A stretch of 64,000 nucleotides of DNA from Escherichia coli. GTDB lineage: Bacteria; Pseudomonadota; Gammaproteobacteria; Enterobacterales; Enterobacteriaceae. The stretch lies in the NCBI RefSeq assembly GCF_001677475.2, contig NZ_CP015229.1. One strand, 5' to 3'. A model generated the notes under the pieces. That model saw only the letters and a list, made by a program, of their open reading frames with translations. It ran no database searches and was not told the origin of the DNA. This document shows positions 1 through 64,000 of this stretch, piece after piece. Every line of letters starts with the position of its first letter. The stretch's first letter is position 1. The translations under genes and the position numbers were made by a program.

Positions 1-777
1 TCGCAATAACATCCGCAGCAGGGTTGCGTCACCCTGAACGGTGATGTCGGCGGCGCTCTCTGGCAATAGCAGGGTTTGCTGGCGCTGGTCGAGCATGGTA
101 CTGAGTTCGTCATACGAGGGGAGAATGACCTCTTCCAGCAGTTTTACATGTTGATAATTACCGGAAGAAAATGACTGTCCGGCGCGCGCCAGTTGTAACA
201 GCTGGGAGACGCTCTCCATCATCTGATCAAGCCGTGCCACTAACGGTGCTACATCAATGTGATGCGTTTTCGCCAGCAGTTCCAGATGCAAACGCACCCC
301 CGCCAGTGGCGTTCGCAGTTCGTGCGCGACGTCAGCGGTAAACAACCTTTCGTTATCCAGCGTGTTGGTCAGGCGACTGACCAGATCGTTTAACGCCGAA
401 ACCACCGCTTCGATTTCGAGGGTGGCGCTGTGAATGGCAATGGGCGTTAAGTTGTCGGCGGTGCGCGCTTCCAGCTCTTTTTGCAGCTCCGCCAGCGGGC
501 GGGTGATGCGATGCACCGCCTGATAGCAGATAAATAGCGTCAGGCTGACCATAAAGACGCCGGGGACAATCAGGCTGGCGACCGCCTCGCGGATCTCGCG
601 CATAATGTGGCGATCGTTGTTGCGATTGTCGCGTAGCGCCTGCTCAAACAGCTGAATCTGCTCGGTACTTTCATGCCATAGCCAGAAGACGCTGATCAAC
701 TCAAACACCAACAAAATGGCCCCGATGGTCAATATCAGCCGTTGGCGCAGCGATATTGGTCGGCGCAGAAAACGCAT
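1..777 (-). CDS. basS: Two-component sensor histidine kinase BasS/PmrB, N-terminal 259 codons; C-terminal part lies beyond the window start
   Basis: Minus-strand translation from ATG at 777..775 gives MRFLRRPISLRQRLILTIGAILLVFEL..., recognised as BasS; reading frame runs off the window edge; sits directly downstream of basR as in the eptA-basRS operon. Confidence 0.9.
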   Translation of the reverse strand, partial: MRFLRRPISLRQRLILTIGAILLVFELISVFWLWHESTEQIQLFEQALRDNRNNDRHIMREIREAVASLIVPGVFMVSLTLFICYQAVHRITRPLAELQKELEARTADNLTPIAIHSATLEIEAVVSALNDLVSRLTNTLDNERLFTADVAHELRTPLAGVRLHLELLAKTHHIDVAPLVARLDQMMESVSQLLQLARAGQSFSSGNYQHVKLLEEVILPSYDELSTMLDQRQQTLLLPESAADITVQGDATLLRMLLR

Positions 778-786
778 CAAATTCAA

Positions 787-1455
787 TTAGTTTTCCTCTT
801 TTGCGACCAGCATATAGCCAAAGCCGCGCACGGTGCGGATACGGGCTTTGCCCACTTTGTCGCGCAGATTGTGGATATGCACTTCCAGGGTGTTAGTCGA
901 GGGTTCATTGTCCCAGTTATAGATGTCGTTGTAGAGAATTTCCCGATGCACCGGACTGCCTGCTTTGAGCATTAACCGTGACAGCAGAGCATATTCTTTG
1001 GGCGTCAGAATCAACTCTTCACCGCCCATCCATACCTGACGGCGACCCATATTCAGCGTCAGATTGCCAACAATCAGCTCACTTTCGCCCTGATTATTAT
1101 GGCGTCGTAGCAGGGCGCGGATACGGGCGTGCAACTCTTCCAGCGCGAACGGTTTTACCAGATAGTCGTCAGCCCCGACATCCAGCCCGGCGATTTTGTC
1201 TGTAAGGGTATCGCGGGCGGTGAGAATTAACACCGGCAGAGTGTATTTTTTCTGCCGGATACGGGCAAGAAAATGCAGCCCATCTTCATCGGGTAAGCCT
1301 AAATCCAGTACCACCAGGCTGTAATGACCGGCCTCAAGGCTTTGTTCCGCCATCCGCGCGGTTGTCACGCCATCGCACGCGTAGCCTTCGGTTTGCGCCG
1401 CCAGAATCAATCCCTGCAATAACAGCGTATCGTCTTCAACAATCAGAATTTTCAT
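787..1455 (-). CDS. basR: Response regulator BasR/PmrA (OmpR family), 222 aa
   Basis: ORF-track protein [16 protein letters not shown]... recognised as BasR; start overlaps eptA stop by 4 nt (ATGA). Confidence 0.95.
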
Positions 1456-3095
1456 TCACTCACTCTCCTGCAAGTTTGCAGAATATCATCCGCAGCCTGG
1501 TAATACTTCGTCTCAACGCCAGTTAATCCCAATAGCGTGGAGAATAAATTGTCTTGTGAATAGTGTTGCGTTTGCGCCTGTTTTTGCAGGCAGTTCTGGT
1601 CAACCTGATACCGTTTTTGATAATCCTCCGACAGCCACAGCAGCATTGGCACCTGTTTTTGGCTATCCGGGGCGATGGCATAAGGCAGACCGTGCAGATA
1701 GATGCCATTTTCACCTAACGATTCACCGTGGTCAGAAAGATAAACCAGGCTGGTGGTAAATTTATCCTGATGTTCTTTCAGCAGATTAATCGCTTTATCA
1801 ACAATATAGTCGACGTAAACCAGCGTGTTGTCGTAAGTGTTCACCAGTTGCTCTTTGGTACAGGTCTGGATCTCATTGGTGTCGCAGGTTGGGGTAAATT
1901 TCCTGAACTGCGGCGGATAGCGGTTGTAATAGGTCGGACCGTGGCTGCCGATGGTGTGTAAGACAATCACGCCATCACCCTGCAGGTTATTGATGTACTC
2001 TTCCAGCCCGTGGAACAGCACTTCGTCATAGCATTCGCCGTTGATGCACTGACCAGGCAGATTCAGCGCGGTGACGTTCTGGTGAGGCACGCGGTCGCAG
2101 GCACCTTTACAGCCACCATCGTTGTCATTCCACAGCACGTTGATGCCCGCTCGCTGAATGATATCCAGCACGCCTTCCTGGTGCTGTGCCAGCTCTTCTT
2201 TGTAATGCTCACGCGGCATATCCGAGAACATACACGGTACTGAAACTGCCGTTGCCGTGCCGCAAGATGCGGTATTAGGGAAATAGACCACGTTATCTTT
2301 CGCCAATCGCGGGTTAGTTTCACGCGGGTAGCCGTTGAGGGAGAAGTTCTCCGCCCGCGAGGTTTCGCCGACAATCAGGATGGTCAAATTTTTACGTTTT
2401 TCGTTCTGCATTAACGGGTTGCGGTGCGCGTCTTCACCAATTCGCACCAGCGGCAGATTTGCCAGTCGCTGATGGGAGTACCATGACCAGCTGGCAACAA
2501 TGCTGTTAGAGGGGCTTAAGGACTTCACCAGCTCTTTGTTGTTGCGGAACAACGAGGCGTAGTCTTTATAAAACAGTGCGGCGACCAGCAAAATCAGCAG
2601 TACAGAAACCAGAATATTGGCTCCACGGAAAAGAACACTGCGCAGACGCGAGGTGGCAGGTTTGATTTTTATCCAGCAGGCAATCAGCGCAGCAAGCACG
2701 CCGCTGAATCCCAGCGTTAATAACATTTGCGGTGTCATCAGCGCATAACTTTCTGCCGGAGTGGTATCAATAATATTGGCAATCATCGAGCGGTCGATGA
2801 CGATGCCGTAAGTCATTATGAAATATTGTGCAGCCGCGCCAACCAGAATAAACAGGCAGGCCAGCGGTCGATTAAGCCATAAGAAAGAGCTTAGTGTCAG
2901 GACAATATTAATCACGCTGAAGGCGACGACCGGCATCGACAAGAAAACCAGTACGTTATGCAGCGAGTCCAGCGGCAGCGCCTGCAACACCTGTTTAAAA
3001 AAGGCAATATTCAGGCAGATAGAGATATAAAAAGCGGCCAACAATAGCCAGGCGAGTAAATTCAAAGAGGGTCTTTTTAGTAGGCGCTTCAACAT
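1452..3095 (-). CDS. eptA: Lipid A phosphoethanolamine transferase EptA/PmrC, 547 aa
   Basis: ORF 1452..3140 recognised as EptA; the recognised N-terminus [14 protein letters not shown] begins at the internal ATG 3095..3093, so the track ORF is 15 codons over-extended. Confidence 0.9.
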
Positions 3096-3141
3096 CACGG
3101 TGTTTCCATCGAACAAAGTGCGCATATGCTCGCAAAGCAAA

Positions 3142-3158
3142 ATTAAGCCAACCTTAAG
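3142..3158 (-). promoter_or_regulatory. Putative BasR/PmrA box (CTTAAG-N5-CTTAAT on the minus strand) upstream of eptA, embedded in a 14-bp-arm perfect palindrome (3145..3174)
   Basis: Reverse complement of 3142..3158 reads CTTAAGGTTGGCTTAAT, matching the PmrA direct-repeat consensus YTTAAK-N5-YTTAAK; lies about 47 bp upstream of the eptA ATG. Confidence 0.5.
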
Positions 3159-3198
3159 TTCTTAAGGTTGGCTTTTATGTGTGCTGGATTAAGGGGAA

Positions 3199-4536
3199 TT
3201 AATCTTTGCTTATTGGTGCATCTAAGGGATACGGGTTTTTATGCAGCCTGTTGTAATTCAGCGCATACATGGCGGTGATGACCATCAGGGTGACAAATGA
3301 CCACATAACCTCTTTCGCCCCGGACCCCACAACGGCCCAAATGCAGTAGAGGAAGGCAATGGTAGTAACAGCCAGATATGCCGGGCGTGCTTTACCAAAG
3401 TGACCGTGGCCGAGCAGCAGTAACGCCGCACAGGTGTAAAGATATGGCACCAGTGTAAAGATGACCGAGACGGAAGAAACCAGACCGAACTCTTTGGTCG
3501 CGTTTGGTGAAATGCTGCTGAGCTGGAAGATGGTCATCAAAATACCGACGATAATCAGCCCCGCCACTGGCGTACCCGCTTTATTTACACGGGCAAAAAT
3601 CGGTGGGAACAGTCCGTCATCGGCAGCGGCTTTCGCCGTTTGACCCGCCAGCAATGTCCAGCCGCCCAGTGAACCTAAGCAACCCGCAGCTGCGCAGAAG
3701 GAAACAATGGCCCCGGCGGTGTCACCCAACGCCATCCGTGCGGCATCACCGAATGGCGAGGCAGAAACGCGCAGTGCGGCATTAGGGATCATCCCCATAA
3801 TCGCGGTGGTGGAGAGTACATAGCAAACGGCGGCAATCAATACCCCACCAATGGTGGCGATAGGGACATTGCGTTTCGGGTTTTTCACCACACCTGCGGC
3901 AACGGAGGCACTTTCCACACCGATGAACGACCACAGCGTAACGTTAAGGGTACTTTGAATTGCACCGAAGGTGCCCAGGCCGCTGACGTTCCATGCCGCC
4001 ATATAGGTTTCACCACGGAACCAGAACCAGCCAAATACGGCAATCCCGACGATGGGGATCAGCGCCAGCACGGTGGCAACGGCCTGCACGCGGGTGATCA
4101 TTTTCGGACCGACAATGTTCAGCAGGACGAAGATCCACAGCACCACGACGCAGGTGATGGTTAATACCAGTGGATCTTTCAGAATCGGGAAGAAGTAACT
4201 TAAATATCCTACGCCAATGACCACCATGGCGATATTGCCGATCCAGCAGGCCAGCCAGTAGAGGACGTTGGTTTGATAACCGAGAAACGGGCCAAAGCAG
4301 CGGCGGGCGTAAGCGTAAGAACCACCAGGACTTGGGTCGAGGAACGACATTTTGGCGTATACCATCGAGAGCCCCAGCGCACCGATAATCGTCACCAACC
4401 ATCCATAAATGGCAATCCCGCCAGTGGAGGCCAGGTTTGCAGGTAACAGAAAAACACCTGACCCCATAATATTCCCCGACACCATCAGGGTGACGGGGAT
4501 TAAGCCCACTTTGTGAGCATCAGCATCCGAAGACAT
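3199..4536 (-). CDS. adiC: Arginine:agmatine antiporter AdiC, 445 aa
   Basis: Protein [36 protein letters not shown]... recognised as AdiC (APC family). Confidence 0.95.
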
Positions 4537-4672
4537 AATTAAACTCCTGCGAAGGCGAGCTTCGTGACAATAAATTACGTCATATCATACGCCTGCATTC
4601 GATAGTTGAATTATTATCGACCGGGTTATCGCTGATGCCGTTATTAATATAGCTCTTCGTTAAGGTTAAAAA

Positions 4673-5434
4673 TCAGGCGACAGTGCGTTCTCTGTGCTGA
4701 CTAACATAATGCAGCGGCGTCATACCGTAGAAGTCTTTAAAGACAGAAATAAAGTACGACGTACTGTTGTAGCCGCAGGACTGTGATACCTGAGAGATAT
4801 TTTTACCGTCCATCATTAATTCATTTACGGCATAACGCATGCGGCAGGTGGTGATTATTTGGCTATAACTGGTGTTTTCGCTTTTCAGCTTTTTCTTTAA
4901 CAGACTCGGGCTAAGACATAAACAACTGGCTACCATACTAAGATTCCAGTCTTTGTGGATATCGCTTTCAATAATTTGATAAACGCTGTCACTTACACAA
5001 TTACGTAACATATACATCATTAATGAAAGGAATTTTTTACTGTCGAGAAAACGGGATAGCACAGTGAATAATAATGCGCGTGTTCGTTCCTTTTCTGACT
5101 CAGTTTCAGCGGGCATCATGCTGTGTTGCGCGGCAACGCGAAAGACGTCTGGCGTCAGGCATGGCAGGGTGAGGATGGGCGTAGCACTACGTTGCCATAC
5201 TGGTATTTGCGAGAGATCTTTATTCAGAAACCGGAGGTAATCTTTGATGATGTCGTGACTAATATGAGCAACCAAAGTGTTATTAAGAGAGGAGACGTCG
5301 ATAATATTATTTTCACAATTTAATAACGCCATATGGTTAGCTTTAAGGCTAATAGGTTCTTTCCCATTCACCCTTATCCAGACATCTTTTTCAGTCAATA
5401 AAACAATACAAGGTTGGTCGCTGCAAATCCTCAT
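4673..5434 (-). CDS. adiY: AraC-family regulator AdiY, 253 aa
   Basis: Protein recognised as AdiY; C-terminal AraC-type HTH region; lies between adiA and adiC. Confidence 0.92.
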   Translation of the reverse strand: MRICSDQPCIVLLTEKDVWIRVNGKEPISLKANHMALLNCENNIIDVSSLNNTLVAHISHDIIKDYLRFLNKDLSQIPVWQRSATPILTLPCLTPDVFRVAAQHSMMPAETESEKERTRALLFTVLSRFLDSKKFLSLMMYMLRNCVSDSVYQIIESDIHKDWNLSMVASCLCLSPSLLKKKLKSENTSYSQIITTCRMRYAVNELMMDGKNISQVSQSCGYNSTSYFISVFKDFYGMTPLHYVSQHRERTVA

Positions 5435-5612
5435 ACATGTACTCCTGAGTGCGAATAAAAGACCAGTTCTCGCTAAAGCAAAGCGATACCGGGAAATGGT
5501 TATATAATTGTATGATGAATATAAACATGCATAAAAATAACGAGTTTTACTAATATTACAAATTTTTATAGTAATTTCTCATGTACATATTTTTTTACAG
5601 GGTAAATAACAG

Positions 5613-5641
5613 GCAAAAAAAAGCGCGGGGTGGGGCCGCGC
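5613..5641 (-). terminator. Putative rho-independent terminator downstream of adiA
   Basis: GC-rich hairpin GCGCGG..CCGCGC at 5623..5641, followed on the minus strand by a run of eight T (plus-strand A-run 5615..5622). Confidence 0.6.
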
Positions 5642-5758
5642 AAAAAGTATGACATTTTTGTTTGCAGCAATTTTTATGAAAACGTTGCCATACTCAAAAG
5701 GCCTAAGGCCAGGCGGCGTAATGTTATTTAAACAATTACGCCTTCAGCGGAATAGTGG

Positions 5759-8029
5759 TTACGCTTTCACACACATAACGTGGTAAATACCGTCAATAAT
5801 TTCAGTCCCTTCAGTTTCGTGTTCAAATCCAGGGAAATGATGATCCCAGGATTGCAGCGAGCGTAAATAACTTACTTGCGGACTGTTTTTATCGCCGAAG
5901 TTTTCACCAGACAGCAGCATCGGGATTCCTGGCGGATACGGGATAACTGAGTTTGCCGCAATGCGTCCTGGCAGATTTTCAATGGATACCAGTTCGACAT
6001 TGTTGTCGACAATTGCGTTGTACGCTTCTCGCGGGGTGATTTCCGCCACCGGCAGGCCGGAATAGGCTTCGTTCAACCGTGCGCCAGGGTTGTTTTCTTT
6101 CAGCCAGGCAAACATGGTGTCACCCAGATCGTGAATCCCCATGTTCGCGTAAGTGTCAGGATATTGTTCAACAAGTTCCGGCATCACCTGCGCCAGCGGT
6201 GTGTTGGCGTCATAGTGGCGTTTGAAGGAGCAAAGGGTGTTAACCAGAGTCCCCCATTTCCCACGGGTTACGCCCATAGAGAACAGGAACATAATTTGGA
6301 AGTCAGTGGTGCGGGTAGGCACAATGCCGTGGCGACCAAGCCAGGCAGTGACCAGCGCCGCCGGAACACCGGTTTCTTCCAGTTCACCATCTTCACCCAT
6401 TCCCGGAGCAAGGATGCTGACTTTAATTGGGTCGAGCATACTCCAGTTATCCGGAATATCTTTGAAGCCGTGCCAGCTTTCGCCCGGATGCATTACCCAG
6501 CAGTCCTGAACGGTGGTCAGCAGTTTGGTTGGTGCGTCAGCAAAGTCATAGGTTTTGCCGGTTTGTGGGTCGGTGACGACTTCTTTGTTCCACGGTTTGA
6601 AGAACCAGCTACCGTCAGCGGTGAACTCTTTATACAGCCGCGCCATCGCCTGACGGAAATCAACCGCTTCGTCGATCACTTCCTGCGTCAGTGACAGGCC
6701 GCTGTTGCCGTCCATCATCGACACCGCCACGTCGTTGGATGCGCAGATGGCATACAGCGGGGAGGTGGTGGCATGCATCATGTAGGCCTGGTTGAAGCGG
6801 GAGAAGTTAATCGCCCCACGACCTTCACGTACATGAATATAAGAAGCCTGTGAAAGCGCATTCAGCAGTTTGTGGGTGGAATGGGTGGCGAAAACAGTAG
6901 GACCGTTGTGATCGCCAGGTTCGCCGCGCATGGCATAGTGATCGGCATAGATCGGGTTGAAACGTGCATAGCCGTACCAGGCTTCGTCAAAGTGCAGACG
7001 ATCGGAGGTTTTTTCCAGCAGATCCTGCGCTTCTTTAGCGTTATAACACACGCCGTCATAGGTGCAGTTGGTCACCACGCAGTAAGACGGTTTTTGCCCG
7101 GCTTTGTCTTTGGTCAGCGGGCTTTCACTGATTTTCTTCTGCAAGGTTTCAGGTTGCATTTCTTGCGGATAGATTGGCCCGATAATGCCGTAGCGGTTGC
7201 GGCTTGGCACCATGTAGACCGGTTTCGCGCCTGTCAGCATCAAGCCTTGTTCGATGGATTTATGGCAGTTACGGTCAACGACCACGACATCGTTATCGGT
7301 CATGCAAGCCTGCATGATGGTGCGGTTAGAGCCGGAAGTACCGACGACTACCGACCAGGAGCGATCGGCACCAAATACGCGTGCGGCATATTTTTCGCTT
7401 TCGCCAAATGCGCCAGTATGGTCAAGCAAAGAACCGAGGGAAGTTCGTTCGATGCCCATGTCGGTGCGGAACAGGTTTTCACCATAGTAGTCATGGTAGA
7501 AACGTCCGGCGGGTGTTTTGGTAAAACCAACGCCACCCTGGTGGCCTGGCGCTGCCCAGGAATATTCATGGATGTCGCTATATTTCATCAGCGCGCTGAA
7601 CAGTGGCGGCAACAGTTGCTGGCGGTAGCGGGTCATCGCGGCAACGGCGCGTCCGGCGATAAAGTCGGCGGTATCTTCCAGAATCCAGGCGAATTCATCG
7701 ACAAGCTCCAGCAGATCCCGGTCCATTGCGGCGAGGGCTTTTTCCCGATCGCCCAACAGGAAGACCGGCACGTTTTGTTGGCGCTCATGAAGCTTACCGA
7801 TCAATTGTCTGACGTTTTGATGTTCGTCCGGATGTTCCATTTGATAGCTGAACATCAGGCAGTCAATGGCTTCGTTTGAAGAGAGAATGGCAAAACCATC
7901 ATCAAAGGAGGTGGATTTAATCACGGTAACATTTTGCTGGCTTAAAGCATCTGCCAGACGCTCAACGGCGTTACCGACCCAGGTGTCTTGATGGAGAAAC
8001 TCGCTTTCAACAATTAATACTTTCATCAT
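5759..8029 (-). CDS. adiA: Biodegradative (acid-inducible) arginine decarboxylase AdiA
   Basis: Protein MMKVLIVESEFLHQDTWVGNAVERLADALS... recognised as AdiA; true start is either of the two adjacent ATG codons. Confidence 0.95.
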   Translation of the reverse strand: MMKVLIVESEFLHQDTWVGNAVERLADALSQQNVTVIKSTSFDDGFAILSSNEAIDCLMFSYQMEHPDEHQNVRQLIGKLHERQQNVPVFLLGDREKALAAMDRDLLELVDEFAWILEDTADFIAGRAVAAMTRYRQQLLPPLFSALMKYSDIHEYSWAAPGHQGGVGFTKTPAGRFYHDYYGENLFRTDMGIERTSLGSLLDHTGAFGESEKYAARVFGADRSWSVVVGTSGSNRTIMQACMTDNDVVVVDRNCHKSIEQGLMLTGAKPVYMVPSRNRYGIIGPIYPQEMQPETLQKKISESPLTKDKAGQKPSYCVVTNCTYDGVCYNAKEAQDLLEKTSDRLHFDEAWYGYARFNPIYADHYAMRGEPGDHNGPTVFATHSTHKLLNALSQASYIHVREGRGAINFSRFNQAYMMHATTSPLYAICASNDVAVSMMDGNSGLSLTQEVIDEAVDFRQAMARLYKEFTADGSWFFKPWNKEVVTDPQTGKTYDFADAPTKLLTTVQDCWVMHPGESWHGFKDIPDNWSMLDPIKVSILAPGMGEDGELEETGVPAALVTAWLGRHGIVPTRTTDFQIMFLFSMGVTRGKWGTLVNTLCSFKRHYDANTPLAQVMPELVEQYPDTYANMGIHDLGDTMFAWLKENNPGARLNEAYSGLPVAEITPREAYNAIVDNNVELVSIENLPGRIAANSVIPYPPGIPMLLSGENFGDKNSPQVSYLRSLQSWDHHFPGFEHETEGTEIIDGIYHVMCVKA

Positions 8030-8224
8030 TGCTTACCCGGTTATGAAGGAATCTTCGTTGCGGGCAAGTATCTTCCGGCCTTTTCGGGCTGTAAAGCGCG
8101 TGAAAAATAAACATTTTTGAAATATTTGTTTTTATAAACAATATGTTATGTGATTATTTTAAATTATTTTCACTGCTTATTATCGACGGCTAAACTATTT
8201 TTTTGGCTGATACTGATATCGTCT

Positions 8225-9133
8225 TTAGCCGGGAAACGTCTGGCGGCGCTGTTGGCTAAGTTTGCGGTATTGTTGCGGTGACATGCCGACATATTTGCCG
8301 AACGTGCTGTAAAAACGGCTACTCGAACGAAAGCCTGCCGTCAGGGCAATATCGAGAATACTTTTATCGGTATCGCTCAGTAACGCGCGAACGTGGTTGA
8401 TGCGCATCGCGGTTATGTACTGTTTCATCGTCAATTGCATGACCCGCTGGAATATCCCCATTGCATAGTTGGCGTTAAGTTTGACGTGCTCAGCCACATC
8501 GTTGATGGTCAGCGCCTGATCATAGTTTTCGGCAATAAAGCCCAGCATCTGGCTAACATAAAATTGCGCATGGCGCGAGACGCTGTTTTTATGTGTGCGC
8601 GAGGTTTTATTGACCAGAATCGGTTCCCAGCCAGAGAGGCTAAATCGCTTGAGCATCAGGCCAATTTCATCAATGGCGAGCTGGCGAATTTGCTCGTTCG
8701 GACTGTTCAATTCCTGCTGCCAGCGGCGCACTTCAAACGGACTAAGTTGCTGTGTCGCCAGTGATTTGATCACCATACCGTGAGTGACGTGGTTAATCAG
8801 GTCTTTATCCAGCGGCCAGGAGAGAAACAGATGCATCGGCAGATTAAAAATCGCCATGCTCTGACAGGTTCCGGTATCTGTTAGTTGGTGCGGTGTACAG
8901 GCCCAGAACAGCGTGATATGACCCTGATTGATATTCACTTTTTCATTGTTGATCAGATATTCCACATCGCCATCGAAAGGCACATTCACTTCGACCTGAC
9001 CATGCCAGTGGCTGGTGGGCATGATATGCGGTGCGCGAAACTCAATCTCCATCCGCTGGTATTCCGAATACAGCGACAGCGGGCTGCGGGTCTGTTTTTC
9101 GTCACTGCTGCACATAAACGTATCTGTATTCAT
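8225..9133 (-). CDS. melR: AraC-family melibiose operon activator MelR, 302 aa
   Basis: Protein recognised as MelR; divergent from melAB. Confidence 0.95.
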   Translation of the reverse strand: MNTDTFMCSSDEKQTRSPLSLYSEYQRMEIEFRAPHIMPTSHWHGQVEVNVPFDGDVEYLINNEKVNINQGHITLFWACTPHQLTDTGTCQSMAIFNLPMHLFLSWPLDKDLINHVTHGMVIKSLATQQLSPFEVRRWQQELNSPNEQIRQLAIDEIGLMLKRFSLSGWEPILVNKTSRTHKNSVSRHAQFYVSQMLGFIAENYDQALTINDVAEHVKLNANYAMGIFQRVMQLTMKQYITAMRINHVRALLSDTDKSILDIALTAGFRSSSRFYSTFGKYVGMSPQQYRKLSQQRRQTFPG

Positions 9134-9282
9134 GGAGGACTCTCTTTCCTAGAATATCAGAATTATGGCAGGAGTGAGGGAGGATGACTGCGAGTGGGAG
9201 CACGGTTTTCACCCTCTTTTCAGAGAGGCGAGGGGACTGTCCGAGCATCATGAGGCCGAAAACTCTGCTTTTCAGGTAATTT

Positions 9283-9338
9283 ATTCCCATAAACTCAGAT
9301 TTACTGCTGCTTCACGCAGGATCTGAGTTTATGGGAAT
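9283..9338 (+). promoter_or_regulatory. melAB promoter core: two 18-bp MelR target sites as a perfect inverted repeat (9283..9300 and 9321..9338) flanking a 20-bp spacer with a weak CRP-like half-site
   Basis: ATTCCCATAAACTCAGAT and its exact reverse complement ATCTGAGTTTATGGGAAT separated by 20 bp; the 38-bp centre-to-centre spacing and the distance to melA fit the described MelR site 1/site 2 arrangement at -100.5 and -62.5. Confidence 0.7.
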
Positions 9339-9415
9339 GCTCAACCTGGAAGCCGGAGGTTTTCTGCAGATTCGCCTGCCATGATGAAGTTATTCAAGCA
9401 AGCCAGGAGATCTGC

Positions 9416-10771
9416 ATGATGTCTGCACCCAAAATTACATTTATCGGCGCTGGTTCGACGATTTTCGTTAAAAATATTCTTGGTGATGTGTTCCATCGCG
9501 AGGCGCTGAAAACGGCGCATATTGCCCTGATGGACATTGACCCCACCCGCCTGGAAGAGTCGCATATTGTGGTGCGTAAGCTGATGGATTCAGCAGGGGC
9601 CAGCGGCAAAATCACCTGCCACACCCAACAGAAAGAAGCCTTACAGGATGCCGATTTTGTCGTGGTGGCATTTCAGATTGGCGGTTATGAACCTTGCACG
9701 GTGACTGATTTCGAGGTCTGTAAGCGGCATGGTCTGGAACAAACCATTGCCGATACGTTGGGGCCGGGCGGTATTATGCGCGCGCTACGTACCATTCCGC
9801 ATCTGTGGCAAATTTGCGAGGACATGACGGAAGTCTGCCCCGATGCCACCATGCTCAACTACGTTAACCCAATGGCGATGAATACCTGGGCGATGTATGC
9901 CCGCTATCCGCATATCAAACAGGTCGGGCTGTGCCATTCGGTGCAGGGAACGGCGGAAGAGCTGGCGCGTGATCTCAATATCGACCCGGCTACGCTGCGT
10001 TACCGTTGCGCAGGTATCAACCATATGGCGTTTTACCTGGAACTGGAGCGTAAAACCGCCGACGGCAGTTACGTGAATCTCTACCCGGAACTGCTGGCGG
10101 CTTATGAAGCAGGGCAGGCACCGAAGCCGAATATTCATGGCAATACTCGCTGCCAGAATATTGTGCGCTACGAAATGTTCAAAAAGCTGGGCTACTTCGT
10201 CACGGAATCGTCAGAACATTTTGCTGAGTACACGCCGTGGTTTATTAAGCCAGGTCGTGAGGATTTGATTGAGCGTTATAAAGTACCGCTGGATGAGTAC
10301 CCGAAACGCTGCGTCGAGCAGCTGGCGAACTGGCATAAAGAGCTGGAGGAGTATAAGAACGCCTCCCGGATTGATATTAAACCGTCACGGGAATATGCCA
10401 GCACAATCATGAACGCTATCTGGACTGGCGAGCCGAGTGTGATTTACGGCAACGTCCGTAACGATGGTTTGATTGATAACCTGCCACAAGGATGTTGCGT
10501 GGAAGTAGCCTGTCTGGTTGATGCTAATGGCATTCAGCCGACCAAAGTCGGTACGCTACCTTCGCATCTGGCCGCTCTGATGCAAACCAACATCAACGTA
10601 CAGACGCTGCTGACCGAAGCCATTCTTACGGAAAATCGCGACCGTGTTTACCACGCCGCAATGATGGACCCGCATACTGCCGCCGTGCTGGGCATTGACG
10701 AAATATATGCTCTTGTTGACGACCTGATTGCCGCCCACGGCGACTGGCTGCCAGGCTGGTTGCACCGTTAA
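9416..10771 (+). CDS. melA: Alpha-galactosidase MelA (NAD/Mn-dependent), 451 aa
   Basis: Protein MMSAPKITFIGAGSTIFVKNILGDV... recognised as MelA. Confidence 0.95.
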   Translation: MMSAPKITFIGAGSTIFVKNILGDVFHREALKTAHIALMDIDPTRLEESHIVVRKLMDSAGASGKITCHTQQKEALQDADFVVVAFQIGGYEPCTVTDFEVCKRHGLEQTIADTLGPGGIMRALRTIPHLWQICEDMTEVCPDATMLNYVNPMAMNTWAMYARYPHIKQVGLCHSVQGTAEELARDLNIDPATLRYRCAGINHMAFYLELERKTADGSYVNLYPELLAAYEAGQAPKPNIHGNTRCQNIVRYEMFKKLGYFVTESSEHFAEYTPWFIKPGREDLIERYKVPLDEYPKRCVEQLANWHKELEEYKNASRIDIKPSREYASTIMNAIWTGEPSVIYGNVRNDGLIDNLPQGCCVEVACLVDANGIQPTKVGTLPSHLAALMQTNINVQTLLTEAILTENRDRVYHAAMMDPHTAAVLGIDEIYALVDDLIAAHGDWLPGWLHR

Positions 10772-10873
10772 AACGCGACTAAACGCTACTGCGCCGGGGG
10801 ATTTATTCCGGCGCACACCTCTGACGATACCAATAACAGAAGGCGGGCGTTGGTAACAACGACCCGATACCCT

Positions 10874-12295
10874 ATGAGCATTTCAATGACTACAAAACTC
10901 AGTTATGGATTTGGAGCGTTCGGGAAGGATTTTGCGATCGGCATTGTGTATATGTACCTCATGTATTACTACACCGATGTCGTCGGGCTGTCTGTGGGTT
11001 TGGTCGGTACTTTGTTTCTGGTGGCGAGGATCTGGGATGCTATTAACGATCCGATTATGGGATGGATTGTAAATGCTACGCGATCGCGATGGGGCAAGTT
11101 CAAACCCTGGATCCTGATCGGTACGTTGGCAAACTCTGTAATCTTATTTCTCCTCTTTAGTGCGCATCTGTTTGAAGGTACTACTCAGATTGTCTTTGTT
11201 TGCGTGACCTACATCCTCTGGGGCATGACTTACACCATTATGGATATTCCCTTCTGGTCGCTGGTTCCAACCATAACGCTCGATAAACGTGAGCGCGAAC
11301 AACTGGTTCCTTATCCGCGTTTTTTTGCCAGTCTGGCAGGCTTTGTTACGGCAGGTGTGACGCTACCATTTGTTAATTATGTCGGCGGTGGCGATCGGGG
11401 ATTTGGCTTTCAGATGTTCACTCTGGTACTGATCGCCTTTTTTATTGTTTCAACCATCATCACTCTGCGCAATGTGCATGAAGTCTTTTCGTCAGACAAT
11501 CAACCGTCTGCTGAAGGAAGCCATCTGACACTTAAAGCCATCGTTGCGCTTATTTATAAAAACGATCAGCTTTCATGCCTCTTGGGTATGGCTCTTGCTT
11601 ATAATGTAGCCAGCAATATTATTACCGGCTTTGCTATCTATTATTTCTCATATGTTATCGGTGATGCGGATTTGTTCCCCTATTATCTGTCGTATGCGGG
11701 AGCTGCTAACCTGGTGACGTTAGTATTCTTCCCACGCTTAGTTAAATCATTATCCCGACGCATTTTATGGGCCGGAGCATCTATTCTTCCGGTGTTAAGC
11801 TGTGGTGTTCTCCTGTTAATGGCATTAATGAGCTATCACAACGTCGTCCTCATTGTGATTGCGGGTATCTTGCTGAATGTGGGAACGGCGCTTTTCTGGG
11901 TATTACAGGTCATCATGGTGGCAGATACCGTTGATTACGGTGAATATAAACTGCACGTACGCTGTGAAAGCATCGCTTACTCCGTGCAGACTATGGTGGT
12001 GAAGGGCGGTTCAGCCTTTGCGGCTTTTTTCATTGCGGTTGTGTTAGGGATGATTGGCTATGTACCGAATGTTGAACAGTCTACGCAAGCCCTATTAGGT
12101 ATGCAGTTTATTATGATTGCTCTACCGACTCTGTTTTTCATGATAACGCTGATTCTCTACTTCCGTTTCTATCGCCTCAATGGTGACACGCTGCGCAGGA
12201 TCCAGATCCATCTGCTGGATAAATATCGCAAAGTACCGCCCGAGCCTGTTCATGCTGATATTCCGGTCGGTGCAGTGAGTGATGTGAAAGCCTGA
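10874..12295 (+). CDS. melB: Melibiose:Na+ symporter MelB, 473 aa
   Basis: ORF 10850..12295 recognised as MelB; the recognised N-terminus [16 protein letters not shown] starts at ATG 10874 (track ORF begins at an upstream TTG). Confidence 0.92.
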
Positions 12296-12318
12296 CGTGG
12301 ACAATAGCTAACGAAAAT

Positions 12319-12355
12319 GGCCTGATGCGATATGTTTATCAGGCCACGTTTTAAT
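12319..12355 (+). terminator. Putative melB terminator hairpin
   Basis: Stem GGCCTGAT...ATCAGGCC (12319..12345) followed by ACGTTTTAAT. Confidence 0.5.
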
Positions 12356-12380
12356 ACAATGCTTTGGATTTGCAAATTTT

Positions 12381-12420
12381 GTAGACCGGATAAGGAATTC
12401 ACGCCGCATCCGGCATCAAC
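12381..12420. repeat. REP-like (repetitive extragenic palindromic) element
   Basis: Contains TTCACGCCGCATCCGGC (12398..12414), the reverse complement of the REP core GCCGGATGCGGCGTGAA, within an imperfect palindrome. Confidence 0.55.
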
Positions 12421-12433
12421 AAAACGCACGTTG

Positions 12434-13063
12434 TTATCCGGTTATCAAGCCAAAGCGCCGTAGCTGGCGGCAATGAAAGCGAGCGAGGAATATCACCGTC
12501 GTTAATGCGCCAAGCAGCGCGCAGAACATATCGGATTGCGTGTCCCACTGGTCGCCCTGGGTGCCGAGAAAATCATCCGCTCCCTGGCCCATTGCCAGCG
12601 CCGCCCACCACTCGATTAATTCATACATCGCGCTTATCGCCAGCGCCACGCAGCAGACCAGAAACGCCACCATCTTATGTCCGCGAACGTACATCCCGCG
12701 CACAAGGATCTCTCGTGCCACCAGTGCAGGCACCAGCCCCTGGAAAAAATGCCCCAGTTTGTCATACGGATTACGGCTCAACCCCAGCCATTCCTGCACC
12801 TCAAAACCAACGGGGACTTTCGCGTAGGTGTATTGTCCGCCGACCATCAGGATGATGGCGTGAAAGAAAATGAGCGTATAGAGCAGCGGCGTTAACGGAT
12901 AACGTCTGGCGGTGGCAAGCAGTAGCGGCACGACAATAATCACCGGTGTCACTTCCATCAGCCAGGTGAGTTTGTCATGGGCCGAAATGCCGGTATAAAT
13001 CAGGATTAACGTTAGCGTCAGTGCGCCGGTGTTAAGAATTAACGGCTTGAGTGTGCGGGTCAT
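12434..13063 (-). CDS. yjdF: Inner-membrane protein YjdF (DUF2238), 209 aa
   Basis: Hydrophobic 209-aa protein recognised as YjdF. Confidence 0.88.
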   Translation of the reverse strand: MTRTLKPLILNTGALTLTLILIYTGISAHDKLTWLMEVTPVIIVVPLLLATARRYPLTPLLYTLIFFHAIILMVGGQYTYAKVPVGFEVQEWLGLSRNPYDKLGHFFQGLVPALVAREILVRGMYVRGHKMVAFLVCCVALAISAMYELIEWWAALAMGQGADDFLGTQGDQWDTQSDMFCALLGALTTVIFLARFHCRQLRRFGLITG

Positions 13064-13185
13064 GGTGAGTTCGCAAGTCAGGGAAAATACTGACTATTCA
13101 CCAGCAAGCGTGAAATTACAATCGCAAAAGAGGTGGCCCAGGGGGATCACCTGGCAGCATGCTGCCAGGCGCTGGGCCGAAGAGG

Positions 13186-14832
13186 TTACTTAGTGCAGTT
13201 CGCGCACTGTTTGTTGACGATTTGCTGGAAGAAGTCGTTACCTTTGTCATCGACCAGGATAAACGCCGGGAAATCTTCTACTTCGATTTTCCAGATAGCT
13301 TCCATACCCAGCTCCGGATAAGCGACGCATTCAAGATGCTTGATGCTCTGCTGCGCCAGTACCGCCGCCGGACCGCCGATACTACCGAGGTAGAAGCCGC
13401 CGTGTTTATGACACGCGTCGGTAACCTGCTGACTGCGGTTACCTTTCGCCAGCATGATCATGCTGCCGCCGTGGGATTGCAGCAGATCCACGTAGGAGTC
13501 CATACGACCTGCGGTGGTTGGGCCAAGTGAACCTGATGGATAACCGGCAGGGGTTTTCGCCGGACCCGCGTAGTAGATCGGGTGATCTTTGATGTACTGC
13601 GGCAGTTCTTTACCGGCGTCAATCAGCTCTTTCAGCTTGGCGTGTGCAATATCTCGACCCACGATAATGGTGCCGGTGAGCGACAAGCGGGTGGATACCG
13701 GGTATTGCGAAAGCTGGGCGAGGATCTCTTTCATCGGGCGGTTAAGGTCGACTTTCACCGCTTCGCCTTCACCGGCCTGACGCAGTTCTTGTGGAATGTA
13801 CTGGCCTGGATTGTGTTCCAGTTTTTCGATCCAGATACCTTCGCGGTTGATTTTCGCTTTAATGTTACGGTCAGCGGAGCAGGAGACGCCCATGCCTACC
13901 GGGCAGGATGCACCGTGACGCGGCAGACGGATAACGCGAATGTCGTGCGCGAAGTATTTACCACCAAACTGCGCGCCAAGACCGAGTTTCTGGGCCTCTT
14001 CCAGCAGTTCCTGTTCCAGCTGGACATCGCGGAACGCCTGACCATGTTCGTTCCCTTCCGTCGGCAGTTCATCATAATAGTGAGTGCTTGCTAACTTGAC
14101 GGTTTTCAGGTTGGTTTCCGCAGACGTACCGCCAATCACAAACGCGATATGGTACGGCGGGCAGGCTGCAGTACCGAGGGTACGCATTTTCTCGACGAGG
14201 AAGTTTTTCAGTTTGCCGGGCGTCAGCAGGGCTTTGGTTTCCTGGTAGAGATACGTTTTGTTGGCAGAGCCGCCGCCTTTAGCGACACAGAGGAATTTGT
14301 ACTCATCGCCATCTACCGCGTACAGGTCGATTTGCGCAGGCAGGTTCGTGCCGGTGTTGACCTCTTTATACATGTCCAGCGGCGCGTTCTGTGAATAGCG
14401 CAGGTTATCTTCGATATAGGTGTTATAGACGCCTTTCGACAGCGCTTCTTCATCACCGCCACCGGTCCACACGCGCTGACCTTTTTTACCGACGATGATT
14501 GCGGTGCCGGTATCCTGGCAGGTCGGCAGCACGCCTTTGGCGGCGATTTCGGAGTTTCTTAAGAATTGCAGCGCCACGTACTTGTCGTTTTCGCTGGCTT
14601 CTGGATCGTGAAGAATAGCCGCGACCTGTTTCTGGTGGGCCGGGCGGAGCATGAAAGAAGCGTCGTGAAAGGCTTGCTGCGCCAGCAGGGTCAGGGCTTC
14701 TGGTTCCACTTTCAGAATGGTTTCGCCGTCGAAGTCGGCAACGCTAACGTAATCGGAAGTGAGTAGATAGTATTCGGTATTGTCTTTCCCCATCGGGAAA
14801 GGTGCCTGGTAGATAAAGGGTTTGTTTGACAT
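13186..14832 (-). CDS. fumB: Class I (Fe-S) fumarate hydratase FumB, 548 aa
   Basis: Protein [30 protein letters not shown]... recognised as FumB. Confidence 0.95.
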
Positions 14833-14861
14833 AGCTTCCAGCCTGTAACTCTGTATTTGTT

Positions 14862-14898
14862 ATTCGAAAATGGCGTGCCGCGTAGTCACGGGCGGCAC
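14862..14898 (-). terminator. Hairpin in the dcuB-fumB intergenic region (possible partial terminator)
   Basis: Stem GTGCCGC...GCGGCAC (14875..14898) with a modest T-tract on the minus strand. Confidence 0.4.
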
Positions 14899-14909
14899 GC
14901 AAAGTGCAT

Positions 14910-16250
14910 TTATAAGAACCCGTACATCGCGGCGAAGATCCAGCCGAAGACGCACGATACGCTCACACCAATCAACCCCGGCAGAATAAAGCTGTGGTTG
15001 ATGACGAAGCGACCGATGTGGGTGGTGCCGGAACGGTCAAACTGAATCGCTGCCAGATCGCTCGGATAAGTCGGCAGGATGTAATAACCGTAGCAAGCCG
15101 GTGCTGAAGCCACGATGTATGCCGGATCAACGCCGATAGCCAGCGCGACCGGAACAATCGCCGCCAGCGCCGCAGCCTGAGAGTTTACAAACTTGGAAAC
15201 CAGCAGCAGAACAATGGCATAGGCCCACGGATACTCTTTCACCATTTCACCCAGTACGCCCTGAATTTCAGACATATGGGCACCGAACATGGTTTCTGCC
15301 ATCCATGCGATACCGTACACCGCCACGATGGCGATCATACCGGAACGGAAGACTTCGTTTTTTGAGATAGACGCGGGATTGGTTTTGGTCAGGATAATAA
15401 TCAGCGCCCCGGTCAGCAGCATAAACATCTGAATAACCAGTACCATCGACAGCGGTTTGCCGCCGAAGGATGGACGCAGGTCCGAATCAGCACCAAGAAG
15501 TGCGACTACAGCGATTGCCCCGAGGAAGATCCACATTGCAAGCCAGTTGCTTTTCGGCAGTTTTTTATCCAGCAGCGTCGCGGTATCACCGTAAACATAC
15601 TCACGGTTTTCCGGTACGGAGATGAATTTCTGGAACTCTTCGTCTTTATCCAGATCTTTACCGCGGAACCAGCTGAAGATACCGATCGCCAGGATACCGA
15701 TTAACGTCGATGGAATGGTGATTGCCAGCAGGTCGAGGAACTCAAGATGGCGACCATCAAAGGTGACATTACCCAGCATTGCAACCAGAGACACGACCGC
15801 AACCGACACCGGACTGGCGATAATCCCCATCTGTGCACCGATAGAACTTGCCGCCATCGGGCGTTCCGGACGGATGTTGTTCTTAATGGCGACGTCGTAG
15901 ATGATCGGCAAAATGGTGTAAACCACATGACCCGTACCGCAAAGAATGGTCAGCGTACAGGTCACAAACGGCGCGACAATTGAGACATATTTCGGGTTGC
16001 GGCGCAGCAGCTTCTCGGCAATTTGCAGCATGACATCAAGACCGCCCGAAGCTTGCAAGGTCGCCGATGCCGCCACCACCGCAATGATAACCAGCATGAC
16101 ATCAACCGGTGGTTTACCTGGCTGAAGGTGGAAGACGAAGACCAGAATGACCAGACCGATACCGCCTAATAAACCCAGCGCGATACCACCCTTTCTGGCA
16201 CCATAAAACAGACATATCAGTATTATGATAAGTTGGATAGTAAATAACAT
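14910..16250 (-). CDS. dcuB: Anaerobic C4-dicarboxylate antiporter DcuB, 446 aa
   Basis: Protein [30 protein letters not shown]... recognised as DcuB. Confidence 0.95.
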
Positions 16251-16819
16251 GTGTGAACCCTCGCGATAATCCTATTTAAATTTTTGCTGAATAGATCACA
16301 GTCACGTTCTGTTTTGTATGAACTGTTTTCAGAGCCTGACTAAATATCCGTTTGGTCGTTACCGGCTTTAGCAAATACCTCACAGTGAATATTGGCTGAT
16401 TAAAGCAGCGGCAAATTTATGCACTGTGATAAGCGGCTTTTTCAGAGAGAATGACTCTCTGGCGATGGGTTTATAGTTTGTACTGCGCAGATGTTAATGT
16501 TTTGTTTGCTTCTATCTTATTGATATTTATTGGTCTATTTTTTTTCTCAGGGCAGATGTCATTAGGTTTATAGATTAATCTGATCTACCCATTTGTGGGT
16601 AAAAATACACATAATGCGGGTGACATAATAGTTAATTAACTTTTGTTAGCGTTTTGAAATTAAAAACACCGTTCATCTGAAGAGATATTAATTTTTAACG
16701 ATGATAGAGGGATAATTATATTTGATCTGGCACAAGTTTTATTGATTAACGATGTAACTTGTGCCAGGGGTATTTTGCATTACGGTAATAATTATTACTT
16801 ACAGATAACCAGCGATCCG

Positions 16820-17539
16820 TTATTGGCAATATTGTTTCAGTAGTGAGTAGTGTTCTGCCTGAATACGGTAACGGTAAACCGGACGCCCCGTGACGCCATA
16901 ATGGATACTGGTGAACAAGATGTGGCAGTTGACCAGCCAGATAAGGTATTTACGGCAGGAAACACGCGAGATGTTAACCTCGTTAGCCAGCTCGTCGGTT
17001 GAAAACTCATAGTCCTGATGCGCGTCAATCCACTGGCACAGCGTGCGTAACGTCTGCGGCGTTAAGCCTTTTGGCAAGCGACGAGGATCCTGCTCGTTGG
17101 AGCTGCTGCCGTGGATTAGCTGATCAAGCTCGGCCTGGTCATAATACTGATGTTTTTCCAGCGCCATTTTCTTTTGCCGCCAGCCGGTGAGCGCCTCTTC
17201 AAAGCGGGAAGCCTGGAAGGGTTTGATCAGGTAATCCACGACACCGTAATGCAGCGAATCTTTAATGGTTGCCGCATCGGCTGCGGAGGAGATGACAATC
17301 ACATCACTTTTGCAACGCGCGTTATGCAGGACAGGCAGTAAATCGAGCCCGTTCTCTTTTTGCATATAGATATCGAGCAATATCAGGTCGATAGGCGTAT
17401 CGCTATTGAAGATAATCTCTTTGGCTTTCTCCAGCGTCGAGGCTGTTCCACAGCATTGAAAGCCTGGGATTTGTGCTACGTATCGGCGATTCAGCTCCGC
17501 GACCATTGCGTCGTCATCGATAATTAATACATTGATCAT
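16820..17539 (-). CDS. dcuR: C4-dicarboxylate response regulator DcuR, 239 aa
   Basis: Protein MINVLIIDDDAMVAELNRRYVAQIPGF... recognised as DcuR; start overlaps dcuS stop by 4 nt. Confidence 0.95.
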   Translation of the reverse strand: MINVLIIDDDAMVAELNRRYVAQIPGFQCCGTASTLEKAKEIIFNSDTPIDLILLDIYMQKENGLDLLPVLHNARCKSDVIVISSAADAATIKDSLHYGVVDYLIKPFQASRFEEALTGWRQKKMALEKHQYYDQAELDQLIHGSSSNEQDPRRLPKGLTPQTLRTLCQWIDAHQDYEFSTDELANEVNISRVSCRKYLIWLVNCHILFTSIHYGVTGRPVYRYRIQAEHYSLLKQYCQ

Positions 17540-19167
17540 CTGTTCGACCTCTCCCCGTCCCAGGGTATCTGGACAAAAAATTGTGTGAAAATCCCGGGTT
17601 CCGATTCCACGGCGATGCTGCCGCCGAGATTTTCTACCTGTTGTTTGACAAGTGCTAAACCGACGCCTCGCTCGCTTCCTTTTGTCGAGACACCTTTGTC
17701 AAAAATGTGATCGATTTTGTCGGGTGCGATCCCCGGTCCATCATCGTTAACTTCACAGTGCAGCCAGCCGTGACGGTAGTGCAATGTTACGCTAATTTCG
17801 CCACCGGGTTCCGGCCCTAATGCTTCCAGCGCGTTTTCTATCAGATTTCCCAACGTGGTAATCAGCGTCGCGACCTGGTCCTCACTGCCGCTGTCTGGCA
17901 ACTGGCTTTCACTGTTTAAAATCAGCGTATGGCCTAAATCGGTCGCGCGGTTAATCTTGCTGATTAAAAAACCAGCGATAACCGGAGATTTGATCTTACC
18001 CAGCAGAGAGCCAATCTCTTCCTGATAGTTATTGGCTGTTTTGAGAATGTAATCTTCCAACTGCTTATAACTCTTCAGATGCAATAATCCGAGAATCACG
18101 TGCAATTTATTCATAAATTCGTGGGATCGTTCACGAAGTGCGTCAGCATAGTTGACCAGACCGTCGAGTCGCTGCATCAGTTTACGTACTTCAGTTTTGT
18201 CCCTGAAGGTTGAAATGGCACCGATGATAACGCCATTACTGCGCACCGGAACGGTGTTGATCAGTAATAGCCGGTCTTTAATCGTAATCTCTTCGTCGCG
18301 GCGCGGCGTACCGTCGCGTAACACTTCCGAGACATCTACTACCTGTGACCACGAGTGGCTTAGCGTCGACAGTTTCTCATCGTCCTGCGACTTACGGTAA
18401 TTCAGCAATTCTTGTGCGGCATCGTTGATCAGCGTGACTTCACCGCGATCGTCCACGGCAACGACGCCTTCTTTGATAGACTGCAACATGGCCTGGCGCT
18501 GCTCAAACAGCGTGGAGATTTCGTAGGGTTCCAGGCCAAAAAGAATTTTTTTCAGTACTTTAACCAGAATGCAGGTGCCAATCAGTCCGACCAGCATGCC
18601 AAATAATACCGACCAGATAATGCTCCAGCGACTGTCATTGATCTGTTGGGTCACGCGGCTTAACTCAAGGCCGATCGCCACCACGCCAATTTGTTTATGA
18701 TTTTCATCGTAGATGGGGGTAAATACGCGTAAAGCCTGCGCCAGAAAACCGCGATTGATAGCGACATTTTCTTCGCCATTCAGCGCTTTAAGGATGTCAT
18801 CACCTTTAAATGGCTGACCAATACGCTGGGCTTCAGGATGCGAGTAGCGAAGACTTTGCATATCGGTAACGACAATAAATAGCAGATCGTTGCGTTTGCG
18901 CACGGCTTCCGCGATGGCCTGGATGCCGCTCTCCTGCGGTTTTTTCTGCAAGCCCTGACGGATTTCCGGCGAGTCGGCGAGGGTTCGCGCCACTGCCAGT
19001 GCCTTGTTGGCTAGCCCGTCTCGCGTCATATCACTGATTTGCGAGAAGTAAATCAGATGCACCACCAATAGTACCGAGAACAGTACCGCGCTGACCATTA
19101 AGATCACAGTGGTACTCAATTTCATCGGACGTTTGCGTAACATGCGGTAGGGCAATGAATGTCTCAT
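17536..19167 (-). CDS. dcuS: C4-dicarboxylate sensor histidine kinase DcuS, 543 aa
   Basis: Protein MRHSLPYRMLRKRPMKLSTTVILMVSAVLF... recognised as DcuS. Confidence 0.95.
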   Translation of the reverse strand: MRHSLPYRMLRKRPMKLSTTVILMVSAVLFSVLLVVHLIYFSQISDMTRDGLANKALAVARTLADSPEIRQGLQKKPQESGIQAIAEAVRKRNDLLFIVVTDMQSLRYSHPEAQRIGQPFKGDDILKALNGEENVAINRGFLAQALRVFTPIYDENHKQIGVVAIGLELSRVTQQINDSRWSIIWSVLFGMLVGLIGTCILVKVLKKILFGLEPYEISTLFEQRQAMLQSIKEGVVAVDDRGEVTLINDAAQELLNYRKSQDDEKLSTLSHSWSQVVDVSEVLRDGTPRRDEEITIKDRLLLINTVPVRSNGVIIGAISTFRDKTEVRKLMQRLDGLVNYADALRERSHEFMNKLHVILGLLHLKSYKQLEDYILKTANNYQEEIGSLLGKIKSPVIAGFLISKINRATDLGHTLILNSESQLPDSGSEDQVATLITTLGNLIENALEALGPEPGGEISVTLHYRHGWLHCEVNDDGPGIAPDKIDHIFDKGVSTKGSERGVGLALVKQQVENLGGSIAVESEPGIFTQFFVQIPWDGERSNR

Positions 19168-19347
19168 CAGCTTCCTTGTGTGACAAATTTCTTAAGCATT
19201 ATCTCTGATGAGGCGGGTAATTCAAAGGGAGTAAGAATGATTGGCTATATAGGGGAAGAGATTCTGGCAACGGAAACTGCCAGTGCTGAATGAAGGTTCC
19301 GGGGCTATGCTTATAGCGATAATCATACTGATGAGAGAGGGAAGGTC

Positions 19348-19578
19348 ATGGATCGGGCGCTACTGGACGGGGGTTATCGCTGTTATACCGGCGAAAAGAT
19401 CGATGTCTATTTCAATACTGCGATATGTCAGCATTCTGGCAATTGCGTACGTGGCAACGGCAAGTTATTTAATCTCAAACGAAAGCCGTGGATCATGCCG
19501 GATGAAGTCGACGTTGCCACTGTGGTTCAAGTGATTGATACGTGCCCGAGCGGCGCGCTGAAATACCGTCATAAATAA
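19348..19578 (+). CDS. yjdI: Small Cys-rich protein YjdI (DUF1271), 76 aa
   Basis: Protein [36 protein letters not shown]... with four Cys; purine-rich SD upstream. Confidence 0.85.
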
Positions 19579-19589
19579 GCGAGGGTAAA

Positions 19590-19862
19590 ATGGAAATACG
19601 CGAAGGCCACAATAAATTTTACATAAATGACGAACAAGGCAAGCAAATCGCTGAAATTGTCTTTGTGCCGACCGGAGAGAATTTAGCGATTATCGAACAT
19701 ACCGATGTCGATGAAAGCCTGAAAGGGCAAGGGATTGGTAAACAGCTGGTTGCGAAAGTCGTGGAAAAAATGCGTCGGGAAAAACGAAAAATTATCCCAC
19801 TATGCCCATTTGCGAAACACGAATTTGATAAAACGCGGGAGTATGATGATATTCGCAGTTGA
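19590..19862 (+). CDS. yjdJ: Small GNAT-like protein YjdJ, 90 aa
   Basis: Protein [40 protein letters not shown]... recognised as YjdJ; GAGGG SD; 11 nt after yjdI. Confidence 0.85.
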
Positions 19863-20088
19863 TGGGAGAGTACAGATTCACGATATTTTTCATGCTCTCC
19901 GCGGTGTGATGCAGGAGAGCATCTGAAGGGTAGGGGGATGCACAAAGAATGGGCAGAGAGCGCGTTTTTTTGTCCCAAGTCATCCCCTTTACTGAGCAAA
20001 AAAAAGAATATCTCCTATATGAGAATCATCAATCGGGGTTAATAAGTTTTGCGTCCCCAGAGCGTTTAAAATTGATAGGAGTCATATT

Positions 20089-20385
20089 ATGGAAGGTAAA
20101 AACAAGTTCAATACTTATGTTGTTTCTTTTGATTATCCATCATCTTATTCCTCAGTGTTCTTAAGGTTAAGATCATTGATGTATGATATGAATTTCTCCT
20201 CTATCGTGGCTGATGAATATGGGATACCACGACAATTGAATGAAAATTCCTTCGCAATAACGACATCGTTAGCCGCAAGTGAAATCGAAGATTTAATCAG
20301 GCTTAAATGCTTAGACTTACCGGATATTGATTTTGACCTCAACATTATGACAGTTGATGACTATTTCCGTCAGTTTTACAAGTAG
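20089..20385 (+). CDS. ghoS: Type V antitoxin GhoS (sequence-specific endoribonuclease), 98 aa
   Basis: Protein MEGKNKFNTYVVSFDYPSSYSSVFLRLRSLMYDMNFSS... recognised as GhoS (YjdK); AGGAG SD upstream. Confidence 0.85.
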   Translation: MEGKNKFNTYVVSFDYPSSYSSVFLRLRSLMYDMNFSSIVADEYGIPRQLNENSFAITTSLAASEIEDLIRLKCLDLPDIDFDLNIMTVDDYFRQFYK

Positions 20386-20412
20386 CCAGGAAGGATAAGA
20401 AGAACATAAAAA

Positions 20413-20586
20413 ATGGCACTATTCTCTAAAATATTAATTTTTTATGTGATTGGTGTGAACATATCCTTTGTCATTATCTGGTTTATCTCACATGAGAAAA
20501 CACATATTCGTTTACTTAGTGCATTCCTGGTCGGAATAACCTGGCCAATGAGTCTGCCTGTGGCATTACTTTTTTCTCTCTTTTAG
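20413..20586 (+). CDS. ghoT: Small membrane toxin GhoT, 57 aa (absent from the ORF track because it is under 60 aa)
   Basis: ATG 20413 to TAG 20584..20586 encodes MALFSKILIFYVIGVNISFVIIWFISHEKTHIRLLSAFLVGITWPMSLPVALLFSLF, hydrophobic, 27 nt downstream of ghoS on the same strand. Confidence 0.8.
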   Translation: MALFSKILIFYVIGVNISFVIIWFISHEKTHIRLLSAFLVGITWPMSLPVALLFSLF

Positions 20587-20704
20587 GAGCTGTAGTTGAG
20601 TGGACCCGCTGGTTATCTTGAAACGAAGCGTCTCTCCTCAAAACTGGATTTGCGGAACGACGAACGAAGCAGTCGCCTGACTGCTTCGTTCATTAAAGTG
20701 AAAT

Positions 20705-22222
20705 TTATTTCTGTGGGCGCATCGCCGGGAAGAGAATAACGTCGCGAATAGTATGACTGTTTGTAAACAGCATAATCATTCGGTCGATACCAATACCCAG
20801 ACCAGCGGTTGGCGGCAGACCATATTCCAGCGCAGTCACGTAATCTTCGTCATAGAACATGGCTTCGTCGTCACCTGCAGCTTTAGCGTTAACCTGTTCC
20901 TGGAAACGTTCAGCCTGATCTTCTGCATCGTTTAATTCGCTAAAACCATTACCGATTTCACGACCACCGATGAAGAATTCAAAACGGTCGGTGATTTCCG
21001 GGTTAACATCATTACGGCGCGCCAGCGGGGACACTTCTGCCGGATATTCCGTAATAAAGGTTGGCTGAATCAGATGTGCTTCTGCCACTTCATCAAAGAT
21101 CTCCGTAACAATACGTCCCAGACCCCAGCTTTTCTCTACCGTAATTCCGATAGATTCAGCTAATGCTTTAGCGGCATCAAAATTATCCAGGTCGGCCATA
21201 TCGGTTTCTGGACGATATTTTTTGATTGCTTCGCGCATGGTGAGTTTTTCAAACGGTTTGCCGAAATCAAACACATGCTCGCCATAAGTGACTTTAGTGG
21301 TACCCAGAACCTCTTGTGCCAGGGTGCGGAACAGTGACTCTGTCAGTTCAATCAAATCGTGGTAATCCGCATACGCCATGTAGAGTTCCATCATTGTGAA
21401 CTCAGGATTATGGCGAACAGAAATGCCTTCATTACGGAAGTTACGGTTGATTTCGAATACCCGTTCAAAACCGCCTACAACCAGACGTTTCAGATACAGC
21501 TCCGGCGCAATACGCAGGTACATATCTAAATCCAGAGCGTTATGATGGGTAATAAACGGGCGAGCAGATGCCCCACCTGGAATTACCTGCATCATCGGGG
21601 TTTCTACTTCCATAAAGCCGCGCGCGACCATGAACTGGCGGATAGCGGCCAGAATTTTTGAACGGACAACAAACGTTTGACGGGATTTATCGTTAGCGAT
21701 GAGGTCCAGATAACGTTGACGATAACGGACTTCCTGATCCTGCAGACCATGGAATTTATCTGGTAAAGGACGTAGTGCTTTTGTCAGCAGGCGCAACTCA
21801 GTACAGTGAATGGAAAGCTCACCCGTTTGCGTCTTAAACAGCGTACCGCGGGCACCGATAATGTCACCCAGATCCCATTTTTTAAACTGATCGTTATAAA
21901 CACCTTCTGGCAGGCTATCTCGTGCGACGTACAGTTGAATACGGCCACCGACATCCTGCAACGTTACAAAGGAGGCTTTCCCCATGATACGACGGGTCAT
22001 CATTCGGCCAGCAACCGAGACTTCAATGTTTAAGGATTCCAGTTCCTGGTTATCCTTCGCATCAAACTCTTCGTGCAACTGGTCAGAGGTATGGTCGCGG
22101 CGAAAATCATTGGGAAACGCCACACCTTGCTGACGTAGTGCCGCCAGCTTTTCGCGGCGATTTCTCAGTTCATCGTTAAAATCAATAGCCTCATTGGCTC
22201 CCCGTGTTTCTCGTTCAGACAT
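20705..22222 (-). CDS. lysU: Lysyl-tRNA synthetase, heat-inducible isoform LysU, 505 aa
   Basis: ORF 20705..22249 recognised as LysU; the recognised N-terminus [15 protein letters not shown] starts at ATG 22222..22220. Confidence 0.92.
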
Positions 22223-22458
22223 TTTGGTTCCTCTAAATCCAGCTTTCAATTTAGCGTAGATAAAGAGACAGATCGGTACACTGTATTATCTGCCTCGACT
22301 ATTAATAACTCAGTTTATCTTATCGAAACTAACGCTTACCTCAAGTTGATATCACTAATAAATAACCATCAAAATGGTTTAAATGACTTATTAATCTCGA
22401 TTTATTAGTGTGATAAACTAAAAGTTAGTTTATTCATAACCAATTGTTTTTACGACAG

Positions 22459-23916
22459 TTAATCGTTGCTCTCCTGTATCATATTTGTCGGCGTGCTAAA
22501 CAGATAACGGGCAGCAAAGGCCAATACCACGATGATCGCGACACAAGCCAACGTCCACTCTCCCATCTGAGAAAAGAATCGCTGGTAAGCTGCAATTGCC
22601 ATTCCGCTAATTTGCGACTCTGTCGTCTGCTGTGCCACGACGCCTGCCAGCCAGTTGGCGACCGCGCCTGTTGCCAGCATATAAATACCGGTTAATACGC
22701 CAGACATTTTCAGACGCGTGATTTGCGCAATCGCCACCGGGTCAATAAAGAGTTCGGCAAAGCCCATTAGCGCCAGCCCGGATATCATCACGCCCATTGA
22801 CGCTTGACCGTCAGCCGCTGCATGTCGGGCATCAAATGCCAGCAACATAAAGCCACAAGCCATCAGCAATAAGCCAAAGGCAAACCTCAGCCAGACGCGC
22901 AATGTTGAGTTGCCGTGGCTTTCTGGCGACGCCAGCCAGGCCAGAACAACCCCAGCGAGCATCACCGCAATTGCGTTCACTGACTGGAATAGTGCAGTAG
23001 GTACTTCAATATTGAATGCCTGACGATTCACAAAGCGATCGATAAACAAACTGATGGTACTGCCGCCCTGTTGTGCCAGTACCCAGAACAACGTCCCGAC
23101 AAACATCAACAATACAATTTGCCAAAGAGCACGGCGGTGTTCGGGGAATTTGATCATCATGCGGGCAATGATTTGTGCGGCAATGAGGCAAACGATCGCC
23201 AGCAAATATCCCGACCAGTCGTTCTCCAGCAGCAGGGTAAAAAATACTGGGGCTAAACAGAGCATCACCACTAACCAGCTCCATACTGGTAAGGCAAATT
23301 TCACGCTAGTGAGCGCTTTCTTATCCATACTACGCGTGGACTGGAAATGACGATGACCGCTTAAGAAAATCAACAAACCGATAAACATGCCGCCACCCGC
23401 AAGGGCAAAGCCAACATGCCATCCATACCACTGAGCAGCCAGGCCGCAGGCGATGGGGGCGGCGATAGAACCGATATTGCCCGCAGCATACAGCAGCGAA
23501 AAACCGCCATCACGTCGATGATCGTTCTCGTCGTAGAGCTCGCCAAGCAAACAGCTGATGTTTGATTTGAATAAACCGTAGCCACAAATAATGATTGCCA
23601 GCGCCAGATACAGGCTAAAGGTTGAATTTGTATCAATGCCCAGCACTACATGGCCAAGGGTCATTAACAGCGCGCCGGCAATTACCGCAGTACGATTGCC
23701 GAGCAGGCGGTCGGCAAGCCAGCCGCCGAGAATAGGGGTAACGTAAACCAGAGATGCATATGCGCTGAACAGGCTGATGGCATGGTTATCATCAAAACCA
23801 AGCTGATGGGTGAGATAGAGAATGAGCAAGGCACGCATGCCGTAAAAACTGAAGTACTCCCAGATTTGGATCGCCACGATATAGTATATCGCGCGCGGCT
23901 GTGAGGGTGTTTTCAT
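22459..23916 (-). CDS. dtpC: Di/tripeptide:H+ symporter DtpC (YjdL), 485 aa
   Basis: Protein [36 protein letters not shown]... recognised as a POT-family transporter. Confidence 0.92.
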
Positions 23917-23932
23917 GTGTTCTCCTTATGAG

Positions 23933-23961
23933 CAAAAAAGGGAAGTGGCAAGCCACTTCCC
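23933..23961 (-). terminator. Putative rho-independent terminator downstream of cadA
   Basis: Hairpin GGGAAGTGG-CAAG-CCACTTCCC (23940..23961), followed on the minus strand by six T. Confidence 0.65.
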
Positions 23962-23974
23962 TTGTACGAGCTAA

Positions 23975-26122
23975 TTATTTTTTGCTTTCTTCTTTCAATA
24001 CTTTAACGGTATAGCGGCCATCAGCCTGACGGTATGCACCGTGAATATCGGTTTCAAAGCCCGGATAGTGAGCGCCGATTTCACACAGCATCTGCAGGAA
24101 CTCCAGAACCGGACGGCTTTCTTCGGTGATCATTTCTCCCGGCATTACCAGAGGAACTCCCGGCGGATACGGAAGGATCATATTGGCGTTAATACGACCG
24201 ACCATTTCGTCGAGGTAAACTTCTTCGGTCATACCGTGCAGCTCTTTCTGGAACGCAGCATACGGAGTCATTACCATCGTCGGCAGCACTTCAAATGCGC
24301 GATACATCAGATCCGGCAGATTGTGGTGAACAATCAGTTTGTGGATATTCTGAGCCAGTTCCTGAATACGCATGTTTTCATAGAATTCAGGATCTTCACG
24401 ATACAGAGACGGCAGCATGTTTTTCACACGCAGGTTCAGGTCGAACGCACGTTTGAAGTCAGTCAGAGCACGCAGCAGGCTCAGTGCTTTGGTCTTATCG
24501 ATACCGATGCTGAACAGGAACAGCAGGTTATACGGACCGGTTTTCTCAACAACGATGCCATGTTCGTCGAGGTATTTCGCCACGATGCTGGCCGGAATAC
24601 CAAAGTCGCTCATGGTGCCGTCTTTTTCCATCCCCGGAGTCAGCAGGGTGACTTTGATCGGGTCAAGATACATGTGCTCGTTATCGATGTTTTTGAAGCC
24701 GTGCCAGGTGCTGTCAGAACGCAGCGGCCAGCATTCAGTCGTATCGATATGATCCGGCTGCCAAACATCAAAGAACCAGCCATCAGATTCCGTTCTCAGA
24801 CGTTTGATCTCTTTACGGAATTTGATCGCACGTTCAATGGAACCGTTGATCAGACGCTTACCAGCATTACCTTTCATCATCGCCGCTGCGGTTTCAGTGG
24901 ACGCCACGATACCGTAGTGCGGAGAAGTGGTGGTGTGCATCATGTAGGCTTCGTTAAAGGTTTCTTCGTTTACGTCACCTTTAACGTGGATCATGGAAGC
25001 CTGAGAGAACGCCGCCAGCAGTTTGTGAGTAGACTGGGTTTCGTAAATCACTTTCCCTTCTACACGGCCACCGCTCATACCGCATTTACCTTCGTAAATC
25101 GGTGAGAAGTTGGTGTAAGGCACCCACGCGGAGTCAAAGTGGATGGATTTCACATCCAGTGTTTTCTTGATGAAGTCGGTGTTGTACAGCAGACCATCAT
25201 AGGTAGAGTTGGTAATTACAGCATGTACCGGCCAGGTTGCGTTTGGTGTTTCTTTCACGCGCTTAGCAATGGTAGCGTGCTGGAATTCACTCTGTGGGAT
25301 ACCACCAAGAATACCGTAAGCGTTACGGGTCGGGCGGAAATAGATTGGCGTAACATCGCTCATCATCATCAGGTGGGTCAGCGATTTGTGGCAGTTACGG
25401 TCAATCAGAATGGTGCTGCCTGCCGGAGCAGAGTACATACCAACAATTTTGTTCGCAGTGGAAGTACCGTTGGTCACCATGTAGCTGCGGTCTGCGTTAA
25501 AGACGCGAGCGATATACTGTTCTGCTTCTTTGTGTGGACCACTGTGATCCAGCAGAGAACCCAGTTCAGATACTGAAATGGAAATATCAGATTTCATGGT
25601 GTTCGGACCAAAGAAATCATAGAACAGGCTACCTACCGGGCTTTTCTGGAATGCAGTACCGCCCATGTGACCAGGAGTACAGAAAGTATATTTACCTTCA
25701 CGAACATATTTAAACAGTGCTTTGGTCAGCGGAGGCAGAATAGTGTTGATATATTCGTCAGTGGTCTGCTTGATCTTGTTAGCAATATCTTCAGCAGCAC
25801 CCAGCGCATATTCAAAGAAGCTAATCTGTAAACGCAGGTCATTCAGGCTTACATCGAGAGTGGAATACGTATTAGCGAACGCGTACAACGGCAGGTTCTC
25901 GTTCATTTTGCTAATTTCTTCGCACAGCTCGAGATTATATTTATCCCAGTCAAAAATAACGCCGCACAGACGCGCATTGTTTTCGATCAGTTTTAATAAG
26001 TCGTCACGGTCGTTCGGGTAAACAATCTGGAAGTTCAGACGTTCAAGCGCGCGATGAAGTTCACGGATGGGTTCTTCTTTAAAATAAACCCCCATGTGAT
26101 TCAATATTGCAATAACGTTCAT
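23975..26122 (-). CDS. cadA: Inducible lysine decarboxylase CadA, 715 aa
   Basis: ORF 23975..26161 recognised as CadA; the recognised N-terminus MNVIAILNHMGVYFKEEP starts at ATG 26122..26120, which has a GGAG SD at good spacing. Confidence 0.95.
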   Translation of the reverse strand: MNVIAILNHMGVYFKEEPIRELHRALERLNFQIVYPNDRDDLLKLIENNARLCGVIFDWDKYNLELCEEISKMNENLPLYAFANTYSTLDVSLNDLRLQISFFEYALGAAEDIANKIKQTTDEYINTILPPLTKALFKYVREGKYTFCTPGHMGGTAFQKSPVGSLFYDFFGPNTMKSDISISVSELGSLLDHSGPHKEAEQYIARVFNADRSYMVTNGTSTANKIVGMYSAPAGSTILIDRNCHKSLTHLMMMSDVTPIYFRPTRNAYGILGGIPQSEFQHATIAKRVKETPNATWPVHAVITNSTYDGLLYNTDFIKKTLDVKSIHFDSAWVPYTNFSPIYEGKCGMSGGRVEGKVIYETQSTHKLLAAFSQASMIHVKGDVNEETFNEAYMMHTTTSPHYGIVASTETAAAMMKGNAGKRLINGSIERAIKFRKEIKRLRTESDGWFFDVWQPDHIDTTECWPLRSDSTWHGFKNIDNEHMYLDPIKVTLLTPGMEKDGTMSDFGIPASIVAKYLDEHGIVVEKTGPYNLLFLFSIGIDKTKALSLLRALTDFKRAFDLNLRVKNMLPSLYREDPEFYENMRIQELAQNIHKLIVHHNLPDLMYRAFEVLPTMVMTPYAAFQKELHGMTEEVYLDEMVGRINANMILPYPPGVPLVMPGEMITEESRPVLEFLQMLCEIGAHYPGFETDIHGAYRQADGRYTVKVLKEESKK

Positions 26123-26201
26123 AGTCATATCTCCAGGTAAAAAAGGCCCCTCCCAACACATGGGACAAAATGAAAGGAGGAGCCTCGGAAAATACTTTTA
26201 A

Positions 26202-27536
26202 TTAATGTGCGTTAGACGCTGTGTGGTTATCCATTGAGTGACTCTGGCGCTCGTGCATTTTGCGAGCGTAGAACATCAGGATAATCAGGCTGACGATGAA
26301 GGTACCTGCCAGCTCGAAGGAGCTTGCGCCCATTAGCGCGATGAAGCAGAACACGCAACCCAGTACAGAGCAGATCAGGCTGACAAAGTTGCGGATGTTA
26401 ACGCCTTCAAAACGAATCAGGTCAACGCAAGAGTAGAAGTACGGCAGCATAGTCAGCAGTACTGCGATACCGGTCAGTTCACCGAACAGGTCAGATGCTT
26501 TACCACCGGCAGAGTTCATCAGAGTGATGAGGATCATCAGGGCAGTCATTTTCACTGCAGCCAGCAGCAGACCTTTTTTCGGAATACCGTTGCTGTCGAC
26601 TTCACCATAAACTTTCGGGAAGTTACCGTCGTTAGCGGCACGTACACCTGCCTGGCCTACCAACATCATCCAGGAGCCCAGAGAAGTCAGGCACGCAAAG
26701 GCGGTGAATGCAGAAACCAGCGGCGCAGCCCAGTTACCGAGGATAGTTGAAGCACTGATTGCAAACGGAGCACCGGAAGCCGCCATTACAGAAGACGGAT
26801 ACATACCGGAAAGCACCTGAGTCGCAGCGATGTAAACAATACCTGCTAAACCAGTACCCAGCATGGTTGCCAGCGGAACGGTACGTTTCGGGTTTTTAAC
26901 CATACCAGTACTTACAGCTGCGGATTCAACACCCACGAAGGCCCACAGGCAGAGCAGAATACTTTTAATGATCGCATGACCATCGGTGGTATCCGCAGTA
27001 TTCCAGTTAGCAGCATAAGTCGCAGCATCAAACCAATGCCAGCCAACAATAGCTGTCATAACCACAGGAATAAGAACCAGCACCAGACCAATAGTGGTTA
27101 AACGGCTTACCCAGGTACCGCCGAGCATATTTACAAAGGTAAATACCCAGACGATAGCAATACAGGCGATACCCGCCGGAACAGGATCATTTAATACTGG
27201 GAAGAAGGTGGAAAGATAAGATACAGCGGTAATACCAATCGCCAGGTTACCAATCCAGTTAGCATGGTAATAAAGAACACCTGTCTGAAAACCAAATGCA
27301 GGAGAAATTTCTCCGGCATAAGCAATTGGGCCACCTTGTTGCGGGTTTTTTGTTGCCAGTCGGGCATATACATACGCCAGCGACATTGCACCAATAATAG
27401 AGATAATCCAACCCCAGATAGCAATACCACCGATACTTGCTAGGTTCGCAGGTAATAATGCAATACCGCTCCCCATCATATTACCGGCAACAACACCGGT
27501 ACAGGCAAATAGCCCGATCTTCTTGGCAGAACTCAT
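26202..27536 (-). CDS. cadB: Lysine:cadaverine antiporter CadB, 444 aa
   Basis: Protein [34 protein letters not shown]... recognised as CadB (APC family, paralogous to AdiC). Confidence 0.95.
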   Translation of the reverse strand: MSSAKKIGLFACTGVVAGNMMGSGIALLPANLASIGGIAIWGWIISIIGAMSLAYVYARLATKNPQQGGPIAYAGEISPAFGFQTGVLYYHANWIGNLAIGITAVSYLSTFFPVLNDPVPAGIACIAIVWVFTFVNMLGGTWVSRLTTIGLVLVLIPVVMTAIVGWHWFDAATYAANWNTADTTDGHAIIKSILLCLWAFVGVESAAVSTGMVKNPKRTVPLATMLGTGLAGIVYIAATQVLSGMYPSSVMAASGAPFAISASTILGNWAAPLVSAFTAFACLTSLGSWMMLVGQAGVRAANDGNFPKVYGEVDSNGIPKKGLLLAAVKMTALMILITLMNSAGGKASDLFGELTGIAVLLTMLPYFYSCVDLIRFEGVNIRNFVSLICSVLGCVFCFIALMGASSFELAGTFIVSLIILMFYARKMHERQSHSMDNHTASNAH

Positions 27537-27790
27537 GCTCTTCTCCTAATTTCATTTTTGAATTTGGAGTCCGGGTCATGATGTATAACTATTTCCTGAC
27601 CAGACCAAACTGGCGCTAAGATTACTCACGAAAAAAGGATTAATCCTAAAGATTAGGTGAAATAACACAAAAGTTTCTGTAAGTGAGAACTTGAGGTTTT
27701 TTATTAACACATCAGGATCGCAAGTTGATATCATGAAAAGATAAACATTCAATGTTTACAATAGATTGCGTGACGTCTTCTGGTTAAATT
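27537..27790 (-). promoter_or_regulatory. cadBA promoter region (Pcad), expected to hold the CadC binding sites
   Basis: AT-rich intergenic region immediately upstream of cadB and downstream of cadC; individual sites not resolved by eye. Confidence 0.45.
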
Positions 27791-27794
27791 TATG

Positions 27795-27827
27795 TAATAA
27801 AAATTATGCGGCAAATAAATTGCCGCA
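27795..27827 (-). terminator. Putative terminator downstream of cadC
   Basis: Hairpin TGCGGCAA-ATAAA-TTGCCGCA (27807..27827) followed on the minus strand by a T-rich run. Confidence 0.5.
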
Positions 27828-27901
27828 ACATATTATACCAATAAAAACATACAAAAACTCAACAACAAATATTCCCGGGCATGAATCAACCCGGGATTTG
27901 C

Positions 27902-29440
27902 TTATTCTGAAGCGAGAAATTTGTCGAGATAAGGTACAACATAAGGAACAGAAGTCTGGAATATACCATTTTCAATCCAGTAAAGGGTGTTTGCCCCTGG
28001 GCGTAAATTAAAGGCGGTGAGATATGCATCAGCTGCTTCCCGGTTCATCCCCTTCATTTCATAAACCTTGCCAAGCAACACATAATTTAGCCAGGACATT
28101 TCAAGATCAATGCCAGTATTTATCGCCTGGTAAGACTCATCTGTTTTACCTTTTACCAGAGCACTGACCGCTTTTATTTGATATATAATGGACAGGTTAT
28201 TCAATTCCGGTAGTGTAACAATGTTATTTATTTCTGTGTTCAGTGCTGCTAATTGTTTTTCATCCAAAGGATGTTGAGAATGGCGCACGATATCAACTAA
28301 TGCTTTTTCTGCTCTCGCGTAGGTAAATTCTGGGGATGATTGAACAATCTCACCTAATAATTCACTGGCACGATTCAATGATTTATCATCGCCATGCAGT
28401 AAATAATCATGTGCCTGATAAAAATTAGTTAATAACGCACCACGATGAGGCAAAATTTGCTGGAGCATCTCCTGCATTCGTTGTGGCCACGGTTGGTTTA
28501 ACGCTTTTGATAAACTCTCCAGTAAATCATTTTGAATCGCCAGCTGATTACCGTTAGTGATGACATAACGTTTATCCAGCATGGTTGAACCATCTGCATT
28601 GTCTACCAATTTTACCGACATAAAGCATTGTTGAGCACGGTATTGGCGCTGATTAACAAACGCAATAGATAATGTTTTACCGGAACTGCTCGGTTCATCA
28701 ATGTTGTAGTTGATTTTGTCATGCACCATAAAGGTGGAGAAGGTGTTAAGTGATGTCGCCACCAAATCACCCACACCTATCGCGTAAGAGAGCTGATATG
28801 GGGAACTCCAGCTGTTACAACTCTTATTCACCATATTAATGTCAATATCGCGTGGATTGAGCAAAATACGCGATTTGCTCATCGGAAGACGTGTATCAAG
28901 ACTTGAAAACGCTACCAGTGCTACACAGATACCTAACGACAACAGGAAAAAAAACCATACCCAAAAGGTAGTGAATCGTTTGCTTTTAACTGGGGATTGT
29001 TCAGGTGGCGTTGCGGTGTTTTGAATGTTAAGACTGTGGGAGGGAGAATCTGTGGCAGGAACCGCCTCTGGTATAGGGGGAGGCGAAGATAGCATTATTT
29101 CCTCTCCCTCTTCTTCGCTGTACCAGATAACCGGCACCATTAATTTATAGCCGCGCTTTGGTACAGTAGCGATATAGACAGGACTATCTTCATCATTATC
29201 TTTTAATGACTTACGTAGTTCTGAGATACTCTGCGTCACAACGTGATTGGTGACAATACTTCTCTTCCAGACATTATCGATAAGTTCATCCCTGCTAAGT
29301 ACTTCGCCACTGTGTTGAGCAAAGAAAACCAGAAGATCGATTAATCTCGGCTCAAGGGTAAGTTGACGCCCATTGCGGCTAATTTGGTTTATGGACGGAG
29401 TAACAAGCCATTCGCCAACGCGAACTACAGGTTGTTGCAT
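27902..29440 (-). CDS. cadC: Membrane-integrated transcriptional activator CadC (ToxR-like), 512 aa
   Basis: Protein MQQPVVRVGEWLVTPSINQISRNGRQLTLEPRLIDLLV... recognised as CadC. Confidence 0.95.
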   Translation of the reverse strand: MQQPVVRVGEWLVTPSINQISRNGRQLTLEPRLIDLLVFFAQHSGEVLSRDELIDNVWKRSIVTNHVVTQSISELRKSLKDNDEDSPVYIATVPKRGYKLMVPVIWYSEEEGEEIMLSSPPPIPEAVPATDSPSHSLNIQNTATPPEQSPVKSKRFTTFWVWFFFLLSLGICVALVAFSSLDTRLPMSKSRILLNPRDIDINMVNKSCNSWSSPYQLSYAIGVGDLVATSLNTFSTFMVHDKINYNIDEPSSSGKTLSIAFVNQRQYRAQQCFMSVKLVDNADGSTMLDKRYVITNGNQLAIQNDLLESLSKALNQPWPQRMQEMLQQILPHRGALLTNFYQAHDYLLHGDDKSLNRASELLGEIVQSSPEFTYARAEKALVDIVRHSQHPLDEKQLAALNTEINNIVTLPELNNLSIIYQIKAVSALVKGKTDESYQAINTGIDLEMSWLNYVLLGKVYEMKGMNREAADAYLTAFNLRPGANTLYWIENGIFQTSVPYVVPYLDKFLASE

Positions 29441-30011
29441 AATAGAAACTCATTCGAAAAGGGAATGATGCAATGATAATTGCCACAACCTATTTTTACC
29501 ATCTATAGATGGGTTTATTTACATATTATTGGTGAATGCAAGACGTTATTTTTACCAGCGATAAACTTCTTGATTACATAGTATTACGAAAGGATTTTAC
29601 TGAGAACCAGAAGTAATATTCCTTACCATCAAAATTCATCATCTTTGCCAAAGAAAAATGTTCAGAAAATAATCCATGGAAAATTGTCCGGAGCGCTTAC
29701 TATTTTAATGGATTGTTAGTCTTTGCATGAGCAAGCGGACTGATAAATTTCTCTTTGTTCTCATTCAGAAAATCTCATCAGTCGCCGTTCAGACCGGTGT
29801 TGTGCTTTATGGATGCGTTACGCTCCTGATGACGTCATTTGACGTTCAACAGCATCACGGGGCCGCACGACATTTCACGTCAGTCAGTGCTATCGCTCAG
29901 GAACACATTTCCCCGAATTGGGATCTACCCGCAAAATGCTGGTGATGTGGGGAGAATCTGGTTGAGTTCGGTAGAATTGATTTGTAGGCAGAACGCTTAA
30001 ATCGTGGCGTC

Positions 30012-30047
30012 CTGAAACGAAAAACGGACCTCCGTGGAGGTCCGTTT
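30012..30047 (-). terminator. Rho-independent terminator of pheU
   Basis: 12-bp perfect stem AAACGGACCTCC/GGAGGTCCGTTT (30022..30047) starting 9 nt after the tRNA CCA end, followed on the minus strand by TTTTCGTTT. Confidence 0.7.
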
Positions 30048-30056
30048 ATATGAATT

Positions 30057-30132
30057 TGGTGCCCGGACTCGGAATCGAACCAAGGACACGGGGATTTTCA
30101 ATCCCCTGCTCTACCGACTGAGCTATCCGGGC
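30057..30132 (-). tRNA. pheU: tRNA-Phe (anticodon GAA), 76 nt
   Basis: Reverse complement reads GCCCGGATAGCTCAGTCGGTAGAGCAGGGGATTGAAAATCCCCGTGTCCTTGGTTCGATTCCGAGTCCGGGCACCA, the canonical E. coli tRNA-Phe. Confidence 0.95.
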
Positions 30133-30238
30133 AACGGGGCGCATTAAACCGTAATCTGCACATCTCGTCAACCTAATTTCAGTAAAAGCGATTCAACTGC
30201 TTAAGATTGCGGCAAATCGCTACTTTTCTGTGTTTCTG

Positions 30239-30814
30239 TCAGGTCAGTGCGCCACCCTGGCGGCAGCGAGCGAAGCGCAGGATATCTTCTGCCAGCCGAT
30301 GTGCGGTGTCGACATCCGCCTGGCTACGATTCACCAGCATTCGGCTTAAACAGCCTTCCAGCACCAGTTCCATCTGCTTTGCTACCATCGCCGGATCGTC
30401 AACTTCCAGCGTGGTTAACAGTTCGTGGGTGAAATCGTAGGCCGCGCTTTTTTGCTGATCGGCCAGTTGATGAATAGGGTGGCCAGGATCGGGATAAAAC
30501 GTACAGGCAGCGATAAATAGACAGCCCGGATAGCGGTTGTTTTTAACGCACTCCGATAACGCCTGATAACGTGCCAGCAGCTTTTGTTCGGCGGTTTGCG
30601 TTTCGTCCAGCATCAGCTGACGACGCCAGACATCTATCTGTTGGCTAAGATAACGCAGCGCATCGTAGAGGATTGCCTCTTTGTCTGGCCAGAAGCGGCG
30701 CAGCTCGTCCAGTGGATAATCCACACGTTCAGCAACCATCTCCAGCGTGGTGTTGGCAATCCCTTGTAATTCTAATAATTTCAGGGCTTCTCCCAGTACA
30801 TCTTCACGTTGCAC
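30239..30814 (-). CDS. yjdC: TetR-family transcriptional regulator YjdC, 191 aa
   Basis: ORF 30239..30838 recognised as YjdC; preferred start is GTG 30814..30812, which has a GGAGG SD 8 nt upstream; the upstream GTG at 30838 is the alternative. Confidence 0.8.
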
Positions 30815-30850
30815 GCTATTTTCCTCCGTCTTTCCCACTGCAAGTGTCGT

Positions 30851-32548
30851 TCACGGTTGGCGATCGCGCAAATGTGCGCTGAAGGTTTCAGCATCCATAA
30901 AGCCCGTGACGCGTGCTTGTGGATGCTCCTGGCTTTGTCCGTCAAAAAAGAGAATTGTCGGTAGGCCAAGGACATTAAGATGCTTTAACAGCGCCACATC
31001 TTGTGCGTCGTTAGCAGTGACGTTGGCCTGAAGTAAGACCGTGTCTGCTAACGCTTTTTGCACCTGCGGGTCGCTGAAGGTGTATTTCTCAAACTCTTTA
31101 CAGGCGACGCACCAGTCGGCATAAAGATCTAACATCACCGGTTTGCCTTTGGCTTCAACGAGCGCCTGATTTAACTCATCTACCGTTTTGATTTGTGTAA
31201 AGTTGAGATGCGTCTGAGTTTGCGCGGTATGCGTCGCACCAAATGCCCAATCCTGAAGTGGGCGCACGCTAACCAATGCCGCTGCAAGCAGGATTATTTG
31301 CACCACGCGCATCCAGCCGCGTTTGGCCTGTAGGCTGGTGATAAAGGCCCAGCCAAAGAATGCGACACCCAGCGCCGACCACAAGCGTAATCCCCATATA
31401 TCACCAATCACTCGCTCCAGCAGGAAGACCGGCAGTGCGAGGATCACAAAACCAAACGCGGTTTTGACTTGTTCCATCCACGGGCCGCTTTTCGGCAGCA
31501 GGCGGTTACCAAAGACGGTTATTAGCATCAGCGGCAGGCCCATGCCCAACGCATAGAGATAAAGCGTGCCGCCCCCCAGCCACATGTTCCCGCTTTGGGC
31601 GATATACAACAGAATCGCGCTAAGCGGTGCGGTGGTGCATGGTGAACAGATCAGTCCGGCAATCGCTCCCATAACAAACACACCGCCAGGTGAGCCGCCC
31701 TGTTGGCGATTGCTCATCAGCGTGAGACGGGTTTGCAGCGAAGAGGGGAGTTGCAGAGTAAACAAGCCAAACATTGACATCGCCAGCAAGGTAAAGACGA
31801 TAGCGAGGCCAATGAGCACGTATGGGTGCTGTAGCGCCGCCTGGAACTGTAACCCTGCGGCGGCAACCACCAGACCCAGCGCCGTGTAAGTCAGCGCCAT
31901 CCCCTGCACATAAATAAAGGTCAGCAACAATGCTCTGGCAGTGGAAAGCCGCTGTTTACCGCCCAGCACGATGCCAGAAATCAGTGGGTACATTGGCAGC
32001 ACGCATGGCGTAAAGGCGATACCAATACCGATCAACAACGCCCAGAGCGCGGAAAAGGGCATTTGCGCGGTGGGCTGCTCTTGCTGCGGAACAGACACAG
32101 GCTGCGACGCTGCGTTGTTGGCGACCACTTCGCTTAACGGAACGGTTTTGGTTTCTGGCGGATAACAGAAACCGGCATCAGCACAGCCCTGGTAGGTGAC
32201 AGTTAACGTCGCTCCCGCACTCGCCTGGTTGATGGTTACGGGAAGTGTCAGCCGATCGCGGTAAATCTCGCTTTTGCCGTAAAACTCATCTTCATGCCAG
32301 ACGCCTTGCGGCAGCTGCACGTCGGCAATTTTCGCGTGTTCCGGCGTAATGCGGATCTGTTTACGGTAGAGGTAGTAACCGTCTTTGATCTGCCAGGTCA
32401 GATTCAGGTCATGTTGGTTTTGCTGAAAATCAAAAGCAAAGGCTTGATCCGCAGGGACAAATTGTGAACGTCCCGGCGCGTCGAATAATCCGGCAAAAAC
32501 GGAAGTGCTGCAAAGTAGCAGGATCAGCGTAAAGATGCGTTGAGCCAT
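30851..32548 (-). CDS. dsbD: Thiol:disulfide interchange protein DsbD (DipZ), 565 aa
   Basis: ORF 30851..32629 recognised as DsbD; the recognised N-terminus [19 protein letters not shown] starts at ATG 32548..32546. Confidence 0.92.
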
Positions 32549-32862
32549 GAGAGGTAATCTGTGTCTCCGTGTGTAACAGGTAAAACCAGAAGTTCCGGGG
32601 TTTGATATGGATGATGAGACTTCAGGCATTCCAGCAGTGCCTGCTGGTGAGATACGGTAGTTTTTAAAATCATCTGCACTTCGTATTCTTGCTCCAGCTT
32701 ACCTTCCCAGTAATAGAGAGAGGTAGCGCCGGGGATCAAGGTCGCGCAGGCCGCCAGTTTTTCCGCCAGCACTTTGGCGGCTAAATCCTGGGCTGTCGCT
32801 TCATCTGGTGCCGTACATAGCACCACGACAGACGCGGTATTCGAACTTTTTTCATCAAGCAT
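32524..32862 (-). CDS. cutA: Divalent-cation tolerance protein CutA, 112 aa
   Basis: Protein ...[32 protein letters not shown]... recognised as CutA; its 3' end overlaps the dsbD start by 25 nt. Confidence 0.9.
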
Positions 32863-32937
32863 AAACACCTCGCAAGAACAGATGGAACCGCAAGAGAGAG
32901 GTCACTATACAACGGACGGGGGAAGGATGTTAGTCGG

Positions 32938-32968
32938 CGGGAAAGAAAGCGGGGCGTGAACGCCCCGC
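32938..32968 (-). terminator. Rho-independent terminator downstream of dcuA
   Basis: Hairpin GCGGGGCG-TGAA-CGCCCCGC (32949..32968), followed on the minus strand by TTTCTTTC. Confidence 0.65.
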
Positions 32969-32977
32969 GATTGGTCA

Positions 32978-34279
32978 TTACAGCATGAAGCTACCCAGCA
33001 CGAAGCCGAAGCAAACGGCCAGGGCAACACCCAGAGTACCCGGGATGAAGAACGGATGGTTGAAGACGAATTTACCGATACGGGTAGTACCCGTGTCATC
33101 CATCTGTACCGCAGCAACCAGCGTCGGGTAGGTCGGCAGAATGAACAGACCAGACACCGCAGCGAAAGAAGCAACAGCGGTCAGCGGTGAAACGTTCAGT
33201 GCCAGAGCCATCGGCATCAGTGCTTTTGCGGTTGCAGCCTGAGAGTACAGCAGAGCAGAAGCAAAGAAGAAGATGACGGCTAGCAGCCACGGATGACCCT
33301 GAATCACTTCACCAGCGGTATCTTTGATCCAGTCGATGTTGTTGGAAACGAAAGTATCGCCCAGCCACGCAACACCCAGGATACAAATACAGGCGCTCAT
33401 ACCTGCTTTGAAGGTGCTGGAGTTGAGGATGTTGTCGGTATCGACTTTACAGATAACGGTGGTCAGAGTTGCAACGCTGAGCATGATGATCAGGATTGCG
33501 TTGGTGGTGTTCATCAGCGGTTTTTCAACCAGACCCATGCTTGGGCTGTTGATGATTGCATAGATAACAACGCCAACTACGCCCAGCAGGAACAGCCAGA
33601 CGGACGTTTTTGCACCGGATTTGATTTCAATCTGCTTTTCACCGCGCAGTTCAACCAGACCCTCTTCCAGACGCTTGCGATAAATCGGATCGTCAGAGAG
33701 TTTGGAGTTGAACAGCATAGTGACCAGGAAGGACATCACCAGAACCGCCAGCAGGGTGGACGGGATGACCACGGAGAGCAGATGGAGGTAGCTGATGCCA
33801 TGACCTTCCATCACGGAAGACATGTAAACCACTGCCGCTGAGATTGGCGATGCGGTGATCGCAATCTGCGCGGATACCACTGCAGTAGACAGCGGACGGC
33901 AAGGTTTAACGCCTTGTTCCTTCGCAACTTCAGCGATAACTGGCAGTGTCGCCAGAGAGATGTTGCCAGTACCAGCAAAAATAGTCAGGAAATAGGTCAC
34001 GATCGGTGCGAGGATCGTGATGTATTTCGGGTTACGGCGCAGCAGCTTTTCTGTCTGATGAACCAGATAGTCCAGACCGCCAGCAACCTGCATGGCAGAA
34101 ATAGCGGCGATAACCGCCATGATAATGGAAATGACATCGAACGGGATGTTACCGGGTTTAACGCCAATAGCGGCAAGAACCAGCACCCCCAATCCGCCTG
34201 CAAAACCAATACCTATTCCCCCCAATCTGGCGCCCAAGAAGATCGCCAGCAAAACTATGATGAGTTCTACAACTAGCAT
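32978..34279 (-). CDS. dcuA: C4-dicarboxylate transporter DcuA, 433 aa
   Basis: Protein MLVVELIIVLLAIFLGARLGGIGIGFAGGLGVLV... recognised as DcuA. Confidence 0.95.
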   Translation of the reverse strand: MLVVELIIVLLAIFLGARLGGIGIGFAGGLGVLVLAAIGVKPGNIPFDVISIIMAVIAAISAMQVAGGLDYLVHQTEKLLRRNPKYITILAPIVTYFLTIFAGTGNISLATLPVIAEVAKEQGVKPCRPLSTAVVSAQIAITASPISAAVVYMSSVMEGHGISYLHLLSVVIPSTLLAVLVMSFLVTMLFNSKLSDDPIYRKRLEEGLVELRGEKQIEIKSGAKTSVWLFLLGVVGVVIYAIINSPSMGLVEKPLMNTTNAILIIMLSVATLTTVICKVDTDNILNSSTFKAGMSACICILGVAWLGDTFVSNNIDWIKDTAGEVIQGHPWLLAVIFFFASALLYSQAATAKALMPMALALNVSPLTAVASFAAVSGLFILPTYPTLVAAVQMDDTGTTRIGKFVFNHPFFIPGTLGVALAVCFGFVLGSFML

Positions 34280-34342
34280 ATTAGCCTTCCTTGTTTTTTA
34301 ACAAGTTGATATTGGATTGTTATTTTTAAGTTACTGCTCACA

Positions 34343-34378
34343 AGAAAAAAGGCACGTCATCTGACGTGCCTTCTTTAT
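34343..34378 (-). terminator. Rho-independent terminator downstream of aspA
   Basis: Hairpin GGCACGTCA-TCT-GACGTGCC (34351..34370) flanked by an A6 run upstream and a T-run downstream; on the minus strand the stem is followed by TTTTTT. Confidence 0.7.
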
Positions 34379-34396
34379 TTGTACTACCCTGTACGA

Positions 34397-35833
34397 TTAC
34401 TGTTCGCTTTCATCAGTATAGCGTTTTGCTTTGTAAGCCGGGTGCATCAGATTCTGTACGGAGAAAATATCGTCAAGTTCCGCTTCAGTCAACAGACCGC
34501 GTTCCAGAACGACTTCACGTACACTCTTACCGGTTTCGGCACAGATTTTACCCACGATGTCACCGTTGTGGTGACCGATGAACGGGTTCAAGTAAGTAAC
34601 GATACCGATAGAGTTGTAAACGTAACCTTCGCACACTTCTTTGTTAGCAGTGATGCCGTTAATGCATTTTTCCAGCAGGTTGTAGCAAGCGTTGGTCAGA
34701 ATGTGAACGGATTCGAACATGGCCTGGCCAATGACCGGCTCCATAACGTTCAACTGCAGCTGACCTGCTTCTGCTGCCATGGTAACAGTGGTGTCGTTAC
34801 CGATGACTTTGAAGCATACCTGGTTAACCACTTCCGGAACAACCGGGTTTACTTTAGCTGGCATGATGGAAGAGCCCGCCTGCAGCTCCGGCAGGTTGAT
34901 CTCGTTCAGGCCGGCACGTGGACCAGAAGAGAGCAAGCGCAGGTCGTTACAGATTTTGGACATCTTCACAGCCAGGCGTTTCAGCGCGCCGTGAACCATA
35001 ACATAAGCGCCGCAGTCAGAGGTCGCTTCGATCAGGTCTTCAGCCGGTACGCATGGGAAGCCAGTGACTTCAGCCAGTTTTTTCACTGCCAGCGGAGAGT
35101 ACTCTTTCGGCGTGTTCAGACCAGTACCGATTGCTGTTGCGCCAAGGTTAACTTCCAGCAGCAGTTCAGCGGTACGTTGGATATTTTTCACTTCTTCTTT
35201 CAGCAGGATGCTGAAAGCGCGGAATTCCTGACCGAGGGTCATCGGTACTGCGTCCTGCAGCTGGGTACGACCCATTTTCAGGATGTCCTGGAATTCGACA
35301 GCTTTACGTTCAAAGCCTTCACGCAGTTGGTTAATCGCATCTACCAGCTTAATCAGGGAAGAGTAAACTGCGATACGGAAACCGGTCGGGTAGGCGTCGT
35401 TAGTGGACTGACATTTGTTAACATGGTCGTTCGGGTTCAGGTACTGATATTCACCTTTCTGGTGACCCATCAGTTCCAGACCAATATTGGCCAGCACTTC
35501 GTTGGTGTTCATGTTTACGGAAGTACCTGCGCCGCCCTGGTAGACGTCTACCGGGAACTGATCCATGCATTTTCCGTTGTTCAGGACTTCATCACATGCG
35601 GCAATGATGGCATTCGCTACACTTTTAGGAATGGTTTGCAGCTCTTTGTTTGCCATAGCTGCGGCTTTTTTAACCATTACCATACCGCGAACAAATTCAG
35701 GAATATCACTGATTTTGTTGTTGCTGATATAGAAGTTTTCAATCGCTCTCAGAGTGTGAACACCATAGTAGGCATCAGCTGGAACTTCCCTGGTACCCAA
35801 CAGATCTTCTTCGATACGAATGTTGTTTGACAT
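34397..35833 (-). CDS. aspA: Aspartate ammonia-lyase AspA, 478 aa
   Basis: ORF 34397..35878 recognised as AspA; the recognised N-terminus [24 protein letters not shown] starts at ATG 35833..35831. Confidence 0.95.
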
Positions 35834-36169
35834 GTGAACCTTCTTTTTCAAGCTGCCAATGATTTGCTTTAAACACACAGAATATATGTGGTTTCGAATG
35901 TTTTTCGACCGACGATTATCCCCTGCATCGACCGAATACCCGAGATCATATGCTGCTTGAGGATTTCTACCGTAATCTGGATCACTTTAAGTGCCGGTTT
36001 TTACCCCTTAATTATTAATTTGTGAAATAGATCACCGCTTTGGGATTACTACCAAAAATAGTTGCGCAAACATCTTGAAATTTTGCTAATGACCACAATA
36101 TAAGCTGAACGCGATTCGCAACCCATTCAGGTAGCCGGGGTTAACCGGCTGCTATTACAGGAGAAACCT

Positions 36170-36646
36170 TTGCGCTGGTTACCTTTTATTGCCATTTTCC
36201 TTTATGTCTATATTGAGATTTCAATCTTTATTCAGGTTGCCCATGTATTGGGGGTATTGCTGACCCTCGTGCTGGTTATATTCACGTCAGTTATCGGTAT
36301 GTCACTGGTACGTAACCAGGGCTTTAAGAATTTCGTGCTGATGCAGCAAAAAATGGCGGCGGGTGAAAACCCTGCGGCGGAGATGATTAAAAGTGTTTCG
36401 CTGATCATTGCCGGTTTGCTGCTTTTATTACCGGGCTTTTTCACCGACTTCCTCGGTCTTCTGCTTTTATTGCCGCCGGTGCAAAAGCATCTGACAGTGA
36501 AGTTGATGCCACATTTGCGCTTTTCTCGCATGCCAGGCGGCGGTTTTAGCGCCGGGACCGGTGGCGGTAATACTTTTGATGGTGAGTACCAGCGAAAGGA
36601 TGATGACCGCGACCGCCTTGATCATAAAGACGATCGCCAGGATTAA
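36170..36646 (+). CDS. fxsA: Inner-membrane protein FxsA (suppressor of F exclusion of phage T7), 158 aa
   Basis: Protein MRWLPFIAIFLYVYIEISIFIQVAHVLGVLLTLVLVIF... recognised as FxsA; start codon is TTG with an AGGAG SD upstream. Confidence 0.88.
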   Translation: MRWLPFIAIFLYVYIEISIFIQVAHVLGVLLTLVLVIFTSVIGMSLVRNQGFKNFVLMQQKMAAGENPAAEMIKSVSLIIAGLLLLLPGFFTDFLGLLLLLPPVQKHLTVKLMPHLRFSRMPGGGFSAGTGGGNTFDGEYQRKDDDRDRLDHKDDRQD

Positions 36647-36651
36647 TGTCG

Positions 36652-36698
36652 AAACGCCGGATTATGTGGTTATGCCATTTTCCGGCGTTTTTCGTTTT
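36652..36698 (+). terminator. Putative fxsA terminator, lying inside the 3' end of convergent yjeH
   Basis: Stem AACGCCGGA...TCCGGCGTT (36653..36689) followed by TTTTCGTTTT. Confidence 0.55.
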
Positions 36699-37918
36699 GG
36701 CAGAAACAGCCATAACCCCGCCAGCATGATCAGCGCATAGAGACTTTTCCAGCCGACCATTGCCAGTAACAGAACGCATAACAGCCCGCCAACCACCGCC
36801 AGTAGTCGATAACGTCCTTGCAATAATTTACAGCCTGCCAGCATGCATAACAGATAAATCATAATAAAGATGCCATTGGCATAAATAATAAGAGCGTCCA
36901 GATTGATCTCTACAGCATGAATCACCAACGTGCTCACCACGCAGCAGCCGAGCACCGCATTGAGGGCATTATTCGGGATATGGCGAGAAGAGAGGCGTGC
37001 CAGGTAGTGGTCAGGATTATGTTGCGCCTGCGACCAGACCAGGCGGGCGAAGCTCTGTATATAAATGTTGAGACTGGCAAAGCAGGCCAGATAGCCAATC
37101 ACGCAGGCAATCCATAACGCTCCTACACCGAACAGTTGCACTACAATTTTTGGAAGCGATGCTGCTGCCGCCATTTGTTCACCATAGGCGTCGAAGTGTA
37201 AGACGACTACCGTACAGCCCCAGTAGACTAATCCTGCCAGCAGCAGACCAATCATCAAAGCACGAGGAAAATCACGCTCTGGATTTTTAAATTCCGAGGC
37301 AAGATGGGCAAATGCTTCCAGACCGACAAAGCACCAGAACATCACTGATAACGCAGCAAATAACCCGGTAAGTTCGATATTACCAGGTGCAGGGAAGGGG
37401 ATATTCGCAGGTTTGATATCGCCCGCACACCAGATAGCGACAATCAGCGCGACGATAAGTCCGGCAATAACGGTTTGTAGATTAGCACTGGAACTGGCAC
37501 CGCGAGTACCGATATACCACACCAGCGCCAGCGTACCGAGTTCTGCCAACAACAGTTGCCAGCTATGCCAGCCAAACATTGCCTGGCCGAATCCGGCAGC
37601 AATTTGTAGCGCGGCAGGCAAACCCACGGGAATGACCGATAAAAACAGCCAGCCGGTGACTCGCTCAAGCCGCGAACCAAACGCCATACCGACGAAGTGC
37701 GCGACACCGCCTGCGCTGGGATAGTGGCGACCCAGAATCGCAAACACAATCGCAATCGGGAACACTAAGATAATCAAAACGGGCCACGCCCACAGGCTGG
37801 TATTGCCTGCTACCTGTGCAGCTAACGCAGGAACGGCAAACACGCCGGTGCCTAATAATGACGTCGATAGCAGGCCGATACCCTGGGCCAGCCCCAATTC
37901 TTGTTTGAGTCCACTCAT
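36662..37918 (-). CDS. yjeH: L-methionine/branched-chain amino acid exporter YjeH, 418 aa
   Basis: ORF 36662..37978 recognised as YjeH; the recognised N-terminus MSGLKQELGLAQGIGLLSTSLLG starts at ATG 37918..37916. Confidence 0.9.
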   Translation of the reverse strand: MSGLKQELGLAQGIGLLSTSLLGTGVFAVPALAAQVAGNTSLWAWPVLIILVFPIAIVFAILGRHYPSAGGVAHFVGMAFGSRLERVTGWLFLSVIPVGLPAALQIAAGFGQAMFGWHSWQLLLAELGTLALVWYIGTRGASSSANLQTVIAGLIVALIVAIWCAGDIKPANIPFPAPGNIELTGLFAALSVMFWCFVGLEAFAHLASEFKNPERDFPRALMIGLLLAGLVYWGCTVVVLHFDAYGEQMAAAASLPKIVVQLFGVGALWIACVIGYLACFASLNIYIQSFARLVWSQAQHNPDHYLARLSSRHIPNNALNAVLGCCVVSTLVIHAVEINLDALIIYANGIFIMIYLLCMLAGCKLLQGRYRLLAVVGGLLCVLLLAMVGWKSLYALIMLAGLWLFLPKRKTPENGITT

Positions 37919-38082
37919 GGGTTGATGTCCGATTGCGCCCAAATATTGGGCAACTGCGCAGGATTTCGATGGTAGCACAATCAGATTCGCTTATGACGGT
38001 GATGAAGAAATTGCGATGAAATGTGAGGTGAATCAGGGTTTTCACCCGATTTTGTGCTGATCAGAATTTTTTTTCTTTTTCC

Positions 38083-38113
38083 CCCTTGAAGGGGCGAAGC
38101 CTCATCCCCATTT
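38083..38113 (+). promoter_or_regulatory. Sigma-32 (heat-shock) promoter of groES-groEL
   Basis: -35 CCCTTGAA (38083..38090) and -10 CCCCATTT (38106..38113) with a 15-bp spacer, matching the sigma-32 consensus TTGAAA-N13-15-CCCCATNT, about 80 nt upstream of groES. Confidence 0.75.
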
Positions 38114-38142
38114 CTCTGGTCACCAGCCGGGAAACCACGTAA

Positions 38143-38487
<345 letters not shown>

Positions 38488-38518
38488 TCCGCGCACGACA
38501 CTGAACATACGAATTTAA

Positions 38519-40177
<1,659 letters not shown>

Positions 40178-40204
40178 TTGCCCTGCACCTCGCAGAAATA
40201 AACA

Positions 40205-40240
40205 AACCCCCGGGCAGAAATGTCTGGGGGTTTTTCTTTT
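40205..40240 (+). terminator. Rho-independent terminator of groESL
   Basis: C5/G5 stem with internal CAG/CTG pairing (40207..40230) followed by TTTTTCTTTT. Confidence 0.6.
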
Positions 40241-40314
40241 GGTCATCTTTCTAGTATAAGATTCAGACACGGACGACGCGAGTGGCGTCCAGCTCATTGA
40301 TTATGGGGAATAAC

Positions 40315-40668
40315 ATGCACGTAAAATACTTAGCAGGGATTGTCGGTGCCGCGCTACTGATGGCGGGTTGTAGCTCCAGCAACGAATTGAGTGCTGCCGG
40401 TCAGAGTGTACGCATTGTGGACGAGCAGCCAGGCGCAGAGTGCCAGCTGATTGGTACTGCGACAGGTAAGCAAAGCAACTGGCTTTCCGGGCAACACGGT
40501 GAAGAAGGCGGTTCTATGCGCGGCGCTGCAAACGATCTGCGCAACCAGGCGGCTGCAATGGGCGGTAACGTGATTTATGGCATCAGCAGCCCGTCGCAGG
40601 GAATGTTGTCCAGTTTTGTCCCGACGGATAGCCAGATTATCGGCCAGGTATATAAGTGCCCGAACTGA
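40315..40668 (+). CDS. yjeI: Putative lipoprotein YjeI (DUF4156), 117 aa
   Basis: ORF 40282..40668; the recognised N-terminus MHVKYLAGIVGAALLMAGCSS (lipobox LMAGC) starts at ATG 40315, which has a GGGGAA SD. Confidence 0.85.
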   Translation: MHVKYLAGIVGAALLMAGCSSSNELSAAGQSVRIVDEQPGAECQLIGTATGKQSNWLSGQHGEEGGSMRGAANDLRNQAAAMGGNVIYGISSPSQGMLSSFVPTDSQIIGQVYKCPN

Positions 40669-40717
40669 TGTGATCCAGAGGCTGGATACTTCCAGCCTCG
40701 TCGTAAAACAGATGAGA

Positions 40718-41587
40718 TTATTTCGCCTGTGGTGCAGTTTTGCTGGTGGATTGAACACGTAAGTGATGCAGCGCGCGTAAGCATTGATCCTGGGTTAGCG
40801 GTTGGGCGTTATTTGCCGCTACGGTGCGAACATAGACCTGACATGGCACACCCGCGAGTTTTTTCAGTCGGGGGCTGAAATCAAGCATTCGGCGAGTGAT
40901 CGCCTCCACTTCTTTACCCGGCGTTGCTTCACGCGTTTTCACCACTGCGCCGCTAAATTGTTCTTTGCCACTTTCATCTTTAAAGCGGTAAAGCACCGCC
41001 AGATAATGGTTGAACAAGTTATGTTTCCATTCCGGTTGGGAATAGGTGTCATATTCCAGATTGCCATTGTCCTGGCAGTCAACATCGTATAACGGTAGGA
41101 AATCTAACAGTGAGGTAATACGTAATGCCAGTTCACGCATTTCCGCATTGTTAATTGCATGAATGATTGCTCGCGCCAGCATTTCAATCTGCAATTCATT
41201 GATGACTAACTCACATTTGCTACCGTCATGTAGCGTTAATACGAAGGTAAGATTTTCGCCCTGATTATCGGTAAGTTCCAGCGTGTTAACCCGACGATTA
41301 ATATCGGCATTTTTAAGCTCATCAACCAGAATTTCTGGGATATTTTCTGCCATTTTCTTAATGACTTTATCGCGAGCTTGCTCATACTGAAGGCGTGCAG
41401 CAGCATCCAGTTTATGCTTTTGATGCAGACGGCTTTCCAGCGCAATCAGAAGGTCGCGCAGTTCCATGACAGACAGAAAGAACAACGATTCTTTATTGCG
41501 AGGCTCTTTAATTTTCAGCGCCAGTGCAATGAAATTATTACTCTTGCGAATAACACCGGTATTAACACCCTTGATGCTTATGGCCAT
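40718..41587 (-). CDS. yjeJ: Uncharacterised protein YjeJ, 289 aa
   Basis: Protein MAISIKGVNTGVIRKSNNFIALALKIKEPRNKESLFFLSV... recognised as YjeJ; coding DNA is noticeably AT-rich relative to its neighbours. Confidence 0.85.
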   Translation of the reverse strand: MAISIKGVNTGVIRKSNNFIALALKIKEPRNKESLFFLSVMELRDLLIALESRLHQKHKLDAAARLQYEQARDKVIKKMAENIPEILVDELKNADINRRVNTLELTDNQGENLTFVLTLHDGSKCELVINELQIEMLARAIIHAINNAEMRELALRITSLLDFLPLYDVDCQDNGNLEYDTYSQPEWKHNLFNHYLAVLYRFKDESGKEQFSGAVVKTREATPGKEVEAITRRMLDFSPRLKKLAGVPCQVYVRTVAANNAQPLTQDQCLRALHHLRVQSTSKTAPQAK

Positions 41588-41821
41588 GTAGGTTCTCCCT
41601 AACCATTTCTCAATTAAATAATTAATTTTAATTTATAAGCCAGATAAATGGGCTTGGTAGTAATAGTTGTTAAAATAACATAAATAGCCGTGCTCACTCT
41701 ATATAAACAGAAAAGAAAGGTTAATTATTGGTGTTGGTTATATAAAAAGTAATAACAGCAATGTATATGAATAATTAAAGGTTATGCACCGTGCAAAGAT
41801 TAAACTTCCCTGTTTAATCAG

Positions 41822-42850
41822 TTACTGCTGGCGTAGCTGGAGATCCAGGGGCGTTTTGCTGGGTTCGCCGCCAATTTCTCGCGCCAGTTTAGGCACCAGA
41901 TATCCCGACACCAGTGTCAGCAACTCACGCATAATCTGCCGTGCTTCGTCATCACTCACCATAAAATGCGCCGCGCCCTGTACTTTATCGAGCACATGCA
42001 GGTAATACGGCATCACGCCCGCATCGAACAACGCATTACTCAGGTTTGCCAGCGTTTGCGCGTTATCGTTCACACCACGTAACAGAACGCTCTGGTTCAG
42101 CAAAGTAACGCCTACCCGGCGCAACTTAGCCATCGCCTGACGGAATGTTTCATCTACCTCATTGGCATGGTTGATGTGATTCACCAGCAAGATTTGCAGC
42201 GTAGAATGTGAAAAGCGTTCAACCAGCGCATCTGTGATGCGTGCCGGGATCACAATCGGCAGACGGCTGTGAATCCGCAGACGTTTGATATGCGGGATGG
42301 CTTCCAGTTGTGTGAGCAACCAGTCCAGCTCGTGATCTTTCGCCATCAGCGGATCGCCGCCGGAGAAAATCATCTCGTCCAGTTCCGGATGCGCAGCAAC
42401 ATACTCAAGTGCAGTTTGCCAGTTACGCTTGTTGCCCTGATTTTCGGCATAGGGGAAGTGGCGACGGAAGCAATAACGGCAATTTACCGCGCAGCCGCCT
42501 TTGACCAGCAAAAGCGCCCGGTTGTGGTATTTATGCAACAAACCAGGCACTACGCTGTGCTGTTCTTCCAGTGGGTCGGTGGAGAATCCGGGCGCGACGA
42601 CAAACTCATCTTGCGAGGTAATTACCTGACGCAAAAGCGGATCGTTCGGATTGCCTTTCTCCATGCGATCGATAAATGAGCGGGGCACACGCAGGGCAAA
42701 CAGCTTTTTGGCGCTGCGTCCGGCCAACAGTTTTTCGTCCGCGTCTATATTCAAAAGACGCAGAAGTTCATCAGGATCGGTCACAACATCGGCAAGTTGC
42801 GTTAACCAATCTTCTCTGGATGGGGTATTTAGGGTTACAATATGCGCCAT
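41822..42850 (-). CDS. epmB: EF-P beta-lysylation enzyme EpmB (lysine 2,3-aminomutase-like radical SAM), 342 aa
   Basis: Protein MAHIVTLNTPSREDWLTQLADVVTDPDELLRLLNID... with CxxxCxxC motif (CAVNCRYC); recognised as EpmB/YjeK. Confidence 0.92.
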   Translation of the reverse strand: MAHIVTLNTPSREDWLTQLADVVTDPDELLRLLNIDADEKLLAGRSAKKLFALRVPRSFIDRMEKGNPNDPLLRQVITSQDEFVVAPGFSTDPLEEQHSVVPGLLHKYHNRALLLVKGGCAVNCRYCFRRHFPYAENQGNKRNWQTALEYVAAHPELDEMIFSGGDPLMAKDHELDWLLTQLEAIPHIKRLRIHSRLPIVIPARITDALVERFSHSTLQILLVNHINHANEVDETFRQAMAKLRRVGVTLLNQSVLLRGVNDNAQTLANLSNALFDAGVMPYYLHVLDKVQGAAHFMVSDDEARQIMRELLTLVSGYLVPKLAREIGGEPSKTPLDLQLRQQ

Positions 42851-42891
42851 TTTGTGGCTTAGCTACCAATTAACAAATTTCAGAGGGCCTT

Positions 42892-43458
42892 ATGGCAACG
42901 TACTATAGCAACGATTTTCGTGCTGGTCTTAAAATCATGTTAGACGGCGAACCTTACGCGGTTGAAGCGAGTGAATTCGTAAAACCGGGTAAAGGCCAGG
43001 CATTTGCTCGCGTTAAACTGCGTCGTCTGCTGACCGGTACTCGCGTAGAAAAAACCTTCAAATCTACTGATTCCGCTGAAGGTGCTGATGTTGTCGATAT
43101 GAACCTGACTTACCTGTACAACGATGGTGAGTTCTGGCACTTCATGAACAACGAAACTTTCGAGCAGCTGTCTGCTGATGCAAAAGCAATTGGCGATAAC
43201 GCTAAATGGCTGCTGGATCAGGCAGAGTGTATCGTAACTCTGTGGAATGGTCAGCCGATCTCCGTTACTCCGCCGAACTTCGTTGAACTGGAAATCGTTG
43301 ATACCGATCCGGGCCTGAAAGGTGATACCGCAGGTACTGGCGGCAAACCGGCTACCCTGTCTACTGGCGCTGTGGTTAAAGTTCCGCTGTTCGTACAAAT
43401 CGGCGAAGTCATCAAAGTGGATACCCGCTCTGGTGAATACGTCTCTCGCGTGAAGTAA
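42892..43458 (+). CDS. efp: Translation elongation factor P, 188 aa
   Basis: Protein [46 protein letters not shown]... recognised as EF-P, including the modified-Lys loop PGKGQAF. Confidence 0.97.
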
Positions 43459-43466
43459 TGCGGTTG

Positions 43467-43490
43467 TGGTGCGGCCTGCAGGCTGCACCA
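43467..43490 (+). terminator. Hairpin downstream of efp (possible terminator)
   Basis: Stem TGGTGC...GCACCA enclosing the palindrome GCCTGCAGGC; weak T-tract. Confidence 0.4.
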
Positions 43491-43509
43491 TCACTTATTC
43501 AGGTCAGAG

Positions 43510-43635
43510 ATGATGAAACGCCTTATCGTTCTTGTTTTGCTTGCCAGCACGCTGCTCACGGGCTGTAACACCGCTCGCGGTTTCGGCGAAGACATCAAAC
43601 ATCTCGGCAACTCCATCTCTCGCGCTGCCAGCTAA
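43510..43635 (+). CDS. ecnA: Entericidin A small lipoprotein, 41 aa (absent from the ORF track)
   Basis: ATG 43510 to TAA 43633..43635 encodes [41 protein letters not shown] (signal peptide plus lipobox LTGC). Confidence 0.85.
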
Positions 43636-43745
43636 TTTTTCTTCTCTTCCGAAAAATCATCAGATTTCCGTCATTTTTGGCGATGTTGTCTATTATTAAT
43701 TTGCTATAGGCAAACATAAATAACATTACCTAAAAGGAAGACGTT

Positions 43746-43892
43746 ATGGTGAAGAAGACAATTGCAGCGATCTTTTCTGTTCTGGTGCTTTCAACAGTAT
43801 TAACTGCCTGCAACACCACGCGTGGCGTTGGTGAAGACATTTCTGATGGCGGTAACGCGATTTCTGGTGCAGCAACGAAAGCGCAGCAATAA
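43746..43892 (+). CDS. ecnB: Entericidin B small lipoprotein, 48 aa (absent from the ORF track)
   Basis: ATG 43746 to TAA 43890..43892 encodes [48 protein letters not shown], paralogous to EcnA, with a GGAAG SD. Confidence 0.85.
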
Positions 43893-43900
43893 GCAATAAC

Positions 43901-43935
43901 GGTACGACAGCTGTGTCGTGCCGTTTGTTTTCTCT
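43901..43935 (+). terminator. Putative ecnB terminator
   Basis: Stem GGTACGAC...GTCGTGCC (43901..43922) followed by GTTTGTTTTCTCTG. Confidence 0.55.
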
Positions 43936-44004
43936 GCGATAGTCACAAAGGTAATAGTTGAAATTCCCCTGCCACCTGGCAAAATATCCGTTCAACCATC
44001 AGCT

Positions 44005-44049
44005 TTGCAGGACGACCTGCAAACGCGTCTTTTCACCGGGGACGGCCCC
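44005..44049 (+). promoter_or_regulatory. Candidate guanidine-II (mini-ykkC) riboswitch in the gdx 5' leader
   Basis: Two hairpins each closed by an ACGR tetraloop: TTGCAGG-ACGA-CCTGCAA (44005..44022) and GGGG-ACGG-CCCC (44038..44049), 15 nt apart, 19 nt upstream of the gdx ATG; this is the mini-ykkC architecture typically found upstream of SugE/Gdx-type exporters. Confidence 0.65.
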
Positions 44050-44067
44050 AATTCTCCGGAGCCTGAT

Positions 44068-44385
44068 ATGTCCTGGATTATCTTAGTTATTGCTGGTCTG
44101 CTGGAAGTGGTATGGGCCGTTGGCCTGAAATATACCCACGGCTTTAGTCGTTTGACGCCGAGTGTTATTACTGTGACGGCGATGATTGTCAGTATGGCGC
44201 TACTTGCCTGGGCGATGAAATCGTTACCAGTAGGGACGGCTTATGCCGTGTGGACGGGTATTGGCGCAGTCGGCGCGGCCATCACCGGCATTGTACTGCT
44301 CGGTGAGTCCGCTAACCCGATGCGCCTGGCGAGTCTGGCGTTAATCGTATTGGGGATTATTGGTCTGAAACTCAGCACTCATTAA
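44068..44385 (+). CDS. gdx: Guanidinium exporter Gdx (SugE; SMR family), 105 aa
   Basis: ORF 43918..44385 recognised as SugE/Gdx; the recognised N-terminus [25 protein letters not shown] starts at ATG 44068 with a GGAG SD. Confidence 0.92.
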
Positions 44386-44915
44386 CTACCGGGTTGCTGT
44401 ACCCAAATAAACTTACTGACATCAAACCCTTCCCGGGTCGCGACTGCCAGCATTTCCTGTTTCACTTCGTCAGAAATGGTTGGCGTGCGGGAGAGTATCC
44501 ACAGGTAGTCGCGGTCCGGACCGCAAACCAGCGCATGGCGGTATTCCCGATCGAGCGCAATAACGTTATAACCGCCATAGAAAGGACCAAAGAATGACAC
44601 TTTCAGCGCAGCGCGAGTTGGTGCGCCGGTAAAGTATGCTTTCCCTTCACTCTGTTGCCACATTTCTCTGTCAGGGTTATAGCCTTTATTAATGACATTC
44701 AGGCCGCCGTCATCCCGCAGGCTGTATGTTGCGGTGACTTTTTCCAGTCCACGTTCAAAGCGGTGATCAAAACGGGCAATCTCATACCAGGTACCGAGAT
44801 AGCGTTTAGCATCGAAATTATTCACTACGGTCACGCCACGGGGCGGCGTAGGAGAACTGCAGGCAACGACCAGAAATGCAGCTGTCGCTGCGGCAACGAG
44901 AGGGAGCAGGCGCAT
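44382..44915 (-). CDS. blc: Outer-membrane lipocalin Blc, 177 aa
   Basis: Protein [49 protein letters not shown]... recognised as Blc; convergent with gdx and overlapping it by 4 nt. Confidence 0.92.
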
Positions 44916-44959
44916 AAATGTTTCCTTACTGGTTTTTTTCTAAGTGTAGATGACAGCAA

Positions 44960-44993
44960 GGAAAAGCGGAGAAAAGGTCCGAAAATTCGGACC
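44960..44993 (-). terminator. Rho-independent terminator downstream of ampC
   Basis: Hairpin GGTCCGAA-AA-TTCGGACC (44976..44993), followed on the minus strand by TTTTCTCCGCTTTT. Confidence 0.6.
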
Positions 44994-45003
44994 CGATGAA
45001 ATT

Positions 45004-46559
<1,556 letters not shown>

Positions 46560-46569
46560 CTCAGGCTCC

Positions 46570-47702
<1,133 letters not shown>

Positions 47703-47710
<8 letters not shown>

Positions 47711-49511
47711 TCGCCTTCTCCTTCTTATTGGCTGCTTCCGCCTTATCGGCTGCATCCGCTTCGCCACCGTAAACACGTTTAGCTGGCGGCAGCGTAGTAA
47801 TCTTCACGTCGCTGTACTCCAGGCGAGTCGTGCCATCAGCATCGCGGAAGGCGAGGGTGTGTTTGAGGAAGTTGACGTCGTCACGCTCGGTGCAACCTTC
47901 GTCCAGACGCTGGTGTGCGCCGCGGGACTCTTTACGTGCCATTGCGGAGTGCGCCATACATTCAGCAACGTTCAGACCGTGGCCCAGTTCAATGGTGTAG
48001 AGCAGGTCGGTGTTGAACACGCTGGAGGTGTCGGTGATGCGCACGCGCTTGAAGCGTTCCTGCAGCTCAGCCAGCTTGTCGATGGTTTTCTGCATCAGTT
48101 CCGGCGTACGGTAGATACCGCAACCTTCTTCCATAGCCAGGCCCATTTCGTCGCGGATCTTCGCCCAGTTTTCGCCGCCATCCTGGTTAACCAGATCTTT
48201 CAGACGTTGTTCAACGCCAGCTGCCTGCGCTTCAATTGCCGCTTCGTTGCCATTACCGGCAGTTGCTGCACGCTCTGTCGCTTGTTCACCGGCCAGACGG
48301 CCGAAGACCACCAGTTCCGCCAGGGAGTTAGAACCCAGACGGTTTGCACCGTGCAGACCAACAGAGGAACATTCACCCACGGCGAACAGACCTTTAATGC
48401 GGGTTTCACAGTTCTGATCGGTTTCGATACCGCCCATGGTGTAGTGTGCGGTCGGACGTACCGGAATCGGTTCTTTAACCGGATCGACGCCAACGTACGC
48501 TTTCGCCAGTTCGCAGATGAACGGCAGACGTTCATGCAGTTTTTTCTCGCCGAGGTGACGCAGGTCGAGATAAACCACATCACCACGCGGTGTGGAGATG
48601 GTGTTGCCTTTACGCCATTCGTGCCAGAAGGCCTGAGAAACTTTGTCGCGTGGACCCAGTTCCATATACTTGTTTTTCGGCTCGCCCAGCGGAGTTTCCG
48701 GGCCCATGCCGTAATCTTGCAGATAACGGTAGCCATTTTTGTTGACCAGAATACCGCCTTCACCACGGCAGCCTTCGGTCATCAGGATACCGGAACCTGG
48801 CAGACCGGTTGGGTGATACTGAACGAATTCCATGTCACGCAGCGGAACGCCGTGGCTTAGCGCCATACCCATACCGTCACCGGTAACGATGCCGCCATTG
48901 GTATTGTAACGATAAACGCGACCCGCACCGCCGGTAGCCATAACGACCGCGTTAGCACGGATCTGCACCAGCGTGCCTTCCATCATGTTCATTGCTACCA
49001 GGCCGCGAACATGACCATCATCAACCAGAATATCCAGCACGAAATGTTCGTCAAAACGCTGGATCTGCGGGAATTGCAGAGAGGTCTGGAACAGCGTGTG
49101 CAGCATATGGAAGCCGGTCTTATCGGCGGCGAACCAGGTACGCTCGATTTTCATGCCGCCGAAGCGACGTACGTTGACGCTACCATCCGGGCGACGGCTC
49201 CATGGGCATCCCCACAGTTCCAGTTGGGTCATTTCGGTGGGGCAGTGGTGGACGAAATAATCCACGACATCCTGCTCACACAACCAGTCGCCACCCGCGA
49301 CTGTATCGTGAAAGTGATATTCGAAGCTGTCATGATCCTGCGCGACAGCGGCGGAGCCCCCTTCTGCAGCAACGGTATGGCTACGCATCGGGTATACTTT
49401 TGAGATTAGTGCGATTTTTGCATTTGGATTTGCCTGCGCGGCAGCAATTGCAGCACGTAATCCCGCGCCACCGGCGCCTACAATGGCAAGATCGGCTTGA
49501 AAGGTTTGCAC
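47703..49511 (-). CDS. frdA: Fumarate reductase flavoprotein subunit FrdA, 602 aa
   Basis: Protein [38 protein letters not shown]... recognised as FrdA; start codon is GTG. Confidence 0.95.
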
Positions 49512-49643
49512 GACATTCCTCCAGATTGTTTTTATCCCACAGCCCCGTACTTCAGGGTAAGTGCCTGAAAGTTACGGTCTGCGAACGCTATTCCACTGCT
49601 CCTTTATAGGTACAACAGTATAGTCTGATGGATAAGTCTGAAA

Positions 49644-49657
49644 TTTGACGAGATCGA
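49644..49657 (-). promoter_or_regulatory. Putative FNR binding site of the frdA promoter
   Basis: Minus strand reads TCGATCTCGTCAAA, resembling the FNR consensus TTGAT-N4-ATCAA, about 135 bp upstream of the frdA GTG. Confidence 0.5.
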
Positions 49658-49835
49658 TTTTTTTAGTGCGCAAGAGGGCTAAATTATCACTGAAGATGAT
49701 TAATTTAATTACTAAACCATCAGATCGTGCTTTTTTTAGTCACTGCCCACCGTTGTTTGATTCCTGCGTAAAATTTGTCTCGCCGTCGCGTTGCGAGTAG
49801 ACTTCGTGCCCTTGTCAAAAACTGGAGATTTAACT

Positions 49836-50813
49836 ATGAGCGAAACGGCATCCTGGCAGCCGAGCGCATCCATTCCTAACTTATTAAAACGCGCGGCGAT
49901 TATGGCGGAGATCCGTCGTTTCTTTGCCGATCGTGGAGTGCTGGAGGTGGAGACGCCTTGTATGAGCCAGGCGACGGTAACCGATATTCATTTGGTCCCG
50001 TTTGAGACACGTTTCGTTGGCCCCGGGCATTCGCAGGGGATGAATCTCTGGTTAATGACCAGCCCGGAATACCATATGAAACGCCTGCTGGTTGCCGGTT
50101 GTGGGCCGGTATTCCAGCTGTGCCGCAGCTTCCGTAATGAAGAGATGGGGCGTTATCACAACCCTGAGTTCACTATGCTGGAGTGGTATCGACCGCACTA
50201 TGATATGTACCGGTTGATGAACGAGGTGGACGATCTCTTACAACAGGTGCTGGACTGCCCGGCAGCAGAAAGCCTTTCTTATCAACAAGCTTTCTTGCGT
50301 TATCTGGAAATTGACCCACTCTCTGCCGACAAAACGCAACTGCGGGAAGTGGCAGCGAAACTGGATTTGAGCAATGTTGCTGATACCGAAGAAGACCGCG
50401 ACACGTTGCTACAATTGCTGTTTACCTTTGGCGTAGAGCCAAATATTGGTAAAGAAAAACCGACCTTTGTGTACCACTTTCCAGCCAGCCAGGCATCACT
50501 GGCGCAAATCAGTACCGAAGATCATCGGGTCGCTGAACGCTTTGAGGTTTATTATAAAGGTATTGAGCTGGCGAATGGTTTCCATGAATTGACGGATGCC
50601 CGTGAGCAGCAACAACGCTTTGAACAAGATAACCGTAAGCGCGCGGCGCGCGGTTTGCCGCAGCACCCCATTGACCAGAATCTGATTGAAGCCTTGAAAG
50701 TCGGTATGCCTGACTGTTCCGGCGTGGCATTAGGTGTTGATCGTCTGGTGATGTTGGCGCTGGGCGCGGAGACACTGGCTGAAGTCATCGCCTTTAGCGT
50801 TGACCGGGCATAA
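49836..50813 (+). CDS. epmA: EF-P-lysine lysyltransferase EpmA (PoxA/GenX; LysRS paralogue), 325 aa
   Basis: ORF 49791..50813 recognised as EpmA; the recognised N-terminus [27 protein letters not shown] starts at ATG 49836. Confidence 0.92.
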
Positions 50814-51031
50814 TTCTGAAAAATTACTGAATTAACAGCGAAGAATGGCGTGATAAGCGCCATTCTGTAGCATATGTTTTCATTTTTCTGTTAAAGGCCA
50901 CAATTTAAGACTGGATATTTGATATCATCCAGGTATCAATTCTGTATTGGTTTTTACGCTGCCCGCTCAATGTTGGGCAGTGCAGTTCAGTGGGCGCGTT
51001 TTATACACGCGCTGAAATGAAGGATGGTTTC

Positions 51032-52534
51032 ATGCCTCACACGATAAAAAAGATGAGTCTGATAGGACTCATATTGATGATCTTTACTTCCGTATTTGGA
51101 TTTGCCAATAGCCCATCGGCTTATTACTTAATGGGTTATAGTGCGATTCCCTTTTATATATTTTCTGCATTGTTATTCTTTATTCCATTCGCCTTAATGA
51201 TGGCTGAAATGGGCGCTGCGTATCGCAAAGAAGAAGGAGGTATCTATTCCTGGATGAATAATAGTGTCGGACCACGTTTTGCCTTCATTGGTACGTTTAT
51301 GTGGTTTTCCTCTTATATCATCTGGATGGTGAGCACCTCCGCTAAAGTTTGGGTACCGTTCTCAACATTTCTCTACGGTAGCGACATGACCCAGCACTGG
51401 CGTATTGCCGGACTGGAACCTACGCAGGTGGTTGGTCTGCTGGCAGTGGCATGGATGATTCTGGTCACCGTCGTTGCTTCAAAAGGGATTAATAAAATTG
51501 CCCGCATTACTGCGGTGGGCGGTATTGCAGTAATGTGCCTGAATTTAGTATTACTGTTAGTAAGCATTACTATTTTGTTATTAAATGGTGGGCATTTCGC
51601 GCAGGATATTAATTTCCTGACATCACCGAACCCAGGATATCAATCCGGTCTGGCGATGCTATCGTTTGTGGTATTTGCCATTTTTGCCTATGGCGGAATT
51701 GAAGCGGTTGGTGGTCTGGTCGATAAAACGGAAAATCCAGAAAAGAACTTTGCCAAAGGTATTGTTTTTGCCGCTATTGTTATTTCAATCGGTTATTCGC
51801 TGGCAATATTTTTATGGGGCGTCAGCACAAACTGGCAGCAGGTATTAAGTAATGGTTCCGTTAACCTCGGCAATATTACCTATGTGCTGATGAAGAGCCT
51901 CGGGATGACGCTGGGTAACGCACTGCATTTGTCACCTGAAGCGTCATTGTCGCTGGGCGTATGGTTTGCGCGTATTACCGGACTTTCGATGTTCCTCGCT
52001 TATACCGGTGCGTTCTTTACGCTTTGCTATTCACCGCTGAAAGCCATCATCCAGGGGACGCCGAAAGCGTTGTGGCCGGAACCGATGACGCGCCTGAATG
52101 CGATGGGGATGCCGTCTATCGCCATGTGGATGCAGTGCGGGTTGGTTACTGTCTTCATCCTGCTGGTTTCGTTTGGTGGCGGTACCGCATCGGCGTTCTT
52201 TAACAAGCTGACGCTGATGGCGAACGTGTCTATGACGCTTCCTTACCTGTTCCTCGCGCTGGCTTTCCCATTCTTTAAAGCACGTCAGGATCTCGACAGA
52301 CCATTTGTGATTTTCAAAACGCGTATGTCGGCAATGATTGCGACGGTGGTTGTCGTTCTGGTGGTGACATTTGCGAACATCTTCACCATCATTCAGCCTG
52401 TGGTTGAAGCCGGAGACTGGGACAGCACATTGTGGATGATTGGCGGCCCTGTCTTCTTCTCGCTGTTAGCGATGGCGATATACCAGAACTATTGCAGTCG
52501 CATGGCGAATAAACCTGAGTTAGCTCTCGACTGA
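51032..52534 (+). CDS. yjeM: Putative APC-superfamily transporter YjeM, about 500 aa
   Basis: ORF 50990..52534 is a polytopic membrane protein recognised as YjeM; start assigned to ATG 51032 (AAGGATGG SD); in-frame alternatives are GTG 50990 and ATG 51053. Confidence 0.8.
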   Translation: MPHTIKKMSLIGLILMIFTSVFGFANSPSAYYLMGYSAIPFYIFSALLFFIPFALMMAEMGAAYRKEEGGIYSWMNNSVGPRFAFIGTFMWFSSYIIWMVSTSAKVWVPFSTFLYGSDMTQHWRIAGLEPTQVVGLLAVAWMILVTVVASKGINKIARITAVGGIAVMCLNLVLLLVSITILLLNGGHFAQDINFLTSPNPGYQSGLAMLSFVVFAIFAYGGIEAVGGLVDKTENPEKNFAKGIVFAAIVISIGYSLAIFLWGVSTNWQQVLSNGSVNLGNITYVLMKSLGMTLGNALHLSPEASLSLGVWFARITGLSMFLAYTGAFFTLCYSPLKAIIQGTPKALWPEPMTRLNAMGMPSIAMWMQCGLVTVFILLVSFGGGTASAFFNKLTLMANVSMTLPYLFLALAFPFFKARQDLDRPFVIFKTRMSAMIATVVVVLVVTFANIFTIIQPVVEAGDWDSTLWMIGGPVFFSLLAMAIYQNYCSRMANKPELALD

Positions 52535-52684
52535 TCATATGAAATCCTGCAACTCATCGTCTCTCCGGCGATGAGTTGTCAGGAAGTAATGCGTATGGAT
52601 GATACTCTCCAGGGCCGGTGATAACTGAAGATGATGTTAAGCTGCTAAATGAGCCACGTTGACATCATTTGGCAGCTTCATGCA

Positions 52685-55600
52685 TTACAAACTTCCCGCC
52701 TGACGACCTTTGCCCGCAGACGTCAGCGTTCTCCCCGTTTGCTTACCGTTGAGGCTTTCCAGACGCATCTGGAAGGGCGGGAATGGCATATCGATACCGT
52801 GGGCGTGGAAGCCTGCCAGAATCAGCTGGTGGATCTCATGGCGTAGCGGCATACGGTGACCCATCTCAGCGGCGTAAATACGCAGCTCGAAAATCTGAAT
52901 CCCCTGTTGCAGATCCACCAGGAAGACTTCCGGTGCCGGGTTGTCGATCACCAGCGAGCAGCGACGCGCTGCGGTGAGCAGGATTTCCGTCACTTCTTCA
53001 CTGTTGGCATCGGCAGGAGCCGGAATCGTCAATACCACGCGCGTGACCGAGTCAGAGAGCGACCAGTTGATAAACTGCTCGGTAATAAACGCCTTGTTCG
53101 GCACGATAATTTCTTTGCGGTCCCAGTCGCTGATGGTGGTGGCGCGGGTGTTAATTTTTGTCACGCTACCGGTGAGATCGCGGATCGTCACCGTATCGCC
53201 AATGCGAATCGGTTTTTCGAACAGGATGATCAGGCCAGAGATAAAGTTGGCGAAAATTTCCTGCAAACCAAAACCGAGACCAACACCGAGCGCGGCGACC
53301 AGCCACTGCAATTTCGACCACTCAATACCAATCATTGAGAAGCCGACCAGCCCGCCAATCAGCATCAGCAGATATTTGGTGATGGTGGTGATGGCGTAAC
53401 CCGTACCCGGCGTTAAATCCAGGTGCTGCAAAATCGCCAGTTCCAGCAGCGCGGGCAGGTTGCGCACCAGCTGCGTGGTGATGATAAATACCAGAATGGC
53501 AATCAGCACCGCACCGAGGGTAATCGGCTCCAGACTTTCCACGCCCTGTACCGTGGAAGTGACATCCCACAGCGAAATATTTTCGAGGAAGCCGAAAGCG
53601 GAATGGATTTCTGACCACAGCACAATGACCGAAAGCAGGGCGATCAACATCAAAATTGAGCGCACCAGCCGCAAGGATTGCGCACTGATGGCATCGAGAT
53701 CGACTTCGCTTTCATCGACTTCAATTGCCCCTTCCGGGCTACTGTGATGATGCGCTTCCTCTTCGCCACGTGCACGTTGCGCTAACATCTCTGCCCGGCG
53801 ATGCTTCGCCCGGTCAAACGCCAGCCTGCGGCGTTGGATCAGCATCCAGCGGCGGATAACGTGATAAACCACCAGTAGCAGGAACCAGATGGCAACCGAG
53901 GTTTCAAGCCTCGCTAACAGTGCCTGCGCCGTTGCCAGATAACCCACCGCCGACGCCAGAATAGCAACCAGTGGCGCGCCAATCATCATGTTCCACAGCA
54001 TATGGTTGGTAATGTTGTCGCCGCTACCCTCTTTGTTGAGATACAGCGGGATACCGGCCTTTTTCAGGCTGAGGGTGACCACCGCCAGCGCACCGCAAAT
54101 GAGGATAAAGCAAAGCCGTCCCAGCGAACCGGAAAATTCGCGGTCGTCGAGATTATCGAACATCATCAGCGCCATAATCAGCGGCACAATAAGCCCGATG
54201 CTCATCAGGTAGTAGCGCATCCCACGGGAAACCCGTTCGCGTGGCCAACCAAAATGAGCGATAAACAAGCCGTTCGGGCGGGCAAAGGTGGCGCAAATCA
54301 TCACTACCCACAGCAGCGGCACGGTGGCTGTTACGCCATCACCAATCGCGACCGCCAGCGGATAAGGCCACGCCTCGCGCAAGCCGTAACCCAGCGTCAT
54401 CCACAGCACTGGCAGCGGTGACGCGACGAGAATCGACCAGAAAAGAGTGCGTAACGTCAGCCAGAAGTGATCCTGAGTCACTTTGCCGACTTTCGCCGCC
54501 GAACGTTCAAGAAAACGGGTGAAATATCGGCGCGAGTAAATACTGCAACCGACCAGAATCAACGCGCCAAACAGCGGCAAAATCGTCTCTTTGCTGGTCA
54601 GCATCATCACACTGGCTTTGCCCAACTGACTGAAGGTGTCCAGCGAAATGAGACGACGCAGATCCTGGGCGATTTCCAGCGGCCAGGCGATGGTCATCGG
54701 ACGTACGTCAGAGGTCCAGAACAGATAGCGGTGCGTCGCTTCATTCACCTCTTTCAGCGCATCCTCCAGTTGCCCGTTGGAGACTTTCAGCTTGGTCAGT
54801 TCCAGTAGTAGCGTGTCGCCACCCTGCAACAATGAGTTCAGCAACTCACGCTGAGTGCGTAGCTGTGCTTCGAGAATACGGTTTTGCTCGGCAGTCAGCG
54901 GCTGACCGTCGGCCTGATGAATTTGCCTTAGCTGCGGCTGTTTATTAAGCAGATCCTCATAACGTAACCGTTGCACACGCAACTGCGCCATTTCGGTATC
55001 AAGCTGTTGTGGTTTTGGCATTTCCGGCAGCCGTGCCACCTGCGCCCGCAACGCTTCGCCGAGCAGATTGGACGATCCCAGCCATTGCGACTGTTCACGC
55101 AGCGTATTCAACGCCTGCCGGACCTGTAACGTCTGGCTGGCAGCCTGACGCTGTTGCGAGGCAACGAGATCCATCCGCTGCGCCTGTTGATTCAGCGCTG
55201 CCGATAGTTCGCGGTTTATTTTGAATTGCGCGACGATATCTTTCGGCAAATCGGCACTGTTTTCTGCCAGCAATTCGGTACTTTCCAGCGCCCGCTCCGC
55301 CTCAAGCTGACGTTGGCTGTTCAACTGATTACGTAAGGTCTGCAAATACGCATCCAGTTGCTGGCTCTCTTTTTCCGCCAGCTCTGAGCGTAAGCGCGCT
55401 AATTCCTGGCGGTTATTGGCGGACAGCTGCGCCAGTTCCAGTTCATCGACGAGCGCTTTCAGGCGTGCGGAGTCAGACTGCAACGCGAAATTTTGTGCCT
55501 GATTGAGCGGGGAATTGCCGGTAAGCGTCCCCAGGCGGCGCTCGATTTCATTTAACTGACGGCGGGCATCGGTTTGCTGTTGCGGCAGTTGATTCAGCGA

Positions 55601-56008
55601 ATCGGCAATCTCGCGGGCGCGTTCCTGCTCTTGCTGGGCCTGACGGCTTTTATCCAGCAACTGGCTGCTGACCTGGAGAATTTCCTGATTCAGCGCGTCG
55701 GTAGACATTCCCGGTGACACGCTGCGCGGCTCGTCACGCATGTTGTTTAATTGCGCGCGCAGAGTAGCGGAGAGTTTCGGATAATTATCAATGACTTCTT
55801 GATATTGCTTGATGCGCTCAAGGGAACCTTTCCGTTCCTCAAGCGCATTTAAGGCAGACTGGAGCGCCTCTACGACTTCCGGTTGCGCGGGTTTCGCCGC
55901 TTTTGCCTGCTCCAGTTCTTGTGAGATTTGTTTGCTATCGGGGGCCGTCGCGGCGTACGCCCCCCAACTGAGGCACCAGGCCATCAGAAAAGTGATAATC
56001 AGGCGCAC
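52685..56008 (-). CDS. mscM: Miniconductance mechanosensitive channel MscM (YjeP), 1107 aa
   Basis: Protein MRLIITFLMAWCLSWGAYAATAPDSKQISQELEQAKAAKPAQ... with a long coiled-coil periplasmic domain and MscS-like C-terminus. Confidence 0.92.
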   Translation of the reverse strand: MRLIITFLMAWCLSWGAYAATAPDSKQISQELEQAKAAKPAQPEVVEALQSALNALEERKGSLERIKQYQEVIDNYPKLSATLRAQLNNMRDEPRSVSPGMSTDALNQEILQVSSQLLDKSRQAQQEQERAREIADSLNQLPQQQTDARRQLNEIERRLGTLTGNSPLNQAQNFALQSDSARLKALVDELELAQLSANNRQELARLRSELAEKESQQLDAYLQTLRNQLNSQRQLEAERALESTELLAENSADLPKDIVAQFKINRELSAALNQQAQRMDLVASQQRQAASQTLQVRQALNTLREQSQWLGSSNLLGEALRAQVARLPEMPKPQQLDTEMAQLRVQRLRYEDLLNKQPQLRQIHQADGQPLTAEQNRILEAQLRTQRELLNSLLQGGDTLLLELTKLKVSNGQLEDALKEVNEATHRYLFWTSDVRPMTIAWPLEIAQDLRRLISLDTFSQLGKASVMMLTSKETILPLFGALILVGCSIYSRRYFTRFLERSAAKVGKVTQDHFWLTLRTLFWSILVASPLPVLWMTLGYGLREAWPYPLAVAIGDGVTATVPLLWVVMICATFARPNGLFIAHFGWPRERVSRGMRYYLMSIGLIVPLIMALMMFDNLDDREFSGSLGRLCFILICGALAVVTLSLKKAGIPLYLNKEGSGDNITNHMLWNMMIGAPLVAILASAVGYLATAQALLARLETSVAIWFLLLVVYHVIRRWMLIQRRRLAFDRAKHRRAEMLAQRARGEEEAHHHSSPEGAIEVDESEVDLDAISAQSLRLVRSILMLIALLSVIVLWSEIHSAFGFLENISLWDVTSTVQGVESLEPITLGAVLIAILVFIITTQLVRNLPALLELAILQHLDLTPGTGYAITTITKYLLMLIGGLVGFSMIGIEWSKLQWLVAALGVGLGFGLQEIFANFISGLIILFEKPIRIGDTVTIRDLTGSVTKINTRATTISDWDRKEIIVPNKAFITEQFINWSLSDSVTRVVLTIPAPADANSEEVTEILLTAARRCSLVIDNPAPEVFLVDLQQGIQIFELRIYAAEMGHRMPLRHEIHQLILAGFHAHGIDMPFPPFQMRLESLNGKQTGRTLTSAGKGRQAGSL

Positions 56009-56029
56009 GTCAGCGTTTCCTTTGATGGA

Positions 56030-56998
56030 TTAGACCTGGTCTTTTTTGTCGTCAACCAATGGGCTGGCGTCGTGTTCTGCTTCGATCTCTTCAGCAGGAA
56101 GCGGGGCGGGTTCAGCGTCTGGCGTAACAAAGGTTTCGGTAGATACTGCCAGCGGCTGGCCAATTTTCGTGACAGACAGGCTTTCCAGTTGCTCAACCAG
56201 ATTCACTTTACCCGGTGCAAACAGGTTGATAACGGTGGAACCGAGTTTAAAGCGACCCATTTCCTGGCCTTTCAGCAGTGCCACAGAACCGTCGTTTTCC
56301 CCGGCAGGCCAGGTCCAGCGCTTGATGATACCTTCGCGCGGCGGCGTAATGGTGCCCGCCCAGACCGTCTCAATGCTGCCTACAATCGTCGCCCCGACCA
56401 GAATCTGCGCCATTGGGCCAAATTCGGTATCGAACAGGCAGATCACGCGTTCGTTACGGGCAAACAGATTCGGCACGTTCTGAGCGGTGAGATGGTTAAC
56501 GGAAAAGAGATCGCCCGGCACGTAGATCATCTCACGCAGAATACCGTTGCACGGCATGTGTACGCGGTGGTAGTCACGCGGGGAGAGGTAAGTGGTCACA
56601 AACGTACCGTTGCGGAACAGGTCCGCCATCAGATAGTTGCCTGCCAGCAGGGCTTCGAGGCTGTAGTTGTGGCCTTTGGCTTGCAGGATTTTATCTTCTT
56701 CGATTTTACCCAACTGGCTGATAACGCCATCGGCAGGCATAACCAGTACATTCGGATCGGTATCGATTGGGCGTACTTCGTCACGCAGCGGACGGACAAA
56801 GAATTCGTTAAAGGTGCGGTAGCTGGCGGTATCCGGCTTTTGCGCCTCTTTCATGTCGACCTTGTAGTATTTAACGAACAGATCGATAACCAGTTTTGTC
56901 AGCCATCCTGCCCGCTTGCTTGCGCCCCAACCCGCCAGGCGAGTAAGCCATAGTTTCGGCAGAATGTACTGTAGCGAAAGTTTAAATGAATTTAACAA
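56030..56998 (-). CDS. psd: Phosphatidylserine decarboxylase proenzyme Psd, 322 aa
   Basis: Protein [33 protein letters not shown]... recognised as Psd, including the LGST self-cleavage motif. Confidence 0.95.
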
Positions 56999-57095
56999 GG
57001 TAGCCTCCAGGCCATTGTTTTGTCGTTCCTGATCCGGCCTACATGCCGGATCCTGAAAAAAAAGGGGACGATTCTAACGACGGTTAGCTTAATTG

Positions 57096-58148
57096 TCAGT
57101 CATCCGTATCAGAAAAGTTTTTACGCGTTTTTACCTGCGCCATGCTTTCCAGAATACGGTGATAGTTTTCGAAACGGGTTTCCGCGATTTTTCCTTCCTC
57201 AACCGCTTCCCGGATAGCGCAGCCCGGATCGGTATCGTGTTTGCAATCGCGATATTTACACAGACCTAAGTAGTCATGGAATTCGACAAAGCCCTGAGTG
57301 ATTTGTTCCGGCTCCAGGTGCCAGAGGCCGAACTCACGCACTCCTGGGGAGTCAATCACATCACCGCCGTGCGGGAAGTGATACAGCCGAGCGGCGGTCG
57401 TGGTGTGCTGACCGAGACCCGAGTTGTCAGAGACATCGTTGGTCAGGATCTCTTTTTGCAGCCCCAGCAACGCGTTCAGCAGGCTGGATTTACCAACGCC
57501 AGACTGCCCGGCAAAAATGCTGATGCGCCCGGTCAACGCCTCTTCCAGCGGTTTCAGCCCATCCTGAGTATGGCTGGAAACCATCAATACGCGATAACCG
57601 ATATTGCGGTAGATATCCATCTGCTCGTTGACGAATGCCATGCCTTCGTCGTCCAGCAGGTCTATCTTGTTGAGCACAATAATCGGCTCAATCTGCAAGG
57701 TTTCGCAGGCCACCAGGTAACGGTCGATAATATTGAGCGACAGCTCCGGCAAAATGGCGGAGACAATGACAATCTGGTCGATGTTGGCTGCAATAGGTTT
57801 CACGCCGTCGTAGAAATCCGGACGCGTCAACACCGAGGTGCGCTCATGCACCGCTTCCACGATCCCTTTGACATTTACGCCTTCCGCCGCCGGTTTACCC
57901 GGACGCCAGACTACGCGGTCGCCGGTCACCAGCGAACGGATGGTACGGCGAATATTGCAGCGGTGAACGTCGCCATCGGCGGATTCCACATCAGCGTGCA
58001 TACCAAAGCGGCTGATGACGATACCTTCATCAGGCTCGCCAAACAGATTGTCGTCGTAGTCGGGCTTCTCCTTAGACGTTTTAAGACGACGCTGGTGATT
58101 GGCGTTCACGCGGCGCTGCTGGCCTTTGGAGAGTTTATTTTTACTCAA
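57096..58148 (-). CDS. rsgA: Ribosome small-subunit biogenesis GTPase RsgA (YjeQ), 350 aa
   Basis: ORF 57096..58181 recognised as RsgA; the recognised N-terminus (M)[20 protein letters not shown] corresponds to a TTG start at 58148..58146. Confidence 0.88.
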
Positions 58149-58242
58149 TCGTACAGACTCCTGGTCGCCCCTGATGGGCAAAACATCTATGATACACGCA
58201 ATTGTGGATCAATATAGTCACTGTGAATGGGTGGAAAATAGC

Positions 58243-58788
58243 ATGAGTGCCAATGAAAACAACCTGATTTGGATCGATCTTGAGATGACCGGTCTGGATC
58301 CCGAGCGTGATCGCATTATTGAGATTGCCACGCTGGTGACCGATGCCAACCTGAATATTCTGGCAGAAGGGCCGACCATTGCAGTACATCAGTCCGATGA
58401 ACAGCTGGCGCTGATGGATGACTGGAACGTGCGCACCCATACCGCCAGCGGGCTGGTAGAGCGTGTGAAAGCGAGCACGATGGGCGATCGTGAAGCTGAA
58501 CTGGTAACGCTCGAATTCTTAAAACAGTGGGTGCCTGCGGGAAAATCGCCGATTTGCGGTAACAGCATCGGCCAGGATCGTCGCTTCCTGTTTAAATATA
58601 TGCCGGAGCTGGAAGCCTACTTCCACTACCGTTATCTCGATGTCAGCACGCTGAAAGAGCTGGCGCGCCGCTGGAAGCCGGAAATTCTGGATGGTTTTAC
58701 CAAGCAGGGGACGCATCAGGCGATGGATGATATCCGTGAATCGGTGGCGGAGCTGGCTTACTACCGCGAGCATTTTATCAAGCTGTAA
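58243..58788 (+). CDS. orn: Oligoribonuclease Orn, 181 aa
   Basis: ORF 58099..58788 recognised as Orn; the recognised N-terminus [23 protein letters not shown] starts at ATG 58243. Confidence 0.95.
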
Positions 58789-58914
58789 ATTTTTTCCTGG
58801 TCACGTAAGCGCCGTAATCCACTTGCGGTGGCGTGATTTTGACGCTAAATTGAACGTCTTGCCGATAATTTCAGCACTTGAGATAAAAACTCAAAAAAAA
58901 ATTTTTTAGGGGGG

Positions 58915-58942
58915 TTGCAGAGGGAAAGATTTCTCGTATAAT
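58915..58942 (+). promoter_or_regulatory. Putative sigma-70 promoter of the tRNA-Gly operon
   Basis: -35 TTGCAG (58915..58920), 16-bp spacer, -10 TATAAT (58937..58942), followed by a GC-rich discriminator GCGCCTCCC and preceded by an A/T-rich UP-like tract (58882..58908). Confidence 0.6.
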
Positions 58943-58999
58943 GCGCCTCCCGTAACGACGCAGAAATGCGAAAATTACGAAAGCAAAATTAAGTAGTAC

Positions 59000-59075
<76 letters not shown>

Positions 59076-59232
59076 AAATTTGAAAAGTGCTGCAAAGCAC
59101 AGACCACCCAATCGCAGTATTTCGAATTGCGACAAGGCGGCAACTGAACGAATCCTTGGGAGCTTACAAAAGTAAGTGACTAAGGTGAGTGAAGGCAGCC
59201 AAGGCAGTAGCGGTTCGAAAGACGAAGATTAA

Positions 59233-59308
<76 letters not shown>

Positions 59309-59343
59309 AAATTTGAAGGTGCTGTAAAGCACAGACCACCCAA

Positions 59344-59419
<76 letters not shown>

Positions 59420-59429
59420 AATTCTTCTC

Positions 59430-59690
59430 TCAATAAAATATCCACAGCGACGCGATGCGTTATTGCTGGTTTTTGTTGTCTCTGACAAACTCTTGTAAAC
59501 AGAGTTATCCACAGCCTCAGTCCGTAATCTTAATTTCAAAGAAACTTCGCACGGTGAATAGTATTTTTTTAACCTATTGATAGGTAAGTTAAAAATTAAG
59601 ATTCCGTTTTGTCGAGTCGATCACTTGACGATTTTATTCGTCTTGAATTGCAATGCGTTTTTATTTTTATTCACAAGCTGTGGATGAATC
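59430..59690. other. datA: DnaA-box cluster with central IHF site, consistent with the datA DnaA-inactivation/titration locus
   Basis: Four DnaA-box 9-mers: ATATCCACA (59438..59446), consensus TTATCCACA (59505..59513), TTATTCACA (59667..59675) and, inverted, TCATCCACA (59679..59687); an IHF-consensus site lies between them; position between the tRNA-Gly array and the queG 3' end. Confidence 0.65.
59570..59582. promoter_or_regulatory. IHF consensus site within the DnaA-box cluster
   Basis: TAACCTATTGATA is the reverse complement of the IHF consensus WATCAANNNNTTR, with an adjacent upstream T-tract (59563..59570). Confidence 0.5.
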
Positions 59691-60826
59691 AGGCGTCACG
59701 CGGTAACCCTTTTTCAATCACCCGAACCAGACGCTGTTTTTTCGGCAATTGCACTTCGACTATGCACGCATTTCGCCTCTCGATTTGCTGCGCCATCGCC
59801 CACGCTATGTGCTCATCAAGAAGTGGGTGCTCACCTTTGCGACTCTCCAGCGCCGCCAGAATCGTTTCATCCCAGGGGGCATTGCCTAATGCCACGGCGA
59901 TATTACGCAGCCAGCGCAGGTGACCTATACGGCGAATCGCCGATCCTTCCGTGACTTTTAAAAACTTCTCTTCGCTCCAGGCGAATAACTCAATGAGTTC
60001 CGGTGCGTGTAGCGGCTTACGCGGGCTGAAATCGTCTTCTGTAGTGAGTTGCGAATAGCGATTCCACGGGCAGATAAGCTGGCAGTCATCGCAACCGTAA
60101 ATACGGTTTCCCATTAACGGTCGCAACTCTTCCGGGATCGCCCCTTCCAGTTCGATGGTGAGATAAGAGATACAGCGGCGAGCATCGACGGTATATGGCT
60201 CGACGATGGCACCGGTCGGGCAAATCGTCATACAGGCCACGCATTTACCGCATCCTTCCTCGACTGGTTGATCCACGGGCAGCGGAATATCGACCAGCAA
60301 TTCGCCTAAAAAGAAGAACGAACCGGCCTCGCGATTGAGGATAAGTGAGTGCTTACCTGTCCAGCCGAGCCCAGCTTTTTCAGCTAACGGGCGCTCGAGA
60401 ATAGGCGCAGAATCGACAAACGGTCTAAAATTCAGCGAAACACAATGTTGCTGAATCATCTCGCCCAGCTTTTTGAGTCGGTTGCGCAGAAGCTTGTGAT
60501 AGTCACGGCCCAGCGCATAACGGCTAACATAGCCGAGTTTGGGGTTTTTCAGCGTGCTGGCAAATGCGGCGTTAGCAGGAAGGTAATTCATCCGCACGCT
60601 GATCACGCGCAGCGTACCGGGCAATAACTCATGGGGGCGAGCGCGCAGCATACCGTGACGCGCCATCCAGTCCATTTCGCCGTGGTATTGTTTGTCCAGC
60701 CATGCTTGCAGTTTTGGCTCGGACTCGCTGAGATCGGTATCGGTAATACCTACCTGCTGAAAGCCCAGTTCCAGCCCCCACTGTTTAATTTTTTGCGCTA
60801 ACTGATTGAGATCGAGGGGCTCTGAC

Positions 60827-60828
<2 letters not shown>
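59689..60828 (-). CDS. queG: Epoxyqueuosine reductase QueG (YjeS), 379 aa
   Basis: ORF 59689..60936 recognised as QueG (ferredoxin-like Cys clusters CGKCVACMTICP and CDDCQLICPWN); the recognised N-terminus MSEPLDLNQLAQKIKQWG starts at ATG 60828..60826. Confidence 0.88.
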
Positions 60829-62807
<1,979 letters not shown>

Positions 62808-62825
62808 CCTTTGAAAGGTGGCAGG

Positions 62826-64000
62826 ATGATGTATCGCATCAGAAATTGGTTGGTAGCGACGTTGCTGCTGCTGTGCGCGCAGGTGGGTGCCGCGACGCTC
62901 TCTGATATTCAGGTTTCTAACGGTAATCAACAGGCGCGGATAACGTTAAGTTTTATTGGCGATCCTGACTATGCATTTAGCCATCAAAGCAAACGCACCG
63001 TGGCGCTCGATATCAAACAAACGGGCGTGATTCAGGGGCTGCCGTTGTTGTTCAGCGGTAATAATCTGGTGAAGGCGATTCGCTCTGGAACGCCAAAAGA
63101 TGCGCAAACGCTGCGGCTGGTGGTCGATCTTACCGAAAATGGTAAAACCGAAGCGGTGAAGCGGCAGAATGGCAGCAATTACACCGTCGTCTTTACGATT
63201 AATGCCGATGCGCCACCACCGCCTCCGCCGCCGCCCGTGGTTGCTAAACGTGTTGAAACGCCTGCGGTTGTCGCACCGCGCGTCAGCGAACCGGCGCGTA
63301 ATCCGTTTAAAACCGAGAGCAACCGGGCTACGGGTGTCATCAGTAGCAATACGGTGACGCGTCCGGCAGCGCGCGCGACGGCTAACACTGGCGAAAAAAT
63401 TGTCATCGCCATTGATGCCGGACACGGTGGTCAGGATCCTGGCGCTATCGGCCCTGGCGGTACGCGGGAGAAAAATGTCACCATCGCCATCGCGCGTAAA
63501 TTGCGTACTTTGCTCAATGATGATCCGATGTTTAAGGGCGTTTTAACCCGTGACGGGGATTACTTTATCTCGGTGATGGGGCGCAGCGATGTGGCACGTA
63601 AGCAAAACGCCAATTTCCTCGTGTCGATTCACGCTGATGCCGCACCGAACCGCAGTGCGACTGGCGCTTCCGTATGGGTGCTCTCTAACCGTCGCGCCAA
63701 CAGCGAAATGGCCAGCTGGCTGGAGCAGCACGAGAAACAGTCGGAGCTGCTGGGCGGGGCGGGTGATGTGCTGGCGAACAGTCAGTCTGACCCCTATTTA
63801 AGCCAGGCGGTGCTGGATTTACAGTTCGGTCATTCCCAGCGGGTAGGGTATGATGTAGCGACCAGTATGATCAGTCAGTTGCAACGCATTGGCGAAATAC
63901 ATAAACGTCGGCCAGAACATGCCAGCCTTGGCGTTCTGCGTTCGCCGGATATCCCATCAGTACTGGTCGAAACCGGTTTTATCAGCAACAACAGCGAAGA
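62826..64000 (+). CDS. amiB: N-acetylmuramoyl-L-alanine amidase AmiB, N-terminal 391 codons; continues past the window end
   Basis: ATG 62826 opens a frame with no stop in the window: [43 protein letters not shown]...[14 protein letters not shown]..., recognised as AmiB; 18 nt after tsaE. Confidence 0.93.

Follow-up and report, generated by a model that had tools for sequence, protein, structure and literature searches.

The BasR/PmrA operator of Escherichia coli eptA is extended into a perfect palindrome that may also act as a leaky adiC terminator

Results

A single-copy perfect palindrome lies between adiC and eptA

We analyzed a 64,000-nt stretch of E. coli DNA (hereafter, the window), in which adiC is followed on the minus strand by a 103-nt spacer, eptA and basR. 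The adiC coding sequence (3199..4536, minus strand), which encodes the arginine:agmatine antiporter and was assigned from the list of open reading frames and the RefSeq annotation of matching E. coli records, ends with a TAA stop codon at 3201..3199. The eptA gene (pmrC/yjdB; 1452..3095, minus strand) encodes a protein of 547 aa, and its ATG at 3095 is the start given in RefSeq. The basR gene (pmrA; 787..1455, minus strand) overlaps the eptA stop codon and follows eptA in the autoregulated operon.

The spacer between adiC and eptA carries the palindrome AAGCCAACCTTAAG/tt/CTTAAGGTTGGCTT at 3145-3174. Each arm is 14 nt long (3145-3158 and 3161-3174); the two show 100% complementarity and have 2 nt between them, exactly as the initial annotation of this locus had described. 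The adiC-proximal (5') arm, AAGCCAACCTTAAG (3161..3174, minus strand), is made up of an inner part, AACCTTAAG, which includes a third TTAA (3165..3162), and of an outer AAGCC. The 2-nt centre (3159..3160) reads AA on the minus strand, and the effective loop in RNA would be GAAC. We measured 24 nt from the adiC stop codon to the palindrome, which corrects the 25 bp stated previously, and 49 nt from the palindrome to the eptA ATG, close to the earlier estimate of about 47 bp. The 24 nt between the stop codon and the palindrome (3175..3198, minus strand) are conserved across genera only at the background level.

Among the inverted repeats of the window with a loop of at most 10 nt, this palindrome is the longest perfect one. 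In first-order Markov simulations (n = 30) the maximum was 12, and none reached 14. The four other long inverted repeats of the window are GC-rich, and three of them also score as canonical terminators, whereas the core of the palindrome is AT-rich and built from CTTAAG.

The window is 99.7% identical to E. coli strain 2017.09.02CC, and the adiC-eptA spacer was found in 5412 of the 5426 complete E. coli genomes. The palindrome is identical in K-12 MG1655 (NC_000913.3, 4335640-4335669; coordinates in NC_000913.3 equal window coordinates plus 4,332,495), where the spacer differs from that of the window by one base, located outside the palindrome. In the four strains that we compared with the window (K-12, O157:H7, APEC O1 and AR_0104), all of the spacer SNPs fell within 3175..3198, leaving the palindrome untouched. 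The blood isolate E. coli GN04171 (locus L068; NZ_CP095520.1, 62317-65447) is among the few genomes without the full spacer. Here, an IS1 end adjoins the adiC-proximal arm just past AAGCC (window 3169/3170), and the stretch from eptA through to a truncated alsA is missing, so this isolate is presumably without eptA-basRS.

The palindrome is single-copy: E. coli genomes have it at a median of one place, which in every case is the adiC-eptA spacer, and the window has no second copy. We therefore rejected the idea that it is a dispersed repeat, a REP or BIME, or a mobile element. A search of plasmids returned nine Escherichia records and one Citrobacter freundii record with the same adiC-eptA stretch, all of them typed as non-mobilizable. 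Membership of a curated RNA family was also rejected, as the Rfam matches at this site all fell short of the E-value and gathering cut-offs. STnc630 reached 21 bits against the 55 needed, a weak match that is probably explained by the PmrA box that opens the STnc630/pmrR model. Elsewhere in the window, a Guanidine-II (mini-ykkC) riboswitch at 44004-44050 (plus strand) exceeded the gathering score with 49.3 bits, and tRNA genes are present at 30057-30132 (minus strand) and 59000-59419 (plus strand), one for tRNA-Phe(GAA) and three in tandem for tRNA-Gly(GCC).

The eptA-proximal arm carries the BasR/PmrA box

The eptA-proximal (3') arm (3145-3158), together with the 3 nt that follow it, forms the BasR/PmrA box CTTAAG-GTTGG-CTTAAT (3142..3158, minus strand). 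Its half-sites are CTTAAG at 3158..3153 and CTTAAT at 3147..3142, and it ends 46 nt before the eptA ATG. The initial annotation had recognized this box on the eptA strand; to this we add that its final AAT falls outside the palindrome. When the motif YTTAAK-N5-YTTAAK, which has an 11-bp period, was searched on both strands of the 64 kb, CTTAAGGTTGGCTTAAT was the sole match, with 0 mismatches, where 0.15 were expected.

Conservation of the box was assessed in 60 loci encoding EptA relatives, with one genome per GTDB species, of which 57 are enterobacterial. A TTAAGGTT-N3-(C/T)TAA core was present upstream of eptA/pmrC in 57 of the 57 enterobacterial loci, at a constant distance to the start codon. 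In Pantoea (L042, L045 and L048), further TTAA repeats (CTTAAGGTTCACTTAACCTTAGTTTCTTAAGC) come after the box and none comes before it, a different arrangement of extra half-sites.

CTTAA-N5-CTTAA is a biologically validated PmrA motif, with yjdB/pmrC among its known targets (PMC1525208). A 300-bp fragment from upstream of E. coli eptA showed sevenfold induction by Fe3+, which was lost in a pmrA deletion (PMC2904496), and the eptA promoter is described as a binding target of BasR~P (PMC9396075). For binding and induction at eptA we rely on this literature, while the sequence, its conservation and its spacing come from the present analysis. With its fit to the validated consensus, its presence in every enterobacterial locus and a spacing to the -10 hexamer like that of arnB and pmrR (see below), the assignment of the box to PmrA/BasR holds. 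Thus, the eptA-proximal half of the palindrome is the BasR/PmrA activator site of the eptA-basRS promoter, in line with already known biology. We rejected for E. coli the idea that a mirror-image PmrA box drives divergent transcription on the plus strand, as the second mirrored half-site reads CTTTTA and no -10-like hexamer lies at the right distance.

PmrA control of pmrC was first and best characterized in Salmonella, and the original characterization of the PmrA box at the pmrC (pmrCAB) promoter is reportedly that of Wösten and Groisman in 1999. The Salmonella locus resembles that of E. coli in its orthologous gene, in having adiC upstream, in the spacing of the box to a -10-like hexamer and to the ATG, and in its autoregulatory logic. 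The motif of the box is also the same, reading CTTAAGGTTCACTTAAT and CTTAAGGTTTGCTTAAT in the subspecies. In contrast, the Salmonella mirror arm is degenerate, with 5 perfect pairs and a hairpin of -0.6 to -2.6 kcal/mol, and a separate REP-like GC-rich hairpin is located between adiC and the box, within a 131-nt spacer.

In E. coli itself, the boxes of arnB (pmrH) and pmrR (Rfam STnc630) share with eptA the CTTAAGGTT..TTAAT direct repeat and a -10 hexamer (in K-12, TAAAAT at arnB and CATACT at pmrR) placed exactly 10 nt past the box, but they are without the long palindromic extension. Eight bp upstream of the box, K-12 has TTAG at arnB and TTGA at pmrR, compared to TTAA at eptA. Unlike eptA, pmrR has a separate REP-like hairpin, located after proP. 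STnc630 represents pmrR, a small-protein gene located downstream of basS (around 6380-6556, minus strand, in L006, L007, L010 and L005; 557-706 in the K-12 locus L063), and pmrR also carries a PmrA box of its own in Salmonella and Citrobacter loci. The PmrA box of pmrR itself reads CTTAAGGTTCACTTAAT in K-12, and the gene lies just beyond the left end of the window.

A putative -10 hexamer 10 nt past the box predicts the eptA start

Next to the box, we predict a -10 hexamer, GAGCAT (3126..3131, minus strand), which lies 10 nt after it. In an alignment of 29 Escherichia, Salmonella and Citrobacter sequences, A2, A5 and T6 of this hexamer are invariant. The hexamer reads GAGCAT in E. coli, and GAGGAT, CACGAT, CAGCAT or CACTAT elsewhere. 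A first guess at the promoter (-35 TTGGCT, -10 CATATG, start around 3115) was displaced by GAGCAT because the alignment showed which positions are invariant. A scan of the adiC-eptA spacer for the sigma-70 consensus found no promoter, as expected if the promoter depends on an activator.

From the position of the hexamer, the eptA transcription start is predicted at 3119..3121 (minus strand; K-12 4335614-4335616). With the start at about 3119, the box would span -39..-23 and the adiC-proximal arm would span -55..-42. The supplements of a TSS study (PMC3415461) and of SMRT-Cappable-seq (PMC6131387) list no mapped start for eptA or adiC. An eptA start upstream of the palindrome was the arrangement that the initial annotation had named as being at odds with its reading; the start predicted near 3119 from the hexamer lies downstream of the palindrome.

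This layout resembles the pho box of PhoB, a class II-like site in which a direct repeat with an 11-bp period lies 10 bp upstream of the -10 and replaces the -35. The eptA box shares the 11-bp period, the 10-bp distance to the -10 and, by prediction, the replacement of the -35. It differs from the pho box in its half-site sequence, and eptA alone carries an extra self-complementary half-site 8 bp upstream. As GAGCAT is a weak -10 without a usable -35, we hypothesize that phospho-BasR most likely stands in for the -35, as PhoB does at pho boxes. Phospho-BasR would then turn on eptA-basRS from a start near 3119, resulting in positive autoregulation.

The inner part of the mirror arm belongs to the eptA promoter

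We then turn to the adiC-proximal arm, which mirrors the box. On the minus strand, its third TTAA (3165..3162, about -46..-43) is located exactly 8 bp upstream of the box, in the arrangement C-TTAA-N4-TTAAGGTT. It is conserved across Enterobacteriaceae (loci L024-L057), and its conservation still reaches about 80% or higher for Klebsiella, Kluyvera, Raoultella and their relatives, in which the co-directional gene upstream of eptA is not adiC but ybhK/yvcK (Table S5 of PMC3415461 was also used for this assignment). In Kluyvera, the ybhK/yvcK stop codon is located only a few bases upstream of the third-TTAA element. Since the third TTAA is conserved whatever the upstream gene, the inner 9-nt layer of the arm belongs to the eptA promoter DNA. 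Judging from its sequence and position, the third TTAA could be an extra inverted half-site or a region of contact with alpha-CTD (around -46). Its 8-bp offset is out of step with the 11-bp tandem register of PhoB-type dimers.

The outer AAGCC, which pairs with GGCTT, is lineage-specific and lengthens the complementarity to 13-16 bp in some lineages. Perfect stems of 13-16 bp were found in Escherichia and in two C. amalonaticus genomes, while a third C. amalonaticus has one mismatch. Stems of 14-16 bp that contain a single G.U wobble or mismatch are found in the C. gillenii group and in the C. youngae ATCC 29220/werkmanii group, and C. sedlakii, Intestinirhabdus and a few others carry perfect stems of 8-12 bp. 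As in Salmonella, the mirror arm is degenerate in most of the C. freundii complex. Some Citrobacter genomes (L005 and L016) carry a complete consensus box, inverted, as their adiC-proximal arm.

The extended hairpin is a plausible but weak candidate for the adiC terminator

The initial annotation had proposed that a single element serves both as the activator site of eptA and as the terminator of adiC. The first role stands; for the second, the geometry proved right but the signal on the adiC strand is weak. On this strand, the palindrome forms a hairpin with a 12-14-bp stem (-15.3 to -17.8 kcal/mol) that begins 24 nt past the adiC TAA. This hairpin is the only one in the 103-nt E. coli spacer, it is retained in the minimum-free-energy fold of its 120-nt context (z = -4.05), and a simple terminator scan flagged it as terminator-like. 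However, the U-tract on the adiC strand, UUAAUUUUGCUUUG (tail UUAAUUUUGCUUUGC), is interrupted by AA, and the d'Aubenton-Carafa-type score, which we computed with current energy parameters, was -9.5 (threshold 0), ranking 26 in the window. Moreover, the core of the stem is AT-rich, with 5 G-C pairs in the 13-pair count of the scan, unlike the clear terminators of the window. The bases of the U-rich tract that follows the hairpin, TTAATTTTGCTTTGC (3132..3146, minus strand), also make up the second half-site of the BasR box and the 10 nt that separate the box from the -10, and the U-rich tail is still conserved in Salmonella although the stem is gone.

Two further features of the region were observed. 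The U-rich tract at 3132-3144 shows 77% complementarity with the A-rich sequence around the stop codon at the end of adiC (3197-3209, GCAAAGAUUAAUU). In the minimum-free-energy fold, this pairing makes an outer helix that encloses the hairpin, and it could compete with termination or assist it. In addition, a strong canonical terminator (GCGCGGCCCCACCCCGCGC then T8; 5623-5641, minus strand; d = +28) is located just downstream of the 5759-8029 ORF (adiA in K-12), in contrast with the weak signal after adiC.

Comparison among lineages gave some support to a role at the end of adiC. Over 27 adiC-eptA spacers, the stability of the palindrome was inversely related to that of the other hairpins in the spacer (Spearman rho -0.80), and the same inverse relation was seen over 8 lineage means (rho -0.71, p ~0.05, with a correction for phylogeny that is only crude). 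Escherichia and C. amalonaticus have a strong palindrome (-14.5 to -21.4 kcal/mol), a short spacer and no other hairpin. Salmonella and the C. freundii complex have a weak palindrome (-0.6 to -10.8 kcal/mol) beside a separate REP-like GC-rich hairpin (-16 to -25 kcal/mol). Since Salmonella does without the long stem, activation does not require it, and its maintenance in Escherichia must have another reason. A Citrobacter double change that restores a pair (see below) and the absence of the sampled E. coli SNPs from the palindrome also speak for the hairpin. Other observations speak against it: the C. gillenii group combines a strong palindrome with a REP-like hairpin, stems of 9-12 bp are kept beside a separate GC-rich hairpin in Intestinirhabdus, L024 and L041, where adiC is absent, and covariation along the stem is not above shuffled controls (see below).

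We searched published data for the ends of these transcripts. The E. coli Term-seq tables (PMC7815308) and the SMRT-Cappable-seq data (PMC6131387) list no 3' end for adiC or eptA, under growth conditions in which the expression of adiC is unconfirmed, and a literature search found no paper on the palindrome or on an adiC terminator. In our model for Escherichia, the adiC transcript can fold a hairpin of -18 kcal/mol followed by UUAAUUUUGCUUUG. The hairpin would most likely act as a leaky intrinsic terminator and/or protect the 3' end of the adiC mRNA, curbing read-through into eptA-basRS. From its sequence and the comparative data, the adiC-terminator role appears plausible but weak, and we put the chances that the hairpin is a real but leaky adiC terminator, or has a 3'-end-stabilizing role, at roughly even.

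Alternative explanations for the mirror arm

Could the whole palindrome act as DNA only? The adiC-proximal arm would then be an inverted BasR half-site, the site of another regulator, or an alpha-CTD/UP-like contact (about -42 to -55), and adiC transcripts would end without any meaningful contribution from the palindrome. The loci in which ybhK/yvcK replaces adiC favor this possibility: the third TTAA is kept there (in Klebsiella, Kluyvera, Raoultella and others), and 9-12-bp arms persist beside separate GC-rich hairpins in genera without adiC. The full inverted consensus box found in some Citrobacter genomes and the sub-threshold terminator score on the adiC strand point in the same direction, and some OmpR-family regulators, such as CusR, bind inverted repeats with a 2-bp centre. 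However, PmrA regulates arnB and pmrR in E. coli and pmrC in Salmonella through boxes that lack a long mirror arm, the 8-bp offset does not fit the register expected of PhoB-type dimers, and this reading leaves unexplained why the palindrome and the other hairpins vary inversely in strength. We consider this possibility a serious contender, albeit a rather unlikely one.

A second possibility concerns the origin of the stem. In three Citrobacter genomes, a C-G to A-T double change restores a pair where the relatives have an A.G mismatch. Over the 29 aligned sequences, 79% of the cells were paired and 1 of the 16 pairs showed a double change, which is not above shuffled controls. As TTAA and CTTAAG are self-complementary, the operator is quasi-palindromic, and template switching within a strand at replication could have perfected or extended it with no selected function. 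Quasipalindrome-associated template-switch mutation is an established mechanism in E. coli, which can perfect inverted repeats and mimic compensation. In agreement with this, closely related genomes differ in stem length (13-16 bp within Escherichia and Citrobacter), the apparently compensatory changes are few and could themselves be template-switch events, and the covariation statistics are not significant. By contrast, conservation of the adiC-proximal arm across genera clearly exceeds that of the flanking background, the sampled E. coli polymorphism avoids it, and the inverse relation with the other hairpins is not expected under mutation bias alone. We thus regard a purely mutational origin as improbable.

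More speculatively, the eptA operator may be a composite of two overlapping geometries built on the same central CTTAAG, one being the classical direct repeat and the other an inverted repeat (AACCTTAAG-NN-CTTAAGGTT, with a 2-bp centre) of which the third TTAA, conserved throughout the family, would be the mark, so that BasR or its paralogue QseB would bind in alternative modes. The hairpin operator may otherwise couple the acid-induced adiC to eptA-basRS, either through leaky read-through or through an effect of BasR occupancy on the 3' ends of adiC. We give little credence to these scenarios at present.

Finally, a hairpin that mainly terminates plus-strand (antisense) transcription from the eptA 5' region, or that is truly bidirectional, seems very improbable: the plus-strand U-tract is better (UUUUAUGUGUG; tail TTTTATGTGTG at 3175-3185) and its score is +8.6 (rank 12 in the window), but there is no plus-strand ORF of at least 80 aa below 3145, no promoter-like site was found there, and the A-rich tract that supplies this U-tract is not conserved between species.

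Discussion

On balance, we consider it probable, by a modest measure, that the palindrome is a BasR operator with its mirror image, in which the inner part of the mirror arm is promoter DNA and the extended stem serves as a leaky terminator or 3' protector of adiC. Where bacterial spacers are compact, weak terminators commonly overlap the promoter of the following gene. The eptA palindrome shares with such terminators, and with bidirectional ones, a stem-loop near a stop codon, T-rich sequence on both sides, a single copy, and a location between two co-directional units. It departs from Rho-independent terminators in its AT-rich stem core, in the interrupted U-tract of the relevant strand and in its sub-threshold score. 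Its stem is dictated by a transcription-factor site and, unlike theirs, is not free to be GC-rich.

The third TTAA and the inverse relation between the palindrome and the other hairpins seem not to have been described before. What is possibly new is, first, that the Escherichia operator has been extended to a perfect hairpin that maybe ends adiC transcripts and, second, that a third TTAA accompanies the box across Enterobacteriaceae.

The eptA-basRS operon governs the modification of lipid A with phosphoethanolamine, and thereby intrinsic tolerance to polymyxin/colistin; the operator analyzed here is the switch of that loop. If the hairpin leaks, strong acid-induced transcription of adiC could raise basRS and eptA independently of the signals sensed by BasS. 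A leaky hairpin, if true, would provide a modest link between arginine-dependent acid resistance and LPS modification.

Follow-up and report, generated by a model that had tools for sequence, protein, structure and literature searches.

The adi and cad acid-resistance loci of Escherichia coli are ancient paralogues whose linkage appears not to be ancestral

Two modules, each encoding an amino acid decarboxylase, an antiporter and a regulator, lie close together in a stretch of Escherichia coli chromosome (GCF_001677475.2, NZ_CP015229.1; 64,000 nucleotides, hereafter the window). Does this proximity record the duplication that produced them, a selected clustering, or neither? The adi (arginine) and cad (lysine) loci are the two textbook acid-resistance loci of E. 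coli; the loci, how they work, what regulates them and where they map (~93.4 and ~93.9 min in K-12) have long been known, a phylogeny of the families has been published, and the answer matters little beyond housekeeping. AdiA and CadA are PLP-dependent wing-domain decarboxylases that respectively convert arginine to agmatine and lysine to cadaverine, consuming one cytoplasmic proton, and the APC antiporters AdiC and CadB exchange the product for new substrate. A dedicated low-copy activator, the cytoplasmic AraC-type AdiY or the membrane-bound ToxR-like CadC, turns the system on at low pH. Each locus would represent a self-contained proton-consuming acid-resistance device.

Gene content of the two loci

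The window is an ordinary segment of E. coli chromosome, colinear with K-12 at ~93 min with 98.65% identity. All six adi and cad genes are intact and lie on the minus strand:

3199..4536, minus, adiC, arginine:agmatine antiporter (APC family), 445 aa; from the ORF, NCBIfam NF007929, Pfam and the RefSeq name
4673..5434, minus, adiY, AraC-type activator, 253 aa; from the ORF, HTH_AraC and HTH_18, the RefSeq name and GC
5759..8029, minus, adiA, biodegradative arginine decarboxylase; from the ORF, NCBIfam NF011603, Pfam and alignment
23975..26122, minus, cadA (ldcI), inducible lysine decarboxylase, 715 aa; from the ORF, NCBIfam NF011929, Pfam and alignment
26202..27536, minus, cadB, lysine:cadaverine antiporter, 444 aa; from the ORF, NCBIfam NF007754, Pfam and alignment
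27902..29440, minus, cadC, membrane-integrated ToxR-like activator, 512 aa; from NCBIfam NF007540, Pfam and GC

Five of the products match NCBIfam models end to end: AdiA (equivalog NF011603, 1707 bits against a cut-off of 1167), CadA (subfamily model NF011929, 1628 against 1056), AdiC (equivalog NF007929, 892 against 574), CadB (equivalog NF007754, 920 against 585) and CadC (equivalog NF007540, 756 against 400). Both decarboxylases contain the Pfam domains OKR_DC_1_N (wing), OKR_DC_1 (PLP domain) and OKR_DC_1_C, with E values from 4e-25 to 1e-200, and the S-x-H-K motif of the PLP-binding lysine is conserved between them, HSTHKLLNALSQAS of AdiA (S-T-H-K) being aligned to QSTHKLLAAFSQAS of CadA. 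Both antiporters match AA_permease_2 (PF13520). CadC combines an N-terminal winged-helix Trans_reg_C domain (PF00486) with the periplasmic sensor CadC_C1 (PF18500), and AdiY, encoded between adiA and adiC, carries a C-terminal double AraC-type HTH domain, matched by HTH_AraC (PF00165) and HTH_18 (PF12833). No AdiY-specific NCBIfam model was matched, the best model being GadX, under its cut-off; the name AdiY comes from the RefSeq annotation of near-identical DNA. For E. coli DNA that is 99% identical, the gene names in RefSeq are the same. Thus, the gene identities, the fold-type I and APC family assignments and the dedicated regulator of each module, all given in an earlier note, are borne out by these matches.

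The longest adiA ORF is 756 aa, whereas the RefSeq start lies one codon later and gives 755 aa; AdiA is 100% identical to a cluster representative (P0001) standing for 12442 member sequences. The mechanical cadA ORF extends to 26161, and the profile match begins at its residue 14. The arginine specificity of AdiA, the lysine specificity of CadA, their decameric assembly and their activation at low pH are predicted from 98–100% identity to the characterised K-12 proteins. The two regulator genes, adiY and cadC, are both AT-rich (~41% GC versus ~52% for the backbone).

The K-12 system AR3 (adiA-adiY-adiC, b4117-b4115) matches the window in gene content, order, strand and spacing and in its flanking genes (melR, eptA), with no substantive difference beyond the extra upstream codon of adiA noted above. 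Likewise, AR4 (cadC-cadB-cadA, b4133-b4131) agrees in gene content, gene order and flanking genes, dtpC and lysU lying downstream of it and pheU upstream. The earlier note had placed the modules 20 kb apart in one window: both are indeed there, but by measurement 15.9 kb separates them (from 8029 to 23975), within a total span of 26.2 kb. This interval and the region beyond cadC contain the following features:

8225..19167, mixed strands, melR (minus), melA (plus), melB (plus), yjdF (minus), fumB (minus), dcuB (minus), dcuR (minus) and dcuS (minus); from ORFs and annotation
19348..20586, plus, yjdI, yjdJ, ghoS and ghoT, small genes in the dcuS–cad interval; coordinates mapped from the K-12 annotation
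20705..22222, minus, lysU, second lysyl-tRNA synthetase; from NCBIfam, annotation and cad-locus comparison
22459..23916, minus, dtpC (yjdL), peptide permease; from NCBIfam and cad-locus comparison
29697..29859 (approximate), minus, integrase pseudogene remnant (K-12 yjdQ) in the cadC–pheU interval; mapped from K-12 and RefSeq annotation
30057..30132, minus, pheU, tRNA-Phe(GAA), a hot spot for the integration of islands, with its 3' end towards cadC; from tRNA search and comparison with the Escherichia locus L007

The integrase remnant and pheU stand in the same places in K-12; in L007 an island is inserted at pheU, whereas none is present here. The region is rich in genes induced by anaerobiosis or acid (adi, fumB, dcuB, dcuSR, lysU, cad, dcuA, aspA and frdABCD), which could hint at a selected regional organisation as against a neutral accident.

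Transcription units

Each of the units adiA, adiY/adiC, cadC and cadBA is separate and has its own terminator. The relevant elements are:

3145..3174, minus, hairpin after adiC, within the 58-bp adiC–eptA spacer; 13-bp stem, -18.8 kcal/mol, z = -6.7
5615..5758, minus, adiA 3'UTR with an intrinsic terminator; stem 5641-5623, GCGCGG...CCGCGC followed by T8
23938..23963, minus, intrinsic terminator of cadBA; 11-bp GC-rich stem followed by T6, -19.3 kcal/mol, z = -4.8
27537..27901, minus, cadC–cadB intergenic stretch, presumably the Pcad region; terminator-like hairpins 3' of cadC at 27896-27873 and 27827-27807

Given its own terminator at 5641-5623 downstream of adiA, the adi module is not a single transcription unit. 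A strong terminator had been assigned to the end of each module; this holds after cadA, with its 11-bp hairpin and T6, but the hairpin after adiC is followed by a poor T tract (AATTTTGCTT). In Salmonella, an sRNA named AdiZ is derived from a 3'UTR and has a cluster of Escherichia homologues (PMC12746102); from position only, the adiA 3'UTR at 5615..5758 would be the site of AdiZ in the window.

Paralogy of the enzymes, antiporters and regulators

Pairwise alignment gave 36% identity between AdiA and CadA (740 columns, E = 1e-163) and 38–39% between AdiC and CadB (38% across 447 columns, E = 3e-100), in agreement with the paralogy proposed for both pairs. No significant similarity was found when AdiY was aligned with CadC, the best E value being 0.032 across 24 residues. 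The internal order also differs, being decarboxylase-regulator-antiporter in adi and regulator-antiporter-decarboxylase in cad.

Whether the two pairs are each other's closest paralogues, the point on which the earlier note let its suggestion stand or fall, has a divided answer that goes partly against the suggestion. The closest paralogue of CadA is LdcC (69% identity), ahead of AdiA (36%). SpeC and SpeF are 68% identical. In a neighbour-joining tree, the one method used for the antiporters, AdiC and CadB are nearest neighbours with a bootstrap value of 0.34, and eight cluster representatives that are neither CadB nor AdiC are at a distance from AdiC equal to or smaller than that of CadB. At the level of single genes the closest-paralogue relationship thus fails for CadA, and the tree favours it only weakly for the antiporters. 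A third decarboxylase–antiporter module, speF-potE, belongs to the same two protein families, SpeF and SpeC being 31–33% identical to AdiA and CadA, and PotE 29–33% identical to CadB and AdiC; speF-potE, ldcC and speC are located elsewhere on the K-12 chromosome. In published trees Odc is more distant from Ldc and Adc than these two are from each other, but LdcI/C, Adc and LdcA form an unresolved trichotomy; ldcI is reported to be inherited vertically in Enterobacteriaceae, where it gave rise to ldcC, and Adc is reported to be patchily distributed, much exchanged by horizontal transfer and without a conserved context (PMC6257575).

The paralogy of adi and cad is ancient and distant, and their regulators were recruited independently. 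The enzyme and antiporter pairs would stem from ancient duplications in the Orn/Lys/Arg decarboxylase and basic amino acid/polyamine antiporter families, after which adi and cad would have gained unrelated regulators and differing gene orders.

Chromosomal context across genomes

The arrangement is the norm in E. coli: at least 80% of the adi-mel stretch is found in one place in 5389 of 5426 genomes, and at least 80% of the mel-to-dsbD stretch in 4589 of the same 5426. For other genera, contexts were read up to 10 kb to the left and right of cadB in the best 80 of 124 cadB loci, 57 of which had both 10-kb flanks. None of these 57 fully flanked loci (best 80 of 124) has adiA, adiY, adiC, mel, fumB or dcuB within 10 kb of cadB. 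Looser linkage (more than 10 kb, less than 100 kb) can be discounted only for Salmonella and strain RIT691, in which adi and cad could each be assigned to a known backbone.

The site of the cad cassette varies by genus. Among the best 80 of 124 loci, cad is flanked by dcuSR and dicD-dsbD only in the two Escherichia loci L007 and L009, and 15 loci share the context glyA-hmpA, cadCBA-dtpC, glnB-glrR-qseG-glrK-purL, among them those of Salmonella, Kluyvera, Citrobacter, Superficieibacter, Pluralibacter and Phytobacter. In K. pneumoniae the cassette is flanked by a fimbrial operon and iol-like genes, and in E. albertii yicG-ligB-gmk-rpoZ-spoT come after it. Within the same best 80 of 124, dtpC follows cadA in 50 of the 80 loci, and lysU accompanies the cassette in Escherichia, Klebsiella, Raoultella and Buttiauxella.

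The adi context of Salmonella enterica matches that of E. coli (dcuS-dcuR-dcuB-fumB-melBAR-adiAYC-eptA-basRS), so that the genes at 8225..19167 form a common backbone in the same order beside adiA, although a yjdF counterpart was not called there. Past dcuS, Salmonella has dmsABC-like genes instead of cad; its cadCBA-dtpC unit is shared with E. coli but lies between hmpA and glnB rather than at pheU/dcuSR, and dtpC is not followed by lysU. Elsewhere adi occupies other places, between the argR and aaeAB regions in RIT691 (a cad locus under this strain name is at hmpA/glnB) and adjoining bapA and yccA-tusE in Kluyvera cryocrescens; altogether the module has at least three different chromosomal sites. 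Since the adi backbone is shared with Salmonella and the site of the cad cassette varies by genus, the adi–cad linkage appears not to be ancestral; in the genomes compared, E. coli and its closest relatives are the only ones to show it. In Serratia, ldcC directly adjoins cadCBA, at 69–75% identity. Physical proximity of paralogous modules should not be taken to show the site of their duplication: comparative synteny limits the nearness of adi and cad to E. coli and its near relatives, and it is the recent duplicate ldcC that still adjoins cad in some genera.

Origin of the adi–cad proximity

The earlier note suggested that the co-location is a relic of duplication or a clustering of acid-stress functions. 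If an ancestral decarboxylase–antiporter pair had been duplicated at the site and its copies had diverged into adi and cad, linked ever since, the homology of both protein pairs would be expected, as would the congruent similarity of decarboxylases and antiporters (Adi and Cad closer to each other than either to SpeF/PotE) and the neighbouring positions of AdiC and CadB in the tree. However, this origin is contradicted by the synteny data and is extremely improbable: 36–39% identity implies a split far predating Enterobacterales gene order, horizontal transfer is reported to have had a large part in the history of Adc (PMC6257575), unrelated genes fill the 16 kb separating the modules, Salmonella and RIT691 lack the linkage, as do K. 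pneumoniae, Kluyvera, Citrobacter and even E. albertii within the 10 kb read around cadB, and a genuine in-situ duplicate looks like the Serratia ldcC. Nor does the internal structure fit a segmental duplication of this kind, with the decarboxylase first in adi and last in cad, AdiY and CadC lacking significant similarity, and Salmonella and RIT691 holding the loci on different backbones (0 of 57 flanked cadB loci, best 80 of 124). Retention of acid- or anaerobiosis-induced genes together in E. coli, for co-regulation (a shared chromatin or H-NS domain, gene dosage) or for co-transfer, is quite unlikely. It would accord with the presence of many low-pH or anaerobic genes, from adi to frd, inside ~45 kb, with the AT-richness of adiY and cadC and with the near-universality of the arrangement in E. 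coli, but common descent by itself would make an arrangement near-universal in one species, and genera with both systems in use, such as Salmonella, have them at distant positions by the E. coli map (57 versus 93 min). Moreover, the genes belong to separately terminated units, and Cad and Adi are active in mutually exclusive subpopulations with different pH thresholds and separate regulators; their coupling is reported to be indirect, via pH, adi itself having no CadC site (PMC8989999). With no linkage observed beyond E. coli and its closest relatives, differing module orders, unrelated regulators and indirect coupling, neither half of the suggestion is sustained.

Site-specific integration would make the neighbourhood a by-product in the Escherichia lineage. 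The order tRNA-Phe 3' end (pheU, 30057-30132), integrase remnant (~29.7–29.86 kb), cadC and the rest of the block is what an integrated element would leave; pheU is an active island site, the homology of L007 to the window stopping inside the tRNA 3' end; and GC is low at both ends of the block (0.40–0.42), whose homology limits against E. albertii are ~20692-29509. The different sites of the cassette in other genera and the unrelated genes past dcuS in Salmonella point the same way. Against this, no second match to the pheU 3' end, as expected of an attR direct repeat, was found in the whole 64 kb with 18- and 25-nt probes at up to three mismatches; the integrase remnant may derive from a later, separate island, the GC of cadA and cadB is ordinary (~0.50), ldcI is reported to be inherited vertically in Enterobacteriaceae (PMC6257575), and a simple inversion could account for what differs in E. 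albertii. We thus consider it unlikely that the 8.8-kb lysU-dtpC-cadA-cadB-cadC block is a relocating lysine/acid cassette carried as cargo of an integrative element at pheU, and very unlikely, as the full account of the proximity, that cadC-cadB-cadA-dtpC-lysU arrived as cargo of an element at the pheU 3' end that has since decayed.

Adi and cad are very probably ancient paralogues with unrelated regulators, whose co-location, apparently specific to E. coli and its nearest relatives, is explained most simply by neutral, accidental placement of the cassettes. The adi module sits in a mel/eptA/dcuSR backbone common to Salmonella, and the cadC-cadB-cadA-dtpC(-lysU) cassette at sites differing by genus; in E. 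coli the latter is next to the tRNA-Phe gene pheU, 16 kb from adi, the closeness being probably secondary. On this reading both modules are cassettes that relocate, and chance has made them neighbours in these genomes. By a rough, post hoc estimate, the chance of such proximity is ~1% per pair and ~10% for any of ~10 pairs among five decarboxylase loci.

Gene content and transcription structure of the adi and cad modules

Comparison against complete genomes by megablast revealed that the window is an ordinary segment of the E. coli chromosome: matching DNA was recovered from 5417 of 5426 complete E. coli genomes for 3199-12000 and from 5425 of them for 12000-32000, with identities that mostly fall between 95 and 99%. 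K-12 MG1655 is colinear with it from 4,332,496 on, and the first 40.7 kb are 98.65% identical between the two. Small indels relative to K-12 are found near yjeI/yjeJ (40.68 and 41.8 kb); about 190 bp at 52497-52685 take the place of K-12 yjeN-yjeO (about 740 bp, K-12 4385304-4386047), and three tRNA-Gly genes at 59.0-59.4 kb are spaced differently. The RefSeq annotation of the matching DNA and the mechanical ORF list, in agreement with each other, give the order basR, eptA, adiC, adiY, adiA, melR, melA, melB, yjdF, fumB, dcuB, dcuR, dcuS, yjdI, yjdJ, ghoS, ghoT, lysU, dtpC, cadA, cadB, cadC, an integrase pseudogene remnant, pheU, dicD, dsbD, cutA, dcuA and aspA. The genes concerned here, placed by the same two sources unless noted, are as follows.

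3199-4536, minus strand, adiC
4673-5434, minus strand, adiY
5759-8029, minus strand, adiA
20705-22222, lysU
22459-23916, dtpC
23975-26122, minus strand, cadA
26202-27536, minus strand, cadB
27902-29440, minus strand, cadC
29697-30132, cadC-pheU stretch with the integrase remnant (K-12/RefSeq pseudogene annotation)
30057-30132, pheU, tRNA-Phe

Both systems are well-known proton-consuming decarboxylase/antiporter systems, and what is seen of them here is already known biology. All six module genes are intact and lie on the minus strand, and profile searches confirmed the earlier observation that both modules are present. Against NCBIfam models of equivalog or subfamily level with curated cut-offs, end-to-end matches were obtained for AdiA (1707 bits, cut-off 1167), CadA (1628, 1056), AdiC (892, 574), CadB (920, 585) and CadC (756, 400). 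In Pfam, AdiA and CadA share wing, PLP and C-terminal domains, AdiC and CadB share AA_permease_2, AdiY carries HTH_AraC/HTH_18, and CadC carries Trans_reg_C and CadC_C1. Furthermore, a cluster representative standing for 12442 member sequences has exactly the AdiA sequence of the window.

The earlier note had also proposed that a strong terminator closes each module. The following elements bear on this.

23963-23938, intrinsic terminator of cadBA (11-bp stem, T6, -19.3 kcal/mol)
3174-3145, hairpin 3' of adiC (strong 13-bp stem, -18.8 kcal/mol, weak T tract)
5641-5623 plus T8, terminator of adiA itself
5758-5615, minus strand, adiA 3'UTR (144 nt, U-rich in part, terminator conserved)

The proposal holds cleanly for cadBA, whereas the strong hairpin behind adiC is followed by only a weak T tract. 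Since adiA has its own terminator, the adi locus consists of several transcription units rather than one operon. Two hairpins lie between the end of cadC and the cadBA promoter region. By position alone, 5615-5758 on the minus strand would correspond to AdiZ, an Hfq-dependent sRNA derived from the Salmonella adiA 3'UTR, with a cluster of Escherichia/Shigella homologues; it was described recently and has no Rfam family as yet (PMC12746102). An Rfam scan of the whole window returned only tRNAs and a guanidine-II riboswitch, with no curated RNA family within adi or cad. This riboswitch (mini-ykkC, RF01068, 49.3 bits, 44004-44050, plus strand) lies upstream of the guanidinium exporter gene gdx/sugE.

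Paralogy of the enzymes and antiporters

AdiA is 36% identical to CadA (E = 1e-163), and the S-T-H-K PLP-lysine motifs of the two line up in the alignment; for AdiC and CadB, BLASTP gives 38% identity and a multiple alignment 39%. In contrast, AdiY and CadC showed no similarity when compared. Given an identity matrix of the window proteins and other E. coli family members from K-12, the nearest paralogue of CadA is LdcC (69%) and not AdiA, which is 36% identical to each of CadA and LdcC. SpeF and SpeC are 68% identical to each other and 31-33% to AdiA, CadA and LdcC. Thus, at the family level, arginine and lysine enzymes resemble each other more than either resembles the ornithine enzymes. A published phylogeny agrees: it recovers LdcI/C, Adc and LdcA as a supported 'LAdc' group with unresolved internal branching, and derives ldcC from ldcI within Enterobacteriaceae (PMC6257575).

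For the antiporters, the matrix gives 39% for AdiC-CadB, 33% for AdiC-PotE and 29% for CadB-PotE. From the 150 top-ranking relatives of AdiC among 50%-identity cluster representatives, we kept the 118 that were near full length, and added AdiC, CadB and PotE to build a tree by neighbour-joining only, with 300 bootstrap replicates. The AdiC and CadB groups are nearest neighbours in this tree, yet with a bootstrap of 0.34. The two share a small clade lacking PotE and P0131, a representative labelled as a bona fide histidine/histamine antiporter, in 56% of the replicates, and in none of the 300 does AdiC pair with P0131 to the exclusion of CadB. Eight representatives outside the AdiC group are 39-42% identical to AdiC, at least as near as E. 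coli CadB (39%); one more as near, P0137, is CadB's own representative. Because of these values, sisterhood of AdiC and CadB is a weak best estimate. The proposed paralogy therefore stands for enzymes and antiporters as homologues, but not in the sense that AdiA is the closest paralogue of CadA. The two modules are ancient paralogues with opposite internal gene order, each having recruited an unrelated regulator.

The order ldcC-cadC-cadB-cadA was observed at loci L042, L046, L058, L072, L041 and L044 (Serratia), L062 (Edaphovirga) and L059 ('Citrobacter freundii M-21'). There, ldcC orthologues precede cadC in the same orientation at a distance of about 0.7-1.5 kb (for instance L046 4414-6543), and are 80-83% identical to K-12 LdcC and 68-75% to CadA. 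In E. coli, by contrast, ldcC is at 4 min and adjoins accA. The arrangement beside cadC suggests that the ldcI/ldcC duplicates have stayed where they arose.

Genomic contexts and the proximity of adi and cad

Salmonella AdiA (representative P0002) is 93% identical, and its locus keeps exactly the E. coli order, dcuS-dcuR-dcuB-fumB-melB-melA-melR-adiA-adiY-adiC-eptA-basR-basS-pmrR-proP. Past dcuS, however, Salmonella has dmsABC-like and other genes where E. coli has lysU-dtpC-cad. Enterobacteriaceae bacterium RIT691 has adiA-adiY-adiC-hdeA between its mdh-argR and aaeBAX regions, and the cad locus recorded under that strain name (L040) occupies the hmpA/glnB site; in Kluyvera cryocrescens, hdeA/hdeD genes are interspersed with adi, with bapA and yccA-tusE-yccX-rlmI as flanks. 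Adc is reported to be patchily distributed and much transferred horizontally, with no conserved context (PMC6257575). The acid-chaperone genes in or beside adi (RIT691, L090 14794-15132; K. cryocrescens, L091 12977-17158) make a small composite acid-fitness islet, which E. coli does not have here.

For cad, all window proteins were placed by tblastn on the best 80 of 124 CadB loci (one genome per species, GTDB representatives, up to 10 kb per side), of which 57 have both full 10-kb flanks. Among these best 80, cadC-cadB-cadA-dtpC is a conserved block (dtpC in 50, cadC in 49), with lysU next in 16 loci from Escherichia, Klebsiella, Raoultella, Buttiauxella and Pseudescherichia. The E. coli flank dcuS-dcuR recurs in two Escherichia loci (L007 and L009) and dicD-dsbD in L009 only, and no orthologue of adiA, adiY, adiC, mel, fumB or dcuB was found within the 10-kb flanks. 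In 15 of the 80, including Salmonella enterica, three Kluyvera species, Citrobacter, Superficieibacter, Pluralibacter and Phytobacter, the insertion site of the block is flanked by glyA-hmpA and by glnB-glrR-qseG-glrK-purL (flank genes identified by profile and mapped by tblastn), which lie at about 57 min in E. coli. In Klebsiella pneumoniae, it has a chaperone-usher fimbrial operon and an lpxL-like gene on one side and iolE/iolG-like genes on the other. In E. albertii NBRC 107761 (L008; flanks 1-4263 and 13000-17498), homology is confined to window 20692-29509, the cad-dtpC-lysU block; downstream follows yicG-ligB-gmk-rpoZ-spoT, mapping near 82 min on the E. coli chromosome, and upstream is a DUF927/toprim mobile element that only 33 of 5426 E. 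coli genomes share (95-99.8% identity). Reading this layout as proof of cassette transposition was rejected as over-reading, since one inversion plus a pheU island would account for it equally. CadB-like antiporter genes (68-71% identity) also occur at L070-L075, L078 and L079 (Hafnia, Edwardsiella, Pluralibacter, Enterobacillus); the 10 kb around them hold no decarboxylase gene of the cadA, adiA or speF type, and a normal cadBA is also present in some of the genomes.

Only E. coli and its closest relatives were seen to have adi and cad close together, and both modules behave as cassettes with at least three chromosomal sites each across Enterobacteriaceae. The suggestion that their co-location reflects an ancient duplication is contradicted by the position of cad elsewhere in Salmonella, RIT691 and K. 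pneumoniae, and by the absence of adi genes within 10 kb from all 57 fully flanked loci. By our own rough estimate, which takes about five decarboxylase-based acid-resistance loci and a chromosome of 4.6 Mb, chance alone would bring a given pair within about 20 kb in about 1% of cases and some pair in around 10%, so that no special explanation is needed. A clustering of acid-stress functions by design, the other suggestion taken further, is likewise not supported: single-cell work showed Cad and Adi switched on in mutually exclusive subpopulations, with indirect coupling via pH and no CadC site at adi (PMC8989999), which speaks against a regulatory cause of the proximity. Because the region abounds in anaerobic and acid-induced genes, weak selective clustering of these genes may nevertheless play a part. 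Our literature search found nothing specific on the co-location. The earlier reading is thus partly supported, for the paralogy and not for proximity as evidence of duplication or clustering.

The pheU junction

A decayed island at pheU would look like the present cad block: the order tRNA-Phe, integrase remnant, cadC and onwards fits, and GC is low at either end of the block. The spacer frames holding the annotated remnant are rich in stops. However, when the window was searched for the attR of a cad-carrying island, no further copy of the pheU 3' end turned up, and the literature yielded nothing specific on such an island. In Escherichia sp. MOD1-EC7003 (L007 1-1127), window homology stops at 30072, within the pheU 3' end, and the contig continues into unrelated DNA, which fits integration of an island at pheU in this one strain. 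In K-12 stretches L004 and L005, speC is two genes (yqgH, yqgA) away from the tRNA-Phe gene pheV; as cadC adjoins pheU, a decarboxylase of the family is seen near both Phe-tRNA genes present in these stretches, possibly by coincidence.

What the first reader, a model, noticed from the sequence alone, without database searches (positions are those of the whole stretch)
9283..9338. Perfect 18-bp inverted repeat pair in the melR-melAB intergenic region (MelR sites 1 and 2)
ATTCCCATAAACTCAGAT (9283..9300) and its exact reverse complement (9321..9338) are separated by 20 bp. A perfect 18-bp inverted repeat is far beyond chance and matches the described MelR site 1/site 2 arrangement, with a CRP site in the spacer, that drives melibiose-dependent activation of melAB; additional weaker sites are expected downstream (about 9340..9360) and over the melR promoter.
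Basis: partly seen in the sequence, partly recalled or inferred. Interest (0 to 1): 0.45.

Follow-up and report, generated by a model that had tools for sequence, protein, structure and literature searches.

The report
MelR operator sites 1 and 2

Summary
**Verdict: confirmed, and already known.**

- **The repeat is real.** ATTCCCATAAACTCAGAT (9283-9300) and its exact reverse complement (9321-9338) are separated by 20 bp. It is the only such repeat in the 64 kb window; about 6e-5 are expected by chance.
- **Location.** It lies between melR (8225-9133, minus strand) and melA (9416-10771, plus strand).
- **Match to K-12.** From about 9247 to the melA start the window is base-for-base identical to E. 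coli K-12, the strain in which the mel regulatory region was dissected.
- **Match to published landmarks** (Samarasinghe 2008, PMC2377442). The melR -10 hexamer CATAAT sets melR +1 at 9155. Site 2, published at -174.5, then centres on 9329.5, exactly the centre of the right arm. The only other copy of the 18-mer is site 1.
- **Other sites in register.** CRP1 falls on the dyad. Site 1' (9263-9280), site 2' (9341-9358), site R (9145-9162) and CRP2 (9186-9207) all fit.
- **Conservation.** In 76 of 78 melR loci from other species the pair is present, 72 with the same 38-bp centre spacing. The arms are conserved and the spacer is not.
- **Not a hairpin.** Changes in one arm are not compensated in the other.
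- **Protein covariation.** MelR residue 273 covaries with operator position 13.
Site 1' was omitted. The repeat also serves melR autorepression. Perfect symmetry is specific to Escherichia.

The parts
8225..9133 (-). melR, the AraC/XylS-family regulator that reads the repeat
   Evidence: NCBIfam MelR equivalog at 635.8 bits against a cut-off of 253. The protein is 100% identical to K-12 MelR and has N222 and R273.
9145..9162 (-). MelR site R (autorepression site overlapping the melR start); reads TTCTGATATTCTAGGAAA on the melR-sense strand
   Evidence: Matches the consensus at 12 of 18 positions, with G5 and A13 as described in PMC2377442. It spans -7 to +11 of the melR promoter. The motif TTCTGATAATTCAGGAAA is conserved in many genera. 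The window differs from K-12 at position 12 (T versus C; window base 9151).
9162..9167 (-). melR -10 hexamer CATAAT; the inferred melR transcript start is 9155
   Evidence: The hexamer sequence is given in PMC2377442. ATTATG occurs only once in the intergenic region. The +1 position is inferred from the usual placement of the hexamer at -12 to -7.
9186..9207 (.). CRP2, the CRP site that activates the melR promoter, centred at 9196.5 (-41.5 from melR +1)
   Evidence: The paper places it 41 bp upstream of the melR start. It matches the CRP consensus at 12 of 22 positions and has G7 and C16.
9263..9280 (+). MelR site 1' (CTCTGCTTTTCAGGTAAT), 20 bp from site 1
   Evidence: Matches the consensus at 12 of 18 positions on the + strand and 5 of 18 on the - strand; 0.10 such matches are expected in the intergenic region. 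The left half CTCTxCTTTT is conserved across genera, with a mean of 1.00 bit per position. The mean PWM score on the + strand is -18, against a background of -46.5 and -40 on the - strand. The published orientation could not be retrieved.
9283..9300 (-). MelR site 1 (left arm; consensus ATCTGAGTTTATGGGAAT read on the - strand)
   Evidence: It is the only other copy of the 18-mer found at site 2. The paper says site 1 and site 2 both carry the consensus. Mean conservation is 1.41 bits per position across 70 loci.
9300..9321 (.). CRP1, the weak CRP site centred on the dyad axis at 9310.5
   Evidence: The paper places a CRP site between site 1 and site 2 and inactivates it at positions 7 and 16. 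The window has G7 and C16 but matches the consensus at only 6 of 22 positions. G7 and C16 are kept in the divergent E. coli allele. The site is not recognisably conserved across genera.
9321..9338 (+). MelR site 2 (right arm; ATCTGAGTTTATGGGAAT)
   Evidence: Its centre, 9329.5, equals -174.5 from melR +1 at 9155, as published. It has G5 and G13 as in the published consensus. Mean conservation is 1.52 bits per position.
9341..9358 (.). MelR site 2', a poor site overlapping the melAB -35 region that is occupied only with melibiose
   Evidence: Its existence and melibiose dependence are stated in PMC2377442. The position is 20 bp from site 2, mirroring 1'/1, and the -42.5 figure is from memory of Belyaeva 2000. 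It matches the consensus at only 3 of 18 (+) or 7 of 18 (-) positions. Mean conservation is 0.67 bits, and the orientation cannot be called from sequence.
9380..9392 (+). melAB core promoter: -10 hexamer CATGAT (9380-9385) and inferred transcript start A at 9392
   Evidence: The position is 237 bp from melR +1, as stated in PMC2377442. No consensus sigma-70 promoter is found here, as expected for an activator-dependent promoter.
9416..10771 (+). melA (alpha-galactosidase), first gene of the regulated operon
   Evidence: NCBIfam match at 736 bits. The same start is annotated in K-12.
10874..12295 (+). melB (melibiose:sodium symporter), second gene of the operon
   Evidence: NCBIfam MelB equivalent at 902 bits, matching from residue 9 of the ORF that starts at 10850. 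The start follows the K-12 annotation.

Best explanation
The two arms are MelR binding sites 1 (9283-9300) and 2 (9321-9338) of the divergent melR-melAB control region of E. coli.

Each 18-bp arm binds one MelR monomer through its two helix-turn-helix motifs. HTH1 reads around base 5 and HTH2 around base 13. The two monomers face opposite ways around a weak CRP site on the dyad.

Without melibiose, MelR occupies sites 1', 1, 2 and R. It represses its own promoter through a four-MelR complex and leaves melAB 'poised'. With melibiose and cAMP-CRP, MelR also fills the poor site 2' next to the melAB -35 region. The complex of four MelR molecules plus CRP then activates melAB transcription from about 9392.

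Binding and activation are shown experimentally in the literature for this identical sequence. The mapping onto window coordinates and the conservation analysis are shown here. The exact positions of 1', 2' and CRP1 relative to the melAB +1 rest partly on my memory of papers not held in the library.
For: - melR, melA and melB flank the repeat.
- The window is identical to K-12 over about 9247-9425, and its MelR protein is identical to K-12 MelR.
- PMC2377442 gives the following: the consensus 18-mer is found at sites 1 and 2, with G5 and G13; site 2 is at -174.5; the two starts are 237 bp apart; CRP1 lies between sites 1 and 2; the melR -10 hexamer is CATAAT; CRP2 is 41 bp upstream of the melR start; site R overlaps the melR start; DNase I footprints show occupation of 1', 1, 2 and R; the system is described as poised, with autorepression.
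- All of these landmarks map in register onto the window.
- Phylogenetic footprint: 76 of 78 melR loci carry the pair, 72 of them at 38-bp centre spacing. Arms average 1.41 and 1.52 bits per position against 0.26 for the spacer.
- Conserved positions 1-7, 9-10 and 13-16 form two blocks, which fits two HTH contacts.
- All 6 loci with Ser273 in MelR have lost G13 in the operators (11 of 12 sites). By contrast, 60 of 65 Arg273 loci keep G in both arms. This matches the published contact between R273 and base pair 13.
Against: - No binding experiment was done on this particular genome.
- The primary papers giving positions -120.5, -100.5, -81.5, -62.5 and -42.5 and the site orientations (Belyaeva 2000, Wade 2000 and 2001, Grainger 2003) are not held in the library. 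Those numbers are from memory.
- The melR +1 position is inferred from the -10 hexamer and was not read from a published sequence figure.
- CRP1 is a poor consensus match (6 of 22) and is not conserved across genera.
- Site 2' is not recognisable from sequence.
Confidence: 0.97

Rival explanations
1. The repeat acts as a nucleic-acid structure: a DNA cruciform, or an RNA hairpin serving as a terminator or attenuator, and not as two protein binding sites.
For: As single-stranded DNA, the region 9275-9346 folds at -20.5 kcal/mol, against -4.9 for shuffles (z = -8.3). Any perfect 18-bp inverted repeat would do this.
Against: - The repeat lies between the two divergent transcript starts (9155 going left, 9392 going right), so neither mRNA contains it.
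- No run of T follows the stem, and the terminator scan does not call it.
- Across 66 distinct arm pairs, the variable positions 11, 12, 17 and 18 differ between arms at the rate expected for independent evolution. The observed mean is 14.4 shared positions against 13.9 expected if the arms were independent, so there is essentially no compensatory change.
- Most species have imperfect arms, with a mode of 15 of 18.
Confidence: 0.01
2. The arms are terminal inverted repeats or a remnant of a small mobile element (MITE or IS scar).
For: The inverted repeat is perfect, and a divergent intergenic allele exists in about 1,000 E. coli genomes.
Against: - The 18-mer occurs nowhere else in the window, even with 3 mismatches allowed.
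- A 56-bp unit is too small for a mobile element.
- It sits at the orthologous position upstream of melR in genera from Escherichia to Photobacterium, with fixed spacing.
- In the divergent allele, the arms are the conserved part and the surrounding sequence is what changed.
Confidence: 0.005
3. The palindrome is the operator of a different, dimeric regulator (for example a LacI/GalR-type repressor), and the MelR assignment is coincidental.
For: Palindromic operators are typical of dimeric repressors.
Against: - 18-bp half-sites with centres 38 bp apart do not fit a single dimer.
- The identical K-12 sequence is footprinted by purified MelR.
- The operator's position 13 covaries with MelR residue 273.
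- The repeat accompanies melR even at paralogous loci that lack melA.
Confidence: 0.01

Closest known systems
E. coli K-12 melR-melAB regulatory region (MelR sites 1', 1, 2, 2', R with CRP1 and CRP2; Busby laboratory)
   Same: The sequence is identical from about 9247 to the melA start. This covers both 18-bp arms, the 20-bp spacer, site 1', site 2', the -10 hexamers and the spacing. The MelR protein is also identical. All published landmarks map in register.
   Different: There are eight substitutions relative to K-12 at the melR-proximal end (9137, 9139, 9151, 9219, 9220, 9226, 9239, 9246). One of them, at 9151, falls in site R position 12 (T here, C in K-12). No E. coli complete genome in the collection is identical over the 282-bp intergenic region; the best is 98.2%.
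AraC at araC-araBAD (I1/I2, O1, O2 with a CRP site)
   Same: An AraC-family regulator expressed from a divergent gene. Multiple half-sites of about 17-18 bp each bind one monomer. A sugar triggers occupation of a promoter-proximal weak half-site that overlaps the -35 region. CRP is a co-activator. Distant sites mediate autorepression (the paper's own comparison).
   Different: According to PMC2377442, MelR repression uses four bound molecules and a compacted complex, not a simple two-site loop. [quoted passage not shown]
Orthologous melR-melA control regions in other Enterobacterales and Vibrionaceae
   Same: The same inverted pair is present at 38-bp centre spacing in 72 of 78 loci. The core is conserved as ATCTGAG-TT--GGGA.
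   Different: The arms are usually imperfect (mode 15 of 18; only 1 of 72 species is perfect). The spacers are unrelated in sequence. A CRP site on the dyad is not recognisable outside Escherichia.

Membership tests
MelR operator sites 1 and 2 (mel regulatory region) | Lies in the divergent intergenic region between melR and melAB | tested here: met
   NCBIfam equivalogs for MelR, alpha-galactosidase and MelB flank it. K-12 has the same gene order and annotation.
MelR operator sites 1 and 2 (mel regulatory region) | Two identical 18-bp sequences in inverted orientation carrying the consensus with G at positions 5 and 13 | tested here: met
   The arms are exact reverse complements. Read as ATCTGAGTTTATGGGAAT, they have G5 and G13, as PMC2377442 describes.
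MelR operator sites 1 and 2 (mel regulatory region) | Site 2 centred at -174.5 from the melR start; the melR and melAB starts 237 bp apart | tested here: met
   The unique CATAAT at 9167-9162 gives melR +1 = 9155. Position -174.5 is then 9329.5, the centre of 9321-9338. This places melAB +1 at 9392, an A preceded by CATGAT. The +1 position is inferred from the hexamer.
MelR operator sites 1 and 2 (mel regulatory region) | Sequence identity with the experimentally characterised K-12 promoter | tested here: met
   The alignment is identical from column 123 to the end, which is window positions 9247-9425.
MelR operator sites 1 and 2 (mel regulatory region) | A CRP site between the two arms, with the critical positions 7 and 16 | tested here: met
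   The 22-bp window 9300-9321 is centred on the dyad and has G7 and C16, but matches the consensus at only 6 of 22 positions overall. This is consistent with a weak site.
MelR operator sites 1 and 2 (mel regulatory region) | Accessory sites 1', 2' and R present in register | tested here: met
   Site 1' at 9263-9280 and site R at 9145-9162 are the next-best matches in the region, at 12 of 18 each with 0.10 expected. Site 2' is a poor match, as expected. Its position is taken by symmetry and from memory of the literature.
MelR operator sites 1 and 2 (mel regulatory region) | Cognate regulator with the DNA-contacting residues N222 and R273 | tested here: met
   The window's MelR is identical to K-12 MelR and has N222 and R273.
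MelR operator sites 1 and 2 (mel regulatory region) | Physical binding of MelR and melibiose-dependent activation | not testable with these tools
   Published for the identical K-12 sequence by DNase I footprinting, EMSA, Fe-BABE cleavage and reporter fusions. Indirect support here comes from conservation and from the covariation of residue 273 with base 13.
Intrinsic terminator or structured RNA hairpin | Transcribed, followed by a run of T, with stem pairing kept by compensatory changes | tested here: not met
   It lies between divergent starts. There is no T run and the terminator scan does not call it. The arms vary independently at variable positions.
Mobile-element terminal inverted repeats | Multiple dispersed copies; variable presence at a locus | tested here: not met
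   It is single-copy in the window and is fixed at the orthologous site across genera.

The most novel reading that the evidence does not exclude
The operators and the regulator have co-evolved. In a clade of Buttiauxella-like loci (L046, L048, L049, L050, L053, L055), MelR carries Ser in place of Arg at residue 273, together with His at 269. In the same loci both operator arms have replaced the G at position 13 with A or C. This would be a natural specificity switch at the contact previously defined only by laboratory mutants (R273V with T13). A second, lesser point is that site 1' reads the consensus on the strand opposite to site 1. That would make the whole 1'-1-CRP-2-2' array mirror-symmetric at the sequence level.
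Probability: 0.45. Interest if true: 0.25.

Novelty: already known. Interest (0 to 1): 0.08.

Why it matters
This is a textbook example of co-dependence on two activators (MelR and CRP) and of autorepression by an AraC-family protein, so finding it in an E. coli window adds nothing new. It is useful as a positive control: a reader without tools identified a real regulatory element at exact coordinates. The cross-species data gathered here add modest value. They show which operator positions are constrained (1-7, 9-10, 13-16) and that the 38-bp spacing is nearly invariant. They also show that perfect symmetry and the CRP1 site are Escherichia-specific, and that MelR residue 273 covaries with operator base 13.

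Tried and rejected
1. **Primary papers.** I tried to retrieve the papers with the site coordinates and orientations (PMC125794, PMC146657, PMC1447455, PMC1138231, PMC306891, PubMed ids 12675795 and 10760178). None is held. The supplementary primer table of PMC2377442 is not held either.
2. **Text search on position numbers.** Searching for the numbers 62.5, 100.5 and so on returned only irrelevant papers. PMC4308713 mentions MelR but gives no site details.
3. **Hairpin or cruciform.** Rejected on location and on the lack of compensatory change.
4. **Mobile-element remnant.** Rejected on copy number and orthologous conservation.
5. **Consensus promoter scan.** It found no sigma-70 promoter in 9100-9450. 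This is uninformative, because both promoters depend on activators.
6. **Orientation of site 2'.** A PWM built from 144 orthologous sites gave no clear signal.
7. **CRP1 as a conserved consensus site across genera.** It is not distinguishable from other registers: 3.58 of 10 core matches against 1.8-3.4 elsewhere.

Full report
**Observation**

The window reads ATTCCCATAAACTCAGAT at 9283-9300 and ATCTGAGTTTATGGGAAT at 9321-9338. These are exact reverse complements separated by the 20-bp spacer TTACTGCTGCTTCACGCAGG. It is the only perfect inverted repeat of 16 bp or more with a spacer of 60 bp or less in the 64 kb. The analytic expectation for an 18-bp example is 5.7e-5. First-order Markov (shuffle-like) random sequences generated from the window produced none at 14 bp in 30 trials. 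Allowing three mismatches, the 18-mer still occurs only at these two places, against 0.04 expected. Weaker dyad symmetry continues outward to 42-nt arms at 76% complementarity.

**Context**

The repeat lies in a 282-bp intergenic region. To the left is a 302-aa minus-strand gene that is the NCBIfam MelR equivalog (635.8 bits; cut-off 253). To the right are a plus-strand alpha-galactosidase (melA) and then the MelB melibiose:sodium symporter. adiA lies upstream of melR and yjdF lies downstream of melB. This is the E. coli gene order.

The intergenic region matches 5,400 of 5,426 complete E. coli genomes. The best match is 98.2% and K-12 is 97.8%. The melR-melB block is at most 99.2% identical to any genome in the collection. 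The window is therefore an E. coli-type chromosome that is not identical to any complete genome held.

Alignment with K-12 shows all differences at the melR-proximal end: 9137, 9139, 9151, 9219-9220, 9226, 9239 and 9246. From 9247 to the melA start the two are base-for-base identical. The MelR protein is identical to that of K-12.

**Mapping the characterised sites**

The one accessible primary paper is Samarasinghe et al. 2008 (PMC2377442), which worked on E. coli K-12. It states the following.

[quoted passage not shown] It has G at position 5 (contacted by N222) and G at position 13 (contacted by R273).
- MelR binds two pairs of sites, 2/2' and 1/1', with CRP between the pairs. MelR cannot occupy 2' without melibiose.
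- The melR transcript starts 237 bp upstream of the melAB start, and site 2 is centred at -174.5 from the melR start.
- The melR -10 hexamer is CATAAT. CRP2 lies 41 bp upstream of the melR start. CRP1 lies between sites 1 and 2, and both CRP sites are inactivated by changes at positions 7 and 16.
- Site R overlaps the melR start, has G5 and a non-consensus A13, and is bound in the opposite orientation to site 2.

In the window, CATAAT (ATTATG on the plus strand) occurs once in the intergenic region, at 9167-9162. Placing it at -12 to -7 gives melR +1 = 9155, an A on the minus strand. Position -174.5 is then 9329.5, which is exactly the centre of the right arm 9321-9338. Read on the plus strand, that arm has G5 and G13.

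The only other copy of the 18-mer is the left arm, which must therefore be site 1, in inverted orientation. Adding 237 bp puts melAB +1 at 9392, an A preceded by CATGAT at 9380-9385.

The 22-bp window centred on the dyad (9300-9321) has G7 and C16 but matches the CRP consensus at only 6 of 22 positions. This fits a weak CRP1. The window centred at -41.5 from melR +1 (9186-9207) matches at 12 of 22 positions with G7 and C16, which fits CRP2.

After the two arms, the next-best matches to the 18-mer anywhere in the intergenic region are both 12 of 18, against 0.10 expected.

- 9145-9162 on the minus strand reads TTCTGATATTCTAGGAAA. It has G5 and A13 and spans -7 to +11 of melR. This is site R.
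- 9263-9280 on the plus strand reads CTCTGCTTTTCAGGTAAT. It lies exactly 20 bp from site 1. This is site 1'.

The mirror position 9341-9358 is site 2'. It is a very poor match (3 of 18 on the plus strand, 7 of 18 on the minus strand), in line with its described inability to bind MelR without melibiose.

The positions relative to the melAB start (-120.5, -100.5, -81.5, -62.5, -42.5 and -238.5) are from my memory of Belyaeva 2000 and Wade 2000. They agree with these coordinates but could not be checked, because those papers are not held.

**Independent evidence from other genomes**

A scan of one genome per species with the MelR protein returned 80 loci, from Escherichia, Citrobacter, Salmonella, Klebsiella, Raoultella, Kluyvera, Pantoea, Serratia and Buttiauxella out to Providencia, Vibrio and Photobacterium.

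A search for the best inverted 18-mer pair upstream of melR, without using the E. coli sequence, recovered the same element in most loci.

With all loci in a common register, 76 of 78 carry the pair. In 72 the centres are exactly 38 bp apart, and in 4 they are 39 bp apart. Mean information content per position was:

| Element | Bits per position |
|---|---|
| Site 1 | 1.41 |
| Site 2 | 1.52 |
| Spacer | 0.26 |
| Site 1' | 1.00 |
| Site 2' | 0.67 |

Positions 1-7, 9-10 and 13-16 of the 18-mer are nearly invariant, giving ATCTGAG-TT--GGGA. These two blocks are about a helical turn apart, as expected for two helix-turn-helix motifs.

Within E. coli, about 1,000 genomes carry a divergent intergenic allele at 80-90% identity. 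In that allele the sequence around and between the arms is heavily substituted. Site 1 is nonetheless intact, site 2 has a single change (C3 to A), and CRP1 keeps G7 and C16 even though 8 of its 20 spacer bases differ.

**Perfect symmetry is not the functional requirement**

Only 1 of 72 species has 18 of 18 complementarity between the arms, and the mode is 15 of 18. Across 66 distinct arm pairs the mean number of shared positions is 14.41. The expectation is 13.91 if each arm simply follows the common consensus independently. At the variable positions 11, 12, 17 and 18, the arms differ at the independent rate.

This argues against a base-pairing structure, even though the single strand would fold at -20.5 kcal/mol. 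The element also lies between the two divergent transcript starts, so neither mRNA contains it. No T run follows it.

The small excess of arm concordance is concentrated at position 13. Following this up gave a clear pattern. All six loci whose MelR has Ser at residue 273 have lost G13, in 11 of 12 sites. In contrast, 60 of 65 Arg273 loci keep G in both arms. This natural covariation matches the published R273-base pair 13 contact. It supports, independently of the literature, the conclusion that MelR reads these arms. The six loci are probably one clade, so it may count as a single evolutionary event.

**Mechanism**

The steps below are stated in PMC2377442 for the identical sequence.

1. Each 18-bp site binds one MelR monomer.
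2. [quoted passage not shown] It represses melR through a complex of four MelR molecules. This is a compacted complex and not a simple loop, and it does not depend on CRP. The melAB promoter is left poised.
3. [quoted passage not shown]

The repeat therefore serves both activation of melAB and autorepression of melR. The window coordinates, the conservation and the covariation are shown here. Binding in this particular strain is inferred from sequence identity.

The arms are sites 1 and 2, a CRP site is in the spacer, a weaker site follows at 9341-9358, and another lies over the melR promoter at 9145-9162. Three things were missing: site 1' at 9263-9280, the autorepression role, and the fact that perfect symmetry is specific to Escherichia.

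**Unresolved detail**

By sequence and by conservation, site 1' matches the consensus on the plus strand. That is the same orientation as site 2 and the opposite of its neighbour site 1. The figures are 12 of 18 against 5 of 18, and a mean PWM score of -18 against -40, with a background of -46.5. Its conserved part is the left half, CTCTxCTTTT. The orientation determined experimentally by Grainger et al. 2003 could not be retrieved, so I cannot say whether this agrees with it. The orientation of site 2' cannot be called from sequence.

**Verdict**

This is a real feature, correctly identified and already well characterised. Interest is low.

Noticed in passing
window 9151 (site R position 12): The window has A on the plus strand (T on the melR-sense strand) where K-12 has G (C). 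This makes site R a 12 of 18 match to the consensus, against 11 of 18 in K-12. Strain ES5 shares the variant. Orthologous site R motifs in other genera have C here, and sites 1 and 2 across species use T (58%) or C (42%) at position 12, so the change is probably neutral.
   Followed up: partly
L002 (E. coli AVS0662), compared with window 9195-9320 and the melB region: About 1,012 complete E. coli genomes carry a divergent melR-melA intergenic allele at 80-90% identity. The substitutions cluster between CRP2 and site 2, while the MelR arms are spared. In the example fetched, melB is absent and yjdF abuts melA. About 1,270 genomes do not cover 80% of the melR-melB query. I did not test whether the allele and the loss of melB go together.
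   Followed up: partly
L046, L048, L049, L050, L053, L055 (Buttiauxella-like melR loci): MelR has Ser273 and His269 in place of Arg at both residues, and the operator arms have A or C in place of G at position 13 in 11 of 12 sites. This is natural covariation at the contact defined genetically in E. coli. The loci are probably a single clade.
   Followed up: partly
window 9263-9280 (site 1'): Site 1' matches the MelR consensus on the strand opposite to its neighbour site 1 (12 of 18 against 5 of 18). Its left half CTCTxCTTTT is conserved across genera. At the sequence level the array 1'-1-CRP1-2-2' is therefore mirror-symmetric, in line with the 42-nt extended dyad at 9259-9362. The published orientation could not be checked.
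   Followed up: partly
L060-L068 (Citrobacter), L056 and L064 (Superficieibacter): Several genomes hold a second MelR-like gene at about 73-80% identity. The one tested (L060) passes the MelR equivalog cut-off. These loci have the same inverted repeat upstream. In the two loci examined (L060, L066) melA is not the divergent neighbour. In L060 an NhaC-type antiporter follows the gene and a Sel1-repeat protein lies upstream. What these paralogues regulate is unknown.
   Followed up: partly
L053: The record is titled 'Chryseobacterium sp. 18061' but carries a typical enterobacterial melR locus, at 81% identity and with the Buttiauxella-type operator. It is likely a mislabelled or contaminated assembly.
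   Followed up: no
window 3145-3174: This is the second-longest perfect inverted repeat in the window: AAGCCAACCTTAAG, 2 nt, CTTAAGGTTGGCTT. It lies between two minus-strand ORFs (3199-4536, 445 aa, and 1452-3140) and is flanked by T/A runs. It looks like an ordinary intrinsic terminator.
   Followed up: partly
window 44004-44050 (+): Rfam match to the Guanidine-II (mini-ykkC) riboswitch at 49.3 bits against a gathering score of 32.
   Followed up: no
window 30057-30132 (-) and 59000-59419 (+): One tRNA-Phe (GAA) gene, and three tandem tRNA-Gly (GCC) genes with the same Rfam score (69.1 bits each).
   Followed up: no
window 9194-9212: A terminator-like hairpin call (GTGGGAGCACGGTTTTCAC followed by a T-rich tail) overlaps the CRP2 site. 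One was found against 0.4 expected in shuffles, so it is probably chance.
   Followed up: no

Follow-up and report, generated by a model that had tools for sequence, protein, structure and literature searches.

The dcuR-dcuB gap of Escherichia coli is the known dcuB promoter region, and its probable long leader may mask the dcuB Shine-Dalgarno sequence

The window analyzed here is a stretch of 64,000 nucleotides of Escherichia coli DNA (NCBI RefSeq assembly GCF_001677475.2, contig NZ_CP015229.1). It was found to be collinear with positions 4332496..4397239 of E. coli K-12 MG1655 at an identity of ~98.5%; it is not K-12 itself, and no complete RefSeq E. coli exceeds 99.0% identity to it. The region of interest is the gap between dcuR and dcuB (16251..16819, 569 bp), which is flanked by these two genes on the same strand, the minus strand of the ORF list, with fumB downstream and dcuS upstream (Table 1). 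Locus, flanking genes, and orientation are those of the K-12 dcuB promoter region (dcuBp in EcoCyc/RegulonDB), and the sequences are 98% identical. The gap is therefore the already known, well-studied dcuB promoter region, and both the FNR position at -132.5 and the 5' end at -20 reported for K-12 map onto it. Eleven differences from K-12 were counted over 569/570 bp, none of them in the FNR, DcuR, -10, NarL, anti-Shine-Dalgarno, or Shine-Dalgarno elements described below. Among them are a leader indel of one base (after 16543), three substitutions within the loop of the stem-loop that follows dcuR, and one within the loop of the leader hairpin H2.

Table 1. Positions of genes and of observed, published, or predicted elements in and around the dcuR-dcuB gap, in window coordinates
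Feature	Position	Strand	Basis or remark
dcuS	17536..19167	-	ORF list; NCBIfam
dcuR CDS, response regulator encoded upstream, 239 aa	16820..17539	-	ORF list; NCBIfam DcuR equivalog, 504 bits
Conserved DNA element, GTTAT (16809-16805) plus palindrome GTAATAATTATTAC (16798-16785)	16785..16809	.	Kept in four genera; palindrome I3
12-bp stem-loop CUGGCACAAGUU-N17-AACUUGUGCCAG, Escherichia-specific	16727..16767	-	Inverted repeat I1; begins 54 nt past the dcuR stop
Predicted FNR site TTGATCTGGCACAA	16722..16735	.	8/10 consensus positions; centre at -132.5 from start 16596
Candidate DcuR-P block TGTTTTTAATTTCAAAACGCTAACAAAAGTTAATTAACTATTAT, 44 bp (~45)	16625..16668	-	-72 to -29; most conserved stretch of the gap
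Core promoter block TGTGTATTTTTA with -10 hexamer TATTTT (16607-16602)	16600..16611	-	Invariant in all aligned loci
Candidate NarL 7-2-7 inverted heptamers TACCCAT-TT-GTGGGTA	16586..16601	.	1 mismatch; spans -5 to +11
Inferred start of the DcuR-dependent dcuB promoter	16596	-	K-12 position -347; 346-nt leader
dcuB mRNA 5' leader	16251..16595	-	Inferred from start 16596; ends at Shine-Dalgarno GAGGG
Anti-Shine-Dalgarno strand AACCC-A-UCGC, 5' strand of predicted helix H1	16462..16471	-	Invariant CCCAUCGCC at 16469-16461
Leader hairpin H2, CAGAGAG-UCAUU-CUCUCUG, 7 bp	16443..16461	-	Immediately inside H1; RNAalifold, 27 loci
CRP-like TGTGATCTATTCAGCA, inside the leader	16285..16300	-	7/10 positions; TGTGATC core kept in most loci
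Published 5' end, -20 from ATG (Golby 1998 'p1')	16270	-	Position verified in K-12
GCGAGGGUU, Shine-Dalgarno GAGGG (16262-16258) plus flanks, 3' strand of predicted H1	16256..16264	-	GAGGG invariant
dcuB CDS, regulated gene, 446 aa	14910..16250	-	ORF list; NCBIfam anaerobic C4-dicarboxylate transporter, 761 bits; RefSeq annotation of matching E. coli genomes
fumB	13186..14832	-	ORF list; NCBIfam

An earlier note, made from the letters alone, had singled out the gap as 569 bp of non-coding DNA between dcuR and dcuB, among the longest non-coding stretches and strongly AT-rich, especially at 16500..16800. The length and the non-coding character were borne out by the ORF list. With respect to rank, the 570-bp gap of K-12 tops the 30 annotated gaps of at least 100 bp in the equivalent stretch, the next longest being 394 and 364 bp. 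The GC content was 0.36 for the gap and 0.285 to 0.29 for 16500-16800, the values for all gaps and for the region being 0.41 and 0.50, respectively. The AT-richness is thus real, yet six other regulatory gaps in the stretch are equally or more AT-rich (GC 0.31 to 0.36). A GC content of 0.29 at 16500-16800, together with the recurrent targeting of the gap by insertion sequences in evolution experiments, could be taken to mean that the DNA is a horizontally acquired or mobile remnant silenced by nucleoid proteins. This origin is hardly credible: of 5,426 complete E. coli genomes, 5,408 have the gap and 5,414 were matched by an 851-bp query spanning it, the annotation at the match being dcuB and dcuR in every case, the gap is syntenic across five genera with its conserved blocks in fixed order, and no repeat families or transposon ends were found in it.

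To place the gap in its wider context, DcuB was scanned for in one genome per species, giving 80 loci. Only in 25 of these was dcuB directly downstream of dcuR, namely in Escherichia, Salmonella, Citrobacter, Trabulsiella, and Intestinirhabdus. The dcuR-dcuB gap of these 25 species measured 552 to 910 bp, with a GC content of 0.31 to 0.39 and Intestinirhabdus (0.45) as the exception. Klebsiella, Proteus, Serratia, and others carry their dcuB homologue at a different locus. Outside the dcuSR-dcuB clade the upstream regions are unrelated, so the comparison is confined to that clade and does not extend to Klebsiella, Proteus, and Serratia. Eighteen syntenic gaps were aligned in the orientation of dcuB, and 27 loci were used for an alignment of the leader; the aligned loci (18 to 27) represent Escherichia, Salmonella, Citrobacter, and Trabulsiella. 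Among the 18 gaps, the near-invariant blocks were GTTAT and AATTATT (the latter within the palindrome GTAATAATTATTAC at 16798-16785), AGATCAAA at 16728-16721, TGTTTTTAATTTC and CGCTAACAAAAGTTAAT at 16668-16635, TGTGTATTTTTA at 16611-16600, CCCATCGCC at 16469-16461, and GAGGG at 16262-16258. It is on such blocks that the FNR, DcuR, -10, and Shine-Dalgarno elements fall.

Closest to dcuR, the palindrome at 16798-16785 yielded no RNA structure (z +0.7), and it is probably bound by a protein. ArcA and Fur were considered as candidates for this site; their consensus sequences matched only at 3 mismatches, and neither assignment is claimed. The stem-loop that follows has a perfect 12-bp stem with a 17-nt loop (-18.3 kcal/mol, z -6.8). 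In this structure, the window and K-12 differ only in the loop. The 3' arm shares bases with the FNR site, and in the 18-locus alignment the 5' arm was missing outside Escherichia. As in intrinsic (Rho-independent) terminators, a stable 12-bp stem stands shortly past a stop codon; however, neither strand has a U tract after the stem, the loop measures 17 nt, and the structure was not called by the terminator scan. Lacking a U tract, it falls outside the definition of an intrinsic terminator, and it is probably a 3' stem-loop of dcuSR.

For FNR, TTGATCTGGCACAA was the sole match in the gap with 2 or fewer mismatches, and the half-site AGATCAAA was invariant in 18 loci. Myers et al. (2013) listed a K-12 FNR ChIP peak for dcuB-fumB at 4,347,259 (U00096.2) and gave the dcuB FNR site as -132.5 from the EcoCyc start (PMC3688515). 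After coordinate conversion, this peak lies 492 bp upstream of the dcuB ATG and 12.5 bp from the TTGATCTGGCACAA motif. The error of such a comparison can be calibrated with the frdA peak in the same table, which lies 34.5 bp from what we take to be the frdA FNR box, a box that scored more than 3 mismatches in the motif scan. Motif, conservation, and published peak together point to an FNR site upstream of the dcuB promoter.

The candidate DcuR-P block contains runs of 13 and 17 near-invariant columns, the palindrome AGTTAATTAACT, and four WWYWAA hexamers. The hexamer motif, (T/A)(A/T)(T/C)(A/T)AA, is non-specific in AT-rich DNA and had 23 matches in the gap. The DcuR-P footprint said to have been described by Janausch and by Abo-Amer in 2004 reportedly extended from -359 to -400/-410 relative to the older '-20' start, and reportedly lay '27 bp upstream' of a new DcuR-responsive start. 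The block at 16625-16668 agrees with either description. Binding of DcuR-P to dcuB promoter DNA (PMC9429925) and DcuSR-dependent induction of dcuB in vivo (PMC10636207) have both been restated in the literature.

The core promoter block carries no recognizable -35 element, and a generic promoter scan gave no minus-strand match in the gap. Both results are expected for an activator-dependent promoter, and the scan is therefore uninformative. More direct evidence came from mutations selected in the mouse gut. Position 4347121 of K-12 (NC_000913.2) has been annotated as -354 from dcuB (PMC5094792), which sets the dcuB ATG at 4,346,767 in NC_000913.2. During evolution of K-12 in the mouse gut, an A->T change at -354, IS2 insertions at -359 and -338, and an IS5 insertion at -118 were selected (PMC5094792 supplements), and anaerobic dcuB mRNA was raised in the sole evolved clone assayed, which carried IS2 at -338. 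In a related gut-evolution study, insertions in the dcuR-dcuB gap occurred in 7 of 14 wild-type mice. The A->T change corresponds to window position 16603, where the reference base matches, and converts the hexamer TATTTT to TATTAT. The IS2 insertion at -359 is immediately 5' of the -10 hexamer, and that at -338 is within the candidate NarL site. With the FNR centre at 16728.5, the published distance of -132.5 leads to a start at 16596, which is 6 nt beyond the TATTTT hexamer in the 3' direction, and we infer that transcription starts near this position. Given this start, the leader makes up ~60% of the gap (346/569 bp). The gap would thus be long because a transcribed leader of this size is added to an extended upstream activating region.

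A different view takes the 5' end at -20 (Golby p1) as the true promoter, with no long leader. The DNA upstream would then be a remote activating region, from which DcuR (at about -360 to -400) and FNR (at about -460) would act by DNA looping. AT-rich DNA could bend in this way, and the first DcuR footprint paper reportedly numbered its site from the -20 start. The 5' end itself has been mapped twice, being listed as the known dcuB start at -20 and re-mapped at -19 (PMC2760140). Nevertheless, no sigma-70-like -10 or -35 element was found near this end on the minus strand, and both the invariant TGTGTATTTTTA and the adaptive mutation by which its -10 is improved are found 330 bp upstream of there. 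Only a start at 16596 is compatible with the published FNR distance of -132.5. Furthermore, IS2 at -338 would sever DcuR and FNR from p1, yet anaerobic expression rose. The comparison and the adaptive mutations therefore favour the far-upstream DcuR-dependent promoter, and the '-20' promoter appears improbable. The -20 5' end could have arisen by initiation or by processing. Like the -19 end, it is located in an AU-rich stretch, and 5 nt separate it from the 3' strand of helix H1 downstream; we speculate that it is a processing site at which the ribosome-binding site is freed.

Over the far-upstream start itself lies the candidate NarL site. Only four 7-2-7 arrangements with at most 1 mismatch were found in the 64 kb, one of them at the frdA promoter (49597-49612), and exact NarL heptamers had a density of 3.5 per kb in the gap versus 0.44 per kb in the window. 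The site was kept in all Escherichia and partly in Citrobacter. On sequence grounds, NarL heptamers for nitrate repression are thus present at dcuBp, and 16586-16601 is a candidate operator in a position suited to repression. The database NarL site of dcuB, 'ATGTTAT', overlaps the start codon, and its removal was proposed by MotifAdjuster; compared with this doubtful site, the 7-2-7 site over the start is the better candidate for nitrate repression. For CRP, by which control of dcuB has been reported, no gap site within 2 mismatches of the consensus was found. The best CRP-like matches, at 16285-16300 and 16369-16384, had 7/10 positions. The right half of TGTGATCTATTCAGCA, at the first of these, is nearer to the consensus in Salmonella and Citrobacter (TATCA), and a 9/10 site, CGTGATAATGATCACA, was found only in Salmonella/Citrobacter, within a leader segment of ~150 nt that is missing from Escherichia. 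The earlier note had expected the gap to integrate several regulators, and conserved elements of the FNR, DcuR, and NarL types at the published places agree with that expectation. The motif scans it had proposed as a check gave FNR and NarL sites; for CRP nothing exceeded 7/10, and the DcuR hexamer was too degenerate to discriminate.

Taken together, the gap is very probably the control region of the dcuB-fumB operon, an FNR/DcuR/NarL promoter with a 346-nt leader. Read along the minus strand, the proposed order would be the end of dcuR, the palindrome, the stem-loop, FNR at -132.5, DcuR-P at -72 to -29, TATTTT, the start, NarL, and the leader. FNR would activate transcription as the anaerobic signal and DcuR-P as the C4-dicarboxylate signal, the DcuR-P site presumably standing in for a -35 element next to the weak -10 TATTTT. 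NarL-P would convey the nitrate signal by blocking the start. The frdABCD promoter, which lies in the same window, has the three regulators in common, being activated by FNR and DcuR and repressed by NarL. It likewise has a 7-2-7-like NarL site over or near the frdA start region (49597-49612) and a listed FNR ChIP peak. The two promoters differ in that FNR is at -45.5 (class II) at frdA and at -132.5 at dcuB, and in that the frdA leader is short, with nothing like the long structured leader of dcuB.

A long gap with several short ORFs and strong leader hairpins might also hide an independent gene, encoding a small RNA or a small protein. For RNA, an Rfam search of the gap at a permissive threshold gave a best E value of 0.28, all hits being chance-level matches to eukaryotic or plastid families and far below the gathering scores. 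The scans found no terminator-like site in the gap, and the sole promoter-like site was weak and on the plus strand. An independent small RNA gene is therefore not indicated by an Rfam match, a terminator, or a minus-strand promoter. Four ORFs of at least 20 aa touch the gap, none of them conserved beyond Escherichia, and the largest change frame or lose their start in K-12. The ATG of the 40-aa plus-strand ORF is made by the window-specific base 16452, and K-12 is without it; a one-base indel turns an 11-aa ORF of the window into a 30-aa ORF in K-12; and two Escherichia species have lost the 35-aa GTG ORF. Frame, start, and stop thus vary within Escherichia, the window and K-12 included, and no ORF in the gap is common to the other genera. 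Small ORFs were accordingly rejected for lack of conservation, and a hidden gene of either kind is very unlikely. The earlier note had seen no convincing ORFs, which holds, and had allowed for an undetected small RNA or small ORF, for which no evidence emerged; it is the leader itself that carries conserved RNA structure.

The leader, like the gap, varies in length between genera (about 310 to 575 nt). Its folding z score was -2.6 in the window and -2.5 in Salmonella diarizonae, where it is 140 nt longer and adopts the same predicted fold. The sole invariant block in the middle of the leader is CCCAUCGCC. The part of it at 16469-16462, the invariant CCCAUCGC, was predicted to pair with the Shine-Dalgarno region (16264-16256), as is the upstream complementary segment of a Shine-Dalgarno-sequestering leader. 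The predicted helix, H1, pairs AACCC-A-UCGC with GCGA-GGGUU. It appeared in the minimum-energy fold and the centroid of both the window and Salmonella leaders, in the partition function, and in the RNAalifold consensus of the 27 loci. H1 would close a domain of ~200 nt, of which hairpin H2 may be the first element.

It is H2 that shows genuine covariation. It was predicted at -10.6 kcal/mol with a z score of -4.8, and 5 of its 7 pairs change on both sides across the 27 loci. When pairs were counted over these loci, ~92% of cells were paired (91.5% for H2), against 30 to 62% in slid controls, and the observed covariation score was reached by 0 of 500 shuffles. H1, in contrast, has an invariant core and so little covariation: 5 of its 9 pairs never vary, and invariant pairs neither support nor oppose a helix. 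Its outer pairs are A-U in Escherichia versus U-A in the other genera. In two Escherichia species, an A->C change is matched by U->G in the partner base. In two Citrobacter loci, H1 is broken by substitutions in the anti-Shine-Dalgarno block that are not compensated.

The accessibility of the Shine-Dalgarno sequence was predicted by partition-function folding. The mean H1 pair probability was at least 0.5 in 25 of the 27 leaders, and in most of them the Shine-Dalgarno sequence was essentially never unpaired. In the window, its unpaired probability was 0.003, versus a median of 0.23 when the upstream leader was shuffled, with 4.7% of the shuffles as low. In silico mutation of the anti-Shine-Dalgarno block raised the value from 0.003 to 0.21, at the level of the shuffled background. 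By the RNAduplex energy of a Shine-Dalgarno probe against the leader, the match was not better than in shuffles (p = 0.26), and complementarity alone is therefore not claimed beyond chance.

The pairing of CCCAUCGC with the Shine-Dalgarno sequence, next to the covarying hairpin H2, suggests translational masking. In this tentative model, the leader would be a conserved cis-regulatory RNA in which CCCAUCGC, 210 nt upstream of the start codon, masks the Shine-Dalgarno sequence, so that the mRNA is poorly translated until the structure is opened; we consider it possible rather than probable. Somewhat unlikely in our judgment is that CCCATCGCC and H2 form instead a site for a small RNA or an RNA-binding protein, a determinant of RNase processing or stability, or a Rho-related element. 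The covariation proves H2 rather than H1, the complementarity of the duplex does not by itself exceed chance, A is abundant and G scarce in the upstream leader, and two species tolerate changes in the CCCATCGCC block. Against this stand the recurrence of H1 in independent folds of leaders differing by more than 140 nt in length and in the consensus fold, the compensatory switching of its terminal pairs between A-U, U-A, and C-G, and the rise in Shine-Dalgarno accessibility upon mutation of the block in silico. A search of the window for a small RNA complementary to CCCAUCGCC gave nothing specific, the annotated aspX included. RyhB was also considered for the dcuB leader and set aside; it acts at the fumB start instead.

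Under masking by H1, translation of the long transcript would be lowered until the helix opens or the RNA is cut at -20. Relief could come from a factor that opens H1, from cleavage at -20, or from removal of the anti-Shine-Dalgarno segment; the gut-adaptive IS5 insertion, which lies between the strands of H1, might remove that segment. A precedent for such an arrangement is the rpoS mRNA, in which the ribosome-binding site is paired to an upstream segment of a long 5' UTR until the small RNAs DsrA, RprA, and ArcZ open the structure. The dcuB leader is likewise several hundred nucleotides long, with an upstream segment complementary to a Shine-Dalgarno sequence that is predicted to be nearly fully paired. 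It differs in that there is no sequence relationship to rpoS and in that its helix is a predicted one of 9 bp with one bulge. To our knowledge, no activating small RNA, protein, or signal is known for the dcuB leader.

Since the gap is a characterized E. coli promoter region, its identification adds little in itself. What the analysis contributes for the promoter is that cross-genus footprinting and published adaptive mutations pin down the functional -10 hexamer and the probable start. The masking leader structure is the only element that may be new, and no description of a dcuB leader structure was found in the searchable literature. The model predicts that changing CCCAUCGC to GGGAUGCG would raise translation and leave transcription unchanged and that compensatory changes in the flanks of GAGGG would restore repression. 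DcuB is both a transporter and the co-sensor of DcuS and matters for gut colonization. If the leader does mask the Shine-Dalgarno sequence, DcuB would also be controlled post-transcriptionally, an extra layer on a textbook anaerobic promoter, and this could explain the repeated selection of insertion sequences in the gap in the mouse gut.

Shortly 3' of dcuR, two elements of differing distribution were identified. The first, a perfect inverted repeat, was found only in Escherichia, and its 3' arm also forms half of the FNR site. Across this repeat, K-12 and the window differ at three positions, all three of which lie in the loop. The second, a palindrome accompanied by a GTTAT motif, was common to four genera, and no RNA fold was found for it.

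Features of the control region, the dcuB homologues and the frdA promoter (window positions unless a locus is named)
Feature	Position	Strand	Description
Inverted repeat CTGGCACAAGTT / AACTTGTGCCAG	16727-16767		Perfect, 12 bp, 17-nt loop; shortly 3' of dcuR
DNA palindrome GTAATAATTATTAC and GTTAT motif	16785-16809		11-35 bp past the dcuR stop
ArcA-type direct repeat TGTTAATGTTTTGTTT	16492-16507	+	1 mismatch to TGTTA-N6-TGTTA
Second leader inverted repeat TCACAGTGAATA / TATGCACTGTGA	16380-16429		Arms 26 nt apart
ORF, 40 aa	16451-16573	+	
Extra leader segment	L008 (Salmonella diarizonae), ~3560-3720		Also in L009-L019; columns 326-520 of A1, the alignment of dcuR-dcuB gaps
NarL 7-2-7-like site TGCTCCTTTATAGGTA	49597-49612		1 mismatch; frdA promoter

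Within the dcuB leader, the second inverted repeat was likewise restricted to Escherichia and makes up a hairpin of the structure predicted for the leader. The ArcA-type repeat also lies in the leader, in a part conserved in Escherichia only. Without the T at 16452, a base specific to the window, there would be no 40-aa ORF: this base gives rise to the ATG start codon, which falls within the leader-hairpin loop. At the matching position K-12 carries A, and the ORF is missing. For the window, the best identity to complete RefSeq E. coli genomes was at most 99.0% over 8 kb (n = 5,426 genomes). The K-12 yjeN-yjeO segment is absent, with 187 bp (52498-52684) in place of 742 bp, and two stretches of ∼140 bp near yjeJ are missing (40679-41818). 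Alignment of the tRNA-Gly (glyV/X/Y) cluster at 59000-59421 with K-12 gave several overlapping registers, suggesting that the repeated tRNA genes differ from those of K-12 in copy number or spacing.

The leaders of Salmonella and Citrobacter contain ∼80 to 180 nt that are missing from Escherichia. This extra segment harbours a conserved hairpin, GTAGCA...TGCTAC, and a CRP-type site close to consensus, CGTGATAATGATCACA, the latter in Salmonella and in the longer of the Citrobacter leaders. Among Klebsiella, Raoultella, Proteus, Serratia, Pectobacterium, and others (loci L030-L083), the closest DcuB homologues, at 87 to 95% identity, were encoded by genes without dcuR adjacency. The ribosome-binding context of these genes differs (CTGGGGGAT), and they carry neither the DcuR block nor the -10 block nor the CCCATCGCC motif.

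Elsewhere in the window, the NarL 7-2-7-like site of the frdA promoter, located shortly downstream of the frdA FNR box, parallels the NarL site over the dcuB start.

Follow-up and report, generated by a model that had tools for sequence, protein, structure and literature searches.

At1g77540 of Arabidopsis is the founding 'minimal acetyltransferase of COG2388'. Tyler et al. (2006) are said to have assigned a mechanistic role to its residues His41 and Cys76, and reportedly detected weak acetylation of histones (as cited in PMC11075575), the sole activity known to us for the family; we know of no physiological substrate for any COG2388 minimal GNAT. The corresponding Pfam family, PF14542 (Acetyltransf_CG), is found in eukaryotes too. 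A second family, Fer4_19 (PF06902, formerly DUF1271), has the stated motif C-x-H-x3-C-x32-C-P (bioRxiv 10.1101/2024.04.03.587993). In that 2024 preprint, the Fer4_19 domain of the class E flavodiiron protein of S. wolfei (FDP_E) was found by EPR and resonance Raman spectroscopy to hold a [3Fe-4S] cluster, which was unchanged after mutation of the motif His (bioRxiv 10.1101/2024.04.03.587993). Fusions of Fer4_19 to CDGSH domains are known as 'type 7 CISD' proteins. The Escherichia coli genes yjdI and yjdJ, analysed here, bring the two families together, with a Fer4_19 protein encoded immediately upstream of a minimal GNAT.

The locus was analysed within a 64-kb stretch of E. coli DNA, referred to below as the window. 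At 19.3–19.9 kb, dcuR-dcuS on the minus strand are followed by four plus-strand genes, yjdI, yjdJ, ghoS and ghoT, and then, 3′ of ghoT, by lysU and dtpC on the minus strand. The identity of ghoS and ghoT follows from matches to Pfam PF11080 and PF10753, and the flanks given in a preliminary description of this DNA, dcuS divergent upstream and ghoST downstream, agree with the Pfam matches. The ORF yjdI starts with ATG and occupies 19348..19578 (+), encoding 76 aa; yjdJ, also starting with ATG, occupies 19590..19862 (+) and encodes 90 aa. A GAGGG Shine-Dalgarno sequence at 19337..19341 (+), assigned from sequence, precedes yjdI and aligns with a GAGG block kept in other genera, and the 11-nt intercistronic spacer (19579..19589, +, gcgagggtaaa) holds a second GAGGG, at 19581-19585, for yjdJ. 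RefSeq has the identical two CDSs with equal spacing, under the names '4Fe-4S mono-cluster protein YjdI' and 'GNAT family N-acetyltransferase', so that ORF reading and annotation agree with the 76-aa and 90-aa ORFs, 11 nt apart, first described. Of 5426 complete E. coli genomes, 5414 contain the yjdI-yjdJ stretch, 5320 of them with coverage of at least 80%. Thus, yjdI and yjdJ are annotated core genes of Escherichia, not chance ORFs, and they are already known: both are named, belong to known Pfam families and occur in essentially every E. coli genome. The label 'uncharacterised' holds for their biological function, as a full-text literature search found no paper on the function of the YjdI-YjdJ pair; it does not hold for the proteins themselves, given a crystal structure of YjdJ (PDB 5I0C) and spectroscopy of E. 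coli YjdI, the latter in a thesis by Bak that we know as cited in the FDP_E preprint (bioRxiv 10.1101/2024.04.03.587993).

The yjdI CDS (19348..19578, +) was assigned to a Fer4_19 mono-cluster ferredoxin-like Fe-S protein on the basis of PF06902, fold and RefSeq. YjdI matches PF06902 over the complete profile (positions 1-64 of 64) with 103.5 bits and E=6e-30, the gathering threshold being 24 bits. The protein in the window has the four cysteines counted previously, C12 (CYTG), C27 and C33 (CQHSGNC) and C66 (CPSG). The Fer4_19 motif is present as C27-Q-H29-SGN-C33-(32 residues)-C66-P67, with the predicted ligand codons at 19426-19428 (C27), 19432-19434 (H29), 19444-19446 (C33) and 19543-19545 (C66). 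C27, C33, C66, P67, W48 and P47 show no or almost no variation when 57 or 59 diverse homologues are aligned, and H29 is kept in at least 90%. Position 12 behaves differently: it lies outside the Pfam Fer4_19 domain, and among 111 diverse homologues a single one has Cys there, the residue being mostly K, T or A and also E, with Lys in 23 of the 111. The motif corresponds to the ferredoxin pattern CxxCxxC...CP with Ser30 in the second Cys position, and the replacement of this middle Cys is visible when YjdI is aligned to the ferredoxins of Mycobacterium tuberculosis (Fdx, CQGHAMC...CP) and Thermotoga maritima (CIGCGVC...CP). With Ser30 and an unconserved Cys12, YjdI does not have the four cysteines of a [4Fe-4S] ferredoxin of the CxxCxxC...CP type. 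For these two reasons, we read the site as three-Cys, and the 'Cys4 mini-domain' proposed for it earlier gives way to a conserved motif of three Cys and one His.

The fold points in the same direction. An AlphaFold2 (AF2) model of YjdI has a pLDDT of 91.8, and every one of its top seven Foldseek matches in the PDB is a ferredoxin with a single [3Fe-4S] or [4Fe-4S] cluster, with probabilities of 0.95-1.0, TM scores of 0.53-0.69 and weak E-values (0.03-0.2). A profile of the YjdI family matches the ferredoxins 8AMP, 1DWL, 1ROF and 1F2G at E=0.0013-0.05; a direct search of the PDB with the YjdI sequence gave no significant match. From motif and model, YjdI is a three-Cys ferredoxin-type Fe-S protein with a predicted single-cluster fold, and its ligand pattern predicts either a [3Fe-4S] cluster or a [4Fe-4S] cluster in which the fourth ligand is not Cys.

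The yjdJ CDS (19590..19862, +) encodes a minimal GNAT (Acetyltransf_CG / COG2388), as judged from PF14542 and PDB 5I0C. The match to PF14542 spans profile positions 1-80 of 80 at 87 bits and E=1e-24 (gathering threshold 30 bits), whereas only the centre of full GNAT profiles is covered, for example positions 31-91 of 116 in PF00583. The crystal structure 5I0C is of YjdJ with one residue different, and the Staphylococcus aureus homologue has been determined by NMR, in 1R57 and, with acetyl-CoA, in 2H5M; in the family structure 2IL4 (At1g77540), CoA is bound. The GNAT half of a modelled natural fusion (see below) superimposes on 5I0C with an rmsd of 0.8 Å and a TM score of 0.97, and At1g77540 structures compare with the GNAT model of the fusion homologue at TM 0.79-0.83. 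In this model the secondary structure runs three strands, helix, strand, two helices; by comparison with the standard GNAT fold, the arm made of alpha1-alpha2 is absent, as is the final strand. YjdJ keeps the acetyl-CoA-binding core (beta4-alpha3-beta5-alpha4) and is without the N-terminal helices and C-terminal strand that form the acceptor site of ordinary GNATs. The original impression of a GNAT-like protein, short for an acetyltransferase, is borne out by these comparisons, and the acetyl-CoA-binding fold, whose absence had been named as grounds for refutation, is present.

A profile built from 37 diverse Acetyltransf_CG members reaches Arabidopsis At1g77540 at E=4e-5. Across these 37 members, H37-T38 and P70-L71-C72-P73-F74 of YjdJ are invariant, and YjdJ His37 (codon 19698-19700) and Cys72 (19803-19805) align to His41 and Cys76 of At1g77540. 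When 25 E. coli GNATs were screened in a published study, overexpression of YjdJ alone gave no new acetyl-lysine bands, and YjdJ was not among the four GNATs that stopped growth (PMC6199490). Since no acetyl-lysine bands appeared (PMC6199490), YjdJ by itself probably does not acetylate protein lysines broadly.

Genomic context was assessed for the best 80 loci retrieved with a narrow YjdI alignment, all from Enterobacteriaceae and consisting of species representatives from about 20 genera. In every one of these 80, yjdJ lies directly 3′ of yjdI. Counted from the final sense codon of yjdI, the yjdJ start is 12-21 nt away in 79 of them; without the stop codon, this gap is about as wide in other species as in E. 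coli. The surroundings are not kept. In six non-Escherichia genera that were inspected, the neighbours of yjdI-yjdJ are unrelated, and no conserved third gene was found beside the pair, its neighbours varying between genera. Among the best 80 loci, ghoST is beside the pair in four and a dcuS orthologue in five, all Escherichia. The position beside ghoST and dcuS, previously considered suggestive, thus does not hold up outside Escherichia; the ghoST adjacency is Escherichia-specific and has no supported meaning for the pair.

These observations bear on the idea that yjdI-yjdJ might be a GNAT toxin-antitoxin module of the AtaR-AtaT or TacA-TacT kind. The resemblance to AtaT, TacT and KacT systems lies in the layout, a small upstream gene and a tightly, translationally coupled GNAT gene downstream, here with a toxin-antitoxin locus alongside, but the defining features fail. 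YjdJ is half the size of a GNAT toxin (90 vs about 160-180 aa) and is without the acceptor-binding parts, while YjdI matches Fer4_19 only and has no DNA-binding (RHH/DUF1778) antitoxin domain. The pair is, moreover, a vertically conserved core operon, often a single fused polypeptide, and the neighbouring ghoST locus is confined to Escherichia among the 80 best loci. YjdJ does not stop growth when overexpressed (PMC6199490), and PADLOC returned no matches for either YjdI or YjdJ. On size, domains, fusions, the lack of toxicity and the lack of PADLOC matches, we rejected a toxin-antitoxin identity, which we regard as extremely improbable.

Beyond the Enterobacteriaceae, context was sampled by 12 exact-protein look-ups in public assemblies (8 YjdI-like proteins, 3 YjdJ-like proteins and 1 fusion), a small sample. 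Seven of the eight distant stand-alone YjdI homologues (44-75% identity), Listeria included, have an adjacent Acetyltransf_CG gene, which is downstream in six. The Listeria locus has the gene order of E. coli and a 12-nt spacer, with 75% identity between the two species for YjdI and 47% for YjdJ. In one GC-rich lineage the order is reversed, with the Acetyltransf_CG gene upstream and a 4-nt overlap. Natural fusions also occur, in which a complete N-terminal Fer4_19 domain is joined through a short linker to a complete Acetyltransf_CG domain. Six full-length fusions of this type were found among 50%-identity representatives, and clustering at 90% identity gave about 48 Fer4_19-GNAT fusion clusters, some of them in cultured Bacillota, with Sporosarcina, Psychrobacillus and Paenibacillus among the genomes; for one such fusion, two samples yielded independent assemblies. 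We discounted P0107, P0166 and P0204, three E. coli-like 'fusions', as deletion or assembly artefacts.

That yjdI and yjdJ are functionally linked is, on this comparative sequence evidence, strongly supported, because adjacency persists while the neighbours change, is found again in reversed order, and is accompanied by natural fusions, the Rosetta-stone signature. The view of the tight coupling as the mark of a functional pair is strengthened by three independent lines, the 80 of 80 best loci, the seven of eight distant homologues and the roughly 48 fusion clusters, and the co-occurrence in other genomes whose failure was to count against it is seen, the genes staying adjacent or fused across distant bacteria. 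The contrary possibility, that yjdI and yjdJ are merely co-transcribed neighbours with independent functions, draws on the fact that each family is also known in other contexts and on structure prediction. As a proxy for the complex, we modelled the natural fusion P0251 with AF2, using a shallow 56-row paired or fused alignment and no cofactors. Under these conditions the domains had a pLDDT of 91.4 and the whole a pTM of 0.56, with no fixed interdomain interface. This lack of a confident interface is as expected for independent functions, and with a pTM of only 0.56 the docking of YjdI on YjdJ proposed below is without structural support. Independence is nonetheless hard to reconcile with an adjacency that outlasts both a full turnover of neighbours and a reversal of order, and with fusions across phyla, and we consider it very unlikely.

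The association is asymmetric. YjdI homologues are mostly paired (7/8), while the YjdJ-family GNAT often stands alone: the three YjdJ-family singletons looked up, from Sphingobacterium, Acinetobacter and Morganella, all have no Fer4_19 neighbour. As the GNAT family occurs without a Fer4_19 neighbour, YjdJ-type enzymes in general need no Fe-S partner. One explanation of this pattern is that YjdI is a substrate, YjdJ being its dedicated acetyltransferase, acting on the N-terminus or on a lysine and so tuning cluster stability, potential or partner choice. YjdI would then depend on YjdJ, and its near-constant company of a GNAT gene, with the GNAT itself often alone, is what would be expected. The N-terminal extension specific to YjdI (GYRKY motif) often has a lysine at position 12 (23/111), and a narrow target would explain the blank result of the global acetyl-lysine screen. 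No lysine of YjdI is invariant, however, position 12 being Cys in E. coli and K, T, A or E elsewhere; about 48 lineages in which an enzyme is fused to a substrate that it meets stoichiometrically would be unusual; and YjdI is far better conserved than YjdJ (75% vs 47% between E. coli and Listeria), unlike a simple modification target. On balance, we think this explanation unlikely.

Fer4_19 itself has other partners. Among 57 long homologues, 34 have the domain fused to a CDGSH [2Fe-2S] domain, making this fusion commoner than that with GNAT. The dominance of CDGSH fusions suggests that a generic electron-transfer module fits Fer4_19 better than a dedicated sensor, a point against the reading that we prefer below.

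The region upstream of yjdI points to a regulatory context. Comparison of 79 unique upstream regions from Enterobacteriaceae revealed only two conserved blocks, the ribosome-binding site and GCTATGCTTA, the latter conserved at 70-90% or more; farther upstream, the DNA is unrelated among the 79. In the window, GCTATGCTTA lies at 19304..19313 (+), 35 nt upstream of the yjdI ATG, and constitutes a putative sigma-S-type extended -10 element. It fits KCTAYRCTTA, a pattern with 2 matches in the 64-kb window against 0.49 expected, and KCTAYRCTTAA is the extended sigma-S -10 consensus of the RpoS literature. The second match in the window is 26 nt upstream of blc, a classic RpoS-dependent gene. A scan of the yjdI strand for sigma-70-type promoters found none. 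A sigma-S-type promoter may thus lie upstream of yjdI.

Published expression data fit such a promoter. Both yjdI and yjdJ rise on entry into stationary phase in E. coli O157:H7 (PMC2241611) and are induced after an acid shift in E. coli (PMC2270276), and in Listeria the homologues lmo0133-lmo0134 make up an operon that depends on sigma-B (PMC2813243). The sigma-S-like element is in keeping with these responses of E. coli to stationary phase and acid and with the sigma-B dependence in Listeria, and the pair probably belongs to the general stress regulon of both organisms. Downstream, RNA folding identified a structured 3′ region (19863..19990, +), with one hairpin of nine perfectly matched base pairs (19892-19900 / 19914-19922, +) and another that has a U-run. 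These 128 nt 3′ of yjdJ fold at -46 kcal/mol (z = -3.5), and none of 200 shuffles was equally stable; a simple terminator scan made no call on this structure. The region 19863..19990 is probably the 3′ end of the yjdI-yjdJ operon. Rfam and repeat searches in and around the cassette gave nothing relevant.

Taken together, the reading that we prefer, held tentatively and a little short of probable, is that yjdI-yjdJ is a self-contained bicistronic operon, probably of the general stress response, that encodes two subunits of one enzyme. YjdI would hold a single Fe-S cluster through Cys27, Cys33 and Cys66, with His29 beside the site, and YjdJ would be a CoA-dependent Cys/His catalyst (His37/Cys72) without an acceptor site of its own. 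YjdI may dock on YjdJ at the end occupied by the Fe-S domain in natural fusions, that is, N-terminal to the GNAT. CoA-dependent acyl transfer at the Cys/His centre would then be gated by the cluster, through its redox state or its integrity; alternatively, the cluster could pass electrons to that centre. We infer both the physical complex and the redox gating, and none of the experiments reviewed shows a YjdI-YjdJ complex or activity.

A different chemistry can be imagined for the same residues. The Cys/His pair is invariant at the place where the acetyl or thiol group of CoA sits, and Cys72 of YjdJ might form a mixed disulfide or thioester with CoA while the YjdI cluster supplies or removes electrons, the pair serving CoA or protein-CoA (CoAlation) redox homeostasis under stress. 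Fe-S clusters move electrons in this way in ferredoxin:thioredoxin reductase and heterodisulfide reductase. Fer4_19 transfers electrons elsewhere, as in FDP class E, with a measured +70 mV, and in the CDGSH fusions; that weak histone acetylation by At1g77540 is the only family activity known to us also counts in its favour. Neighbours in several taxa also suggest a theme of thiol or electrophile detoxification, including glyoxalases, a metallo-beta-lactamase-fold hydrolase, a frmA/frmB-like ADH with esterase for formaldehyde detoxification, Pirin and a flavin reductase; these neighbours are anecdotal, however, coming from three or four loci, and are absent in Enterobacteriaceae. The case for CoA-thiol redox chemistry is wholly inferential, we know of no such chemistry for any GNAT, and we give it a small chance. 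A protein combining Fer4_19 with CoA_binding_2 was also considered in connection with a CoA theme and set aside, as it is a single 128-aa protein with a domain fragment only and is probably a chimera.

A bolder form of the proposal is that YjdI-YjdJ and its fused relatives may represent a class of enzymes not described before, in which a minimal GNAT is the scaffold for Fe-S-dependent redox catalysis on CoA thiol or acyl groups. The cluster would exchange electrons with a CoA-bound Cys72/His37 centre, and in the sigma-S/sigma-B general stress response the enzyme might either reduce CoA mixed disulfides, as a dedicated deCoAlation reductase, or be an acyl switch gated by the cluster. We consider this quite doubtful. 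If true, a conserved pair of E. coli y-genes would gain a function, and this would be the first case of a GNAT-fold protein with redox chemistry.

Returning to the two-subunit enzyme that we prefer, an Fe-S partner that gates or drives CoA chemistry would be a new link between iron-sulfur or redox status and acyl-CoA metabolism, and, if gating is true, could inform the function of the eukaryotic NATD1 and At1g77540 relatives. The Fe-S protein and its mini-GNAT form an obligate pair, found side by side or as one fused protein in Enterobacteriaceae, in Bacillota and in a GC-rich lineage, and YjdI and YjdJ are best studied together, the published GNAT screen having had YjdJ alone. The residues of interest are C27, C33 and C66 of YjdI and H37 and C72 of YjdJ. 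The pair is not a surprise; it is a tractable orphan system in the best-studied bacterium.

Elp3 has a radical-SAM Fe-S domain and a GNAT/KAT domain in one enzyme, and is, to our knowledge, the only well-known case in which Fe-S and an acetyl-CoA-binding GNAT cooperate in one enzyme. Its likeness to YjdI-YjdJ is one of analogy only, with homology limited to the GNAT superfamily. In contrast to Elp3, YjdI has neither the CxxxCxxC radical-SAM motif nor a TIM-barrel-type fold, and the GNAT of the pair, YjdJ, is a minimal one; no CxxxCxxC is formed by C12, C27, C33 and C66, and there is no radical-SAM Pfam match.

YjdI resembles in fold the single-cluster bacterial ferredoxins, such as those of T. 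maritima (1VJW), Desulfovibrio gigas (FdII), Pyrococcus furiosus (Fd) and M. tuberculosis (Fdx, 8AMP). It shares with them the C...C...CP spacing, with the second Cys replaced as in [3Fe-4S] ferredoxins, although the similarity in sequence is marginal (profile E about 1e-3). YjdI differs from these ferredoxins in an extra N-terminal extension of ~12 residues, in a conserved His two positions after the first Cys, and in its partner, a GNAT rather than a P450 or oxidoreductase. S. wolfei FDP_E and the type 7 CDGSH proteins have the same Fer4_19 family and motif, and in them too the domain serves as an Fe-S module appended to a fusion partner. Their partners are themselves redox centres (diiron/FMN, or [2Fe-2S]), whereas that of YjdI has a CoA-dependent acyltransferase fold without a known redox role. 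YjdJ, for its part, resembles the COG2388 minimal GNATs, including At1g77540 (1XMT/2IL4), human NATD1 and the S. aureus protein (1R57/2H5M), in its 90-100-aa core and its His/Cys pair. The plant, animal and many bacterial members of COG2388 act without an Fe-S partner, whereas the YjdJ subgroup is locked or fused to Fer4_19.

Conservation is unequal across the yjdI-yjdJ pair. Comparison of window positions 19348–19862 with a distant yjdIJ-like pair in Listeria fleischmannii (locus L099, 3001–3549) gave 75% identity for YjdI and only 47% for its partner YjdJ. This gap points either to much stronger constraint on the tiny Fe-S subunit than on the enzyme subunit or to separate transfer histories of the two genes.

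Electrophile, thiol-stress or redox genes recur near four distant yjdIJ-like pairs (loci L081, L085, L086 and L099), a sample too small for statistics. The neighbours in this set include glyoxalases, a metallo-beta-lactamase-fold hydrolase, a flavin reductase, Pirin with GAPDH, and a frmAB-like combination of zinc ADH, esterase and HxlR. The Fer4_19 domain is itself fused to Pirin_C in one protein, and the C-terminal tail of the 128-residue metagenomic Fer4_19 protein P0325 resembles part of CoA_binding_2 (PF13380, E = 8e-5). P0325 may be a chimera or frameshift with an adjoining CoA-binding gene or, alternatively, represent a rare second type of CoA-linked partner.

A search of the whole window for the sigma-S-type −10 pattern KCTAYRCTTA returned, besides the copy upstream of yjdI, a single further match (44941–44950, minus strand), 26 nt 5′ of the lipocalin gene blc (44382–44915, minus strand) and followed in window coordinates by the ampC ORF (45004–46332, minus strand). 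Expression of blc is RpoS-dependent, and the blc match thus provides an internal positive control for the pattern.

In B2/ExPEC strains, a low-GC genomic island encoding the SPATE autotransporters TagB and TagC is reported to insert at the 3′ end of yjdJ, where duplicated yjdJ sequence borders it (PMC6592367). This site (19862/19863) is empty in the window. In one E. coli genome, H9, the match stops at the yjdJ stop codon and a second matching place lies elsewhere in the record, a pattern consistent with insertion of a TagB/TagC-type island at the yjdJ 3′ end.

Beyond this site, RNA folding of the yjdJ-ghoS intergenic region (19863–19990, plus strand) yielded a pair of stable hairpins, with a folding energy of −46 kcal/mol and z = −3.5, including a perfect 9-bp stem (19892–19900/19914–19922, plus strand). 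The same interval matched no Rfam family, and a simple terminator scan called no canonical terminator within it. The ghoST genes that follow (20089–20586, plus strand) are both intact, encoding GhoS (98 aa, PF11080) and GhoT (57 aa, PF10753); among 80 species loci, they adjoin yjdIJ in Escherichia only. A repeat search detected a perfect 13-bp inverted repeat (20662–20691) between ghoT and the convergent lysU gene, which looks like a terminator common to both.

At residue 15, YjdJ carries Glu in the window versus Lys in the crystal structure of the E. coli protein (PDB 5I0C), and the best-matching E. coli genome is 99.2% identical across this region. Together, these observations place the origin of the window in an Escherichia strain with a YjdJ variant distinct from the one crystallised.

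Follow-up and report, generated by a model that had tools for sequence, protein, structure and literature searches.

Does an open reading frame of only 57 codons, lying directly behind a frame of 98 residues in a stretch of Escherichia coli DNA, encode the toxin of a type V toxin-antitoxin pair, and would it act by the mechanism described for such a pair? The window analysed here (the whole stretch of 64,000 nucleotides of contig NZ_CP015229.1, assembly GCF_001677475.2) had been given a sequence-only reading that placed ghoS and ghoT at this position. We conclude, at a probability of about 97%, that the pair represents ghoS-ghoT (yjdK-yjdO), the type V toxin-antitoxin operon of the E. coli chromosome, located at its usual site between yjdJ and lysU and presumably operating by the K-12 mechanism. 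The locus is already known: it is the founding type V toxin-antitoxin example, characterised since 2012 and routinely annotated.

The type V antitoxin GhoS cleaves the mRNA of its toxin and does not bind the toxin protein (PMC4010927, PMC3905216). Studies of the K-12 proteins describe GhoS as an endoribonuclease that targets ghoT mRNA specifically and has a Cas2-like fold (PMC4010927), and GhoT as a toxin that damages the membrane and possesses two transmembrane segments (PMC4344625). The GCU-specific enzyme MqsR cuts ghoS mRNA, and ghoT mRNA, which is devoid of GCU, is enriched as a result (PMC4344625, PMC3905216, PMC4010927).

Results

Coordinates of the open reading frames

Open reading frames were listed with a minimum length of 20 aa. 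This confirmed the 98-aa frame that precedes the toxin, as well as both the sequence and the coordinates of the 57-codon frame. The elements of the locus are as follows.

20077..20081, + strand: Shine-Dalgarno-like AGGAG, 7 nt 5' of the ghoS ATG (read from sequence, presumed function)
20089..20385, + strand: ghoS, 98 aa, ATG start, MEGKNKFNTYVV...RQFYK (ORF listing, 20-aa minimum)
20386..20412, + strand: ghoS-ghoT spacer, 27 nt, CCAGGAAGGATAAGAAGAACATAAAAA
20413..20586, + strand: ghoT, 57 aa, ATG start, MALFSKILIFYVIGVNISFVIIWFISHEKTHIRLLSAFLVGITWPMSLPVALLFSLF, stop codon TAG at 20584..20586 (ORF listing, 20-aa minimum)
20662..20691, strand unassigned: hairpin between the convergent ghoT and lysU, 13 bp perfect, GAACGAAGCAGUC-GCCU-GACUGCUUCGUUC

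At a 60-aa cut-off no frame is listed between 20386 and 20700, and the toxin is thus invisible to such a track, as had been claimed. The broader statement that length-filtered annotation would miss it holds for a naive 60-aa filter but not for standard annotation, given that the gene is b4559 in MG1655 and that PGAP names GhoT throughout RefSeq.

Identity and genomic context

A profile search matched the 57-aa peptide to Pfam PF10753 (Toxin_GhoT_OrtT) with an E value of 9.8e-26 and 90.2 bits, residues 4-57 aligning with positions 1-55 of the 55-position model. At the nucleotide level the gene is identical to E. coli K-12 MG1655 b4559 (174/174 nt). Homology of the short frame to GhoT, on which the earlier proposal hinged, is hence established by both the PF10753 match and 100% identity to the K-12 protein. 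The 98-aa protein matches Pfam PF11080 (Endoribonuclease GhoS) over its full length with an E value of 7e-41, and is identical at 98/98 residues to chain A of PDB entry 2LLZ, which is labelled 'uncharacterized protein YjdK'. Its gene differs from K-12 b4128 by 3 synonymous nucleotides, leaving the protein identical.

The genes dcuR-dcuS-yjdI-yjdJ-ghoS-ghoT-lysU-dtpC-cadA follow one another as they do in MG1655 and E24377A. Measured from the start of dcuS to the stop of lysU, the interval is 1,537 bp both here and in K-12, with 20 substitutions. This marks the window as a segment of an E. coli chromosome. Assignment of the pair as ghoS and ghoT is therefore supported by identity, by the Pfam profiles, by synteny with K-12 and by RefSeq naming in thousands of genomes; neither a residue mismatch to K-12 GhoT or GhoS nor a different genomic context was found that would count against it. 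The NCBIfam HMM library (release 20.0) contained no model matching GhoS or GhoT at E <= 0.01. PGAP names both genes all the same, so this naming must rest on something else.

Protein features and GCU sites

The toxin frame had been described as hydrophobic, and a hydropathy calculation agrees: GhoT has a GRAVY of 1.5 and two hydrophobic segments, at approximately residues 3-26 and 33-57, with the polar loop SHEKTHIR between them. Hydropathy in 15-residue windows exceeds 1.6 over residues 1-27, peaks at 1.2-1.7 over residues 30-57 and reaches its minimum at SHEKTHIR. By this hydropathy calculation they are putative transmembrane segments. Residue 21 is Ile and residue 38 is Phe. The latter is invariant in an alignment of GhoT, OrtT and a Pantoea toxin, and its substitution (F38R) abolishes the toxicity of GhoT (PMC4344625). 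Growth inhibition and membrane damage on overproduction have been published for the K-12 protein of identical sequence (PMC4344625, citing Cheng et al. 2014).

In GhoS, residue 28 is Arg, within the context SSVFLRLRSLMYDMN; R28 is the most important catalytic residue of the enzyme (PMC4010927). Cleavage of ghoT mRNA has been published for the identical K-12 protein, as cited in PMC4010927, PMC4344625 and PMC3905216. Another 20 mRNAs have been reported as GhoS targets (PMC4010927, PMC3905216).

Three GCU sites of the MqsR type occur in ghoS (gene positions 121, 213 and 221), compared with none in ghoT and none in the spacer. The pattern of three in ghoS versus zero in ghoT is common to all seven alleles compared below. 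Mononucleotide shuffles yield P = 0.095 for zero GCU in ghoT, and synonymous-codon shuffles lead to an expectation of 0.28 sites; by itself, the lack of GCU in ghoT falls short of statistical significance.

Expression signals and transcript layout

Both genes lie on the + strand with the antitoxin first and a gap of 27 nt, corresponding to a bicistronic layout. A terminator scan found no terminator-like site in 19800..20800 and hence none between ghoS and ghoT, and a search by promoter consensus gave no sigma-70-like candidate on the + strand in the yjdJ-ghoS gap. The ghoS Shine-Dalgarno (AGGAG, 7-nt spacing) is rated good. For ghoT, the purine-rich AGGAAGGA and AAGAAG lie 17 nt and 10 nt from the ATG, respectively, which leaves the gene without a well-placed strong Shine-Dalgarno. 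The 27-nt spacer is identical in 6 of the 7 alleles compared.

Downstream of ghoT, the RNA of 20587..20710 folds with -40.9 kcal/mol (z -3.27) and includes the hairpin at 20662-20691, which has a 4-nt loop and sits 14 nt from the lysU stop. No T run flanks this hairpin on either strand, and for this reason the terminator scan made no call. We infer that it is a possible 3'-end structure shared by ghoT and lysU.

Distribution, conservation and origin

The locus was matched in 5,341 of the 5,426 complete genomes of E. coli, in all cases at >=95% identity, and the pair occurs in about 5,320-5,340 of them. RefSeq labels the products 'type V toxin-antitoxin system endoribonuclease antitoxin GhoS' and 'type V toxin-antitoxin system toxin GhoT', and rows sampled throughout the ranking of genome matches have both genes annotated intact. 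Seven alleles were compared (the window, MG1655, E24377A, CFT073, ERL03-1416, 08-00022 and p009_C). Only two sites vary in ghoT, both synonymously, and a single protein results (WP_001173343.1). In ghoS, six variable sites are synonymous and two are non-synonymous (D15N and N85S). The variation in both genes points to purifying selection.

Among the genomes that do not contain the locus, FDAARGOS_1250 has an IS1A at the ghoS start (3501-5489 of its record, matching the window from about 20060-20107 onward) and is devoid of ghoS, ghoT, lysU, dtpC, cadA, cadB and the 3' end of cadC. This absence is an IS1-mediated deletion of the cad region and no specific loss of the toxin-antitoxin pair. The same kind of deletion may explain many of the ~100 genomes without ghoST.

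A search of the 10000-32000 portion of the window gave a best match of 98.9% identity over 22 kb among the 5,426 complete RefSeq E. coli genomes, so the source lineage has no close representative among them. Even so, GhoS and GhoT are identical to the K-12 proteins.

The GC content of the ghoST block (20000-20600) is 34-36%, versus ~47-50% in dcuS and lysU on either side. Such a low-GC island is consistent with a foreign origin. Neither protein matched the PADLOC defence models or the PHROGs families, and tblastn against a phage collection gave no match for GhoS or GhoT, hence there is no support for a link to phages or defence islands. Mobility via plasmids was considered and rejected. The 94-kb E. 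coli 'plasmid' p009_C carries full chromosomal synteny (dcuRS-yjdIJ-ghoST-lysS-dtpC-cadA, at 406-8171), and the other ghoST-bearing 'plasmid' records measure 0.37-4.9 Mb; these records probably represent pieces of chromosome or replicons with a wrong label.

In the plasmid collection, GhoT/OrtT-family toxins were found in 78 Pantoea megaplasmid records and a few Proteus, Klebsiella and Salmonella records, while GhoS was found in Escherichia records only. Within the plasmid and E. coli collections searched, it is thus a tentative possibility, though one we would not favour, that GhoS is a lineage-restricted add-on controlling a more widespread and otherwise orphan toxin of the GhoT/OrtT type. 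If true, this, together with the low GC content of the ghoST cassette, would suggest that the type V arrangement arose when two foreign genes were inserted as a cassette, or when a Cas2-like RNase was recruited beside a pre-existing toxin.

Other elements in the window

Several structured RNAs were recognised elsewhere in the window by Rfam.

30057-30132, - strand: tRNA-Phe(GAA)
44004-44050, + strand: Guanidine-II (mini-ykkC) riboswitch (RF01068), 49.3 bits (gathering score 32), within the region of a small + strand ORF; a known element
59000-59075, 59233-59308 and 59344-59419, + strand: cluster of three tRNA-Gly(GCC) genes with equal Rfam scores

The riboswitch presumably forms the leader of a gene of the gdx/sugE type. 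The tRNA-Phe and tRNA-Gly genes fit the pheU and glyVXY arrangement of K-12.

Discussion

Alternative interpretations

The brevity of the toxin frame raises the question of whether ghoS is the only real gene, with the 57-codon frame simply a chance opening in AT-rich DNA. An ATG-initiated frame of at least 57 aa arose in 163 of 2000 shuffles (8%) of the ghoS-lysU interval (20386..20704), so the length of ghoT by itself is within chance expectation, and the weak spacing and strength of the Shine-Dalgarno point in the same direction. It is homology and conservation, rather than length, that mark ghoT as a real gene: the Pfam match (E 9.8e-26) covers the full model, the nucleotide sequence is shared in its entirety with b4559, and variation across the seven alleles is solely synonymous. 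Homologues with 46-70% identity exist in Pantoea, in Proteus and as a K-12 paralogue, and the identical K-12 protein has a published toxicity that is lost with F38R (PMC4344625). A chance frame is refuted by these observations and can be considered extremely improbable. Just as improbable is that the peptide represents the paralogue OrtT (YdcX), or another GhoT/OrtT member, outside the control of GhoS. PF10753 does cover GhoT and OrtT alike, and OrtT-like toxins do occur without GhoS on the 78 Pantoea megaplasmids. However, the peptide has 63% identity to K-12 OrtT (matching the figure published in PMC4344625) versus 100% to K-12 GhoT, and the frame lies 27 nt 3' of ghoS in the ghoST context rather than in patD-yncL-ortT-ydcY. 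An OrtT identity was rejected on both counts.

A different view accepts both genes but doubts that they are mainly a stress or persistence switch: GhoS would chiefly be a general RNase, GhoT would be minor and normally silent, and the MqsR cascade might be incidental. This would be in keeping with the ~20 mRNAs of purine and pyrimidine metabolism reported as GhoS targets (PMC4010927, PMC3905216), with the compatibility of the GCU distribution in ghoT with chance, with the lack of a PADLOC defence or phage-family match for either protein, and with loss of the pair alongside the cad region by IS1 deletion in at least one strain. Against it, published K-12 experiments report that GhoT is toxic, that GhoS counteracts it and that activation depends on MqsR, as cited in PMC4344625 and PMC3905216. 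Furthermore, diverse lineages of E. coli share one and the same GhoT protein, an argument for selection on the peptide itself. We consider this view unlikely, and favour the type V operon with the K-12 mechanism.

Proposed mechanism

The mechanism derives from the literature on the K-12 proteins of identical sequence, to which the present analysis adds identity, orthology, synteny, conservation and the required sequence features. All sequence-level features of GhoT, GhoS and the type V layout that were examined are present in the window. The activities originally proposed for the pair, i.e. a membrane-damaging toxin and an endoribonuclease antitoxin that cuts the toxin mRNA, agree with what has been published for these proteins (PMC4010927, PMC4344625, PMC3905216).

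By analogy with K-12, ghoS and ghoT would be transcribed together, with the antitoxin gene first. GhoS, a stable endoribonuclease with a Cas2-like fold, would cut the mRNA within its ghoT part and thereby keep GhoT synthesis low. Under stress, the type II toxin MqsR would become active and cut mRNA at GCU; with three such sites in the ghoS part and none in the ghoT part, ghoT mRNA would be enriched. GhoT is then expected to enter the inner membrane via its two hydrophobic helices and to lower both ATP and membrane integrity. The outcome would be slow-growing and drug-tolerant cells, or lysed 'ghost' cells.

While the discovery value of the ghoST locus is little, it can serve as a calibration case: a 60-aa cut-off hides real, functional small membrane toxins. 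At this size the length of a frame is inseparable from chance, as the 8% of shuffles illustrates, and evidence from homology or conservation is needed.

Comparison with known systems

The closest relative is the K-12 pair GhoT/GhoS (yjdO/yjdK, b4559/b4128), reportedly described by Wang et al. in 2012 (Nat Chem Biol 8:855) as the founding type V toxin-antitoxin system. The window shares with it the toxin at both protein and nucleotide level, the antitoxin protein, the 27-nt spacer, the gene order, the flanks and the GCU distribution. What differs are the 3 synonymous positions in ghoS and the 20 substitutions over 1,537 bp, and no functional difference is predicted from these.

OrtT (YdcX, b1445), an orphan GhoT-like toxin of E. 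coli (PMC4344625), resembles GhoT in its length of 57 aa, its Pfam family, F38 and a conserved C-terminal half (LSAFLVG.TWPMS.PVALLFSLF). Unlike GhoT, it has no upstream ghoS, GhoS does not neutralise it, and two GCU sites occur in its mRNA (PMC4344625). Its genomic context is patD-yncL-ortT-ydcY, whereas ghoT of the window is found 27 nt 3' of ghoS. The toxin of Pantoea vagans pPag3 (2501-2949) likewise has no ghoS upstream, with 70% identity to K-12 OrtT and 54% to GhoT. A hypothetical ORF of 56 aa lies 3' of this Pantoea toxin; it displays no similarity to YdcY and was rejected as a YdcY homologue.

The CRISPR-associated endoribonuclease Cas2 is reported to have its fold and conserved catalytic residues in common with GhoS (PMC4010927), and R28 is present here. 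This likeness in fold comes from the literature, the contribution of the present analysis being the identity to 2LLZ. GhoS differs from Cas2 in that it has no CRISPR context and acts on mRNA. The type I toxins (for example TisB/IstR and Hok/Sok) are similar to GhoT as small hydrophobic toxins of the inner membrane whose synthesis is regulated through their mRNA. The Rfam search gave no family at the ghoST locus. In type I systems the antitoxin is an antisense RNA, whereas GhoS is a protein RNase encoded upstream of its toxin, on the same strand.
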